Shown here: one piece after another, positions 1 to 49,446 of the stretch
Position numbering within the stretch: the stretch's first letter is position 1
How the letters are laid out: each line of letters opens with the position of its first letter
NCBI GenBank assembly: GCA_013153515.1
Contig: JAADEI010000009.1
Coordinates: 1 to 49,446 of the forward strand
DNA from: Chlorobiota bacterium
GTDB taxonomy: Bacteria > Bacteroidota > Bacteroidia > JAADEI01
Direction of reading: 5' to 3'
DNA length: 49,446 nucleotides
Made by a program: the position numbers and the translations under genes
The notes under the pieces: model-generated
Databases searched by the model: none
Told to the model about the DNA's origin: nothing
What the model saw: the letters and a program-made list of their open reading frames with translations, nothing else

Positions 1-120
1 TATCTTCAGCGTCTTGACAACGGCTTTGTTGTTTTTCAGAAACAATATCTTCAAAAAGTTTATAACATTTTGGAATCTGCCCAACAGGATGTTGACTACA
101 AAGCATTTCTTGAAGGTTAA
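1..120 (+). CDS. Possible 3' end of a gene entering the window (hypothetical)
   Basis: Frame +1 is open from base 1 to TAA at 118-120 (YLQRLDNGFVVFQKQYLQKVYNILESAQQDVDYKAFLEG*). No recognisable motif. An alternative minus-strand reading exists (see findings). Confidence 0.3.
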   Translation, partial: YLQRLDNGFVVFQKQYLQKVYNILESAQQDVDYKAFLEG

Positions 121-309
121 GTTTACTTATCCCAAAAGCCTTTCCAGAGCTTGTGCCAGGTATTATGATGATCAGGAAAAAGAAGGATATAAGGAGGATT
201 TTTCATCATTGCCCTTATTGACTTGTTTAGTCATTGGCTTTGTCAGGCATTGCAAGAGGACAAGAAAACAGGATTGATAAGAAATCTTTCGGAGTTTATC
301 TTCGAATCT

Positions 310-2001
310 CTATTCCACTTTCCACAGTGCGGATAATCCGAGGAGGTTGACGAGATGTTGTGCAATGAAGCGTATTGATTTCTTTTCGTGATAGATAGCA
401 TGCTGAGTGTTAAATCCATAGAAGACGACCGGGACCCGCTGGTCATAGGCGTAAGGAGTTCCGTGAGTTGTTCCTGTTTCTGCATAGCCTTCATACCAAC
501 CGGGTTTCAATAAGAACCATATATCGCCGCATCTTTCGGGGTCAAAGGACCTGATGAGGTAAGGAGGAGCCTGACGGAGAAGTATTTCTTTTCGGGTCCA
601 TGCGTTTAGGACCTGTGGTTTATTAACCAACCATTGGCGGGCTGCTTCCAAGGCTATATCATAGAAATCGCCTAACTTCTGGCGGTCTAAATATACCCAT
701 TGGTTCATTATTGCCAAAACATTTTTAGGATACTTCTTTCGTCTTTTCCTTTTAGAACGGGAGGGTTTTGACTCAACTTCCTGAAGTAATACAGGCATAG
801 GCTTTATTATCTCTTCCAGTATTTTTTTGTGTATAAAAGCGTTTAATTCTTCTTGCCATATTTTGAATGAGTCTTGCGTGAGTAGTCCGGCGTCTATGGA
901 AAGGCTATCTCTTGCAAATTTCCAATTTTCCGCTACGCCGTGGTCGGAAGTTATGATAAGCAAATAGTTTTCAGGACCTATGGACTCATCAAGGAAATCA
1001 ATAAAGTTTCCGATGAGGCTGTCCAGTCGGACATACACGTCCAAGAGTTCAAGGGACCGTGGACCAAAGTAGTGTCCCACTATGTCTGTTGAAGAAAGAC
1101 TTATAGCAAGAAGGTCGGTGATAGAATCTTTACCGAGTTTCATTTGTTTAACTGCCTGTTTGGCGAAATCAAGGGTTATAGCATTTCCCCAAGGTGTTGA
1201 ACCAATTGTGCCGGGTATTGACGATATGGCATCCATTATGTCATAAGGGAACTCAGGCACTTCTTTAAAGGGAGACCTTTCATAAGGGCTGGGGTCGTAT
1301 TTATCACGCAGATGGTGGAGTTTAGGATGGAGACGCCATTTTTCAGGGACGAAGTATGCGGCGTGTGCCTTTTGATTGTAGTCTTTTACCCATTGGGGGA
1401 GGTCTGGTGCGTAATAGGAACTGGTTGTCCACTGTCCTTGAATGAAGTCGTACCAGAATGCGAAGTCTGCTTTTTTACCGCCGGATAGTATAGCACTTCT
1501 GTCTTTTAGGGAGATGGCGACCACTTTGGACTGTGGATTTCGCAATTTAAGCAGGTCGCCCACTGTTGGAACCCTTAGATTAGCAGGGCTATAGCCCTTG
1601 TCATCTGGTTCGCCCCACACTTTTTTATGGATGGAATCATCCACTGCATAGACCTTTGTTTTTCTGATGGGGTCAAACCATTTGTTTGCAACTATTCCAT
1701 GTATTGCAGGAGAGGTTCCGGTGAAGATTGTGGCGTGACCTACTGCTGTGAAGGTTGGCACATGGTCGTGATATACGTTATCATAAACCATTCCTTTCTC
1801 AAGCAGTTTCTTGAATCCGTGTTGCCACAGGTGTTGCCATCGCCATAAATAATCGGCTCTCATCTGGTCAATGACCATCACTACAACCAGTCGTGGCTTG
1901 TCGTGCGAAACAGAATTAACTTTTTCCACGTAATTTTTGTTATGATTACAGGAAACAAGATAAACCAGAGCCGTGACCAGTAAAACAAAACCCAATCTCA
2001 T
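310..2001 (-). CDS. pafA: Alkaline phosphatase superfamily lipoprotein, PafA type
   Basis: Motifs IDQMR, PTFTAVGH (Thr nucleophile), ANKW, SLKDR, STDIVGH, TSDHG, GTTHG. Start moved from 2130 to ATG 2001 because MRLGFVLLVTALVYLVSC is a lipoprotein signal and a -7 box lies at 2007-2014. Confidence 0.88.
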   Translation of the reverse strand: MRLGFVLLVTALVYLVSCNHNKNYVEKVNSVSHDKPRLVVVMVIDQMRADYLWRWQHLWQHGFKKLLEKGMVYDNVYHDHVPTFTAVGHATIFTGTSPAIHGIVANKWFDPIRKTKVYAVDDSIHKKVWGEPDDKGYSPANLRVPTVGDLLKLRNPQSKVVAISLKDRSAILSGGKKADFAFWYDFIQGQWTTSSYYAPDLPQWVKDYNQKAHAAYFVPEKWRLHPKLHHLRDKYDPSPYERSPFKEVPEFPYDIMDAISSIPGTIGSTPWGNAITLDFAKQAVKQMKLGKDSITDLLAISLSSTDIVGHYFGPRSLELLDVYVRLDSLIGNFIDFLDESIGPENYLLIITSDHGVAENWKFARDSLSIDAGLLTQDSFKIWQEELNAFIHKKILEEIIKPMPVLLQEVESKPSRSKRKRRKKYPKNVLAIMNQWVYLDRQKLGDFYDIALEAARQWLVNKPQVLNAWTRKEILLRQAPPYLIRSFDPERCGDIWFLLKPGWYEGYAETGTTHGTPYAYDQRVPVVFYGFNTQHAIYHEKKSIRFIAQHLVNLLGLSALWKVE

Positions 2002-4231
2002 AGGTACAAAGATAACACTAAAAGAGGCAGAGGAGCATCTGAGTGAGGAGGAGCGTCGTGAAGTCCGCAAGCGATACAGGGCATTGCTTAAAGCAATAAA
2101 GAAATCGGGTAATAATACGGACATACGCACTGTTGGGAAGGCTTTGCGGGTGGCTATGAAAGCCCACAGGCATCAACGCCGTAAAAGTGGAGAGCCATAC
2201 ATATACCATCCCTTGCAGGTGGCAACCATAGTCGCTGAAATAGGGCTTACGGACACAACATCTATTGTTGCTGCTCTCCTGCACGATGTGGTTGAAGACA
2301 CTGACCTGACCCTTGAAGACATATCTCAAATGTTCGGCACAACAGTTGCCGAGTTGGTGGATGGGCTGACAAAAGTTAGTAAGTTATCGCACAGTGCAGT
2401 AATTATGCCACATTTGGAAACGTATCGTAAAATTTTGCTTGCATTAGCCAAAGATGTCCGAGTGGTTATTATTAAAATAGCCGACCGTTTGGACAATATG
2501 CGGTCTCTGGATGCATTGCCCGAACATAAAAGGGTCAGGATTGCTATGGAAACAAGATATTTATATGCTCCATTAGCCCATCGGCTGGGACTCTATTCCA
2601 TAAAAACAGAACTTGAAGACTTGGCACTGAAACACTTAAATCCCAAACAGTATTACGAAATAGAAAAATGGGTTAAGAAAAACAAAGAGAAATGGGAGAA
2701 AATTCTAAATCGGTTCGTCAGACAGTTAAGGATTTATCTACGCAAGGCTGGATATAACAATTTTACTATTGAAAAACGCATAAAGGCGATTTCTTCCATA
2801 TATGACAAACTGGTTCGTAAAAAGGACGAAGGAATAACACTAAACGAGATTTATGATGTGCTGGCGGTAAGAATAGTTTTAGATGTCCCGCCTGAAACGG
2901 AAGATGTTGCCTGTTACGATGTTCTGAGAGTGGTTCATAAACATTTTCCTCATATCCCAGACAGGGTGCGAGATTGGATTTCCCATCCCAAAGCAAATGG
3001 TTATCAATCGTTGCATACCACGGTTATTGGTCCTGAAGGAAAACACATTGAGGTTCAGATTAGGTCTGTCCGGATGCACGAAGTTGCAGAAAAAGGCATT
3101 GCCGCCCATTGGAAATATAAGCAAGGTGTTTTGAGTGACAAGGTATTAGAAGAGTGGTTTGCACGTGTCAGGGAAATCCTTGCCCATCCGGAAAAGGACC
3201 CGCACCTGTTCCTTGAGGATATGAAACTTAACCTGTTTGACAATGAGATTCACGTGTTCACTCCCAAGGGGGAAATAATAACCCTGCCGAAAGGTGCCAC
3301 GGTGCTGGACTTCGCTTTCCATATACACACACAATTGGGCTATCATTGCATTGGGGCTAAAGTGAACAACAAGGTCGTTGAACCCACTCATGTTTTAAAC
3401 GATGGGGACCAAGTGGAGGTGTTGACTGCCCAGAGCCAGACGCCACAACCTGAATGGCTAACAGTGGTCAAGACCGCCATAGCCAGAAGGGCTCTGAGGA
3501 GATATTTCAGACGGGCAAAGAAAGAACTGATAAATAAAGGGAAAGAGAAGGTAAAGAAATTTTTCGCTGAGAACAATATAAAATTTGTGCCTTCAAATCT
3601 GAAAACTCTTGTTAAATATTTGGGATTTAAAGACGTGAAGGAGTTATACTATGCTGTGGGGCGAGGGGATCTGTCGCTCAAGATGCGAGATGGCTGGAAA
3701 GTGGAAGATGGAAAGTTGATTATAGAAAAACCGTTGACGCTTGAAGAACAACTCAGGATTCAGTTGCACAGTAGCACAATCCAGGAATTTGAAGGAAAAT
3801 CATTTCAAAAATGTTGTACGCCCTTGCCGGGGGATAATATAGTCATTTTTCAACGTGAAGATGGTGCCTTAGAAATCCATCATTCCAGTTGCGAAAAGGC
3901 TGCTGAGTTGCTTGCCCACTATGGAGCACAGATAATCAAGACCAAATGGGAGCCCGATGGAAAAATATCATTTATGATAAGGATTAGGGTTAAAGGCACG
4001 GACAGAAAAGGAGTTGTTTATGACCTGTCCCGAATCATATCAAAAGAATTGGATATGAACATGCAGGGAATTTCCATTGAAAGCGACAGAGGTCAATTCT
4101 CTGGATACATAGACGTTTTTGTATCAAATAGGGAGCAATTAGACAATTTAATCAAACGATTAGAAAAAGTTCCATATCTGCATTCTGTGGAAGTGGCTGA
4201 GGGGCAACTTCTTTGGGCATCAGAGAATTAA
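1973..4231 (+). CDS. rel: Bifunctional (p)ppGpp synthetase/hydrolase (long RSH)
   Basis: RKSGEPY..HP, HD motif LHDVVED, ADRLDNMR, YQSLHT, EVQIR, AAHWKYK, TGS domain (FTPKGE..DFAF), CC/ZFD region, C-terminal ACT domain. Exact start uncertain (GTG 1973). Confidence 0.95.
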   Translation: MTSKTKPNLIGTKITLKEAEEHLSEEERREVRKRYRALLKAIKKSGNNTDIRTVGKALRVAMKAHRHQRRKSGEPYIYHPLQVATIVAEIGLTDTTSIVAALLHDVVEDTDLTLEDISQMFGTTVAELVDGLTKVSKLSHSAVIMPHLETYRKILLALAKDVRVVIIKIADRLDNMRSLDALPEHKRVRIAMETRYLYAPLAHRLGLYSIKTELEDLALKHLNPKQYYEIEKWVKKNKEKWEKILNRFVRQLRIYLRKAGYNNFTIEKRIKAISSIYDKLVRKKDEGITLNEIYDVLAVRIVLDVPPETEDVACYDVLRVVHKHFPHIPDRVRDWISHPKANGYQSLHTTVIGPEGKHIEVQIRSVRMHEVAEKGIAAHWKYKQGVLSDKVLEEWFARVREILAHPEKDPHLFLEDMKLNLFDNEIHVFTPKGEIITLPKGATVLDFAFHIHTQLGYHCIGAKVNNKVVEPTHVLNDGDQVEVLTAQSQTPQPEWLTVVKTAIARRALRRYFRRAKKELINKGKEKVKKFFAENNIKFVPSNLKTLVKYLGFKDVKELYYAVGRGDLSLKMRDGWKVEDGKLIIEKPLTLEEQLRIQLHSSTIQEFEGKSFQKCCTPLPGDNIVIFQREDGALEIHHSSCEKAAELLAHYGAQIIKTKWEPDGKISFMIRIRVKGTDRKGVVYDLSRIISKELDMNMQGISIESDRGQFSGYIDVFVSNREQLDNLIKRLEKVPYLHSVEVAEGQLLWASEN
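2007..2014 (-). promoter_or_regulatory. Bacteroidota -7 promoter element TATCTTTG for pafA
   Basis: Matches TAnnTTTG; 5 nt upstream of ATG 2001. Confidence 0.65.
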
Positions 4232-4270
4232 ATTCACTTTACACTAACCTTCCATTTAAATCAGGAAATA

Positions 4271-4278
4271 TAATTTTG
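4271..4278 (+). promoter_or_regulatory. -7 promoter element TAATTTTG for fur
   Basis: Matches TAnnTTTG; 4 nt upstream of GTG 4283. Confidence 0.65.
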
Positions 4279-4282
4279 CAGA

Positions 4283-4753
4283 GTGAAACCGAAATTTGAT
4301 TTTGAGGAGGTTAAACAGGTAGTGGAAGATTGTTTGAGAAGGAAGGGTCTTCGTAAAACATCCGAGAGATTTCACATCTTAAAGCACATTTACGAAAGAG
4401 GCGGACACTTTGACGCAGACACTCTCTACGTTGAACTGAGGAACAAAGGGATTAATGTTAGCCGAGCAACCGTATATAATACTCTTGATTTGTTTACTAA
4501 ATGTGGCATTTTAACTTCCCTCTTTTTTACGCCCCATCACATTGTTTACGATTTCAGTTATAAAGCTAAGCAACATGAACATCTCTATTGCGAAGTGTGT
4601 GGGAAAATAGAAGAATTCTGTGATCCAAGGCTTAGTATCATAGAAGAAGACGTTCAGAAACTCACGGGATTTAAGATAATTAAGAGAAATGTCGTTTTTA
4701 GAGGAATCTGTTCGGAATGCCAGAAAAAGATGCAAGAGAAATCAGAGAAGTGA
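4283..4753 (+). CDS. fur: Fur-family transcriptional regulator
   Basis: GLRKT.ER, HFDAD, VSRATVYNTL helix, HEHLYCEVCG and C-terminal CSEC zinc ligands. Confidence 0.9.
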   Translation: MKPKFDFEEVKQVVEDCLRRKGLRKTSERFHILKHIYERGGHFDADTLYVELRNKGINVSRATVYNTLDLFTKCGILTSLFFTPHHIVYDFSYKAKQHEHLYCEVCGKIEEFCDPRLSIIEEDVQKLTGFKIIKRNVVFRGICSECQKKMQEKSEK

Positions 4754-4857
4754 TTTTTTTTAACACAACGTTGCACAAAGTTTAGTCGGAAGCTACAGAG
4801 TGACCGTATAGATTCTATGGGCTGTTTTTCTTCTGCCTTATTTGTATCAATCATTCC

Positions 4858-4865
4858 TATGTTTG
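4858..4865 (+). promoter_or_regulatory. -7 promoter element TATGTTTG for iaaA
   Basis: Matches TAnnTTTG; 4 nt upstream of ATG 4870. Confidence 0.65.
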
Positions 4866-4869
4866 CAAT

Positions 4870-5793
4870 ATGAGTTGGAAGATTGTTATTCATGGAGGGG
4901 CGGGAAATATAACGCCCGAGCGGATTGGGGACAGGGAAGAGGCTTATAGGCAAGCGTTGACGGAATGTGTTATGGCTGGTGCCGAAGTTCTCAAACAAGG
5001 GGGCAGTGCTATTGATGCTGTCGTGGTGTCTGTAAAAGCCCTTGAGGACAACCCTTTATTTAATGCTGGAAAAGGCTCCGTTCCCAATGAAAAAGGCATT
5101 GTTGAGATGGATGCCGCTGTAATGGACGGCAAAACGTTGAATGCGGGAGCTGTAACGATGGTAAAACATATTAAAAATCCTATTCTTCTGGCTCTGAAAG
5201 TTATGCAAGAAAGTGAACACGTACTATTGGGTGGGGAGGGTGCTGAAGAATTCGCTCTGGAACAGGGCTTTGAATTGGTTGAGAACAGATATTTTATCAC
5301 CGAAGAAAGATGGAAGCAATATGTAAAAAAATTCCTATCCGAACACAAAAAAGTTGTAGAGATTAATTCCCTTGGGACAGTTGGCTCTGTTGCAGTTGAT
5401 AAAGATGGAAATGTTGCAGCAGCCACAAGCACAGGAGGGCTTTTGTTTAAGCACATGGGACGGATTGGCGACACGCCACTGATAGGGGCAGGCACTTATG
5501 CCGACAACGAAGGGGCTGCTGTTTCTACAACCGGCTTGGGAGAATTCTTTATTCGCACCACCACCGCTTTTCAAATCAATATACTAACCAAATTTGGAAC
5601 GCCAATCGCTGAAGCAGTCAGGAAAGTGCTGCAACAAGTTAAGACACTTGGTGGCACAGGGGGTGTCATTGCTATCAATAAAAACGGCGAACATGTGATT
5701 GACTGCGTGAGCCCGGGGATTTTTTCTGCTGTGGCGAAAGAAGTAGGCAACTATATTGAATCTAAAACCTTCTTATATAAACACGATTTATAA
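4870..5793 (+). CDS. iaaA: Isoaspartyl peptidase/L-asparaginase (Ntn hydrolase)
   Basis: IHGGAG, FNAGKGS, EMDAAVMDG, autocleavage site GTVG, ATSTGG, GRIGDTP, TGLGE. Confidence 0.92.
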   Translation: MSWKIVIHGGAGNITPERIGDREEAYRQALTECVMAGAEVLKQGGSAIDAVVVSVKALEDNPLFNAGKGSVPNEKGIVEMDAAVMDGKTLNAGAVTMVKHIKNPILLALKVMQESEHVLLGGEGAEEFALEQGFELVENRYFITEERWKQYVKKFLSEHKKVVEINSLGTVGSVAVDKDGNVAAATSTGGLLFKHMGRIGDTPLIGAGTYADNEGAAVSTTGLGEFFIRTTTAFQINILTKFGTPIAEAVRKVLQQVKTLGGTGGVIAINKNGEHVIDCVSPGIFSAVAKEVGNYIESKTFLYKHDL

Positions 5794-5973
5794 TTGTCAA
5801 CCGCTATAAACTTGTTATAAACACGTTCGTGCATTTCTTTTGACTTGCCAGATAAGATGTAGCACAGGCACTTATGTTAATGAAACAATATCCCACTTGT
5901 TTAGTGTTGTAAATAACAAATGTTGAACTTATGCGATATGAAAAGCAAGAAAACGACTTAAAATCCACGAGCC

Positions 5974-6966
5974 ATGAATGAAGAGAAACAAACGCCTGAG
6001 AGGGTTCGCTGCTTAATACTTGGAGGAGGGCCTGCTGGCTACACTGCCGCTATCTATGCAGCCCGGGCTGGCTTGGAACCTGTTGTGTATGAGGGTCCGC
6101 AACCTGGCGGGCAATTAATGCTAACCACTGACGTGGAGAACTATCCGGGCTACCCGGAAGGGGTTCAAGGTCCTCAAATGATGCAGGATTTCAGGAAACA
6201 AGCAGAGAGGATGGGTGCCGACCTTAGGTATGGGATGGCTACGGAAGTTGACTTTAGTGGACCACCGCATAAAGTCATTATTGATAAGACGAAGGAGATT
6301 GTTGCCGATGTGGTCATCATAGCCACCGGGGCAACCGCCAAGAAGCTGGGCTTGGAATCCGAGGAGCGTCTGTCAGGCAAAGGGGTTTCCTATTGTGCTG
6401 TTTGCGATGGATTCTTTTTCAAGGGTCAGGAGGTTGCCGTCATTGGTGGTGGCGACACTGCTTGCGAAGATGCTCTTTATTTATCACGGATCTGCCCAAC
6501 TGTCCACATGCTCGTGCGTAGGGACCAAATGAGGGCATCTAAGGTGATGCAAAAACGGGTGTTTAATACGCCGAACATAAAGGTTCACTGGAACACCGTG
6601 GTTGAGGAATTCCTTGGGGAAAACGAGTTGGAAGGCATCAAGGCAAGAAACGTTAAAACAGGCGAAACATTTATTTTGCCGGTGAAAGGGGCATTTATTG
6701 CCATTGGACACAAGCCTAACTCAGAAATTTTCAAGGGTTGGGTTGAGATGGACGAAGACGGATACATTAAAACAACACCTGGCAGAACATTCACTAACGT
6801 GGAGGGGGTTTTTGCCGCTGGAGATGTCCAAGACAAGATCTATAGGCAGGCTGTAACGGCTGCCGCCACTGGTTGCATGGCTGCCCTTGACGCTGATAGG
6901 TATCTGGCTGCTAAGGAGGCGGAAGAAAGCGAGGAAGTTGAGGCACAACAAGAAGGAAACGCTTAA
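5974..6966 (+). CDS. trxB: Thioredoxin-disulfide reductase
   Basis: GGGPAGYTAA, GGQL, VENYPG, redox CAVCDG, GGGDTA, FAAGDV..YRQA. Confidence 0.96.
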   Translation: MNEEKQTPERVRCLILGGGPAGYTAAIYAARAGLEPVVYEGPQPGGQLMLTTDVENYPGYPEGVQGPQMMQDFRKQAERMGADLRYGMATEVDFSGPPHKVIIDKTKEIVADVVIIATGATAKKLGLESEERLSGKGVSYCAVCDGFFFKGQEVAVIGGGDTACEDALYLSRICPTVHMLVRRDQMRASKVMQKRVFNTPNIKVHWNTVVEEFLGENELEGIKARNVKTGETFILPVKGAFIAIGHKPNSEIFKGWVEMDEDGYIKTTPGRTFTNVEGVFAAGDVQDKIYRQAVTAAATGCMAALDADRYLAAKEAEESEEVEAQQEGNA

Positions 6967-6984
6967 TTTATACTACGACAAACT

Positions 6985-7686
6985 ATGCATTTAGAATACT
7001 TTTTAAAACAACAACTAATTATTCTGAGCGATCAGATTAAGTATCCTGAGGATTTATGGATGTATTGCACGGAAGACCATCCAACTTCTTTTCTTGTTCA
7101 TTGGTGGGAGGGGCCGGGCAATCCTCTGCTCAAATGGGTTGAGGAGCTGGAGTCCCTCCCGCTTATTGATTCCCTACAATTAATATATTATGACTTGGAC
7201 ACACTGAAAAAGTTTTTTGAGAACCATTTTGAATATGTTGAAGCGGCAGGGGCAATAGTTGCTATAAAAAATCAGGACTACTTCTTAGCGATTTATAGGA
7301 GAGGGTTCTGGGACTTACCAAAGGGCAAGTTAGAGAAGGGGGAGGACCCTGTGGAATGTGCTTTGCGGGAGGTGCTGGAGGAGACGGGCGTTAAAATAAC
7401 CAACAGAAAAGCGATTCCTCTGACGACGACCAAACATCTTTTCCGTCAACAGGGCAGGTGGCACATAAAAAAAACACATTGGTTTGTTTTTGAAGTTGAT
7501 AGTGCCTTGCCCACAAAACCGGAATCTCGAGAAGGCATTAAAGAAGCGAGATGGCTATCACTAACTGAATGGAAACATAGACGAAAAAGGTCCTACCTAT
7601 CTGTTTGTCATGTGGTTTCAAAATTTGTACAGAGATATTTAAAAAAGCATGAGCGAGGAACCCTTAAAAGTGCAGGACACAGGTAA
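6985..7686 (+). CDS. NUDIX hydrolase
   Basis: AAG..WDLPKG followed by Nudix box GKLEKGEDPVECALREVLEETGV. Confidence 0.88.
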   Translation: MHLEYFLKQQLIILSDQIKYPEDLWMYCTEDHPTSFLVHWWEGPGNPLLKWVEELESLPLIDSLQLIYYDLDTLKKFFENHFEYVEAAGAIVAIKNQDYFLAIYRRGFWDLPKGKLEKGEDPVECALREVLEETGVKITNRKAIPLTTTKHLFRQQGRWHIKKTHWFVFEVDSALPTKPESREGIKEARWLSLTEWKHRRKRSYLSVCHVVSKFVQRYLKKHERGTLKSAGHR

Positions 7687-8428
7687 AGCAATAATACTCA
7701 CGCTAAATGATCCTTCAACCAAAAATGCTTTGTCACTTAACATATTGAAACTATTGCGTGAAACTATAGTGAGCATATCTCAATCTGATTCACCCAAACT
7801 ATTAGTGATTACAGGGGAAGGTGATTCGTTTAGTGCGGGGGCAGACCTCACATATCTTTCGCAATTGCCTCAAACTTCACTAAAAGAACGCGTTAGTAAC
7901 TGTCAATTAGTTGTAGATTTAATTAGAGAGTTGTACTTGTATCCTTATCCGGTCATTACGGCGGTCAATGGCTCAGTAATTGGTGCGGCAACCATCTTTT
8001 TGGCTCTTGCTGATTTTGTTATTGCTAAGGAAGGAATAGTGATAGGAAATCCAGAATTATCAATTGGTTTCGCTCCTTTTGTTACGTTTACAGCCATGGC
8101 CTTGAGAACAGGATTTGAAACGTCTCTAAGAATTATTGCTAACGGGGTTATGCCAATTCAAAAAGACAAAGGACATATTTTAATAGACCAGATAACACAT
8201 TCAAAATCATTCCTTGAAGAGGTTGAAAAAGTGATTAGCAAGTTTTACAACATTAATTTAAGGGCATTTAGCAAATTGAAGTTGTTTGCCAGAGAGAAAA
8301 GGTGGCAGGAATTTGAATCCATTTTTGAGGAAGCAATTGAATTAAACGCACGTGAATATGGAACTTCCGATTTTTCCTCCGGACTGAACAAATTACTTGA
8401 AAAAATCAGACCTGGACATCGGCTCTGA
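7649..8428 (+). CDS. Enoyl-CoA hydratase/isomerase (crotonase) family protein, divergent
   Basis: KNAL, TGEG.SFSAGADL, AVNG, PE..IG; the usual GGG oxyanion loop is replaced by GAAT. Confidence 0.8.
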   Translation: MSEEPLKVQDTGKAIILTLNDPSTKNALSLNILKLLRETIVSISQSDSPKLLVITGEGDSFSAGADLTYLSQLPQTSLKERVSNCQLVVDLIRELYLYPYPVITAVNGSVIGAATIFLALADFVIAKEGIVIGNPELSIGFAPFVTFTAMALRTGFETSLRIIANGVMPIQKDKGHILIDQITHSKSFLEEVEKVISKFYNINLRAFSKLKLFAREKRWQEFESIFEEAIELNAREYGTSDFSSGLNKLLEKIRPGHRL

Positions 8429-8507
8429 TACACAATGCCCTTCTTAGCCTCGTCAAAGTTGATAACAGTAAATTGCCCTAATTTTAGCCTTGAAAACAAC
8501 GTTTAGA

Positions 8508-9299
8508 ATGGCTTTTAAATGGAATTGGGAGTTAATCAAATATGAAGTTCAAGACAGAACAGTAATTATCACAATGAACAGACCAGAGAAACGAAACGCT
8601 TTAAATCCCCAATTAGTTAGGGAATTGTCTGAGGCATTTACAAGAGCGGAGAATGACCGCAAAGCTCGGGTTGTTGTTCTCACTGGCGAAGGAAAAGCCT
8701 TTAGTGCCGGAGCTGATTTAGAATACATTAAACAAATGCAAGATGCTTCCTATGAGGACAATCTTGCCGACTCGTTAAGACTAATGGAACTATTCAAACT
8801 CATCTATACTTTAAACAAGCCTGTTATAGCGGCTTTGAATGGTCATGCTATTGCTGGGGGCTGTGGGTTAGCCACCGTTTGCGATTTTATCTTTTCTGTG
8901 CCGGAAGCCAAATTGGGTTACACTGAAGTGAGGATTGGCTTCATTCCCGCTATTGTGTCGACTTTTTTAATACGACGGATTGGGGAAGGGAAAGCCCGGG
9001 AACTTCTCTTAACAGGAAAACTAATTACTGCCGAAGAGGCTTTAAAAATCAACTTAATAAATCGTATTGTTCCGGCTGACAAGCTTTTGAGCGAAACATT
9101 AGAATTTGCTCGCCAGTTAGCGGAAACAACATCCGGGGAGGCTGTTGCACGAACCAAATGGTTAATAGCTAACATCTATAACTTCCCATTCCCTCAAAAT
9201 ATGGAATTCGCCGCCGAGCAAAACGCTAAAGCCCGTCAAACAAGGGATTGCAAAATCGGCATTTCTCGTTTCCTTAAAAAAGAAGAACAAAAATGGTAG
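8508..9299 (+). CDS. Enoyl-CoA hydratase/isomerase, methylglutaconyl-CoA hydratase-like
   Basis: NRPEKRNALN, AFSAGADL, NGHAIAGGCGL..VCD, YTEVRIGFIPA. ATG 8508 preferred over TTG 8490. Confidence 0.88.
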   Translation: MAFKWNWELIKYEVQDRTVIITMNRPEKRNALNPQLVRELSEAFTRAENDRKARVVVLTGEGKAFSAGADLEYIKQMQDASYEDNLADSLRLMELFKLIYTLNKPVIAALNGHAIAGGCGLATVCDFIFSVPEAKLGYTEVRIGFIPAIVSTFLIRRIGEGKARELLLTGKLITAEEALKINLINRIVPADKLLSETLEFARQLAETTSGEAVARTKWLIANIYNFPFPQNMEFAAEQNAKARQTRDCKIGISRFLKKEEQKW

Positions 9300-10741
9300 G
9301 AGATTGGAAGCCCGTTATTGGACTTGAGATACATATCCAATTAAAGACACGAAGTAAGAATTTCTCGCCCGAGGGATATGAATATGGTGCTGAACCCAAC
9401 ACTTTAACGCATCCCGTGAGCCTTGCTTACCCGGGCACATTGCCTGTGGTAAACAAGAAAGTAGTGGAATATGCCACTTTGTTGGCACTGGCTCTGAATG
9501 CTGAAATAAGAAAAACTTTCCATTTCTCAAGGAAAAACTATTTCTATCCTGATTTGCCTAAGGGTTATCAGATAACTCAATATGACACACCGATTTGCGA
9601 AAATGGATATCTGCATTTCAAAATAGGCAAAACCTGGAAAAAAGTAAGAATCCTGAGAGTTCAAATTGAAGAAGACACGGGGAAAAGCATTCACGACATT
9701 GATCCCTTTTATACCTTACTGGATTTCAATCGGGCTGGCGTGCCACTGTTGGAACTGGTCACTGCTCCAGACATTAACTCTCCCGAGGAGGCACAGGCTT
9801 TTTTAGTGGCGGTTAGACAATTGGTTAGGCACCTTGGCATTAGTGATGGGAACATGGAGGAGGGTTCCTTGCGTTGCGACGCCAACATTTCACTTATCCC
9901 TCCTGGTGAGGACAAACCAGGCAACAGGGTTGAAGTTAAGAATCTTAACTCATTCCGATTTTTGAGGAAAGCCCTTGAATATGAGATTGAACGACAGAGA
10001 CAAATTTATGAATCTGGGGGAACCGTTGAACGAGAGACCCGTGGATTTGATGCGGTTAAAGGCGTTACGTTCCCTATGCGAACCAAAGAAGAATTGCATG
10101 ATTATAGGTATTTCCCGGAACCAGACATGCCGCCCTATGAACTATCGCAAGAACTCTTAGAAGGATTAAAACACAAGATGCCTCCTCTACCCTTCCAATT
10201 ATGGAAAAGATATACAGAGGAACTTAACCTTTCCGAAAAGGAGGCGGAGTTTCTGATTGAGGACCTTGATATTAGCCGATTTTTTGAGGAAGCTCTTAAA
10301 TCATATAATTCACCTAAAAGCATTTTGAAATGGTTGATGGGTCCTGTGCGAGCCTCCCTTAACCAAAACTCAATCTCCATTGAACAGTTTCCGCTGTCGC
10401 CACAAATAATAGCGAAGCTGGCTCAGATAGCCGATAAAGAGATTGTTCATTTCACAGTAGCCAGTCAAAAACTATTCCGGGAATTGTTAAAGGACCCTTC
10501 AAAGGACCCTGAAAAATTAATTAAAGAACTTTCCCTTGACCAAAAAGCCGACGACTCCTCCATTGAAGATGTGGTTAGAAGCGTCCTGCAAGCATTCCCT
10601 GAAAAAATAGAACAATACCACAAAGGTAAAACCGGGTTATTAGGTCTGTTCATTGGCGAATCAATGAAAAAACTGAAAGGCAAAGCTGATCCCAGAAAAG
10701 TCAAAGAAACGGTTCTGAAACTCTTAAATAAGGAACAATGA
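9293..10741 (+). CDS. gatB: Asp-tRNA(Asn)/Glu-tRNA(Gln) amidotransferase subunit B
   Basis: IGLEIH, RKNYFYPDLPKGYQITQ, NRAGVPLLE, GSLRCDANIS, EVKNLNS, YRYFPEPD, C-terminal YqeY-like domain. Confidence 0.97.
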   Translation: MVGDWKPVIGLEIHIQLKTRSKNFSPEGYEYGAEPNTLTHPVSLAYPGTLPVVNKKVVEYATLLALALNAEIRKTFHFSRKNYFYPDLPKGYQITQYDTPICENGYLHFKIGKTWKKVRILRVQIEEDTGKSIHDIDPFYTLLDFNRAGVPLLELVTAPDINSPEEAQAFLVAVRQLVRHLGISDGNMEEGSLRCDANISLIPPGEDKPGNRVEVKNLNSFRFLRKALEYEIERQRQIYESGGTVERETRGFDAVKGVTFPMRTKEELHDYRYFPEPDMPPYELSQELLEGLKHKMPPLPFQLWKRYTEELNLSEKEAEFLIEDLDISRFFEEALKSYNSPKSILKWLMGPVRASLNQNSISIEQFPLSPQIIAKLAQIADKEIVHFTVASQKLFRELLKDPSKDPEKLIKELSLDQKADDSSIEDVVRSVLQAFPEKIEQYHKGKTGLLGLFIGESMKKLKGKADPRKVKETVLKLLNKEQ

Positions 10742-11871
10742 AGGCACGGAGAGTACTCACCCTTCTTTATCTCACGGCAATATACGTGTTAACACTATCA
10801 TACAGTTGTCAGTCTAAAAAAGAGGAAACGGCGGGGAAAGAAATTCCAGAGACAGTAGTAACAGGACAAATAATGGGCTTAGACAAGGCATTAGTGATTT
10901 TGCAGGAGTTTGAATACCCAAGGAGCAGATTGCTTGACACTGTCCGCACCGATGAGACCGGACACTTCACATTTAGAATACACATAGATAGTCCCATCAT
11001 TGCTTTTGTTAGAGCTTCCCGAGGATTCCTCCCTATTTACTTGGAGCCCGGTGATTCAGTTACCGTCTATGGACGCTTTGATAACTGGTCATATTACAAG
11101 GCAGTGGGTAATAGGGGTAGTGAACTATTATACAGGCAAATTGGTTTATTGTCCGCCACCGCAGAGGAATACTTTGGCACCTCAAATCTGTTCGGTCTAT
11201 CGCTATTGCTTAAAAGGAAACCTATAGAGGACCCAAACGTACAAGCCTACTATAAGCAATTGTTCCAATTTATGGACACAACCAACCACCCTGTGGCGAT
11301 GTGGTTCCTGTTTTTTGTTGACACGGACCGCTTCACCGACTCAGTGAGGAAATACGCCCAAAAGTTTAAAACTAAATATGGGGACCATCCACTATACCGA
11401 GAAGTTCGCAAGATGATAACTGATAAACTCAGGACGGCACCGGGCAGTGAAGCTCCTGATTTCGCCGCTCCCAACCCAAATGGTAAAATAATTAGGCTTT
11501 CTGAATTAAGAGGGAATGTTGTGTTATTGCAATTCTGGGCTAGCTGGTGCAGACCCTGCCGAATGAACAATCCCAAATTGGTTGCACTATACGACCAATA
11601 TCACGACAAAGGTTTTGAGATATTTAGTTTTTCCTTGGACACGGACAGAGGGAAATGGGTTCAAGCCATCAAAGCAGACAATCTCAAATGGCAATATCAC
11701 GCCAGCGACCTAAAAGGCTGGAAATCTCCCATCGCACAACTATACAAAATAAATCACACACCCACTTATATACTTATTTCGCCTACAGGACACATAATTG
11801 CTTATGACATTCATCCAAATTTGCTTGAGCAGGAAGTGGCTAAGGCAATGCAGGAATATGGACAGAAATAG
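10738..11871 (+). CDS. TlpA/AhpC-TSA thiol-disulfide oxidoreductase lipoprotein with DUF4369-like N-terminal region
   Basis: Lipobox SYSC, APDF, FWASWCRPCR (CxxC). ATGA overlap with the gatB stop. Confidence 0.88.
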   Translation: MKARRVLTLLYLTAIYVLTLSYSCQSKKEETAGKEIPETVVTGQIMGLDKALVILQEFEYPRSRLLDTVRTDETGHFTFRIHIDSPIIAFVRASRGFLPIYLEPGDSVTVYGRFDNWSYYKAVGNRGSELLYRQIGLLSATAEEYFGTSNLFGLSLLLKRKPIEDPNVQAYYKQLFQFMDTTNHPVAMWFLFFVDTDRFTDSVRKYAQKFKTKYGDHPLYREVRKMITDKLRTAPGSEAPDFAAPNPNGKIIRLSELRGNVVLLQFWASWCRPCRMNNPKLVALYDQYHDKGFEIFSFSLDTDRGKWVQAIKADNLKWQYHASDLKGWKSPIAQLYKINHTPTYILISPTGHIIAYDIHPNLLEQEVAKAMQEYGQK

Positions 11872-11879
11872 GTCGCTTT

Positions 11880-12320
11880 ATGAGATGTGTTATCCAGAGA
11901 GTTTCGGAAGCTGTTGTCTCCGTGGACGGCAGGGAGGTGAGTCGGATAGGCAAAGGATTATTAGTTCTTGTTGGTTTCAAAGCAGACGACTCACATGATC
12001 AAATCAAATGGATGGCGAAAAAAATCTCTGTCCTCCGTGTTTTTAATGACCCAGATGGCAAAATGAATCTATCTGTTGAGGACATAGATGGCGAGATCCT
12101 TGTAGTAAGCCAATTTACGCTATATGGCGAGTTAAAGAAGGGAACGCGTCCCTCCTATAGCAAGGCTGCCCCTCCCAATGTCGCTGAAAAATTATACTAC
12201 GACTTCATAAATGCGTTGGAGGAAAGTACTAAGTGCCCCGTTAAGACAGGCATTTTCAGAGCATATATGCAGGTGAGCCTCATCAATGATGGTCCGGTTA
12301 CTATCATTTTAGAACGTTGA
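11880..12320 (+). CDS. dtd: D-aminoacyl-tRNA deacylase
   Basis: MRCVIQRV, SQFTL, NDGPVT signature motifs. Confidence 0.96.
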   Translation: MRCVIQRVSEAVVSVDGREVSRIGKGLLVLVGFKADDSHDQIKWMAKKISVLRVFNDPDGKMNLSVEDIDGEILVVSQFTLYGELKKGTRPSYSKAAPPNVAEKLYYDFINALEESTKCPVKTGIFRAYMQVSLINDGPVTIILER

Positions 12321-12326
12321 TGCTTA

Positions 12327-13748
12327 TCAACCATTAAGGTTCACATCTAATAGCCACATAGCAACGGTGAAATAGATAGCCACTCCCGTTACGTCAACCA
12401 ATGTAGCCAAGAATGGGCTAGATGCTAATGCCGGGTCCTTGCCCAAAGCATGAATAATCAATGGAATAAGTGAACCCATTAGAGTAGCAAACACTATCTG
12501 CACAGATAGAGATATTCCTACAACCCACGCAATCTTAATCAGTTCAAAGCCCGGGCCCAATTGTGAAGGGTCAACAACCAGAAACACTTCAACCATACCG
12601 AGCAAGCCAAGGGTGAGCCCGAGGATTATTCCCACCCTTGCTTCATTCCACACAATTCGGAGCCAATCCGAGACGGATACCTGTCCCAAAGCCAGTGCCC
12701 TTATGATTTGAGCTGCTGCCTGAGAGCCTGAGTTCCCACCCATACCAGTAACGAGGGGCAGGAAGAAGGCAAGTACCGCCACTTTGGAAATTAGTCCCTC
12801 AAAGAATTGTATCACAGTAGCTGTTCCCATAGCCATCAGTGCGAGGATAACAAGCCACACAACACGCCTCCTATAATGATCCCAGATGGAAAGTTCTTTA
12901 TATTCAAAAGTTTCCTCAGGAACAATACCCATCATCTTTTCTAAATCTTCTGTTTGTTCCTCACGCAACACATCCATTGCTTCATCGTAGGTAACTATCC
13001 CGACCAGTTGCCCTAAATCATTCACCACCGGGATGGCTATCAATTCATATTTCTCAATTTTATTAACCACATCTTCCCGGTCCTCATTAACGTGAGCATA
13101 CACGAAGTCTTTCAACATTAGGTCATCAATCTTCTGGTCCGGTTCCGCAAGCACTAACTTCCTAAGAGTTAATACCCCCTTTAACTTTTGGTCATCATCA
13201 ACAACATAAGTATAGTAAATCATTTTTCGTGGGGCATCCCTACGCACCTTCTCAAGAGCTTCTTTGGCTGTCATGCCTTCATATAGAGTGGCGAAGTCAG
13301 TGCTCATTATCCCGCCTGCCGTATCTTCTGGATAAGCACTGAGTTTAATAACCTCTTCGCGAACTGGCTTAGGCAGATAAGGTAATAAGAGGGATTGCTC
13401 TTCCGGGGAGAGGTCCTTAAAGAAGTCCACTCGTTCCGCCGAATCGGCTAACTCAAAGATCTCAGCAAATTTTCTTGGTCCCAGATGTGTAAGTAGCTTT
13501 TTCTGAAACTCTCTGTCTAACTCATTAAAAATGAGAGCTTGTTGCTCAAGGGAAAATTTTTCAAAGAAATCAAAGAAAAGATGTTCGGGAAGGTTCTGTA
13601 AAATCTCTGCTACTTCAACAGGAGGCTTTTGTTGAAGAACACTACCCCACTTGCTCCAATCTGGGTCAGCCTTGATTTCCTCAATGAGCCGTTCCAACTC
13701 CTCCTCCCTTTCCCCCTCTTCCATCAACGTTACCTTTGCCTCCTGCAC
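12327..13748 (-). CDS. mgtE: Magnesium transporter MgtE
   Basis: N-domain, CBS pair (TAGGIM), GMGGNSGSQ, DPALAS.P..TLVD transmembrane motifs. Confidence 0.95.
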   Translation of the reverse strand: MQEAKVTLMEEGEREEELERLIEEIKADPDWSKWGSVLQQKPPVEVAEILQNLPEHLFFDFFEKFSLEQQALIFNELDREFQKKLLTHLGPRKFAEIFELADSAERVDFFKDLSPEEQSLLLPYLPKPVREEVIKLSAYPEDTAGGIMSTDFATLYEGMTAKEALEKVRRDAPRKMIYYTYVVDDDQKLKGVLTLRKLVLAEPDQKIDDLMLKDFVYAHVNEDREDVVNKIEKYELIAIPVVNDLGQLVGIVTYDEAMDVLREEQTEDLEKMMGIVPEETFEYKELSIWDHYRRRVVWLVILALMAMGTATVIQFFEGLISKVAVLAFFLPLVTGMGGNSGSQAAAQIIRALALGQVSVSDWLRIVWNEARVGIILGLTLGLLGMVEVFLVVDPSQLGPGFELIKIAWVVGISLSVQIVFATLMGSLIPLIIHALGKDPALASSPFLATLVDVTGVAIYFTVAMWLLDVNLNG

Positions 13749-13753
13749 AACTA

Positions 13754-13761
13754 CAAACTTA
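13754..13761 (-). promoter_or_regulatory. -7 promoter element TAAGTTTG for mgtE
   Basis: Matches TAnnTTTG; 5 nt upstream of GTG 13748. Confidence 0.65.
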
Positions 13762-13855
13762 CTGTGGATTTAACTGTTAAAAACAACGTTAGGTTTCATT
13801 AAATTGATTTGCTTTAATTTTATACGGCTGTTAAACACCTAAAAACCAAAGTGCC

Positions 13856-14047
13856 ATGTGTAACGTAGGAGGCATAGACAGATGGTTGAGGATAATTCTC
13901 GGATTGATCTTAATTGGTGTTGGATACTATTTAGAAAAGAATTGGATCGTAATTGGGATTGGAGTCATTTTACTGCTTACTGGAATTATCAAATTTTGCT
14001 TGATTTACAAGATTTTAGGGATATCTACTTGCCCAAATAAGAGCTAA
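13856..14047 (+). CDS. DUF2892/YgaP-like small membrane protein
   Basis: NVG.IDR.LRIILG, two hydrophobic helices, FC..Y.ILGISTC. Confidence 0.88.
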   Translation: MCNVGGIDRWLRIILGLILIGVGYYLEKNWIVIGIGVILLLTGIIKFCLIYKILGISTCPNKS

Positions 14048-14060
14048 CGTTTCCTTGCTT

Positions 14061-14092
14061 TTTGGTAGGTGAATAACTTTCCGCTATCTTTG
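14061..14092 (+). promoter_or_regulatory. Full Bacteroidota housekeeping promoter TTTG-N20-TATCTTTG
   Basis: -33 TTTG at 14061-14064, 20-bp spacer, -7 box at 14085-14092, then an A-rich leader to ATG 14113. Confidence 0.75.
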
Positions 14093-14112
14093 TAATAAAC
14101 TTACAGCTAAAC

Positions 14113-16023
14113 ATGAGGTCTTTTTTCTTTCTTGTGGGGGGAATCGTTCTATATTCAACTGTTCTGTTTGCTCAACAAGATGGTAATAGAGGGTGCGGAA
14201 CAATCCTACCACCTCCTTTCATTGATTTCCTCAAAGAAAAACCCTATAAACACCTAAGAAACTTTGATTTAACAACAACATATTGGGTTCCAACAACCGT
14301 ACACATAATCTGTAAAGATGATTCCTCTGGCTGCTATCCATTAATTCCTTTCTTTCAGAATATGTGTGAAGCTCAAGCTTCTTTTCAACCTGCAAATATC
14401 CAATTCTTCTTCCCCAATTTTTTTCAAGATATTAAATATCACTATTCTACTGATGCATGGTCCAACAATAACAATGCCTTAGGGACCCTAATTGATAATG
14501 CTATGGTTCCAGAAAGGATGGACATGTTTATAATGGGTAATGGAGATGCTTGCGGCGTTACGGTTTGCGGTTGTGTTAACTGTTGTGTCTTTGATGCCAT
14601 AACCTTGAATCCTGCGTGTGTGGGACCCAATAACACCACTATTCAGCATGAGGTGGGACACTGGCTTGGGCTCCCCCATCCTTTTGATGAAGGGTTCTCT
14701 GGATGTAGAGAGTGTGTTGACCGTTCCAATTGTGAGGTTTGTGGTGATATGTTTTGCGATACAGAAGCCGACTATTTGAACTACCGATGGCAATGCCCTT
14801 ACACAGGCAACATGACTGAACCCACCAATTGCCCTGCCCCAATAGAAACGATAAACCCGGACCCCACTCTCTACATGTCCTATGCCTCAGACCACTGCAC
14901 AAACAGATTCACCGGAGAACAGATTCTCCACATGAGAGCACTCATCCAAACCGGACTTAACTCCTCTCAATATGGGAATTGGTATAGCAGAACATGGATT
15001 CAAAACTATTCACCCTCTATCTCAGACACTATCATTTGGAATGATACAGTTCTTTACAGTGGCAATACACGCCACATTGCTACTTCAGGACATATGTTAG
15101 TTTGGCGAAAAGTAAAAAATGCTTCTCATTACTTGGTAGAGGCAATCGGTTCAAGCTTTATCAGGGATTGGATCGTGGCTGATACTATCACTTTCATTCC
15201 TCAGCTGCCCGCCAATGACATAGTTACCATTTATGTCAAACCACTTAACTCCGCATATTTCTGCAGTCCTGCAAAACAATTTCAGGTAAGAACATCATTT
15301 ATGGGAATAAGGTTTTCAATAGACACACCCCGATGCAGTGGGAAAGCCACGATCAATTTCACTGTACTGAATGATACCTCTAAGGGTCAATTGATGATTT
15401 CCAATATTGCTACGCAAAACTTTAGCATTTTAAAACCTATAGAGGTTGATTCGGAAGGTTTCCATAAATTCTGGATTTTCAATGTTTATGCAGACAGCGT
15501 GTTCGCATGGGTTTACGTACCACACATCAGCACCAAAGTGGAAATAACCAATATCCAAGACCAGAACGACTCCCTAAAAGCAAACATTGCTCTTTTGCCG
15601 GCAGATTCTAATGAACAAATAACCTACACATGGATACTGCCTTCCGGCAAAGAAATATCCAGTTCAGATGCATTAGCAATACCAAAAACTGAATCAGGAA
15701 CATACACACTAATTGTAACAACATCAGAAGGATGCTCAGACACCCTACAAAGCTTTTACCAACTGCCTGCAAACTCAAGTCCACCCAGAGCATGGGTTAA
15801 ACAATCGGAGGATGGTCAATTGGAGCTCATTATAAAAGGTTCAGAATCCTTCTCTTTTGAAGCAAAAATCTTCTCTAACGACGGAAAACTGGTATATCAA
15901 TTTTCAGGGACATACCCCGAAAACAACACAATGGCTTTACCCCACTTAGCACCGGGAGTATATACCTTAAGCTTCACGTCCACAAACAAGCCTGAATTTA
16001 GAAGTAAATTTATAGTAAAGTAA
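14113..16023 (+). CDS. Secreted M43 (pappalysin/ulilysin-like) zinc metalloprotease with T9SS type A sorting domain
   Basis: Signal peptide, RGCG cysteine switch, HEVGHWLGLPH, Met-turn YMSY, C-terminal IFSNDGKLV..LAPGVY..KFIVK. Confidence 0.85.
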   Translation: MRSFFFLVGGIVLYSTVLFAQQDGNRGCGTILPPPFIDFLKEKPYKHLRNFDLTTTYWVPTTVHIICKDDSSGCYPLIPFFQNMCEAQASFQPANIQFFFPNFFQDIKYHYSTDAWSNNNNALGTLIDNAMVPERMDMFIMGNGDACGVTVCGCVNCCVFDAITLNPACVGPNNTTIQHEVGHWLGLPHPFDEGFSGCRECVDRSNCEVCGDMFCDTEADYLNYRWQCPYTGNMTEPTNCPAPIETINPDPTLYMSYASDHCTNRFTGEQILHMRALIQTGLNSSQYGNWYSRTWIQNYSPSISDTIIWNDTVLYSGNTRHIATSGHMLVWRKVKNASHYLVEAIGSSFIRDWIVADTITFIPQLPANDIVTIYVKPLNSAYFCSPAKQFQVRTSFMGIRFSIDTPRCSGKATINFTVLNDTSKGQLMISNIATQNFSILKPIEVDSEGFHKFWIFNVYADSVFAWVYVPHISTKVEITNIQDQNDSLKANIALLPADSNEQITYTWILPSGKEISSSDALAIPKTESGTYTLIVTTSEGCSDTLQSFYQLPANSSPPRAWVKQSEDGQLELIIKGSESFSFEAKIFSNDGKLVYQFSGTYPENNTMALPHLAPGVYTLSFTSTNKPEFRSKFIVK

Positions 16024-16064
16024 TGTAACACACACACCGTCCCAAACCCACACAAATACTAATT

Positions 16065-16080
16065 TGGCACATGTTTTGCA
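16065..16080 (+). promoter_or_regulatory. Sigma54 (-24/-12) promoter TGGCAC-ATGTT-TTGCA
   Basis: Exact match to TGGCAC-N5-TTGCW, intergenic, 75 nt upstream of the revised start. Confidence 0.7.
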
Positions 16081-16123
16081 TTGCCTATGACCCGAACATA
16101 GAAAATAATAATGCGATGAGACC

Positions 16124-16131
16124 TATCTTTG
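16124..16131 (+). promoter_or_regulatory. -7 promoter element TATCTTTG upstream of the propeller gene
   Basis: Matches TAnnTTTG; followed by an A-rich leader to ATG 16155. Confidence 0.55.
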
Positions 16132-16154
16132 TTAAAAAAGGAAAATATCCTTTG

Positions 16155-17567
16155 ATGAAAGTGATGAAAGCGATAGTAAGTGTTATTTGCGTGGTTGCCA
16201 TTACGATTAGTGCCATGGGTCAAACCAAGGGTCGTCGTCCTAAAGCTAAACGAATCAATTCACAATTTTCCATAAAAATTGAAGGATATGATGCTTTCGT
16301 AAACAAATTAATTGCCACGAGGGATGGCGGAGCCCTACTCTTAGGCTACATCCAGAAGGAAGGCGGTCAACAAAAAGCAATAGCGATCAAAACCCTTGGG
16401 AACGGTCGGATTCTTTGGGCGAAAGAAATTAGCACTGGCGGGAATGCCCAATTGTGGGATGCCGGCTTGACCAGAGAGGGCTATCTTCTCTGCGGATTCA
16501 CTCAATCAGGTAACAACTCAGATGCTCTGCTTGTCCTGCTTGATTTCCGAGGAAATCCCAGATGGGTCAAAACAATTGGATCTTCTGCCGACGAAAAGAT
16601 TTTTGATATGTTCATTACCCGAACTCTTGATTTTATATTGCTTGGCATGACGAGCAGTGGCGTTGGGAAAGGAGACGTCTTAGCCATCAAAATCAATTCC
16701 AAAGGCGAACTACAATGGGCTAAGGCATTGGGCTCAACAGAACTGGATATAGCATATAATGGAGTTCAATTGCCAGACAGAGGATTCTTGTTTGCAGGAT
16801 ATACACGCAGCTTTACAGACAACGGCAATTGGGACGTGATGCTTCTCAAAACAGATCCGAACGGCTTGGTTGAATGGATTCAAACGTTTGGCACCGACAA
16901 AAATGAAACAGCAAGATCCATTGCTTTAACGAAAGATGGAGAGATAATTCTTTCTGGATTCACCCTCGGAGGAGGACACGGTTTCTGGGATGGATTCCTT
17001 GCAGTGACAGATCTTAATGGCAATTTGAAATGGGCAAAAAGTATAGGAACTTCCGGAGATGATAGGCTTTACGACGTAACTCTAACATCTTCGGGAGAAA
17101 TAGCACTTGCGGGACAAATGAGTGGCTTGAGCCCCATCGGATCAGCATCCCTACTTTTGATGGACAGGCAAGGCAACTTGGAATGGGCTAATGTGTATGC
17201 CGGTAACTCATTCCTTGGCGTCGGGACATATAAAGACAGTGCCCTCACCGGAGCAGGAGATGTCTATTCAACCGGACGAACCTACACACTATGGGCTCGG
17301 GTTCCTTACAAAGGCAAACTTAAGTGTCAAAACGATTCCATTCAGCCATCAGTAAAAGACCTAAACTTCAATTCCTTGCTTGGGCTCTTTGAAGCCACAC
17401 CTCTAACCCTCACAGAACGTCCATTGTCTGTCCAACCAGAAGACCTCACTGTCAAGATAGAAGACCTATGTGCCGAAAAATCTAAAACAGGCAAAAAAAC
17501 CAAAACAAGAACTTCATCGCAACGCGGAACTACCGATAAGAAAACCACCGTTCCAGTTAAAAAGTAA
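16155..17567 (+). CDS. Exported beta-propeller-type repeat protein with basic termini
   Basis: Signal peptide MK(VMK)AIVSVICVVAITISAMG; about 7 repeats of ~50 aa ending D..G...W.K..G. ORF-track start 16071 lies inside the sigma54 box, so ATG 16155 (or 16164) is preferred. Confidence 0.75.
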   Translation: MKVMKAIVSVICVVAITISAMGQTKGRRPKAKRINSQFSIKIEGYDAFVNKLIATRDGGALLLGYIQKEGGQQKAIAIKTLGNGRILWAKEISTGGNAQLWDAGLTREGYLLCGFTQSGNNSDALLVLLDFRGNPRWVKTIGSSADEKIFDMFITRTLDFILLGMTSSGVGKGDVLAIKINSKGELQWAKALGSTELDIAYNGVQLPDRGFLFAGYTRSFTDNGNWDVMLLKTDPNGLVEWIQTFGTDKNETARSIALTKDGEIILSGFTLGGGHGFWDGFLAVTDLNGNLKWAKSIGTSGDDRLYDVTLTSSGEIALAGQMSGLSPIGSASLLLMDRQGNLEWANVYAGNSFLGVGTYKDSALTGAGDVYSTGRTYTLWARVPYKGKLKCQNDSIQPSVKDLNFNSLLGLFEATPLTLTERPLSVQPEDLTVKIEDLCAEKSKTGKKTKTRTSSQRGTTDKKTTVPVKK

Positions 17568-19408
17568 TGAAGACCTACATTGCTATACTACGTTATGCAC
17601 TGAGATACAAAACAAGCCTCTCTCTAAGCATATTTTTCAACGTTATTTCCATTTTTTTCTCTGCCGTTTCCCTGACTATGCTTATTCCTTTCCTACAAGT
17701 CCTTTTCAACAGGACTAATCCAATAACTGAACTGCCCCCATTCTCTCTTTCCGCCCAATGGATGCTCGCTTTTTTTAATTATCATATTGGACAGATAATG
17801 CTTAATGAGGGACCGATCGCTGCCCTTCTTTGGGTTTGCATCATCGTAATCGTCATGTTTTTCTTAAAGAATCTAACCAGATACCTCGGGCAATTCTTTA
17901 TGGCTAAGGTCAGAAATGGCTTATTACGCGATTTGCGACAGGACTTATATGATAAAGTCATTTCCCTACCAGTTAGCTTCTTCACCTACCGAAGGCAAGG
18001 AGACTTAATCTCAAGAATAACCACCGACGTTCAGGAAATTGAATGGTCAATAGTAAACATGATTGAAGTCGTAATCAAAGAACCCCTAACCATTCTTGCC
18101 TATCTTACCTTACTGTTAATTATGAGTCCCGAATTAACTTTATTTATCCTACTTCTTCTTCCAATAACTGGCTTTATTATTGGTCAAATAGGCAAAAGCC
18201 TCAAAAAGGAATCTGTGGAAGCCCAGAACTTAACGGGACGCCTTGCAGCCCTCGTAGAGGAAACAATTCGTGGAATAACCATTGTAAAAATTTTTACTGC
18301 CGAACAACTTCTCAGGAACATATTTCAATCTGTGAATCAGAGGCTCTACAAAGCCCGCCTTAGCTCACTTAGAAAAAGAGAGTTGTCATCGCCCCTTTCA
18401 GAATTTCTAGGAATAGTTATCGTGGTAGTTGTGTTATGGTTCGGCGGCAAGATGGTTTTGAGTGGTTCATCATCTTTAACGCCAGAGACATTTATCACTT
18501 TTGTAGTAATTTTCTCACAAATAATTAATCCAGCTAAAAGTTTTGCTACTGCCTTCTATCATATCCAGCGAGGGATGGCAGCCGCAGAAAGGGTTATGGA
18601 GATTCTAAATACGGAGGATAGTGTTCCACAACCTAAAAACCCTATTTTCATAAAAGAGTTTAAAGACAGAATTAAGTTTGAAAACGTTTGGTTTGCCTAT
18701 GACCGAAAAAATTTCGTTTTAAAAGACATAAACTTAGACATTCCCCGAGGAGAAAAACTAGCTATCGTAGGACCTTCCGGATCAGGGAAAACAACACTGG
18801 TATATTTAATTCCAAGATTCTATGACCCCACGAAAGGAAGAATAACTCTTGATGGGCACGACCTCAGAACTTTGGATATATATTCCCTAAGAAAACTGAT
18901 TGCAATGGTTCCTCAAGAACCCATTATTTTTCACGACACTATCCTAAACAACATAAAACTTGGCAAGCCAGAAGCCAATATGGAGGAAGTGATTGCAGCA
19001 GCTAGGGCAGCCCACGCTCATGAATTCATAATAAAACTGCCTGAGGGATACAACACCATCGTTGGAGAAAGAGGTTTAAGGCTTTCGGGAGGGCAACGCC
19101 AACGCATTGCAATAGCACGAGCATTGCTTAAAAATGCCCCCATCCTCATCCTTGATGAAGCAACCAGCAATCTGGACGCCGAATCAGAAGAACTGGTACA
19201 AAAAGGCTTGGAGAACTTGATGAAAGGCAGGACAGCAATCATCATAGCACATAGGTTAGCCACTATAAAAGAAGCAGATAGAATAATTGTTTTAAGCGAA
19301 GGGCGAATTGTTGAACAAGGCACTCATGAAGAACTGCTACGAATCAAAGGAATCTACGCATCATTAGTAACAAAGCAAAATCTCACAAACGTAAGTCCTC
19401 TTCCCTGA
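17567..19408 (+). CDS. MsbA-like ABC exporter (transmembrane plus ATPase domains)
   Basis: Transmembrane domain, Walker A GPSGSGKT, LSGGQRQR, LDEATS, AHRL. TAATG coupling to the upstream gene. Confidence 0.92.
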   Translation: MKTYIAILRYALRYKTSLSLSIFFNVISIFFSAVSLTMLIPFLQVLFNRTNPITELPPFSLSAQWMLAFFNYHIGQIMLNEGPIAALLWVCIIVIVMFFLKNLTRYLGQFFMAKVRNGLLRDLRQDLYDKVISLPVSFFTYRRQGDLISRITTDVQEIEWSIVNMIEVVIKEPLTILAYLTLLLIMSPELTLFILLLLPITGFIIGQIGKSLKKESVEAQNLTGRLAALVEETIRGITIVKIFTAEQLLRNIFQSVNQRLYKARLSSLRKRELSSPLSEFLGIVIVVVVLWFGGKMVLSGSSSLTPETFITFVVIFSQIINPAKSFATAFYHIQRGMAAAERVMEILNTEDSVPQPKNPIFIKEFKDRIKFENVWFAYDRKNFVLKDINLDIPRGEKLAIVGPSGSGKTTLVYLIPRFYDPTKGRITLDGHDLRTLDIYSLRKLIAMVPQEPIIFHDTILNNIKLGKPEANMEEVIAAARAAHAHEFIIKLPEGYNTIVGERGLRLSGGQRQRIAIARALLKNAPILILDEATSNLDAESEELVQKGLENLMKGRTAIIIAHRLATIKEADRIIVLSEGRIVEQGTHEELLRIKGIYASLVTKQNLTNVSPLP

Positions 19409-19943
19409 TGCCAAGATATATGGTCTGATTATCGTGTGAAATCTTTGATATTACTGGCTTTTGGAGGGAAACGACTAGTTCTGGCTCATTATCAACAAAT
19501 AAAAGGATCTGCTTATTGGGAGCGAATTTGACTTCCTTCACCCGACCAACTTCCTCACCTTTGGAATCAATGACAACATAGTCAAGCAGGAGGGAAGCGG
19601 GAACATACGGCTTATTCTCATAGAATTTCCTTATCTGATCTTCAAGCACAAGGACTTTCTGGTTAATCAACTTATGCGTTTCCTCTGGAACAGTAATCCC
19701 ATCCAATTGAACAAGGAGTTTATCATAATTCTCACGATACCTATCCAACACTCTGAACGGAACGGGCTTCTCATCTATGGTTATAAACAAAAATTCCCTA
19801 CTATCAAGAAAATCTTGAATATCGGGAAGATGCAGTATTTTTAAATATGGATTATGCAAGCCACGGCGTCCAACCACCTCGCCGACGTAGAAAAACGGGT
19901 CAAGAGAATTCCAAACCCTTCCCTTTAGAGGCTTCTTAATCAC
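19383..19943 (-). CDS. rimM: 16S rRNA processing protein RimM
   Basis: Directly downstream of rpsP; VGEV..RGL N-terminal motif, PVPF, PRC-barrel (YVVID.KGEEVGRV). Divergent sequence. Confidence 0.78.
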   Translation of the reverse strand: MIKKPLKGRVWNSLDPFFYVGEVVGRRGLHNPYLKILHLPDIQDFLDSREFLFITIDEKPVPFRVLDRYRENYDKLLVQLDGITVPEETHKLINQKVLVLEDQIRKFYENKPYVPASLLLDYVVIDSKGEEVGRVKEVKFAPNKQILLFVDNEPELVVSLQKPVISKISHDNQTIYLGIREEDLRL

Positions 19944-19953
19944 CTATAGCCCT

Positions 19954-20532
19954 CTACTCTTGCTTTCCTTCGCCTTCCTCTGAGGCTTGTGGCTCTTGTG
20001 ATTCCTGTTCTTTGGGAGCCTCGGAAGGTTCAGAGGAGGGTTCCTCTTGAACTTCGTTTGGAAATTCCTGAGCCACCTCTTGCATTTCATCTACCTGCTC
20101 AGCACTTTCTACCGATGCTTCCGCTTCCTCTACAATAACCGTGGCTTCAACCTTTTCGGGAACATACTTCTCTTTCTCAACAACCAAAGGTCTAAACTTC
20201 TTCTGAGTTTTAAGCCACTCGCTAAACTTCTTAAAGGCTTCTTCCCTTGTGTGAACACCTTTTTCAACACCTCTGAGCAGGAACATAAGATGATAGACCC
20301 CCGCTCGTCGCATAATGTGTTCAGCGGTTTCCGACGGTTGAGCCCCTTTTTTGAGCCACTCAATCGCTTTTTCGTGGTCTATTTCTATGATTGGAATTTC
20401 CGTGTTTGGGTCATAAACACCCAATTTCTCAATAAACCTGCCATCTCGTGGAGCCCGTGAATTAGCAACCACAATCCAGTAGAAGGGTCTTTTCCGTCTT
20501 CCGTGCCTCTGTAATCTAATCCTTACTGGCAT
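19954..20532 (-). CDS. rpsP: 30S ribosomal protein S16 with acidic C-terminal extension
   Basis: [43 protein letters not shown]. Confidence 0.97.
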
Positions 20533-20556
20533 ATTGCTTCTTCCGTTTTTGTTCTA

Positions 20557-20564
20557 CAAAGTTA
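20557..20564 (-). promoter_or_regulatory. -7 promoter element TAACTTTG for rpsP-rimM
   Basis: Matches TAnnTTTG; 24 nt upstream of ATG 20532, with an A-rich leader. Confidence 0.65.
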
Positions 20565-20578
20565 AGCAACAATTATTA

Positions 20579-21394
20579 TCAAGTTATGAGTTCCAGAACA
20601 CCCATTCGTTGAGCCATCCTAATTATCAGCAGAACAATTATAGTGAAATAAGCCATCTTAACAAATTTGACAGGGAGAATCTTATGGAGCAGGATTCCCA
20701 GCCACACCCCCGGGAAAACACCAAGCAAAATTAAAGCAATGCTCAAAGGCATAAATTCACCGCACCCACTTATAATGCATTCCACACCGATGACCAACAC
20801 ACTGGCTATAGCCACGCCAAGCGTAACACCAATGGAAATAATTGCCGTTTGTTTAAAAGGCATCTTCATAAACCACACAAGCAACGGAATGATTATCAGT
20901 CCACCACCCACGCCAGCCAGTGCCGCTAACGCCCCGGAAACAAAAGCCATCCATGTTAGCATGCCCTTCTTCAAATCATCTTCTGAAATGAATTGGGAAT
21001 TATTGGTTTCTTTCTTGAAAAGCACCGCTATTGACCCAACAACCACAATAACACTAAACACAGTGAGAAATATTCCCGGACTGAGTCCGAAAATGTGCAT
21101 TGCAGTTCTGACAAGCAGGGAAGCGACGAACGACGGAATTAGAAGAATTCTAAGAAGCCCCCATGAAATGGTTTTGTTTCTGAACCTATTGAAAATTGTC
21201 CAGAGGCTTGTGAGGAATATGATTGCAAGGCTATGGGCAGTGAGCACCACCGAAAGCCTGTGTTGCGGAACATCATCCATCACGGTCATTAGGGAATAAA
21301 TGTAGAATGGACCGCCCCCCAAGCCCAGCAAACCAGCAGTAATGCCACCTATTAAACCACCACCTATCAGGGTTAGCACCTCAATAGCATCCAT
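20579..21394 (-). CDS. Sulfite exporter TauE/SafE (TSUP) family membrane protein
   Basis: Two repeats of GL.G.GGG / A.AGVGGG..P with about 8 hydrophobic helices. Confidence 0.85.
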   Translation of the reverse strand: MDAIEVLTLIGGGLIGGITAGLLGLGGGPFYIYSLMTVMDDVPQHRLSVVLTAHSLAIIFLTSLWTIFNRFRNKTISWGLLRILLIPSFVASLLVRTAMHIFGLSPGIFLTVFSVIVVVGSIAVLFKKETNNSQFISEDDLKKGMLTWMAFVSGALAALAGVGGGLIIIPLLVWFMKMPFKQTAIISIGVTLGVAIASVLVIGVECIISGCGEFMPLSIALILLGVFPGVWLGILLHKILPVKFVKMAYFTIIVLLIIRMAQRMGVLELIT

Positions 21395-21417
21395 TGTCTA
21401 ATAGAGATTTCGCTTTC

Positions 21418-23085
21418 TTAGGGAGATAAAACCTTTTTATAACGCTCTGTGTCTTTAAGTATTACCAAAGCACTATCTAAGTATATGTCTTTTTCAAGGA
21501 ATGCTTCAATAGCACCTTTCTGTCCGTAGTATCGCCTCACTATTTCCTGTTCCAATTGCCACTTGATCAAGTCCGCTTCGTCGTATATGTCCCGTTCCTT
21601 TTCTTTTTCAAGGAATTCTTTCAAGCCTGAAACATACTTTTCTGCTTCTTCGTTCCAGAATTTGTCTTTCTTGAGCTGTTCTTTGAGTTGTTTCAATTTC
21701 TTGTCAGAAGGAGTTTCATATTTGAAGTTCCTGCTCTTCACAAATTGCACAAATTCTTCATAGATGTCTTTGGTTATCTGAAAAGCCACCGGAGGCGGAA
21801 TAGTATCATGTTCATGATAGAACTTAGTTGCAAAATCAAATATAATGTTCTCACGAATCAAAGCCCTTAGAATATGAGGCATTTCAGGCAGTTCAATTTT
21901 AACATCGGGCTCAATGCCATTGCCTGAATACACTGTTCTGCCAGCATCTGTCTTGAATTCTTCTCTCAATGAATCAGGAACTTCAATAGCCTTTTTCCCT
22001 GTATGCTTATGCGTATAGATCAAGGCTTGGATGGACCGACCGCTTGGCGTATAATATCTTGCAATGGTTAGTTTAAGTTTAGCGTTATATGGCAAGTTCC
22101 GTGTTGTCTGCACCAGCCCTTTCCCAAAGGTTGTTTCGCCAATCACAACCCCCCTATCCCAATCTTGAATAGCACCGGCAACTATTTCAGACGCCGAAGC
22201 GGAACTGCCATTGACAAGCACAGCCAATGGAGTGGACGTGTCCACAGCGGAGAGCGGAGCCCTATACACACGTTCCCACTCAGGAATTCGCCCTTTGGTC
22301 GTAACAATTATTTTTCCTTGTGGAATGAACACATTGGCAACAAGAATCGCTTCATTAAGCAACCCACCGGGATTGCCCCTTAAATCAAGGATTATGCCTT
22401 CCGGCTTATGTTCTTCTAATGCCTTCCTGAGAGTTTGTCTTAATTCCCTGCCCAACCCCTGCGTAAAACTTCTGAGTTTGATGTAATAAATTGAACTATC
22501 CCTAAACAGGACATTAGCATAAGTGATCGGGTCAATCTTAATTTCCGCCCGGGTTATAACAACGTCAAAAGTATCGTTAACAAACGGTCTGTAGACAGTT
22601 ACGGTAACCTTACTTCCGGGAGTGCCCCTCAACAGGTCTGTTACGTCCTCTAACTTCCACCCAACAACACTTCTGCCATTTATCTTCAAGATATAGTCGC
22701 CAGCCCGAAGCCCCGCCTTATACGCCGGGAACCCAATGTATGGATCGGCAATCATAACAAGGGAGTCCCGTTTGCTCACCACAGCACCAATGCCACCATA
22801 CTTTCCAGTGCTTTGCATCCTGAACTCATCCATCTTCTCTTCTGGAATGAACTCAGTGTATGGGTCAAGGATTTCGGTCATCCCCTCAATAGCGTTCTTG
22901 ACCAGTTTTTCTGGAGGCACAGGGTCAACATAATATGTAATCAATTCCTTAACCGAAGCACTATAAATCTCAATCCACTTAACTATCTGAAAATAGGTCT
23001 CTTGCACTTCTTCCTCTGTAAGAGCAAGGAACGAAAAAGCCGATAAGAAAACGGTTACAATGACAATGCTAACTCTTCTGTTCAT
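21418..23085 (-). CDS. S41 family C-terminal processing protease (PDZ)
   Basis: [41 protein letters not shown]. Start ATG 23085 (MNRRV signal) preferred over 23124. Confidence 0.93.
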
Positions 23086-23374
23086 CACCTTCGCCTTTTT
23101 CCTGAACCATTTGAACCAATTCATACTGTGCTTGTTTATGTGGTTTTAGAAATACAAATTTACGAGGGACTGGGTCATACCCACCTTCATTAAACGGATT
23201 ACACCTAACAATTCTGTGTATGGTCAACCAAAGCCCTTTAAGAGCACCGTGTCTCTGGATGGCTTCCAACCCATAGGTTGAACAAGAGGGATGGAATCTG
23301 CAGGAGGGCGGTAGCATTGGAGATATGAATCGCTTGTAAAACTTAATAAGCCCTATAAGTAACTTTGACAGCAT
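23069..23374 (-). CDS. yidD: Membrane protein insertion efficiency factor YidD
   Basis: Y..FISP..P.SCRF.PSCS.Y..EAI..HG..KG, RCNP...GGYDPVP. Start 23374 or 23386, not 23578. Confidence 0.92.
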
Positions 23375-23393
23375 CTTAAAATGCATAATTTTG
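23364..23393 (+). promoter_or_regulatory. Promoter TTTG-N18-TAATTTTG for the DUF4159 gene
   Basis: -7 box at 23386-23393; TTTG at 23364-23367 lies inside yidD on the opposite strand. Confidence 0.6.
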
Positions 23394-23411
23394 TTATTAA
23401 CAATAACGCAA

Positions 23412-24059
23412 ATGAGTCGGATATTTATTCCCCTATTGGCTATTTTGTTCCTTTCACTACAAGAACCAACAGTCCGAATAGCCCGCCTTAAATATGGAGG
23501 AGGAGGAGATTGGTATGTTAGCCCCACTGCACTGCCAAACCTAATTAAATTCTGCAATGAAACAATTAACACAAACATCTATCCACAAGAAGACATCGTT
23601 GAACCTTCAAGCCCAGAAGTGTTCTATTATCCACTACTCTACATGACAGGGCACGGACGTGTGTTCTTTACTGAATCTGACGTTGCCAATCTAAGAAAAT
23701 ATCTCTTAGGAGGCGGATTCCTGCTTATCAACGACAGTTACGGCATGGATCCATACATCAGACCAGAACTGAAAAAACTGTTTCCAGACAGGGAACTGCA
23801 ACCTGTCCCCATCACTCACCCCATCTTTAACGAACCATTCAAATTCCCAAACGGTCTGCCCAAAATACACAAACACTCAGGGAAACCACCCCAAGCACTG
23901 GGAATCTTTGACGGCAACAGACTTATGGTTCTCTACGTCTATGAATCAGACATTGGAGACGGTTGGGAAGACCCCCTTGTCCACAACGACCCACCACACC
24001 TTAGGGAACAAGCGCTCAAAATGGGAGCAAACATTATCCACTATGTATTTACCCATTGA
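23412..24059 (+). CDS. DUF4159 domain protein
   Basis: [48 protein letters not shown]. Confidence 0.85.
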
Positions 24060-24148
24060 GCCCCAAGTTTTTTTCCCCCTGCACTTCCAGTTAAAACCCC
24101 GCAGACCCAGAATGATTCTGTTGAACTTTTCGTTAAATCATTTTAACA

Positions 24149-24156
24149 TATTTTTG
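24149..24156 (+). promoter_or_regulatory. -7 promoter element TATTTTTG for the YceI gene
   Basis: Matches TAnnTTTG; 17 nt upstream of ATG 24174. Confidence 0.55.
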
Positions 24157-24173
24157 CAATAAAGAAACAAGGA

Positions 24174-24818
24174 ATGATAAGATGGTATGTGCTAACTCTG
24201 GGCATCTCATTTCTCTTATGGAACTGCACGCCCTCTCAGGAAAACGACACAGAACCCACAACTCAAACAACAAGCGAACCATCCACTTGCTACTATGAAC
24301 TGGACACACAATCCCCACAAGTGAAATGGACTGCTTTCAAAACAACAGAGAAAATCGGCGTTGGCGGAACTTTTGACAGCGTCCTTTTTTCTTTTCCCAC
24401 AACAGAAGCAGAATCAATTGCACAATTAATCCAAGACATCGAAGCAACTATCTACACAGTCAGCATCAACAGTGGAGACACAGGCAGAGATGCCCGAATC
24501 AGACAATTCTTCTTCGGCATAATGAACGCCCCAGATGTCATAAGCGGTAAAATCCTTGAAGTGTCCAACGACACAGTATTCATAGACATTGAGATGAATG
24601 GCATCAGCAAAAAAGTCCCCTTCTCTCTACAATATGAAAATGACACACTTGTCCTAACAAGCACAATCAACCTTGCCGATTGGGAAGCACAGGAATCAGT
24701 CAAATCGCTTAACCAAGCCTGCTACGACCTGCATAAAGGAGCAGATGGCATTAGCAAACTATGGGAAGAGGTAGACATCTCAATAATTGCAGTCATTAGA
24801 AAAAATTGCAATGTATAA
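24174..24818 (+). CDS. YceI-like lipid/polyisoprenoid-binding lipoprotein
   Basis: Lipobox LWNC, V.WTAFKT.EKIGV.GTF, SINSGD..RD..I, C.DLH.G.DG.SK.W. Confidence 0.75.
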   Translation: MIRWYVLTLGISFLLWNCTPSQENDTEPTTQTTSEPSTCYYELDTQSPQVKWTAFKTTEKIGVGGTFDSVLFSFPTTEAESIAQLIQDIEATIYTVSINSGDTGRDARIRQFFFGIMNAPDVISGKILEVSNDTVFIDIEMNGISKKVPFSLQYENDTLVLTSTINLADWEAQESVKSLNQACYDLHKGADGISKLWEEVDISIIAVIRKNCNV

Positions 24819-24913
24819 TGTTAACACCCGCACATCAAATATCTATTCCACTCTTCTTACAACCCTAAATATCAAGACCCGTTTCTTACCGTTATTATTA
24901 AAACCCGAGAGGG

Positions 24914-24950
24914 AGGGGGGAAGGGCAAACACCTTCCCCCTTATTCTTAT
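24914..24950 (+). terminator. Intrinsic terminator-like hairpin between convergent genes
   Basis: GGGGGAAGG (24916-24924) pairs with CCTTCCCCC (24932-24940), 7-nt loop, followed by TTATTCTTAT. Confidence 0.6.
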
Positions 24951-24996
24951 ACGGGCATCCTCATAAAGTAGAGAACACCAGCCCTCTCTCTTAACC

Positions 24997-26196
24997 CTAC
25001 ACAAACTCAATTATCGCAACTTCTGGCAGAACACCCGCCCTTCCTAAATACCCAATTGAACCAACCCCCGTGGAAACATAATGATATGTGCCTTTGACAT
25101 TATATAACCCAGCCCAGTGCCTATACATAAATTGAGCAGGAGAAAACCTAAATCCATCAATCATTATTCCCATCTGGAACCCGTGTGTGTGTCCCGACAA
25201 AACAAGGTCAATAGGATACTTATCCAACCTGTGAACCATGTTTTCCGTGAAGTGGTCTGGGTCGTGAGTAAGTAAAATTTTATAGTCTGCATGACTGATT
25301 GCTTCAAATGTTTTATCAAGTCTGGCGGGTTTTATCCTTAATGCCTTGCCCCAGTATTCCACCCCACCTATGCCCACACGAACACCATTGTGATTTATTA
25401 CCACACCTTCGTTTTCCAGAACTATAAAACCTGAATCACGCAACAAACTCTTCAACCGACCCATTTCTCTTAGCCTGTCTTCTTCTGAATCCCAAGGGTA
25501 ATACATACTGTAATCGTGATTTCCCCAGCAAGAAAATTTGCCATATCGGGCATTTATCTTAGCGAGCAATGGGATGAAAGGCTCTAATTCGTCGGCAAAG
25601 TGATTAATCCAGTCACCACCGAATAGCACAACATCAACATTCGCATTGTTTATCTCTGATACCAAATCTTCCATCAGGGTTCGGGACAGCGTCCCACCAT
25701 GCAAATCAGAAAAAAAGGCTATTTTAAAACCCTTTAAGCCTTCCCGCTCAGTGTGAATCTTTATCACATTAGCTCTCAAAGCCTTTCTGCCACGAATAAT
25801 GCCATAAATCAAATAAAATCCTGTGATTGCGGAAAGGAAAGTTCCCACTTGAAGAAGGAACCCACGACGCCCAAAACTAAACGAACCAGATGAACCTGCC
25901 AACAGACCAACAATTCCCAAAAGCCAATCAACAATAATGAAAGCAGTTATTAACAACTGTGGGACATATTTGATAATCAGGTATGTAAGCGTGTAATATG
26001 GAAGCCAAATGTGAGTAAAATTTTTCCTGCCAATGAGAAAAACAAGGGCTATTAAGAGATATGCCAACAGAGACAGAAAAAGAAAGGCATAGGGAATAAA
26101 TTTTCGGGAGGATGCCGATTTTAGTTTATAAAAGATGATGAAGTCAGAGACAATGAACAACAGAAGGCTAAATATCATAAACAGGAGGCGATGCAT
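24997..26196 (-). CDS. Membrane-anchored metallophosphoesterase (YkuE-like)
   Basis: N-terminal transmembrane helices; calcineurin-like motifs SDLH, GGD, GNHD, LTH, SGHTHG, G..PE. Confidence 0.9.
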   Translation of the reverse strand: MHRLLFMIFSLLLFIVSDFIIFYKLKSASSRKFIPYAFLFLSLLAYLLIALVFLIGRKNFTHIWLPYYTLTYLIIKYVPQLLITAFIIVDWLLGIVGLLAGSSGSFSFGRRGFLLQVGTFLSAITGFYLIYGIIRGRKALRANVIKIHTEREGLKGFKIAFFSDLHGGTLSRTLMEDLVSEINNANVDVVLFGGDWINHFADELEPFIPLLAKINARYGKFSCWGNHDYSMYYPWDSEEDRLREMGRLKSLLRDSGFIVLENEGVVINHNGVRVGIGGVEYWGKALRIKPARLDKTFEAISHADYKILLTHDPDHFTENMVHRLDKYPIDLVLSGHTHGFQMGIMIDGFRFSPAQFMYRHWAGLYNVKGTYHYVSTGVGSIGYLGRAGVLPEVAIIEFV

Positions 26197-26254
26197 CCTT
26201 GCACTCAGATTTCTTTAATTTAACTTTATGGAATAATATAAAAATTCCACAACC

Positions 26255-27184
26255 ATGCCAAGACACGGAAACGAATACTACAAAAGTCCTTATCAACTCA
26301 TAACGGAGATTTCACCTTCTTCTATCATATTCTTAGACATTGAGACCGTCCCCGCAATATATCCATACGAAAACCTTGACCAGAGAATGAGGGATTTGTG
26401 GCATAAGAAGTCAAAGAACAAAAAGGAATACTCAGAATCGGCTATATTCCCTGAATTCGGCAAAGTCGTGGTCATTTCTCTGGGCGTCTTTGTTAAGCAC
26501 CCAGACGACGACTCTCTCTCTTTCAGAACAATTTCCTTCGGTTCAGATGACGAATCCCTATTGCTCACTGTTTTTAAGAAAATGATTGAATATGGTTCCT
26601 TTGGCAACTTGTGGAGCAAGTGGGAAAGTAGCACAGCATGGAAGAAACTTGTTAAAGATGCCCTTTATTTTATGGGACATAACATTAAAGAGTTTGATAT
26701 CCCTTTCCTTGCCCGCAGAATGATTGTCAACAATATCCCTTTGCCCGCACCTCTCAGACTATTCGGATTAAAAAGTTGGGATGTGATGCATTTGATAGAC
26801 AGCCTTGAACTGTGGAAGTTAGGAGACCAGCGTTCATTCATAACTCTTGAATTGTTGGCGTCAATCCTTGGAATCCCTTCACCCAAGGAATCCCTCTCTG
26901 GCTCAGAAGTCTATAAATACTACTATGGAGTTTACAATACCCTTGATGGCAGAGAAGTGATTGTTGGACGAACTAAGGAAGACATAAAGGCGATTTTAAC
27001 GTATTGTCAAGGAGACGTCGTAACGGTCGCTCAAATTTTTAGGAGGTTGCGAGGGGAACCTCTCTTGGAGAAAGAACAAATCAAGCCCAGCAACTGGATC
27101 CCTGCGATAAACAACGATGAGGAACTGGCTCAGTGCCAAGTGGAACAACTGGATAAAGGCTTGTTCTGGCTTAGCAGAAGTTAA
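26255..27184 (+). CDS. Stand-alone DEDD 3'-5' exonuclease (PolB-exo related)
   Basis: ExoI FLDIETVP, ExoII GHNIKEFDIPF, ExoIII YCQGDV. Confidence 0.85.
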   Translation: MPRHGNEYYKSPYQLITEISPSSIIFLDIETVPAIYPYENLDQRMRDLWHKKSKNKKEYSESAIFPEFGKVVVISLGVFVKHPDDDSLSFRTISFGSDDESLLLTVFKKMIEYGSFGNLWSKWESSTAWKKLVKDALYFMGHNIKEFDIPFLARRMIVNNIPLPAPLRLFGLKSWDVMHLIDSLELWKLGDQRSFITLELLASILGIPSPKESLSGSEVYKYYYGVYNTLDGREVIVGRTKEDIKAILTYCQGDVVTVAQIFRRLRGEPLLEKEQIKPSNWIPAINNDEELAQCQVEQLDKGLFWLSRS

Positions 27185-27202
27185 CGTTTTTCAAATGTTA
27201 AG

Positions 27203-27210
27203 TAAATTTG
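27203..27210 (+). promoter_or_regulatory. -7 promoter element TAAATTTG for the ABC ATPase (and possibly rnr)
   Basis: Matches TAnnTTTG in an intergenic region; A-rich leader to ATG 27244. Confidence 0.6.
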
Positions 27211-27243
27211 CCTCTGAACATTTAAATTGAGAAATAAAAAGAT

Positions 27244-29019
27244 ATGGATCAGAAGCCTTTGTTAGTAGTTAGAGATTTACACATACACTTCCACACGGAA
27301 GACGAAACAGTTATTGCAGTAAACGGAATCTCTTTCTCTGTTAAGGAAGGGGAAAGTGTTGGGATAGTGGGGGAATCGGGCAGTGGCAAAACAGTTACTG
27401 CTCTGGCTATCATGAGACTCATCCCATCACCACCAGGATTCATCCCAAGGGGAGAAATCATCTTCCAATCAAGGGAATTCGGGGAAGTTAATCTATTGGA
27501 ACTGCCTTTGTCCGACCTTAGGAAAATTCGGGGGGCAGAAATCTCTATGATTTTTCAGGAGCCCATGACCAGTTTGAACCCAGTGTTCAAGTGTGGAGAC
27601 CAAGTGATGGAGGCAATCCTCGTCCACGAAAACGTTTCCAAGAAAGAGGCAAAACAACGTGTTCTGGAACTGTTCAGACAAGTGGGTTTGCGAGAACCAG
27701 AAAGAATATTCAATTCCTATCCTCACCAATTGTCTGGCGGGCAGAAGCAAAGGGTCATGATCGCTATGGCTCTGGCGTGCAACCCACGACTCATTATATG
27801 CGATGAGCCCACCACCGCTCTGGACGTTACTGTTCAAAAGAAAATTCTTGACTTGCTAAGAGATTTGCAGGAGAAACGCAATATGGCTTTGTTGTTCATC
27901 ACCCACGACCTTGGCGTAATCGCCGAAATATCCGACAGAGTAATAGTGATGTATCGTGGCAATATAGTTGAAGACAATGATATTTGCACCATTTTCCATA
28001 ATCCAGAGCACCCTTACACCCGTGGATTGTTGGCGTGCCGTCCACCTCTGGACGTTAGGCTCAGGGAATTACCCACTCTGGATATGTTCATGAGAGTGAC
28101 GCCTGATGGGAAGATAGAGAGCACTGGGTTGACCGTTGAGGAAGCCATCAAAGAACGAATCGTTCCACCCGAGGAGATAAAGCGTCGTTTAGAGGAATTA
28201 ATGAAGCAGGAACCTCTGATCAGGGTTGTCAACCTCAAAAAATGGTTCCCTAAGAAAAAGAACTTTTTTGGCAAAGTGCTTGACTGGACGAAGGCGGTTG
28301 ACAACGTCTCTTTTGAAGTCTATCCGGGCGAGACACTGGGTTTAGTGGGAGAATCAGGAAGTGGGAAAACAACTCTTAGTAGAACAATCCTAAGACTCAT
28401 TGACCCAGATGACGGAGACATTATCTACGATGGCGTTAACATAGCCCGTTTGGAACAAAAGAAACTAAGGGAATACAGGAAACGAATGCAAATCATATTC
28501 CAAGACCCTTATTCTTCACTTAACCCACGGCTCACCGTTGGATATGCTATCACTGAACCAATGAAAGTTCATGGGATATGCACCGATGATAAGGAATGTC
28601 GGGAGAGGGCAATGGAACTACTGAAAAGAGTCAAACTAAAACCAGAGCATTACTATCGCTATCCTCACGAGTTCTCTGGCGGACAAAGACAAAGAATCGT
28701 CATAGCCCGGGCATTGGCAGTGGAACCCGAATTCATCATTTGCGACGAGGCAGTTTCGGCTCTTGACGTCTCTGTCCAAGCAGAAATCCTAAACCTGCTC
28801 AATGAGTTAAAGCGAGATTTGGGACTTACATATATCTTCATATCCCACGATCTGTCAGTGGTCAAATTCATGTCCGACAGAATAATGGTTATGGAACATG
28901 GCAAACTAAAGGAAATTGGACCGGCAGATGAAATTTATTATAATCCAAAGGATCCATACACTCAAACCCTCATCTCTGCAATCCCAAAAGGAGAGAGGCT
29001 TCAACAAATATGTTCTTAA
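27244..29019 (+). CDS. Peptide/nickel-type ABC transporter ATPase with two fused NBDs
   Basis: Two GESGSGKT Walker A motifs, LSGGQKQR and FSGGQRQR, DEPTTALD and DEAVSALD, HPYT/DPYT tails. Confidence 0.92.
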   Translation: MDQKPLLVVRDLHIHFHTEDETVIAVNGISFSVKEGESVGIVGESGSGKTVTALAIMRLIPSPPGFIPRGEIIFQSREFGEVNLLELPLSDLRKIRGAEISMIFQEPMTSLNPVFKCGDQVMEAILVHENVSKKEAKQRVLELFRQVGLREPERIFNSYPHQLSGGQKQRVMIAMALACNPRLIICDEPTTALDVTVQKKILDLLRDLQEKRNMALLFITHDLGVIAEISDRVIVMYRGNIVEDNDICTIFHNPEHPYTRGLLACRPPLDVRLRELPTLDMFMRVTPDGKIESTGLTVEEAIKERIVPPEEIKRRLEELMKQEPLIRVVNLKKWFPKKKNFFGKVLDWTKAVDNVSFEVYPGETLGLVGESGSGKTTLSRTILRLIDPDDGDIIYDGVNIARLEQKKLREYRKRMQIIFQDPYSSLNPRLTVGYAITEPMKVHGICTDDKECRERAMELLKRVKLKPEHYYRYPHEFSGGQRQRIVIARALAVEPEFIICDEAVSALDVSVQAEILNLLNELKRDLGLTYIFISHDLSVVKFMSDRIMVMEHGKLKEIGPADEIYYNPKDPYTQTLISAIPKGERLQQICS

Positions 29020-29065
29020 CCAGTCCAATGCATAACCCTTCTGTAAAATTCCCTATCAGGAAAAA

Positions 29066-31162
29066 ATGAAAGAGAAACACCTAAGGTCAAAAATTATTAA
29101 GTTTTTACAGGAGCATCCGAAGGATTCATTTAATTATAAGCAAATTGCCAAAGCCCTACGGATCACCGACGAAAACCAAAAGGCTCTCATCAGACTCATA
29201 TTAGAAGACTTAGCCAATGCCCAACAGATTGAAGAGGTCAGACCCGGCAAATTCAAAGCCAAAGAACAATTTGTGGAAGGCATAATGGACATCACCCTGT
29301 CAGGAGCCGGATTCCTCATAACAGACAAGTTCAAAGAAGACATATACATCCCGCCTGAATACGTTCATAATGCCCTCGACGGAGATGAGGTAAAAGTCAA
29401 GATTATAGGCTACTCACGAGGCAGGTTCGTCGGAGAAGTCCACGAAATCCTAAAACGCAACAGAACGATTTTTGTTGGCACGGCAGACCTACGCTCTAAC
29501 TACTTTCTGGTCTATCCACAACAAAAAACCATCCCGCCGTTCATTGTTCCATTTGAAAACGTGGAAACACAAGAAAAAATAAAGCCGGGAGACAAAGTTG
29601 TCGTGGAACTGATTAGATGGAAGAAGCGAGATGCTAACCCATTAGGCAAAATAGTTCGTGTGCTACGACATGATGACCCACACAAACTACGAAATGAAAT
29701 AATCCTAATAGAAAACGGATTTCCAACTCAATTCCCTCAGGAAGCCCTTGAAGAAGCCAACCAATTCCCAGAACAGATTCCAGAGGAGGAATATGCCAAC
29801 CGCCTTGACCTACGACACATCCCTGTCTTCACCATTGACCCAGCAGATGCCAGAGATTTTGATGATGCCCTATCTATCCAACAACTGCCTGATGGAAACT
29901 TTGAAGTGGGCATTCACATCGCCGACGTGTCCCACTATGTAAGACCGGGCAGTGCACTGGACAGGGAGGCGAGGCGTCGTGGAACTTCCGTCTATTTAGT
30001 TGATGCAGTCAACCCAATGCTTCCAGAACGACTCTCTTCCCACTTGTGCTCATTAGTACCTCATCAGGACAGACTGGCTTTCTCTGTAATTGCCACAATC
30101 AGTCCAGAAGGGAAAGTTATCAAATGGTTTCCTGCCCGAACAGTCATCAGGTCAAGAAAAAGGTTCACTTACGACGAGGCTCAGGAAACACTTGAAAAAG
30201 GAGAAGGGCAATTCTTCCAAGAACTCAACTGGCTCAACAATCTGGCTAAGATTTGGCGGGAGGAACGCTTCAAACGTGGTTCCCTTAACCTTGAATCGCC
30301 AGAACTAAAATTCCATCTGGATATAGAGGGAGTCCCTATAGGAGTGTATATGTATGAGCGGAAAGATGCCCACTTCCTAATTGAAGAATTCATGCTATTG
30401 GCAAACAGGCTCGTGGCGGAAAAAATGGCTAAGACAAAACACAAAAAACAACCCTTCCCATCAGTGTTTAGAATCCACGATTCACCACCAGAAGACAAAT
30501 TAAAAGAATTCGCAACATTTGTAAAATCTTTGGGATATAAATTTAGAATAACTAAACCTGAAAACATCGCCAAACAATTCCAGAAACTGCTTGCCGAAGT
30601 GGAGGGAAAGCCAGAACAATACATCATTGAACAAATGGCTATCCGAACAATGGCTAAGGCAGAATACTCACCCAAGAACATAGGTCACTATGGGTTGAAA
30701 TTTAAGTATTACACTCACTTCACTTCACCAATCAGACGCTATCCAGACATACTGGTTCACCGAATCCTTTGGGCGGCTATGAATAAGAAAAAACCACCCT
30801 ACTCTCTTGACCAACTGTCCAGACTTTGCAAGCATGCCACCCTGCAAGAAATACAATCCCTTGACGCAGAACGACTGTCCTTGAAATTCATGCAAGCAGA
30901 ATTTATGAAACAAAACATTGGGAAAATCTACGATGGGCTTATAGTGGCAATAATTAAAAAGGGCATCTTCGTTGAAATAACAGACTTGTTTATTGAAGGC
31001 TTCATTCCCTCAGAACACTTACCAGAACCATACGTTCCAGACCCTGATAACTTTAAAGCACGGGCAGGAGACTTTGCTTTCAAAGTGGGGGATGCCGTGA
31101 GAGTGAGGGTTGCCGAAGCCAACGATGAAGATGGAACCATCACATTGGAATTGGCAGAATGA
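29066..31162 (+). CDS. rnr: Ribonuclease R
   Basis: N-terminal HTH and CSDs, TIDP.DARDFDDA, IEEFMLLAN, HFTSPIRRYPD, C-terminal S1. Confidence 0.95.
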   Translation: MKEKHLRSKIIKFLQEHPKDSFNYKQIAKALRITDENQKALIRLILEDLANAQQIEEVRPGKFKAKEQFVEGIMDITLSGAGFLITDKFKEDIYIPPEYVHNALDGDEVKVKIIGYSRGRFVGEVHEILKRNRTIFVGTADLRSNYFLVYPQQKTIPPFIVPFENVETQEKIKPGDKVVVELIRWKKRDANPLGKIVRVLRHDDPHKLRNEIILIENGFPTQFPQEALEEANQFPEQIPEEEYANRLDLRHIPVFTIDPADARDFDDALSIQQLPDGNFEVGIHIADVSHYVRPGSALDREARRRGTSVYLVDAVNPMLPERLSSHLCSLVPHQDRLAFSVIATISPEGKVIKWFPARTVIRSRKRFTYDEAQETLEKGEGQFFQELNWLNNLAKIWREERFKRGSLNLESPELKFHLDIEGVPIGVYMYERKDAHFLIEEFMLLANRLVAEKMAKTKHKKQPFPSVFRIHDSPPEDKLKEFATFVKSLGYKFRITKPENIAKQFQKLLAEVEGKPEQYIIEQMAIRTMAKAEYSPKNIGHYGLKFKYYTHFTSPIRRYPDILVHRILWAAMNKKKPPYSLDQLSRLCKHATLQEIQSLDAERLSLKFMQAEFMKQNIGKIYDGLIVAIIKKGIFVEITDLFIEGFIPSEHLPEPYVPDPDNFKARAGDFAFKVGDAVRVRVAEANDEDGTITLELAE

Positions 31163-31174
31163 AAAAGCCTATCA

Positions 31175-32278
31175 TCAAGCAGGATGCCCTCGCCCTTCAC
31201 ACCTCATTAAAAGCCTTCTTAATAGCGGAGGCAACTTCCCTGAGGTATGTTTATAGCAAAGGGAATTATAGGGTTCGGGGACATATCGCCAATGAACAAC
31301 AAACAAAACCAAGAACATAAACAACCATATCACCACAGTGCCCACACTAAGAATAAAGTTCCCAAACCGTAAGGAAATCCCTGCCGAAGCAACAAATAAA
31401 ACTTGCAAGATAGCAAATATGATAACAACCTTACGCTCTGAGCCCAACAAAGAATGAAACGAATGAGAGAGATGGTCTGTGCCACCCACCCACGGAGGAG
31501 TTTTCCTACAAAGTCTGTGAATGACAACAAGAATTATATCAATAACAGGCAGACCAACAAATGAAGTGAATAAGAAAAATTTCTCTATCCAATTTAAATG
31601 TGCACATCCAGACTGACAAAGAAGCATGGGAGTTATTGATGCCACTGTCCCAAGAAGTAGAGAACCCTTGTCGCCCATATAAATTCGGGATGGGGGGAAA
31701 TTATGGAACAGGAATCCTAAGAGAGCAACAGAAAGGAAAAGAAACAAAAATTTATAAATAAAACCTATTGGAACGAATATCATGAACAAAAACAATATAA
31801 TGGCTACTGTTCCCGCAACACCATCCATATTATCAAAGAAATTATATGCGTTTTGTAGTGCAACAATCCATATTAGCGTAAATGTTGAATCAATTAAGGG
31901 AATTCCCGACAAAGGCAAAATCCATCCACCAGAAAGCAAGACAGTGGCGACAAAGACTTGTCCCAAGAGTTTGGGGAATGGAGCAGTTCCAAACCGATCG
32001 TCTATGAATCCAACAAGGAATGCCAAGGCAGAGGCAATAGCCACGGATAACAAATGAAACTTGTCCTGTTTGGAATCCATAACCAATAAAGACCATATAG
32101 CCCAAACAATGACTGCTATTAGAAAAAATGTTCCACCAATAGTAGGTTTAACTATTTTGTTCCACCGATGTTCAAAAGTTTGGTAGGTTGGTTTTGAAAT
32201 GATTACAGGATAAATTAGTGCTATTATAAATATCAACCCTGCAAGCATCATCGGAATCATTATAAATCCTGCCATCAT
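31175..32278 (-). CDS. MraY/WecA-family undecaprenyl-phosphate sugar-1-phosphate transferase
   Basis: PT.GG, GF.DDR, NAYNFFDNMDG, HNFPPSRIYMGD.GS, DHLSH; many transmembrane helices. Confidence 0.9.
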   Translation of the reverse strand: MMAGFIMIPMMLAGLIFIIALIYPVIISKPTYQTFEHRWNKIVKPTIGGTFFLIAVIVWAIWSLLVMDSKQDKFHLLSVAIASALAFLVGFIDDRFGTAPFPKLLGQVFVATVLLSGGWILPLSGIPLIDSTFTLIWIVALQNAYNFFDNMDGVAGTVAIILFLFMIFVPIGFIYKFLFLFLSVALLGFLFHNFPPSRIYMGDKGSLLLGTVASITPMLLCQSGCAHLNWIEKFFLFTSFVGLPVIDIILVVIHRLCRKTPPWVGGTDHLSHSFHSLLGSERKVVIIFAILQVLFVASAGISLRFGNFILSVGTVVIWLFMFLVLFVVHWRYVPEPYNSLCYKHTSGKLPPLLRRLLMRCEGRGHPA

Positions 32279-34626
32279 CCCTTTCTTTTATGCATGTGTG
32301 TATAGTAGCGATGATATATGTAGTAACCCTTCTTCCCATAGTAGTATGACCCATAACCATATCGTTTGGAACTGGCAACAACGCCGTTTGCCACCAATGC
32401 AACGAAGGGGATGCCCAGTTCCTCTTTTAGCCATTCGGCGGTTTTTATGGATTGATAATGGCTGTAGGAGATCCTGACTGTAAAGAGGACGCCGTCGCTC
32501 AATTGAATTAGAGGCATGGCATCAACAACCGTTCCCACAGGGGCAGTATCAATAATTACAATATCATACTGTGAAGTAAGGTTTCTCATTACCTCTTCTG
32601 TGTTCGGCGAACCCAACAATTCGGCAGTGTATAGGATTGGGCGTCCTGTGGGGATGAAATCAAAATTTGCTTGGGAGTCGCCTATAGTGAACTGTTGGGG
32701 TCTTATCACCTGCTCAAGCGTTGCACTTCCTTCCAACAACTCAATAAATCCGGGTTTGATGTCCTCACTGAATGTTCTGCTTAGGTCTGCTTTACGCAAG
32801 TCGGCATCTATCAACAACACCTTCTTCCTGCCTATGCTGGAGGCGAGAGCCAGATGACTGGCTATGAATGTCTTCCCTTCTTTGGGAACATTGGAAGTTA
32901 TGCATAGGGCAACGTTTCTGGACTTGCCTATGAGCATTGTTGCAGTGAGATGGACAGAACGGAAACTTTCCAATAGTTCAGGAGGGATTTTTTCCGGGTT
33001 GAAGCCTTGATATGACTTAACATAAGGGATTGTTCCTATAATAGGCAATTTGGTTTGTTTGGTTATTTCGTCTAATGTGGTTATAGTGCTTTGAGATAGA
33101 TAAGAAAGAACAATTATCAGAGTGGCAAGGAGAAACCAAGTTCCACCAGCCAAAATATATGTTCTCATTTTGTTTGGAGATATAGGAGATTGAGGGATAA
33201 CGGGGGATTTAATAACTACGAAAGGAGACACATATCCCGCCAGTTTCATCTCAAGTTCAAAAATTGTTTGAGTGAGGAAAGAATAGAGTTTTTCCTTAGT
33301 GTTAAGTTCCCTTTCTAAGCGATAGAGTTCGGCTACTGGCGAGGCGGTCATCGTTCTTCCCTTGGCAACTGAATTTATTTTATTTTCCAATTCTTTTATT
33401 CGTTCCGATAGCATCTCTTTCATCAAATTAATTGATTCTTGGAGTTCGGAGACCAGTTCTGCCAATTGTTGTTTTTTGAGTATGTAGTCTGGATGAGATG
33501 GGCTATACATTGTTTTTAGTCTGAGCAGTTCTGTTTTCAGAGAGACAAGCCTGTCAAAATCCCTTTGCATAGAGGTCATGGCATCGGGCAGGAACGGAAT
33601 CAAGGATGTTGAAATAACTGAATCTTCTTGAAGTTGCTTTTCCATTTCGCCAATTATCCTAAGTTGGAATTTCAGGTTCCATAGTTCCTCTGTCCACTCT
33701 TGAAGTTCTTTCAGGTCGTCTTGGGACAGTCCAGTGGATGTTTGAGTTAGGAGCGACTTAGCCTGCAATTCCGCTATTCTTCGCTGGAGTTGAACAATGT
33801 CTTTGTATAGCCTATTGAGTTGGGAACGGGCGAAAGAGAGTGTTTTCTGAGTCTCTTCCATCTGCTTATCTCTATCAAAATCTTTGAGTGCTTCAACCGT
33901 TGCCTGAACAAATTGATGTGCTTTGGTTCTATTGTTTGTTGTTGCAGAGATTGAGAACAATCCATTTGCGGGGTCAATGAGCGAACTCTGAACTGTTGAA
34001 AGGAAATTGGCTATCGCCGATTGTCGGGAGTTAATAGTTATCACATAGTCATATTCAAGGTCTGAATCGCTAAACGTGGTTCCTTTTTTTAGCACAATGG
34101 TATGTCCATCAATTGAAAAGGGAGTTTCCCATCTCACCACCCTAACTGGACTTCTCATATCAGGGTCAAGATAAATAACAATGCTATCCTGTGAAACGTC
34201 CAGATACAACGTTACAGATTTGCTTTGCGTTGGCTTGGATAGGATTTCCACTTTAATAACACGTTGGGGGGGGAACACCTCAGTGTTTAGGAAGACGCCT
34301 TTCCGCCACAGGGAGTATTCCCAAGGGAAATACTTGAGGAAGTATTCGCCCAACTGTTCTGAATGGATAATAAAGGAAAGTCTTTGAACATCTCTTTTCA
34401 CCTGACGGGGCACGAATTCTTGTTCTGAGAGGATGGAGGGTTCCTTCGGTTCATAGAGAAGCCATGCTTCGGAGAGGAACAGTGGGGGCGTATATCGGAG
34501 ATAGAGGTAAGCGAGGGCAAAGAGGACTAAGCCAGTGAGGGCAACAAGGGGCAATGCTTTGAAAAGTGCTTTTTTAAGCCTTTCCCAACTGAAGAAGGAA
34601 GCCGACATTATGAGTGTCTCAAACAT
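32275..34626 (-). CDS. wzc: Polysaccharide co-polymerase/tyrosine autokinase (Wzc)
   Basis: Two transmembrane helices flanking a coiled coil, ESFR, Walker A PKEGKT, IDADLR, IIDTAP, Tyr-rich tail YGYGSYYYG..YYIY..YY. ATG 34626 lies 1 nt after the wza stop. Confidence 0.9.
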   Translation of the reverse strand: MFETLIMSASFFSWERLKKALFKALPLVALTGLVLFALAYLYLRYTPPLFLSEAWLLYEPKEPSILSEQEFVPRQVKRDVQRLSFIIHSEQLGEYFLKYFPWEYSLWRKGVFLNTEVFPPQRVIKVEILSKPTQSKSVTLYLDVSQDSIVIYLDPDMRSPVRVVRWETPFSIDGHTIVLKKGTTFSDSDLEYDYVITINSRQSAIANFLSTVQSSLIDPANGLFSISATTNNRTKAHQFVQATVEALKDFDRDKQMEETQKTLSFARSQLNRLYKDIVQLQRRIAELQAKSLLTQTSTGLSQDDLKELQEWTEELWNLKFQLRIIGEMEKQLQEDSVISTSLIPFLPDAMTSMQRDFDRLVSLKTELLRLKTMYSPSHPDYILKKQQLAELVSELQESINLMKEMLSERIKELENKINSVAKGRTMTASPVAELYRLERELNTKEKLYSFLTQTIFELEMKLAGYVSPFVVIKSPVIPQSPISPNKMRTYILAGGTWFLLATLIIVLSYLSQSTITTLDEITKQTKLPIIGTIPYVKSYQGFNPEKIPPELLESFRSVHLTATMLIGKSRNVALCITSNVPKEGKTFIASHLALASSIGRKKVLLIDADLRKADLSRTFSEDIKPGFIELLEGSATLEQVIRPQQFTIGDSQANFDFIPTGRPILYTAELLGSPNTEEVMRNLTSQYDIVIIDTAPVGTVVDAMPLIQLSDGVLFTVRISYSHYQSIKTAEWLKEELGIPFVALVANGVVASSKRYGYGSYYYGKKGYYIYHRYYTHMHKRKG

Positions 34627-34627
34627 C

Positions 34628-35392
34628 TCAACCGCCAAGGTTTTGTTGCAAAAGAAGGATAGTTAATATAAGGGACGTGAATGAGGAGACAAGGGTTAAA
34701 AGGGGCGTTATTTCCCTGAGGACTGCTGGGGCGACCCGTCGGGTTGGTTCCACATATACTATATCGTTTGCTTGGAGGACAACCTGAGCGTTGGGCAGTT
34801 GGCTCACATCTCTCAGATTCACCTGTTTAACCATTGGCTTTCCACCTACCATCCTGATTATCTTGATTTTATACGCCTTATGCATTTGTGGAATCCCGCC
34901 TGCTTTGGCGAGGGCTTCAAAGAGCGTCATGTTATTACGGGGCATTTCAACCGCCTGTGCCTTGTCTTGATAGAAGACGTAAACAAACCTGTTTGTTACT
35001 TCAAGATAGACGTATGGGTCTTTATATAATTGTGAATAGAGTTCAGTGAGCAGTTTGCGAGCCTGAGCGACAGTGTATCCCGCCAAGCGAACAGAGTCAA
35101 TTATAGGCAGATAGACATATCCATTTGGCATTATTTCATACGAGAGGAGTCGTGTTGTTTGCATATTGGTCGCCACATCAACGAGTTGCTGACCTTTCCT
35201 GGGCTGAACGAGGATTTTCAATTTGTCGCCACTGGACAGGACATATTCCTGAGGCACGAGGCTATCCACAAGGAAGGGGTCAACATTTTCAATAAACATC
35301 ACTTCTGGATAAAAAACCTTACATCCAGACATAACTAATGCTATCGCAAGTGTTTGCATCCTTTTTATTGCCCTGTTCTTTCCTGTCATCAC
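34628..35392 (-). CDS. wza: Polysaccharide export lipoprotein (Wza/OPX family)
   Basis: Lipobox MSGC, Y.L..GDKL, G...LPII..V..AG.T, SLBB TLFEALA.AGG, LQ.NDIVYVEP, C-terminal helix. Confidence 0.88.
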   Translation of the reverse strand: MMTGKNRAIKRMQTLAIALVMSGCKVFYPEVMFIENVDPFLVDSLVPQEYVLSSGDKLKILVQPRKGQQLVDVATNMQTTRLLSYEIMPNGYVYLPIIDSVRLAGYTVAQARKLLTELYSQLYKDPYVYLEVTNRFVYVFYQDKAQAVEMPRNNMTLFEALAKAGGIPQMHKAYKIKIIRMVGGKPMVKQVNLRDVSQLPNAQVVLQANDIVYVEPTRRVAPAVLREITPLLTLVSSFTSLILTILLLQQNLGG

Positions 35393-35396
35393 AAAG

Positions 35397-35426
35397 CAAA
35401 ATTAAACTTTTTGTTATAAGGGCAAA
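35397..35426 (-). promoter_or_regulatory. Promoter TTTG-N18-TAATTTTG for wza-wzc-wecA
   Basis: -7 box at 35397-35404 (4 nt before GTG 35392); TTTG at 35423-35426. Confidence 0.62.
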
Positions 35427-36790
35427 GAACGTTTGAGTCTAAAAGTTTGAGGAATAGGATTTTTTGTTCTGGGGGGCGTCCCACTCTTATAGAGCCATCC
35501 AAGGGGAACACCGAGATATTCCACAAGGGCATACTTATCAGAGATTTCCCGAGGAACATTTCCTTTGAGGTATTTCATTGCGTCATCGTAGGAAAGGGGA
35601 ATTCGTTCTGTCAGTGGGGGGTTAGTGAGCAGAGCCGTTGCATGGGCTGGCTTGTTCGTCTCGCAGGCTACTTCCTGACCTATGTATTTAATGGGCAATT
35701 TCCTGACCATCGCTTCAATTTTGTCAAACCATTCTGGAACGATGAATTGCTTGTTTTGGGATTCAATGACCCTATGTTCAAAAGGCAGTTGGTAAGGCAT
35801 TTGGCAATCAAGGGGTTTGAAATCAAATCCACGATATGCATTGACCTGTTTCTCTGGGTTGATGACATCTGTTTTTTGGAACAGAGCGAGGAAGAATCCT
35901 TCACCTTTAACTCTGTGTGGATAGAACCTGTATGTGTGTGCGGAGATTTTAATTCCGTCCCATTCATCAAGCCCTTCCACTATGTTCCATTGGGTCAGTT
36001 CAGGCAGTGGAATTGAACGGACTGCCGAGCCAAACGTATCAATCACCCATTGGGCATTCAGTTCGTTCTCTTCAGGATTGAAAGTGCAGGTTGTGTAAAG
36101 GAAATACCCACCCACTTTGGTTGAGATGAGAGCGTTGGTTATTATTTGACGCTGGATGGCTTGCAGTTTCTTTCCAGTGTTTGGTTTCCAAAACCGCACC
36201 GATTTAGGTTCTTTCCTGAACATTCCTTCGCCAGAACAGGGAACGTCAGAAAGAACGAAGTCAAACTGATTGGGCAAAGTGGCGAATGCACGGCTGTCGG
36301 CACGCATCAATGCTTGGTTGACCTTTCCCCATCGGATAATGTTTTCTTCAAGGGCTGGGTATCGTGCCGGGACTGGTTCGGCAGACACTAAAAATCCTGT
36401 GTCGTTTAACAAACTCAACAGTTGGATGGATTTACCGCCGGGGGCACCACACACATCGGCAACTAACCCGTCTGGCTTGCCAAACCGCTTAAAAACATGA
36501 GACACTATTAGTCCTGAGGGTTCCTGAACATAATAGGCACCACCGAAGAATAGAGGGTCACGCCAAAATTCAGGCTTTTCTTTCAACACAACGGCGTCTG
36601 GGAACCACGGCACCCGACCTTCAACGGAGAAGTGTTCTTCAAGGCTTCTTTGCGTCCACGACCATTTTATGGGATGGGGTCTTATCGCTGTTCTGGGAGA
36701 TTCGTTTAAGGCATCAAGGAAACCTTTGAATTCTTCGCCTAATATCTTCTGCATTCTTTTCAAAAACTGGGAAGGTAAGGGAATAGGCAT
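35414..36790 (-). CDS. RsmB/RsmF (NOL1/NOP2/Sun) RNA m5C methyltransferase
   Basis: YYVQEPS, DVCGAPGGKS, D.PCSGEGMFRK, YTTCTFN..ENE, RFYPH...GEGFF. Confidence 0.9.
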   Translation of the reverse strand: MPIPLPSQFLKRMQKILGEEFKGFLDALNESPRTAIRPHPIKWSWTQRSLEEHFSVEGRVPWFPDAVVLKEKPEFWRDPLFFGGAYYVQEPSGLIVSHVFKRFGKPDGLVADVCGAPGGKSIQLLSLLNDTGFLVSAEPVPARYPALEENIIRWGKVNQALMRADSRAFATLPNQFDFVLSDVPCSGEGMFRKEPKSVRFWKPNTGKKLQAIQRQIITNALISTKVGGYFLYTTCTFNPEENELNAQWVIDTFGSAVRSIPLPELTQWNIVEGLDEWDGIKISAHTYRFYPHRVKGEGFFLALFQKTDVINPEKQVNAYRGFDFKPLDCQMPYQLPFEHRVIESQNKQFIVPEWFDKIEAMVRKLPIKYIGQEVACETNKPAHATALLTNPPLTERIPLSYDDAMKYLKGNVPREISDKYALVEYLGVPLGWLYKSGTPPRTKNPIPQTFRLKRSLPL

Positions 36791-36792
36791 AA

Positions 36793-37491
36793 CTACTTTC
36801 TTTTAGAAAGAAACTTTTCAATTATCAGTTTGGAATTGCTAACATCTCTGACCAACCATTTGAGCAAAAGGTCTGTTTTCTGCTCAGGAGTGAGTTGCCA
36901 CGGCAATTTACTATTATGCAATTGATGAACCAACTGGTAGAGAGTTATGGCAACGCTAACCGAAATGTTATAACTGGTTGTGAACCCATACATCGGGATT
37001 TTAATTGTAAGGTCTGCTGATTCAAAGGCTTCATCAGTTAAACCATCTTTTTCTGTGCCGAACAATAGGGCGACAGGCTCTGTCAGTTCAAAATCGTTTA
37101 GCGAGACAGTGGCATAAGGACTTGTGGCAACAACTTTATAACCATTTTCTTTGAGTTGTTTTGCTACGAAAGAGGGGCTTTCATTAATATGTCTGTGTAT
37201 GTCCACCCACTGCTCTGCACCGAGGGTTACGCCACGAGACACTTCAAACCTGTTCCTGTTTTCAATAGTGTGGATGGTCTGAATTCCCAAGCAATCGCAA
37301 GTTCTAACAGTGGCACTGGCATTCTGCGGTTGATAAATGTCTTCCAGAACGAGAGTGATAAAATAGGTTCGCCATTTGAGGACTTCAATCATCCTGTTGA
37401 ACCTGTCTTCCGTAACGAATTCTTTTAAGTGGTCAATAATCAACTTCTTCTTTTCTATTGATAAGTCTTGCAAAGTTTTTAATATGTCCAC
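36793..37491 (-). CDS. trmH: TrmH/SpoU family RNA 2'-O-methyltransferase
   Basis: LEDIYQPQNASA..RTCD, FGTE..GL, IPMYGF..S.NISV. GTG 37491 preferred over TTG 37629 because a -7 box TAGTTTTG lies at 37506-37513. Confidence 0.85.
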   Translation of the reverse strand: MDILKTLQDLSIEKKKLIIDHLKEFVTEDRFNRMIEVLKWRTYFITLVLEDIYQPQNASATVRTCDCLGIQTIHTIENRNRFEVSRGVTLGAEQWVDIHRHINESPSFVAKQLKENGYKVVATSPYATVSLNDFELTEPVALLFGTEKDGLTDEAFESADLTIKIPMYGFTTSYNISVSVAITLYQLVHQLHNSKLPWQLTPEQKTDLLLKWLVRDVSNSKLIIEKFLSKRK

Positions 37492-37669
37492 TTCTGTTTT
37501 TATGTCAAAACTATTACACAACAGGCAATGCAGAAAGTAGCCAAATTGTCTTTTGTCTTGGGGTAATCTGGCAGTGTTGTAATAAAAATTTTTCAGTTGT
37601 TGTGGCAAAGTGTCGTCACAAATTGACAATGGTTCATAAAACTTGACAAATTTTAATAACTTTTATTTG

Positions 37670-37684
37670 TGGAATGGCTTTTGT
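37670..37684 (+). promoter_or_regulatory. Degenerate sigma54-like promoter TGGAAT-N5-TTGT upstream of hsp20
   Basis: GG-N10-GT spacing; preceded by three TG(A/G)CAA half-sites. Confidence 0.4.
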
Positions 37685-37729
37685 CTATGTGTGTAGCGAA
37701 CAAAACAAAAAACCTAAAATAAGATAGCC

Positions 37730-38158
37730 ATGACGAGAGGATTACCAATGACTTCTGGAAACATTTGGGACGAATTAAACCAAGTGTTGGAAACATTCTT
37801 TGGGAACAAGGACGTGGAGGTCTATAGCGTCCCTGCTGTTAATATAAAGGAATTGCCTGACAGGTTCGTCCTTGAAATGGCAGTTCCGGGATTCAACAAA
37901 GAAGACATTAAGATTGAAGTTGACGACGGCATTTTGGTCGTCAGGGGAGAGAAGAAGGAAGAGGACAAGCAAGAGGAGAAGGGCAGATGGATGAGACGTG
38001 AGTTTCATATCGTCAAGTTCCAAAGGGCATTCACATTGCCCGACATGGTAGATGCCGATAACATCACTGCTAAGTATGAAAACGGCATCTTAATAATCAA
38101 TCTGCCCAAGATCCCAGAGGCTCAGGAGAAGCCTGCCCGTTTAATTAAAGTGGAATAA
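37730..38158 (+). CDS. Hsp20/alpha-crystallin small heat-shock protein
   Basis: PAVNIKE, .PGF.KEDI.I, RREF...F.R.F.LP, A.YENGIL.I.LPK. Confidence 0.95.
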   Translation: MTRGLPMTSGNIWDELNQVLETFFGNKDVEVYSVPAVNIKELPDRFVLEMAVPGFNKEDIKIEVDDGILVVRGEKKEEDKQEEKGRWMRREFHIVKFQRAFTLPDMVDADNITAKYENGILIINLPKIPEAQEKPARLIKVE

Positions 38159-38849
38159 TTTTGCAGTAGCCCCAACCACCCGCTACAGTGCCGGGGTTGT
38201 TCCCTTCATGTGGGGGACGCCCCGGCTTTTTTATTAATATGGATAGATACATTTGCGAATCGTGTAATAAGGCGGTATAGCCGACAAATCGGTCATTGTC
38301 CACAAGGACAGAGGAAGTCCAGAGTTTCCGCACAATGTCTTTAAAACTTTCAGGAACCTTTGTTTCTTGGATAGACAAACACAACACTTTAAAGAACGAC
38401 TTAGGAATTCCACGAGCCAGAAGTATTTTCAAGCCTGCTTCTTTAAGAGACCAGAGGATAGTGAGGCTTTGAAGGAATGGGGCATCGGCAACTGAATCAA
38501 GGGGATGCATAAATCGTCTTCTCACCCTTGCTATTGCGGGATATGGTCTTTGGAGGTCTATCCCAACGGGGTTATGTTGGCTTGTTGCCACCGCACATAA
38601 TCCGTCATCGTGAGTAAAGGAGATTTGAACATTATTTCCGAGTATTGGGCATCCGTTGGCATAGCGAAGTTTGTATATTGAACCGGGATACATCTTATCC
38701 AATAGGGAGAGGCACGTGGCGTGTTGCAACCGCCGTCTATGGTTGGAAATTATGTTTATTTTGCCCAAGCCTTCATATTCGGCAGGTATTTCATTAAGCA
38801 GTTGTGAAATGCCCACCTTGAACAATCCACAATCAATTATTTTCTTCAC
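38145..38849 (-). CDS. 4'-phosphopantetheinyl transferase superfamily protein
   Basis: NG.P, ISFTHD, VGIDLQ, WSLKEA. GTG 38849 preferred over 38939 (avoids overlap with the M28 gene; -7-like box 5 nt upstream). Confidence 0.8.
   Translation of the reverse strand: MKKIIDCGLFKVGISQLLNEIPAEYEGLGKINIISNHRRRLQHATCLSLLDKMYPGSIYKLRYANGCPILGNNVQISFTHDDGLCAVATSQHNPVGIDLQRPYPAIARVRRRFMHPLDSVADAPFLQSLTILWSLKEAGLKILLARGIPKSFFKVLCLSIQETKVPESFKDIVRKLWTSSVLVDNDRFVGYTALLHDSQMYLSILIKKPGRPPHEGNNPGTVAGGWGYCKIIPL
38190..38232 (+). terminator. Rho-independent terminator of hsp20
   Basis: GCCGGGG (38190-38196) pairs with CCCCGGC (38220-38226), with an extended inner stem, followed by T6. Confidence 0.85.
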
Positions 38850-38854
38850 TTCTG

Positions 38855-38872
38855 CGAATATACGTATATTAG
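38855..38872. promoter_or_regulatory. Palindromic back-to-back -7-like elements (TATATTCG on -, TATATTAG on +)
   Basis: Perfect palindrome AATATACGTATATT at 38857-38870 between divergent GTG starts at 38849 and 38880. Confidence 0.5.
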
Positions 38873-38879
38873 CCAAAAA

Positions 38880-40166
38880 GTGATTATGCATCGCATTATT
38901 GCCCTGATGGTTATTTATTCCATTGCCTTTTTGACACATGGGCAGGTTTTGAGGAGCGAGGTCATTGAGATGGTTCGTGTGCTAAGCGATTCGTTTGATG
39001 GCAGGGGCTATCAGAATGATGGGGCTATGCGTTCGGCACAGTGGATAAAAGCAAAGATGAAAGAGATCGGATTGTATCCTGCCTTTGAGAATGGGTATTT
39101 CCAAACGTTCCACTTCCCTTTTAACGTCATTGAAGATTTCAATGTTAACAAGTCGTGGCAAGTGGGCGAGGATTTCTGGTTGCATAACAAGAGCCCAAAC
39201 GGGTCTTTTGAAGGCAAAATTTATGAAGTCCCAGAGAAACTATTAAAAGAAAACCCTGAGAACAGTGTTTCTGAAATCAAAGGAATAATCAAGAAAAATC
39301 AGGGGAAATGGTTTCTTTTCCACATCCACGACGACGCAAACACAGAATGGGAGGGTCTGGCACTGGCTCTGGCTCAAATGTCAACACCAATAGCGGGAAC
39401 TATTATTTGCAAAGGGAAAGAGTTGCCACCATACGGAATACCGGAAGGAGAACCTTTTAAGAAACCTGTATTAACTATAACACACGAAGCAAGCCAATCC
39501 ATATCAAAAAAGGACATACTTAAAGTTACCGTAAGAAGTCAATTCAAGGAGAACCAAGAGGCTGTCAATATAGGAGGATGCTTAAAACCTATTGATTCAG
39601 TGCAGAAAATGGTTCTTCTCACCGCTCATTATGACCATCTGGGACGACTCAAAGATGCTGTGTTTCATGGGGCACACGACAATGCATCTGGAACGGCTTT
39701 TATGCTTGCTCTCATAGACACAATGAAAACTCTTAATCTGCCTATTAATGTGTGTGCTGTGGCTACGGGGGGCGAAGAGACCGGTCTCAACGGGGCTATT
39801 CACCTTTCTGAAAACTTTCCTGTGTCTCTGGATAGCATTGTTTTCTTGATAAATCTTGACTTATGGGGCACTGGCGACGAAGGAATTATGGTAGTGAACG
39901 GGAAGATTGACACTGTTGCATTTGCGATTTTGGACTCTCTGAATGAGGAATGCGATTGCCTGCCACAGATTAAAGCCCGGGGTATTTCAAGGGCGAGCGA
40001 CCACTGGGCATTTCAGGAGAAAGGCGTGAGAACGTTTTTTATCTACACTCTTGGCGGGAATCCCGGCTATCACGTCCCTGATGACACCATAGACAGGCTG
40101 TCTTTCAAAGCGATCAATGGCGGGCTGAGACTTCTTACTGGTTTCATAAAGGCAATTTCGCAATAA
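38880..40166 (+). CDS. M28 family aminopeptidase (exported)
   Basis: Signal peptide, [33 protein letters not shown]. Start GTG 38880 or ATG 38886. Confidence 0.9.
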
Positions 40167-40176
40167 AAAATGTTTT

Positions 40177-40184
40177 TACTTTTG
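40177..40184 (+). promoter_or_regulatory. -7 promoter element TACTTTTG for glyA
   Basis: Matches TAnnTTTG; 16 nt upstream of ATG 40201. Confidence 0.6.
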
Positions 40185-40200
40185 CTTAAAGGCATTTGCT

Positions 40201-41505
40201 ATGCTTGATAAAGAAATGTTTGCCATTCTAAGCAGGGAATTAGACAGGCAACGAAGGGGGCTTGAACTGATTGCATCTGAAAATTTTGTAAGCCTACAGG
40301 TTCTCAAAGTGATGGGTTCGTGGCTAACTAATAAATATGCTGAGGGGCTTCCCGGAAAGAGATACTATGGGGGCTGTCAACACGTGGATGAAGCAGAAGA
40401 ACTGACGAGGCAACGGGCAAAAGAACTGTTTGGGGCAGAATGGGTTAATGTGCAACCACATTCGGGAGCCCAAGCCAACATGGCTGTTTTCTTTGCTGTC
40501 CTGAAACCCGGAGACACCTTCCTTGGTTTGAACTTAGCCCATGGGGGGCACCTAACCCACGGGGCACCAGTCAACTTCTCTGGTAAGTATTTCAATCCTG
40601 TGTATTATTCCCTTGACCCTGAAACTGGTCTAATCAACTATGATGAGATAGAACGGCTTGCCCGGGAACATAAACCCAAATTGATTATTGCCGGTGCATC
40701 GGCATATTCAAGGGATTGGGACTATGCCCGAATGAGGCAGATTGCCGATGAAGTGGGGGCGGTTCTGATGGCTGACATTGCCCATCCGGCTGGACTAATA
40801 GCAAAGAAACTACTCAACGACCCGTTGAAGCATTGCCATGTGGTAACCACAACAACACACAAGACTTTACGGGGACCACGGGGCGGAATGATTATGATAG
40901 GTAAGGACTTTCCCAACCCGATGGGCATCACCACCAAGAAGGGAACAGTTCGCAAGATGAGTTCTGTCCTTGACAGTGCTGTGTTTCCCGGAATTCAGGG
41001 GGGACCTTTGGAACACGTCATTGCTGCCAAAGGAGTGGCATTTTATGAAGCATTGCAACCATCCTTTGAAGAATATGCCCGGCAGGTAATTGCCAACGCC
41101 AAAGCGATGGTTAAAGCCTTTCAGGAACTTGATTATCACATTGTTTCAGGGGGCACCGACAACCACCTATTTCTTATAGACCTGCGGAACAAGGGAATCA
41201 CTGGAAAAGAAGCGGAAGAAACCCTTGAGAAAGTTGACATTACGCTAAACAAGAACATGGTTCCGGGAGACGACAAGTCGCCGATGATAACTTCCGGCAT
41301 CCGAATTGGAACACCTGCAATCACAACAAGGGGAATCACCACTGAACATATTCCTAAGATAGTTGAATGGATAGACCGGGCTTTGACATATAGGGATAAT
41401 GAAACAGAACTAAGGCAAATCAAGAGGGAGGTAAACGAATTCATGAGGCAATTCCCGTTATATCCAGAGGTTGACACCGACCCGTTCTTCGCTGAATTGC
41501 TTTGA
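40201..41505 (+). CDS. glyA: Serine hydroxymethyltransferase
   Basis: LIASENF, NKYAEG.PG.RYYGG, GGHLTHG, PLP lysine in [21 protein letters not shown]. Confidence 0.98.
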
Positions 41506-41510
41506 AAATA

Positions 41511-42044
41511 ATGAGAAAGATGCGGCTGGTAATCATAATAGCACTGATGCTAAGTGTCGTGGCATGCACTTCAAAAAGAGAGAAATACCTTGAAGAAATC
41601 AGGCAAGTGGAACAACAAGTTTTTGATACAACCAAGATTCCCACTGCCAAAGAGATGGAAATGCTTGCCGAAATGTATCTTGAATATGCCAAAGAGTTTC
41701 CCGAAGACACCATTAGTCCATTGTTTATGCTTCGTAGTGCTGAACTGTTCAAACTTTCCGGGAAGCCTGCCAAGGGATTTGCTCTTCTGGATTCCATCTA
41801 TGTTAAGTATCCCGATAGCAGATGGGCACCGGCTGCTCTACTCACTGCCGCAATCTGGTATGACCAAGAGGCGAGGGACATAGCCCGAGCCCGCCAGAAA
41901 CTGCTAACCATAATAGAAAAATATCCCGATTCTGAATTTGCCGACGACGCCCAGAAAATGCTTGACCTGCTGGACAAGTCGCCAGAGGAGATTTTGGAGA
42001 TGCTGGAGGGGGAAAGCAAGCCTATACAAGGTTCTGGCTCTTAG
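41511..42044 (+). CDS. TPR-repeat lipoprotein (BamD/CpoB-like fold)
   Basis: Lipobox VVAC; repeated F/YP.S..A..A TPR turns. Start 41511 or 41520 (ORF track gives 41502). Confidence 0.75.
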   Translation: MRKMRLVIIIALMLSVVACTSKREKYLEEIRQVEQQVFDTTKIPTAKEMEMLAEMYLEYAKEFPEDTISPLFMLRSAELFKLSGKPAKGFALLDSIYVKYPDSRWAPAALLTAAIWYDQEARDIARARQKLLTIIEKYPDSEFADDAQKMLDLLDKSPEEILEMLEGESKPIQGSGS

Positions 42045-42098
42045 GAATATAAAGGGGTATTGAGATAGAATTTTCTAATTTCGTTATGAGGGAAAAAT

Positions 42099-45000
42099 GT
42101 GTTTATGATGAAGCTGGGGGATATGTTAAAAACATACATAAAACATATTTTTGATTTATGGCATCGTGATGCCCGTGAAGAAAGCCTGTATCCTGCATTA
42201 AAGGAATTACTTGAGAATATGGCAGAGATTCTTGGTCATAGAGAAATTGACATAACTGTTTTGCCGAAGAAGACGGATGCTGGTAACCCAGACTTTCGTG
42301 TTTGGGATGGACACGCAAAAGTCATCGGGTATTTAGAAGCAAAGAGTCCAAATGTGCAAAGCCTTGATTATATCGCTAATTCTGAACAATTAGAAAGATA
42401 TAAAAACACCTTCCCTAATCTGATTTTAACCGATTTCCTTAATTTCTATCTGTTCCGCAATGGCGTTTTAATAAAAACAGTATTGATTGCCCGAAAAGAG
42501 CTTTTTCTAAATAAGGTTCTACCACCTATTGAAAATGAAGAAACGTTTAAGGATTTACTTGAGGATTTTCTTTCTTTTTCAACACCCGCTTACACTTCTG
42601 CCCGCCAATTGGCAAAGGCGTTGGCACATAAAACTAAGTTTCTAAGGGATGAGATTCTTGAAACAGAATTAGAGAACAATTCTTACTTAAAGGGCTTAAA
42701 AGAAGTCATAGAAAAGGATTTAGTTCATGGACTTACGAATAAGCAATTCGTTGACATGTATGCTCAAACTATCACCTATGGTTTGTTCGCTGCACGAATG
42801 AGGGCTCAAAATCCAGAACAATTCACACGAATAACCGCAATTCAATATATTCCTAAGTCAATAGGCGTTCTCTACGAGCTGTTTAAGTTTATTTCTGTAA
42901 TGTCCGAACTGCCTGCCAATTTACAAGTCATAATTGATGACATAGTTGATGTTCTTCGCAACACAGACATTAACGCTATTTTAAGCCAATACAAGAAATC
43001 GCGAGGGGACGACGACCCAATAATCCACTTCTATGAAACTTTTCTGGAAGAATTTGACCCGGAGTTAAGGGAGCATCGTGGAATATACTACACACCGTTG
43101 CCTGTAGTTAAATATATCGTTTCTGCTGTGGACTATCTTCTGAAAAATAAATTTCAAAAGGGGGATGGGCTTGCCAACCAATCTGTTAAAATTTTAGACC
43201 CTGCCGCAGGAACAATTACATTCTTAGCCCAAGCTATTCATAAAGCACTTAGAAATGTTAAAGAGACATATGGTTCGGGCTTTATACGTAAGACCATAAA
43301 AGACCATATTTTGAATAATTTTTATGGGTTTGAATTAATGATGGCACCTTACACTATTGGACATATTAAGGCAGGCTTCACCTTAGAAGAATACAACTAC
43401 ACCCTTAGTGAAAATGAAAGGTTCCCATTATACTTAACTAACACATTGGAAATGCATCCACCGGAGAAAAACCTTTTATTGCCACTACTGAGTAAAGAAG
43501 GCGAAGAAGCTTTGAAAATAAAGCGAGAAACTCCCATCTTAGTGATTATGGGAAATCCACCATATAGTGGGCACTCCGCCAATCAGAATGAATGGATAAA
43601 TCAACTAATCAAAGAAGACATAAATAATTTACAGAGCTATTTCAAGTGTGATGGTAAACCTTTGGAAGAGAAAAATCCCAAGTGGCTACAGGACGACTAT
43701 GTTAAATTTTTACGCTTTGCCCAGTGGAAAATTTCCAAACACGGAATGGGAATAGTGGCGATGATTACTAATCACAGTTATTTAGATAATCCTACTTTTC
43801 GGGGGATGCGACAAAGTCTTATGAAAACGTTTGACGAAATTTATATTCTTGATCTACATGGAAATTCCCTAAAAAAGGAGAAGACGCCTGATGGCAGACC
43901 AGATGAAAATGTTTTTGACATTAGGCAGGGAGTTGCCATAGGAATTTTTGTAAAACTTGGGCGTAACAAAAAAACGTCTTATGCCAAGGTATATCATGCT
44001 GACTTGTATGGAACAAGAGAGGAAAAGTATCAATGGCTTTCTAAAAGGAAGTTTAGTCCAAGGCAATTTAAACGTATTAACCCAGAGAGTCCATTCTACT
44101 TTTTTTTTATTCCACGAGATACTACATTAGGCAAGCAATACAGAAAATGGAAAAGCATTAATGAAATTTTCCCATTGCATAGCGTGGGGATAGTTACAGG
44201 AAGGGACGAAGTAACGATAAAAGAGAATCCAGAACAGATGTGGAATGCCGTACTGACATATAATAGAGCAGAACACAATGTTCTCAAGCAACTCACTGGA
44301 ATCAAGAAGGACGAAAGATTAGAACAGTTCAGAAAAGATATAGCCAATCCAGATAAGAAAAAAATTGTTCCTGTCTTATACAGGCCATTTGACGTGAGAT
44401 ACACTTACTATACAGGCACATCCAATGGGTTTCACGAGCGTCCAAGGAAAGAAGTGATGAGGCATATGTTACAAGTAGATAATTTGGCTTTAATAACACA
44501 CAAGCGAGAAGAGGTAAAAGTGCCTTGGTCACACGCTCTGATTACAGACAAGATTAGCGAACATGGTTGTTTGTCTCCCAAAACAACTTCCTATCATTTT
44601 CCTTTATACAAGTCTCTCCAAAATGACTTATTCAACAATGGCTTTACAAAGAATAATGGAACGAATGGGCATAAGCCTAATATTGATGAGAAGGTTTGGC
44701 AAAAGCTCAAAAAGACGTACGGCTCTGTGAGTCCAGAAGATATTTTATATTACATATATGCAGTGTTGTATAGTAATGTCTACAGGAGACGTTATAGCGA
44801 ATTCCTAAAATATGATTTTCCAAGAGTCCCATATCCAAGGGATGTAAAGTTATTTAGGGAATTATCCAATTTAGGCAGGGAGTTAGCAGAATTACATTTA
44901 TTAAAGAGTCCTAAATTGCGTCGTCCTATGGCTAAATATGAAGGATCTGGAAGCGACAAGATAGATAAAATTTCATATGATGAAGAAAACCAAAGGATAT

Positions 45001-45224
45001 ATATAAATGAGAGCCAATACTTTGAGCCTGTTCCTGCTGAAGTATGGAATTACCATATCGGCGGCTACCAAGTTCTGAAAAAATGGCTAAAGGACAGGAA
45101 AAGCGAAACAATAGACCCTTTGCACTATTTAAAAATCATCACTGCTATAAAAGAAACCATTGCGATACAAAAGCAAATAGATAAGTTATATCCAAAAACT
45201 GAAAAAAATCCACTTGTTTTTTAG
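42099..45224 (+). CDS. Single-chain Type IIG-like restriction-modification enzyme (PD-ExK nuclease, m6A methyltransferase, Type ISP-like specificity domain)
   Basis: N-terminal PDF...YLEAK nuclease, G.YYTP (motif X), LDPAAGT (motif I), GNPPY (motif IV), DDYVKF.R, C-terminal YRPFD and W.Y.IGGYQV..KWLK. No helicase motifs. Start may be 42105-42123. Confidence 0.85.
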   Translation: MFMMKLGDMLKTYIKHIFDLWHRDAREESLYPALKELLENMAEILGHREIDITVLPKKTDAGNPDFRVWDGHAKVIGYLEAKSPNVQSLDYIANSEQLERYKNTFPNLILTDFLNFYLFRNGVLIKTVLIARKELFLNKVLPPIENEETFKDLLEDFLSFSTPAYTSARQLAKALAHKTKFLRDEILETELENNSYLKGLKEVIEKDLVHGLTNKQFVDMYAQTITYGLFAARMRAQNPEQFTRITAIQYIPKSIGVLYELFKFISVMSELPANLQVIIDDIVDVLRNTDINAILSQYKKSRGDDDPIIHFYETFLEEFDPELREHRGIYYTPLPVVKYIVSAVDYLLKNKFQKGDGLANQSVKILDPAAGTITFLAQAIHKALRNVKETYGSGFIRKTIKDHILNNFYGFELMMAPYTIGHIKAGFTLEEYNYTLSENERFPLYLTNTLEMHPPEKNLLLPLLSKEGEEALKIKRETPILVIMGNPPYSGHSANQNEWINQLIKEDINNLQSYFKCDGKPLEEKNPKWLQDDYVKFLRFAQWKISKHGMGIVAMITNHSYLDNPTFRGMRQSLMKTFDEIYILDLHGNSLKKEKTPDGRPDENVFDIRQGVAIGIFVKLGRNKKTSYAKVYHADLYGTREEKYQWLSKRKFSPRQFKRINPESPFYFFFIPRDTTLGKQYRKWKSINEIFPLHSVGIVTGRDEVTIKENPEQMWNAVLTYNRAEHNVLKQLTGIKKDERLEQFRKDIANPDKKKIVPVLYRPFDVRYTYYTGTSNGFHERPRKEVMRHMLQVDNLALITHKREEVKVPWSHALITDKISEHGCLSPKTTSYHFPLYKSLQNDLFNNGFTKNNGTNGHKPNIDEKVWQKLKKTYGSVSPEDILYYIYAVLYSNVYRRRYSEFLKYDFPRVPYPRDVKLFRELSNLGRELAELHLLKSPKLRRPMAKYEGSGSDKIDKISYDEENQRIYINESQYFEPVPAEVWNYHIGGYQVLKKWLKDRKSETIDPLHYLKIITAIKETIAIQKQIDKLYPKTEKNPLVF

Positions 45225-45280
45225 AGACTGTCCCGGTGAACCACAACTTTAGTATTGGGTATAAACACTTGTTTATGTAA

Positions 45281-47041
45281 TTATGTTTTTATTAATTTAA
45301 GTTTTCTTTCTTTCCATTCTTCAATTTCGTGCCATGAGCGAGTGTTGAGGATGTTTTCAGGCGTGCACCAGGCTCGTCTGGCTATTTTAACGGCTATTTC
45401 CATGAAGAAGAAGTTGCTGTTGTAGTGTGCGTCTGTTGCGAGGGTTAGCATGACTCCTGCTTGTCTGGCTTCAAAGGCGAGGTTGTCAGGAAGGTCCATT
45501 CTGTCTGGTTGCCCGTTTATTTCAAGAGCGGTTCCTGTTTTCAAGCAGGTTTCAATAATTTGGGGAAAGTTCAAAGGATAGGGGTCTCGTTGCCCTATTA
45601 TTCTGCCTGTTGGATGTCCAATCACGTGCACATAGGGGTTTTGACAGGCTTTAATTATTCTGTCTGTGTTATCTCTGTTGAAATGGGAGTGTATAGAAGC
45701 GACGACGAAGTCCAGTTTAGCAAGTATTTCATCTGGGAGGTCAAGTGTTCCATCTGGGAGAATATCCACTTCGGCACCTGCTTTGACGAAGTCTGTTCCC
45801 AATTCGGCGTTTATTTTCTTGATTTCTTCAATTTGTTTAAGAAATCGTTCTGGGGTTAGCCCGTTTGCTACGCGCACTGCCTGCGAATGGTCAGTTAGGA
45901 CAAAATACTCATAATTGAAGTTTTTCATAAGGAAATCTGCTATTTTGATTATCGGTAGGGACCCATCGCTCCATTCAGAGTGAGATTGCATATCTCCTTT
46001 AATGTCATCAAGAGAGACAAGATTGGGTATTTTATGTTGAAGAGCCAGTTCCACCTCTCCTCTGTTTTCACGCATTTCAGGAGGAATCCATTGCATTCCG
46101 ATTGCGGAATATACTTCTTCTTCTGTGGAACCTGCTATTTTTTCGTTTGAATCTATTTTAAAAACTCCGTATTCATTAATTTTTAAGCCCTTTTCTCTGG
46201 CTATTTCTCTAACTCTGACGTTGTGGTCTTTGCTTCCAGTGAAGTATTGCAACGCAGCGCCCCATTGATCGGGAACTATTACTCTGAGGTCCACTTGTCT
46301 GTCTTCTTCGTCGGAAATAATGCTGGCTTTAGTGGTGCCTGCGAGAATTACTTCTTTGACGGAAGGTAGTTTTGTAAATGCTTCAATTATCTCATGATGA
46401 TGTTCCCTATTTGCACTGACAAGGATGTCTATGTCGCCAATTGTTTCCTTGCCTCTTCTAAGGCTTCCGGCAACTTCAATGTTCAAAATTTTGTCTCCTG
46501 CCTTTTCTTTCAATTCAGAAACTAAACCTCGTGATATTTGTAGTGCTTTCCAGTATAGGATTCGTTCTTTTGATTGTTGTAGGAGTTCCAATCCATGTAA
46601 AATTTTTTCTATCTTTTTTGGACCGAAGCCTTTTAGTTGGGCTGCTTTTCCGCTTTTGAGAATTTCAATCAATTCTTCCTTTGTGGTTATTCCGAAAGCA
46701 TCGTGGAGTGTTTTAAGTGTTTTTGGACCCAGTCCAGGAACTTCCATTAGTTCAATGAAGTCTGGGGGCACTTGCTGTTTGAGTTCTTCATATTTTTTAA
46801 TTGTTCCTGTTTCAATGAATTCTTTAATTTTCTCAACTGTTCGTTTCCCTATGCCGTGAACCTTTGTCAAATCGTGATCTTTCATGTATTCTTCTATGTC
46901 CACGGGCAGGCTACTTATTATCTGTGCTGCTTTTTCATAGACCCGTGCTCTGAACATATTTCCTGTTCCGCCGAGATATTCGCTCATTGCCGCCATTTCT
47001 TTAAAAATTCTTGCCAATCTTCTGTTTCGTGGTGTTGACAT
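45281..47041 (-). CDS. polX: DNA polymerase X with PHP 3'-5' exonuclease domain
   Basis: HhH motifs GIGKRT, GLGPKT, GFGPK; GSLRR; catalytic GDIDIL and VDLR; YFTGS; PHP QSHS..SDG, TDHS, HPTGR, TDAH. Confidence 0.95.
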   Translation of the reverse strand: MSTPRNRRLARIFKEMAAMSEYLGGTGNMFRARVYEKAAQIISSLPVDIEEYMKDHDLTKVHGIGKRTVEKIKEFIETGTIKKYEELKQQVPPDFIELMEVPGLGPKTLKTLHDAFGITTKEELIEILKSGKAAQLKGFGPKKIEKILHGLELLQQSKERILYWKALQISRGLVSELKEKAGDKILNIEVAGSLRRGKETIGDIDILVSANREHHHEIIEAFTKLPSVKEVILAGTTKASIISDEEDRQVDLRVIVPDQWGAALQYFTGSKDHNVRVREIAREKGLKINEYGVFKIDSNEKIAGSTEEEVYSAIGMQWIPPEMRENRGEVELALQHKIPNLVSLDDIKGDMQSHSEWSDGSLPIIKIADFLMKNFNYEYFVLTDHSQAVRVANGLTPERFLKQIEEIKKINAELGTDFVKAGAEVDILPDGTLDLPDEILAKLDFVVASIHSHFNRDNTDRIIKACQNPYVHVIGHPTGRIIGQRDPYPLNFPQIIETCLKTGTALEINGQPDRMDLPDNLAFEARQAGVMLTLATDAHYNSNFFFMEIAVKIARRAWCTPENILNTRSWHEIEEWKERKLKLIKT

Positions 47042-47137
47042 ATCACATCTATTTTTTCACTAATTTATCTTATCTTGATGAAAGAACCGACGGCATCTTG
47101 GTGTCGTTTAAATTAAATAGGCAAAAACCATGGACTT

Positions 47138-48211
47138 ATGGCAAAAGTTAAAGAACAAGAAGCAATTGTTCCACACGAGGCGATACTTTACAAGAAGTTA
47201 AAAAAGAACTATGTTCAATGCACTGCTTGCCATCACTGGTGTGCTATTAAGCCCGGGGAGAACGGCAAATGCGGAGTGAGAGTGAACATTAACGGAAAGT
47301 TATATCTTGCTGTTTATGGCTATCCGGCGGCGATAAACGTTGACCCAGTGGAGAAAAAGCCTCTTTTCCATTTTCTTCCTGGTGAATTAATCTTGAGCCT
47401 TGGAACTGTTGGATGCAACTTCTTCTGTGCTTTTTGTCAGAACTGGGACATTAGCCAATGGCGACAGATTAAGGTTAGGGAAGACGGGAAGGTGACGGGC
47501 GTGAGAGGTGTTTATGTTCCGCCTGAGGGCATTGTAGCACTGGCGAAAAGATATAATTCACGATTGATTGCATACACTTACAATGAACCCACTGTGTGGG
47601 TGGAATATGCTTACGACATAGCAAGATTGGCTGTTCAGGAAGGGATGCGAAATGTGTTTGTATCCAGTGGGTTTGAAACTCATCATGTGTGGGACTTAAT
47701 AGGGGATTATTTACATGCCATCAATGTGGACCTGAAATCTTTCTCAGACAAGTTTTACAAAGAGATATGTGGCACGAGGTTAAAGCCAGTTCTTGAAAAC
47801 ATTGAGTTTCTGGGCACTAAGATGAGAGATAAAATTTGGATGGAGATAACAACGCTTATAATTGATGGATACAACGACTCAGAGGAGGAACTTCGTGAGA
47901 TTGCCCGGTTTATTGCTTCGGTTAACAAAGACATTCCGTGGCACATCACGGCTGCCCATCCGGCGTATAAGATGACAGATATTAAACGGACTCCTCCCGA
48001 TTCGCTGCTAAGGGCGTATGAGATAGGGAAGGAGGAAGGCTTGAACTATGTGTATGTTGGCAATGTTTCAGACCCAAAGCATTCTTCAACTTATTGTCCT
48101 AATTGTGGGGAATTGCTTATCTGGCGGGATTGGTATCGTGTTCTTGAATTATGGAAGGAGCGGGGCAAGTGTCATAAGTGTGGAACTCAAATCCCGGGAG
48201 TATGGCAATAA
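47138..48211 (+). CDS. amrS: AmmeMemoRadiSam system radical SAM enzyme
   Basis: CxxCxHxC..G.CGVR, DPVEKKPLFHF.PG, GCNFFCAFCQNW.ISQ (CxxxCxxC), YTYNEP, YVYVGN, C-terminal CPNCG/CHKCG. Confidence 0.93.
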   Translation: MAKVKEQEAIVPHEAILYKKLKKNYVQCTACHHWCAIKPGENGKCGVRVNINGKLYLAVYGYPAAINVDPVEKKPLFHFLPGELILSLGTVGCNFFCAFCQNWDISQWRQIKVREDGKVTGVRGVYVPPEGIVALAKRYNSRLIAYTYNEPTVWVEYAYDIARLAVQEGMRNVFVSSGFETHHVWDLIGDYLHAINVDLKSFSDKFYKEICGTRLKPVLENIEFLGTKMRDKIWMEITTLIIDGYNDSEEELREIARFIASVNKDIPWHITAAHPAYKMTDIKRTPPDSLLRAYEIGKEEGLNYVYVGNVSDPKHSSTYCPNCGELLIWRDWYRVLELWKERGKCHKCGTQIPGVWQ

Positions 48212-48990
48212 GGAAACCTGCTGTGGCTGGATATTTTTATCCTGCTGACCCGCAGGAGTTGCTTGCTATGCTTGACACATTGGTTCCCAAATTAAGCGGT
48301 GATGTTAAACCGCCTGTTGCCCTTGTTGTTCCGCATGCTGGGTACATCTACTCTGGACCGTTTGCTGGACAGGGCTATGCGTTGTTAAAGCCCTATGGCA
48401 AGCGAGGTGTTCCGCCTACCGTGTGGGTCCTTGCCCCCTCACACTTCTATCCTTTTCCGGGGGTTAGCGTGGGGCCATACACGCATTGGGAGACGCCACT
48501 GGGAATGGTTCCTGTGTCTCCGAAGGCTCAGAAACTGCTTCAGTCTGCCCCGGGCTTGATAACTGATGACCCTCTTCCGCACGTGCGTGAACATTCTCTT
48601 GAAGTCCAGTTGCCCTTTTTACAATATGTTTTGGGAGATTTCTACTTAGTGCCTTTGAGTTTCGGAGATGTTGGTATTCCCTCAATTGCCGAGGTGATAA
48701 TGCAACATCTGGACCCGGAAGACATTATTATTGTGTCCACAGACCTGAGCCACTATTATCCAGACCACATTGCCCGACAACTGGATAGCAAAACCCTTGA
48801 AATAGCATTATCAGGGGACTGGCAAGGCTTGCTTGGTAGGGAAGCCTGCGGTAGGTATCCATGGGCAACGGGAGTGTACATAGCCAATAAGAAAGGGTGG
48901 ACTCCCAAATTGATTGCTTACGGAACCAGTGCCGACACTGCTGGGGACAAGGATTCTGTGGTGGGGTATGCGACGGTGGGGTATTGGTGA
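48202..48990 (+). CDS. amrB: AmmeMemoRadiSam system protein B (MEMO1 family)
   Basis: RKPAVAG.FYP, PHAGY.YSG, PSH, TPLG, EHSLEVQLPFLQ, STDLSHY, ACG, VVGY. ATG 48202 overlaps the amrS stop. Confidence 0.93.
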   Translation: MAIRKPAVAGYFYPADPQELLAMLDTLVPKLSGDVKPPVALVVPHAGYIYSGPFAGQGYALLKPYGKRGVPPTVWVLAPSHFYPFPGVSVGPYTHWETPLGMVPVSPKAQKLLQSAPGLITDDPLPHVREHSLEVQLPFLQYVLGDFYLVPLSFGDVGIPSIAEVIMQHLDPEDIIIVSTDLSHYYPDHIARQLDSKTLEIALSGDWQGLLGREACGRYPWATGVYIANKKGWTPKLIAYGTSADTAGDKDSVVGYATVGYW

Positions 48991-49026
48991 GTATATAAGT
49001 AAAGTATAAAGTATATATTCTAAAAT

Positions 49027-49446
49027 TTAGCCCATTCTTCCAGTTACGTAGCTTTCAGTGAGCGGATGCGAAGGTGCGGTGAGAAGTTTTTTGGTGTCGC
49101 TGTATTCAACGAGGTATCCGAGGAAGAAGAAGGCGGCGAAGTGGCTAACACGTCCTGCTTGGTGGATGTTATGAGTGACGAGGACGACGGTCATTTCTTT
49201 GCCCAGATCAGAGATGAGTTTTTCAATTTTGGTTGTAGCGATGGGGTCCAGGGCACTGGTTGGCTCGTCCATTAGGATAACTTCTGGTTTAGTGGCTAGG
49301 GCTCGGGCTATACACAGTCTTTGTTGCTGTCCTCCTGAAAGGGAATATGCGTTGTCTTTGAGGCGGTCTTTGACTTCGTCCCATAGGGCTGCTTGTTGCA
49401 ATGCCCACTCAACTGTTTCGTCCAAAATGCTTTTTTTCTTTATTCC
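49027..49446 (-). CDS. pstB: Phosphate ABC transporter ATP-binding protein (5'-truncated by the window edge)
   Basis: [49 protein letters not shown]. Frame stays open to base 49446. Confidence 0.93.

Follow-up and report, generated by a model that had tools for sequence, protein, structure and literature searches.

Bacteroidota with mapped transcription start sites place these sites 4–5 nt past the −7 box TAnnTTTG, according to the available portions of the published maps (PMC6847099, PMC9723704), and in F. psychrophilum the box spans −12 to −5 (PMC9723704). The same portions put leaders ≤10 nt at 13% for F. johnsoniae (PMC6847099), leaderless mRNAs at 5.5% for F. psychrophilum (PMC9723704) and leaders <10 nt at 3.7% for Bacteroides thetaiotaomicron (PMC7366714). 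The layout described here is genuine, yet not new for the phylum, with short or absent leaders reported at 3.7–13%. Predictors based on the Pribnow box missed the Bacteroidota, since the box of this phylum is unlike it: such a prediction flagged 1 of 37 Bacteroidetes/Chlorobi genomes, and the accessible part of that study has the authors conceding underestimation (PMC3160421). GeneMarkS-2 assigned 90% of Bacteroidetes/Chlorobi to a group with non-Shine–Dalgarno (SD) ribosome-binding sites, described in the part of the paper available to us as having no leaderless model (PMC6028130).

We analysed a window of 49,446 nt from an uncultured Bacteroidota bacterium, the whole of the stretch presented here, together with its genome (G000), two genomes of the same genus (G001 and G002) and more distant relatives. 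A preliminary description of the window had pointed to six boxes ending 4–5 nt ahead of start codons, four of these being GTG, and to five further genes with spacers of 14–24 nt. When all sites were re-read in the sequence, the six boxes lay where they had been reported, the starts of fur, mgtE, wza and the probable PPTase gene were indeed GTG, and the five longer spacers fell within the reported range (Table 1). Five of the six boxes match TAnnTTTG exactly, while that of the PPTase gene carries one mismatch (TTCG variant); the genome lends this variant little support as a promoter (at d = 17–18, 7 and 4 cases among 471 sites). All gene names that we checked in the window stand; the PPTase label is weak, with an ACPS Pfam score of 24.1 bits just below the cut-off of 25.

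Table 1. Boxes and start codons in the window; d is the number of nt separating the end of the TAnnTTTG box from the start codon.
Gene	Strand	Region	Box	Box position	Spacer	Start codon	d	
pafA-like phosphatase	−		TATCTTTG	2014–2007	tacct	ATG 2001–1999	5	
fur	+		TAATTTTG	4271–4278	caga	GTG 4283–4285	4	
iaaA (Asparaginase_2)	+		TATGTTTG	4858–4865	caat	ATG 4870–4872	4	
mgtE	−		TAAGTTTG	13761–13754	tagtt	GTG 13748–13746	5	
wza-like (Poly_export)	−		TAATTTTG	35404–35397	cttt	GTG 35392–35390	4	
probable PPTase	−		TATATTCG (variant)	38862–38855	cagaa	GTG 38849–38847	5	
M43 peptidase	+	14085..14115	TATCTTTG		20 nt	ATG 14113	20	
rpsP	−	20530..20564	TAACTTTG	20564–20557	24 nt, A-rich	ATG 20532	24	
yceI-like	+	24149..24176	TATTTTTG		17 nt	ATG 24174	17	
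glyA	+	40177..40203	TACTTTTG		16 nt	ATG 40201	16	
SpoU/trmH-like	−	37489..37513	TAGTTTTG	37513–37506	14 nt	GTG 37491	14	

The short spacing coincides with the box-to-start-site distance mapped in other Bacteroidota, which makes leaderless mRNA the best reading. We consider it probable that the six sites are housekeeping-sigma promoters of the Bacteroidota type, giving mRNAs that are leaderless or have a 0–1-nt leader and whose start codon is recognised at the 5′ end. The −7 box of an ordinary promoter of this kind would position RNA polymerase at the start codon, and transcription would begin on its first base or one base earlier, so that the leader would be absent or 0–1 nt long. Such a start codon would be recognised at the mRNA 5′ end and not via the A-rich, SD-less leader that would remain the route for most genes. 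In this reading the transcription start position is taken from the mapped relatives, and we infer both it and the 5′-end-dependent translation, including that from GUG.

The genome-wide histogram of box-to-start distances that had been proposed as a check indeed showed a spike at d = 4–5. It was built from 1501 boxes and every ATG opening at least 100 codons, and hence needs no start calls. Counts were 22 and 20 at d = 4 and 5 and 17 each at d = 7 and 8, dipped to 5, 2 and 4 at d = 9, 12 and 13, and formed a main hump at d = 16–24 (24, 42, 36, 26, 29, 23, 23, 16 and 17). The control set comprised 14 motifs: 13 of eight bases, with 0–11 per offset at d = 4–5, and TAnnTTG, a seven-base motif with 5167 sites that includes the box and gave 7 and 19. 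With GTG included, 55 of the 1501 boxes had a long-ORF start at d = 4–5, while 12–15 were expected from control rates of 0.008–0.010 per site (17/2086 and 15/1501). Likewise, at 5 of the 34 window boxes a long ORF opened with ATG or GTG at this distance, where the control rates lead to an expectation of ∼0.3. The 422 box-linked starts were distributed as 45 at d = 4–5, 37 at d = 6–8, 23 at d = 9–13 and 241 at d = 14–30. Spacing between promoter and start is thus bimodal in this genome, with a gap corresponding to leaders of about 5–9 nt, and a genome from another family (G019) has the same shape. Of the two initiation modes proposed earlier, what stands is two spacing classes, comprising the d = 4–5 spike with a shoulder at d = 6–8 and, beyond a dip at d = 9–13, the d = 16–24 hump; that the first is leaderless is our interpretation of its spacing.

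This pattern could also arise if starts had been mis-called, with the true codons lying downstream behind leaders of about 12–30 nt and the ATG or GTG at 4–5 nt being there in frame by chance. We regard this as unlikely, although some observations in the genome speak for it: GTG is a minority start codon (5 of 86 leadered unambiguous starts), and some genome-wide candidates are wrong, namely peptide deformylase (Def; internal Met), the one false positive among 25 scanned, and enolase, whose likely start, as we read the sequence, is an ATG within the ‘box’ itself. Against it, the spike survives in the 190 genes that have a single possible start and a box within 300 nt (14 at d = 4–5, 29 at d = 2–8, 7 at d = 9–13 and 86 at d = 14–30). 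Moreover, base composition predicts ∼1.5 chance in-frame ATGs per offset ahead of a start 17–24 nt away from the box, whereas 20–22 were seen.

Most of the start codons in the window are also correct when inspected individually. No conserved alternative exists for iaaA, pafA, fur or the PPTase gene, and profile alignments fix N-termini. Residue 3 of iaaA falls on position 1 of the Pfam Asparaginase_2 profile; residues 7–394 of pafA align to positions 7–398 of the PafA profile, and its ATG yields a lipoprotein-type signal peptide (MRLGFVLLVTALVYLVSC). In fur, the TAA of the box is an in-frame stop, which makes GTG 4283 the earliest possible start, and an internal GTG at codon 14 is absent from the relatives. 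The frame upstream of the PPTase gene is closed by stops in G002, so that an extension to ATG 38939 is not the start. These alignments and reading frames indicate that the codon adjoining the box is the real translation start in all four genes. The start of PanD, a candidate from elsewhere in the genome, is similarly supported, with residues 1–114 on profile positions 1–114. The remaining two of the six sites, wza and mgtE, have ambiguous starts. In wza, an ATG directly follows the GTG (35389–35387) and a further in-frame ATG lies at 35359–35357 (d = 37), with a counterpart at d = 25 in G001, each behind an A-rich stretch, as mis-calling would have it. These downstream ATGs nevertheless shift between species, G002 has none before the lipobox, and counting from the GTG gives 23 residues ahead of the lipobox Cys in all three species; the GTG beside the box is therefore the likely start. 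In mgtE, a TTG at codon 8 (13727–13725, d = 26) is kept in both congeners, and the adjacent ATG (13724–13722, d = 29) is found in the window only, reading GGA in G001 and G002. Both codons speak for a mis-called start here, and the choice between the GTG at d = 5, itself kept in the congeners, and the conserved TTG is ambiguous.

A second alternative holds that the boxes are not working promoters: transcription would start upstream or read through from the preceding gene, and TAnnTTTG-N4–5 would be part of a translation initiation signal or a regulator site. The gene order lends it some weight. fur, iaaA and wza trail co-directional genes by 51, 116 and 21 nt, respectively, relA, fur and iaaA all point in the same direction, and no terminator-like site was seen between these three in a scan of positions 1800–6000, over which sigma-70-type promoter and terminator scans gave nothing informative. 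The wza gene may also be co-transcribed with the rsmB/F-like gene before it, as its box lies in the 21-nt gap between the two, and leadered isoforms could come from upstream promoters or read-through both there and in relA–fur–iaaA. pafA and the PPTase gene, however, are divergently oriented with no co-directional gene upstream, and the spike falls exactly at the mapped distance between box and transcription start. Furthermore, the 55 short-spacing boxes share an extended context with 228 leadered ones (T-rich at −16 to −14, A at −9/−8, C at −2 and CA directly 3′) that is absent around 786 boxes without a downstream start. A position weight matrix (PWM) built on the leadered boxes gave median scores of 1.30 for short-spacing, 1.82 for leadered and −1.68 for no-start boxes (short-spacing versus no-start, p = 2e-14), with five of the window's sites scoring 1.1–3.7. 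Promoter context is not to be expected around a translation element, and this sharing counts against the non-promoter explanation, which we deem decidedly improbable. At d = 4, the base just before the start codon is T in 60% of cases, which gives the usual pyrimidine(−1)/purine(+1) start-site pattern. A −33 TTTG was present at the expected distance from 9% of the short-spacing boxes, 16% of the leadered ones and 9% of the controls, neither class being enriched; as far as the available text goes, this element is weak or absent in F. johnsoniae too (PMC6847099).

The arrangement is conserved within the genus. Box, spacing and start codon are retained at all six loci in both congeners, and the 20-nt core of box, spacer and start is identical at 17–19 of 20 positions, without indels, in all 12 comparisons, while identity in the fur and iaaA flanks is 51–70%. 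The 15-nt stretch from box to GTG in fur is the same in all three genomes, whereas only 36–44 of the 63 nt upstream are; for iaaA, the box at d = 4 is kept and 32–35 of 63 nt further upstream are identical. Also retained are the variant PPTase box with its GTG at d = 5 and the GTGs of mgtE (d = 5) and wza (d = 4). In order-level relatives, fur has its GTG at the same protein position and the box 25 nt upstream. Judged by spacing, the gene would thus switch mode, being leadered (d = 25) in these relatives and leaderless in this genus. Chance, that is, six coincidences among 34 boxes and about 40 genes, is hardly credible, being refuted by the control-motif rates in window and genome, the PWM context and the retained spacing in the congeners. 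In its favour, the cases were picked by eye in the first reading and the window is not enriched in boxes, with 34 matches where shuffles give 46.3 ± 6.5.

The extent and content of the class differ from what the preliminary description had supposed. Rather than large, it is a minority across the genome, taking up roughly a tenth of the box-linked starts; it covers 46 of the 1665 genes, and 33 of the 713 that lead operons; the window is above the genome average, with 5 of its 14 box-linked genes in the class. Its members form a general, mostly housekeeping mix, including TsaD, PanD, Ddl, CysRS, Apt, TrmB, NqrB, Cas6b and others, and not the metal and stress genes suggested; this mix, among the 25 of 50 non-window candidates that were scanned for gene content, rules out a functional bias of that kind. 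Nor is the class particular to this lineage. The spike recurs, with a larger share, in G019 and G014, which belong to other families of the same taxonomic class, and being stronger there it rules out a lineage-specific explanation. In G019, 33 of 162 box-linked starts lie at d = 4–5 (20%, compared with 11% here), and G014 is dominated by the spike (17 ATGs at d = 4–5 versus 30 at d = 14–30). Two further assemblies, G025 (160 kb; 1 case) and G017 (140 kb; 0 cases), offer too little sequence to be informative. Overall, the leaderless fraction seems to vary several-fold from family to family within this taxonomic class.

GTG opens 13 of the 55 genome-wide candidates at d = 4–5. Comparing ATG/GTG counts at d = 4–5 with those at d = 14–30 gave 37/9 versus 277/33 in the genome studied (p = 0.07), 21/12 versus 80/10 in G019 (p = 0.002) and 17/1 versus 30/12 in G014. 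GTG enrichment was therefore rejected as a general rule, being significant in G019 only, marginal here and absent in G014. To our knowledge, E. coli does not use GUG on leaderless mRNA and requires a 5′-terminal AUG; four of the six window starts depart from this, which weighs against the leaderless reading. A literature search found no title or abstract addressing leaderless GUG initiation in Bacteroidota. Taking these observations together, we tentatively suggest that Bacteroidota ribosomes may start efficiently on a 5′-terminal GUG and tolerate it better there than behind an SD-less leader, with the leaderless share varying several-fold between families and single genes switching mode. The conserved GTG cases would offer a simple test of GUG acceptance in the 5′-end-dependent initiation of the phylum, and no new mechanism is revealed by these sites. 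In practice, gene finders with a single A-rich ‘RBS’ and no leaderless class for the phylum, as described in the available part of one report (PMC6028130), may place leaderless Bacteroidota starts too far downstream or too far upstream; longer ORFs that do not belong to the gene indeed extend upstream of pafA and of the PPTase gene. The spacing histogram offers a cheap, RNA-free estimate of the leaderless fraction in Bacteroidota genomes.

Compared with F. johnsoniae, F. psychrophilum and B. thetaiotaomicron, as far as the available portions of their maps describe them, the genome studied here has the same −7 TAnnTTTG, would start transcription 4–5 nt after it, and combines a leadered, SD-less, A-rich majority with a putative leaderless minority. 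It differs in that the class is deduced from spacing, with the RNA unmapped, and in having four GTG starts with genus-wide conservation within one window. Its share of 45/422 (11%) at d = 4–5 or, counting chance hits too, 101/422 (24%) at d ≤ 8 lies at or above the published range, the measures being different. In Mycobacterium, Streptomyces and Deinococcus, the sigma factor and the box are others (a Pribnow-type −10), and the class is by comparison a minority here. Mycobacteria use both AUG and GUG at the mRNA 5′ end, and in all three genera, as here, a promoter element and the start codon are a fixed, short distance apart and leader lengths are bimodal.

The preliminary description had placed a TAnnTTTG box, the −7 promoter element of Bacteroidota, 4–5 nt before six start codons, four of them GTG, and direct reading of the sequence bore this out (see the table). 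The same holds for the A-rich 14–24-nt spacers reported for other genes, namely those of the M43 peptidase (20 nt), rpsP (24 nt), yceI (17 nt), glyA (16 nt) and SpoU/trmH (14 nt, with a GTG start). The gene names were upheld by Pfam and NCBIfam, except that the PPTase label is just probable, its ACPS match of 24.1 bits falling slightly below the cut-off of 25. The source genome (G000) is a 2.2-Mb draft in 146 contigs with 42% GC. A close named relative was not found; the assignment to Bacteroidota holds because the window's GlyA shares 62–68% identity with its counterparts from many orders of this phylum.

Features of the window, with box, spacer between box and start codon, start position and extent
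Feature	Strand	Box	Spacer	Start codon	Extent
pafA-like	minus	TATCTTTG	tacct	ATG 2001	
fur	plus	TAATTTTG	caga	GTG 4283	
iaaA	plus	TATGTTTG	caat	ATG 4870	
mgtE	minus	TAAGTTTG	tagtt	GTG 13748	
wza-like	minus	TAATTTTG	cttt	GTG 35392, then ATG 35389	
Probable PPTase	minus	TATATTCG	cagaa	GTG 38849	
RelA/SpoT-family gene	plus			GTG 1973	1973–4231
63-codon ORF	plus				13856–14047
ORF with internal box	plus	consensus, 16124–16131		ATG 16071 (longest ORF) or ATG 16155	16071–17567
Tandem boxes before DUF4159 gene	plus	two consensus boxes			23360–23393
PPTase/M28 peptidase start region					38847–38888
M28 peptidase	plus			GTG 38880 or ATG 38886	
Type ISP restriction-modification enzyme	plus				42099–45224

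It is the placement of the box, rather than its abundance, that matters. The window shows no excess of the box (34 occurrences versus 46.3 ± 6.5 after shuffling); five of the 34 nevertheless lie 4–5 nt before the ATG or GTG of a long ORF, versus ∼0.3 expected from control rates of 0.008–0.010 per site. For all 1501 TAnnTTTG sites on both strands of G000, we recorded each ATG opening at least 100 codons at a distance d (in nt) from the box end, a measure for which gene calls are not needed. The genome-wide histogram, which the preliminary description had proposed as a check, contains the spike at d = 4 and 5 (22 and 20 ATGs), followed by 17 each at d = 7 and 8, by 5, 2 and 4 at d = 9, 12 and 13, and by 24, 42, 36, 26, 29, 23, 23, 16 and 17 at d = 16–24. 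Controls comprised 14 motifs, namely single-base variants of the box together with its reversed and reverse-complement forms; the 13 of eight bases gave 0–11 ATGs per offset at d = 4–5, and the seven-base TAnnTTG (5167 sites), which includes the box, gave 7 and 19. GTG follows the box 7 and 6 times at these offsets, versus 1–4 in controls. The spike is not an artefact of choosing the longest ORF, because it persists among the 749 genes with a single possible start: a box lies within 300 nt of 190 of these, at d = 4–5 in 14, d = 2–8 in 29, d = 9–13 in 7 and d = 14–30 in 86. A second short group (9, 15 and 13 first starts at d = 6, 7 and 8) remained once second in-frame ATGs of d = 4–5 genes were removed, and the dip at d = 9–13 sets both groups apart from the leadered majority, whose leaders are themselves short (mode ∼13–14 nt).

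We compared the 55 boxes with an ATG or GTG at d = 4–5 (short-spacing), 228 with an ATG at d = 16–24 (leadered) and 786 without a downstream start. An extended context was common to short-spacing and leadered boxes and absent from the no-start class. It comprises a T-rich stretch at positions −16 to −14, A at −9/−8 and C at −2, all counted from the box, with CA following the box. A weight matrix trained on the leadered class, whose own score was cross-validated, gave medians of 1.30 for short-spacing, 1.82 for leadered and −1.68 for no-start boxes (short-spacing versus no-start, p = 2e-14; versus leadered, p = 0.08), and the 13 GTG short-spacing cases also separated from no-start boxes (p = 0.001). 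Within the short-spacing class, T immediately precedes 60% of the start codons at d = 4, which is the usual pyrimidine/purine start-site pair. A −33 TTTG was enriched in neither short-spacing nor leadered boxes, and is likewise weak or absent in F. johnsoniae (PMC6847099). F. psychrophilum has the box at −12 to −5 (PMC9723704), so that a start codon at d = 4–5 begins at +1 or +2. Taking spacing and context together, the best reading is that the d = 4–5 genes would make leaderless mRNA, for which we infer both the transcription start and 5′-end-dependent translation. The spacing of the smaller d = 6–8 group implies leaders of ∼2–4 nt or wobble of the start point.

The six loci were also fetched from two genomes of the same genus (G001 and G002) and from more distant relatives. 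Box, spacer length and start codon were kept in all 12 comparisons with the genus, with 17–19 of 20 identical nucleotides in the core and just 51–70% identity in the 63 nt upstream of fur and iaaA. In fur, the frame is closed by the TAA of the box and the internal GTG is not conserved. Its homologues in two order-level relatives (L023 in G005 and L024 in G004) also begin with a GTG, at the equivalent point of the protein; these have the box 25 nt upstream and are thus leadered, and by this comparison fur appears to have switched between spacing classes while retaining GTG. The conserved HGGAG motif of IaaA begins at residue 7, with Pfam position 1 at residue 3, and the pafA ATG begins a lipoprotein signal peptide, the PafA profile being collinear from position 7. 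Stops close the upstream frame of the PPTase gene in G002. For wza, the GTG at d = 4 is conserved in both genomes and 23 residues precede the lipobox Cys in all three species; downstream ATGs lie at d = 37 in the window and d = 25 in G001, and G002 has none before the lipobox. The mgtE start is ambiguous: besides the GTG at d = 5, both genomes keep an in-frame TTG at d = 26, but they lack the ATG that the window has at d = 29.

Several neighbouring features were observed. Divergent from pafA lies a RelA/SpoT-family gene (HD_4, RelA_SpoT, TGS and ACT domains) whose GTG, kept in G001 and G002, is the only canonical in-frame start ahead of the conserved N-terminus; its 5′ end therefore overlaps the pafA coding region (start codon 1999–2001) by 29 bp. 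A conserved TAATTTTTG, the box plus one extra base, lies inside pafA, 33 nt before this GTG. The divergent PPTase and M28 peptidase start codons are just ∼30–36 bp apart, the PPTase box overlapping the region directly ahead of the M28 start, and TATATTAG lies 14 nt before the M28 ATG. Between mgtE and the M43 peptidase gene, which are 364 bp apart, lies a 63-codon ORF for a small, hydrophobic, two-helix-like product (MCNVGGIDRWLRIILGLILIGVGYY...), which may resemble DUF2892/YgaP-type membrane proteins. The 1041-aa Type ISP enzyme (Type_ISP_C, N6_Mtase), a defence gene, adjoins glyA and a TPR protein. In the ORF with an internal box, the downstream ATG, 23 nt after that box, may be the real start; its protein has no Pfam match at 1e-5. 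The tandem boxes, 26 nt apart, lie at d = 44 and d = 18 from the DUF4159 ATG.

No theme of metal and stress genes, as had been suggested for the class, emerged from a functional scan of 25 among the 50 candidates lying elsewhere in the genome. Pfam matches in 21 of the 25 revealed a general mix including Apt-like, TsaD, MgtC/DUF4010, PanD, Ddl, cyclophilin, Cas6b, ABC ATPase, NqrB, TrmB and CysRS. Two candidates were rejected: the peptide deformylase start falls at profile position 38, an internal Met, and the true start of enolase is, by our reading, an ATG inside its 'box'.

Taking the first ATG or GTG within 45 nt of each box (n = 422), 45 starts (11%) lie at d = 4–5, 37 (9%) at d = 6–8, 23 (5%) at d = 9–13 and 241 (57%) at d = 14–30. 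At gene level, d = 4–5 applies to 46 of 1665 genes and 33 of 713 operon-leading genes, figures biased to the short class where both readings are possible. The window is above average, with 5 of 14 box-linked genes (binomial probability ∼0.06 at the genome rate, by hand calculation). The class proposed as large and leaderless for this lineage is a minority and is not special to it. In two genomes from other families of the same class, G019 (1.2 Mb) has its highest single ATG offset at d = 4 (20), with 33 of 162 box-linked starts at d = 4–5, and G014 (860 kb, 50% GC; C2:1–820000 plus 20 kb each of C3 and C4) has 17 ATGs at d = 4–5 (11 and 6) versus 30 across d = 14–30. The leadered hump of G014 is nearly flat (0–4 per offset), and leaderless starts may outnumber leadered ones there when just the exact-consensus boxes are counted. 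Samples of G025 (160 kb) and G017 (140 kb) were too small for judging a spike.

Within the genus, all four of the window's GTG starts are kept. ATG/GTG counts at d = 4–5 versus d = 14–30 were 37/9 versus 277/33 in G000 (Fisher p = 0.07), 21/12 versus 80/10 in G019 (p = 0.002) and 17/1 versus 30/12 in G014, where there is no excess; a GTG excess at d = 4–5 is suggestive only. Among the papers listed by our literature searches, none dealt with leaderless GUG initiation in Bacteroidota in its title or abstract.

According to published transcription start site maps, 13% of leaders are ≤10 nt in F. johnsoniae (PMC6847099), 5.5% of transcripts are leaderless in F. psychrophilum (PMC9723704) and 3.7% of leaders are <10 nt in B. 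thetaiotaomicron (PMC7366714). On these figures (3.7–13%), the phylum is therefore already known to contain the class, whose size in G000 matches or somewhat exceeds the published range. The architecture is real, conserved and statistically solid. It is most plausibly explained by leaderless mRNAs and adds one more case to a minority class already described in Bacteroidota.
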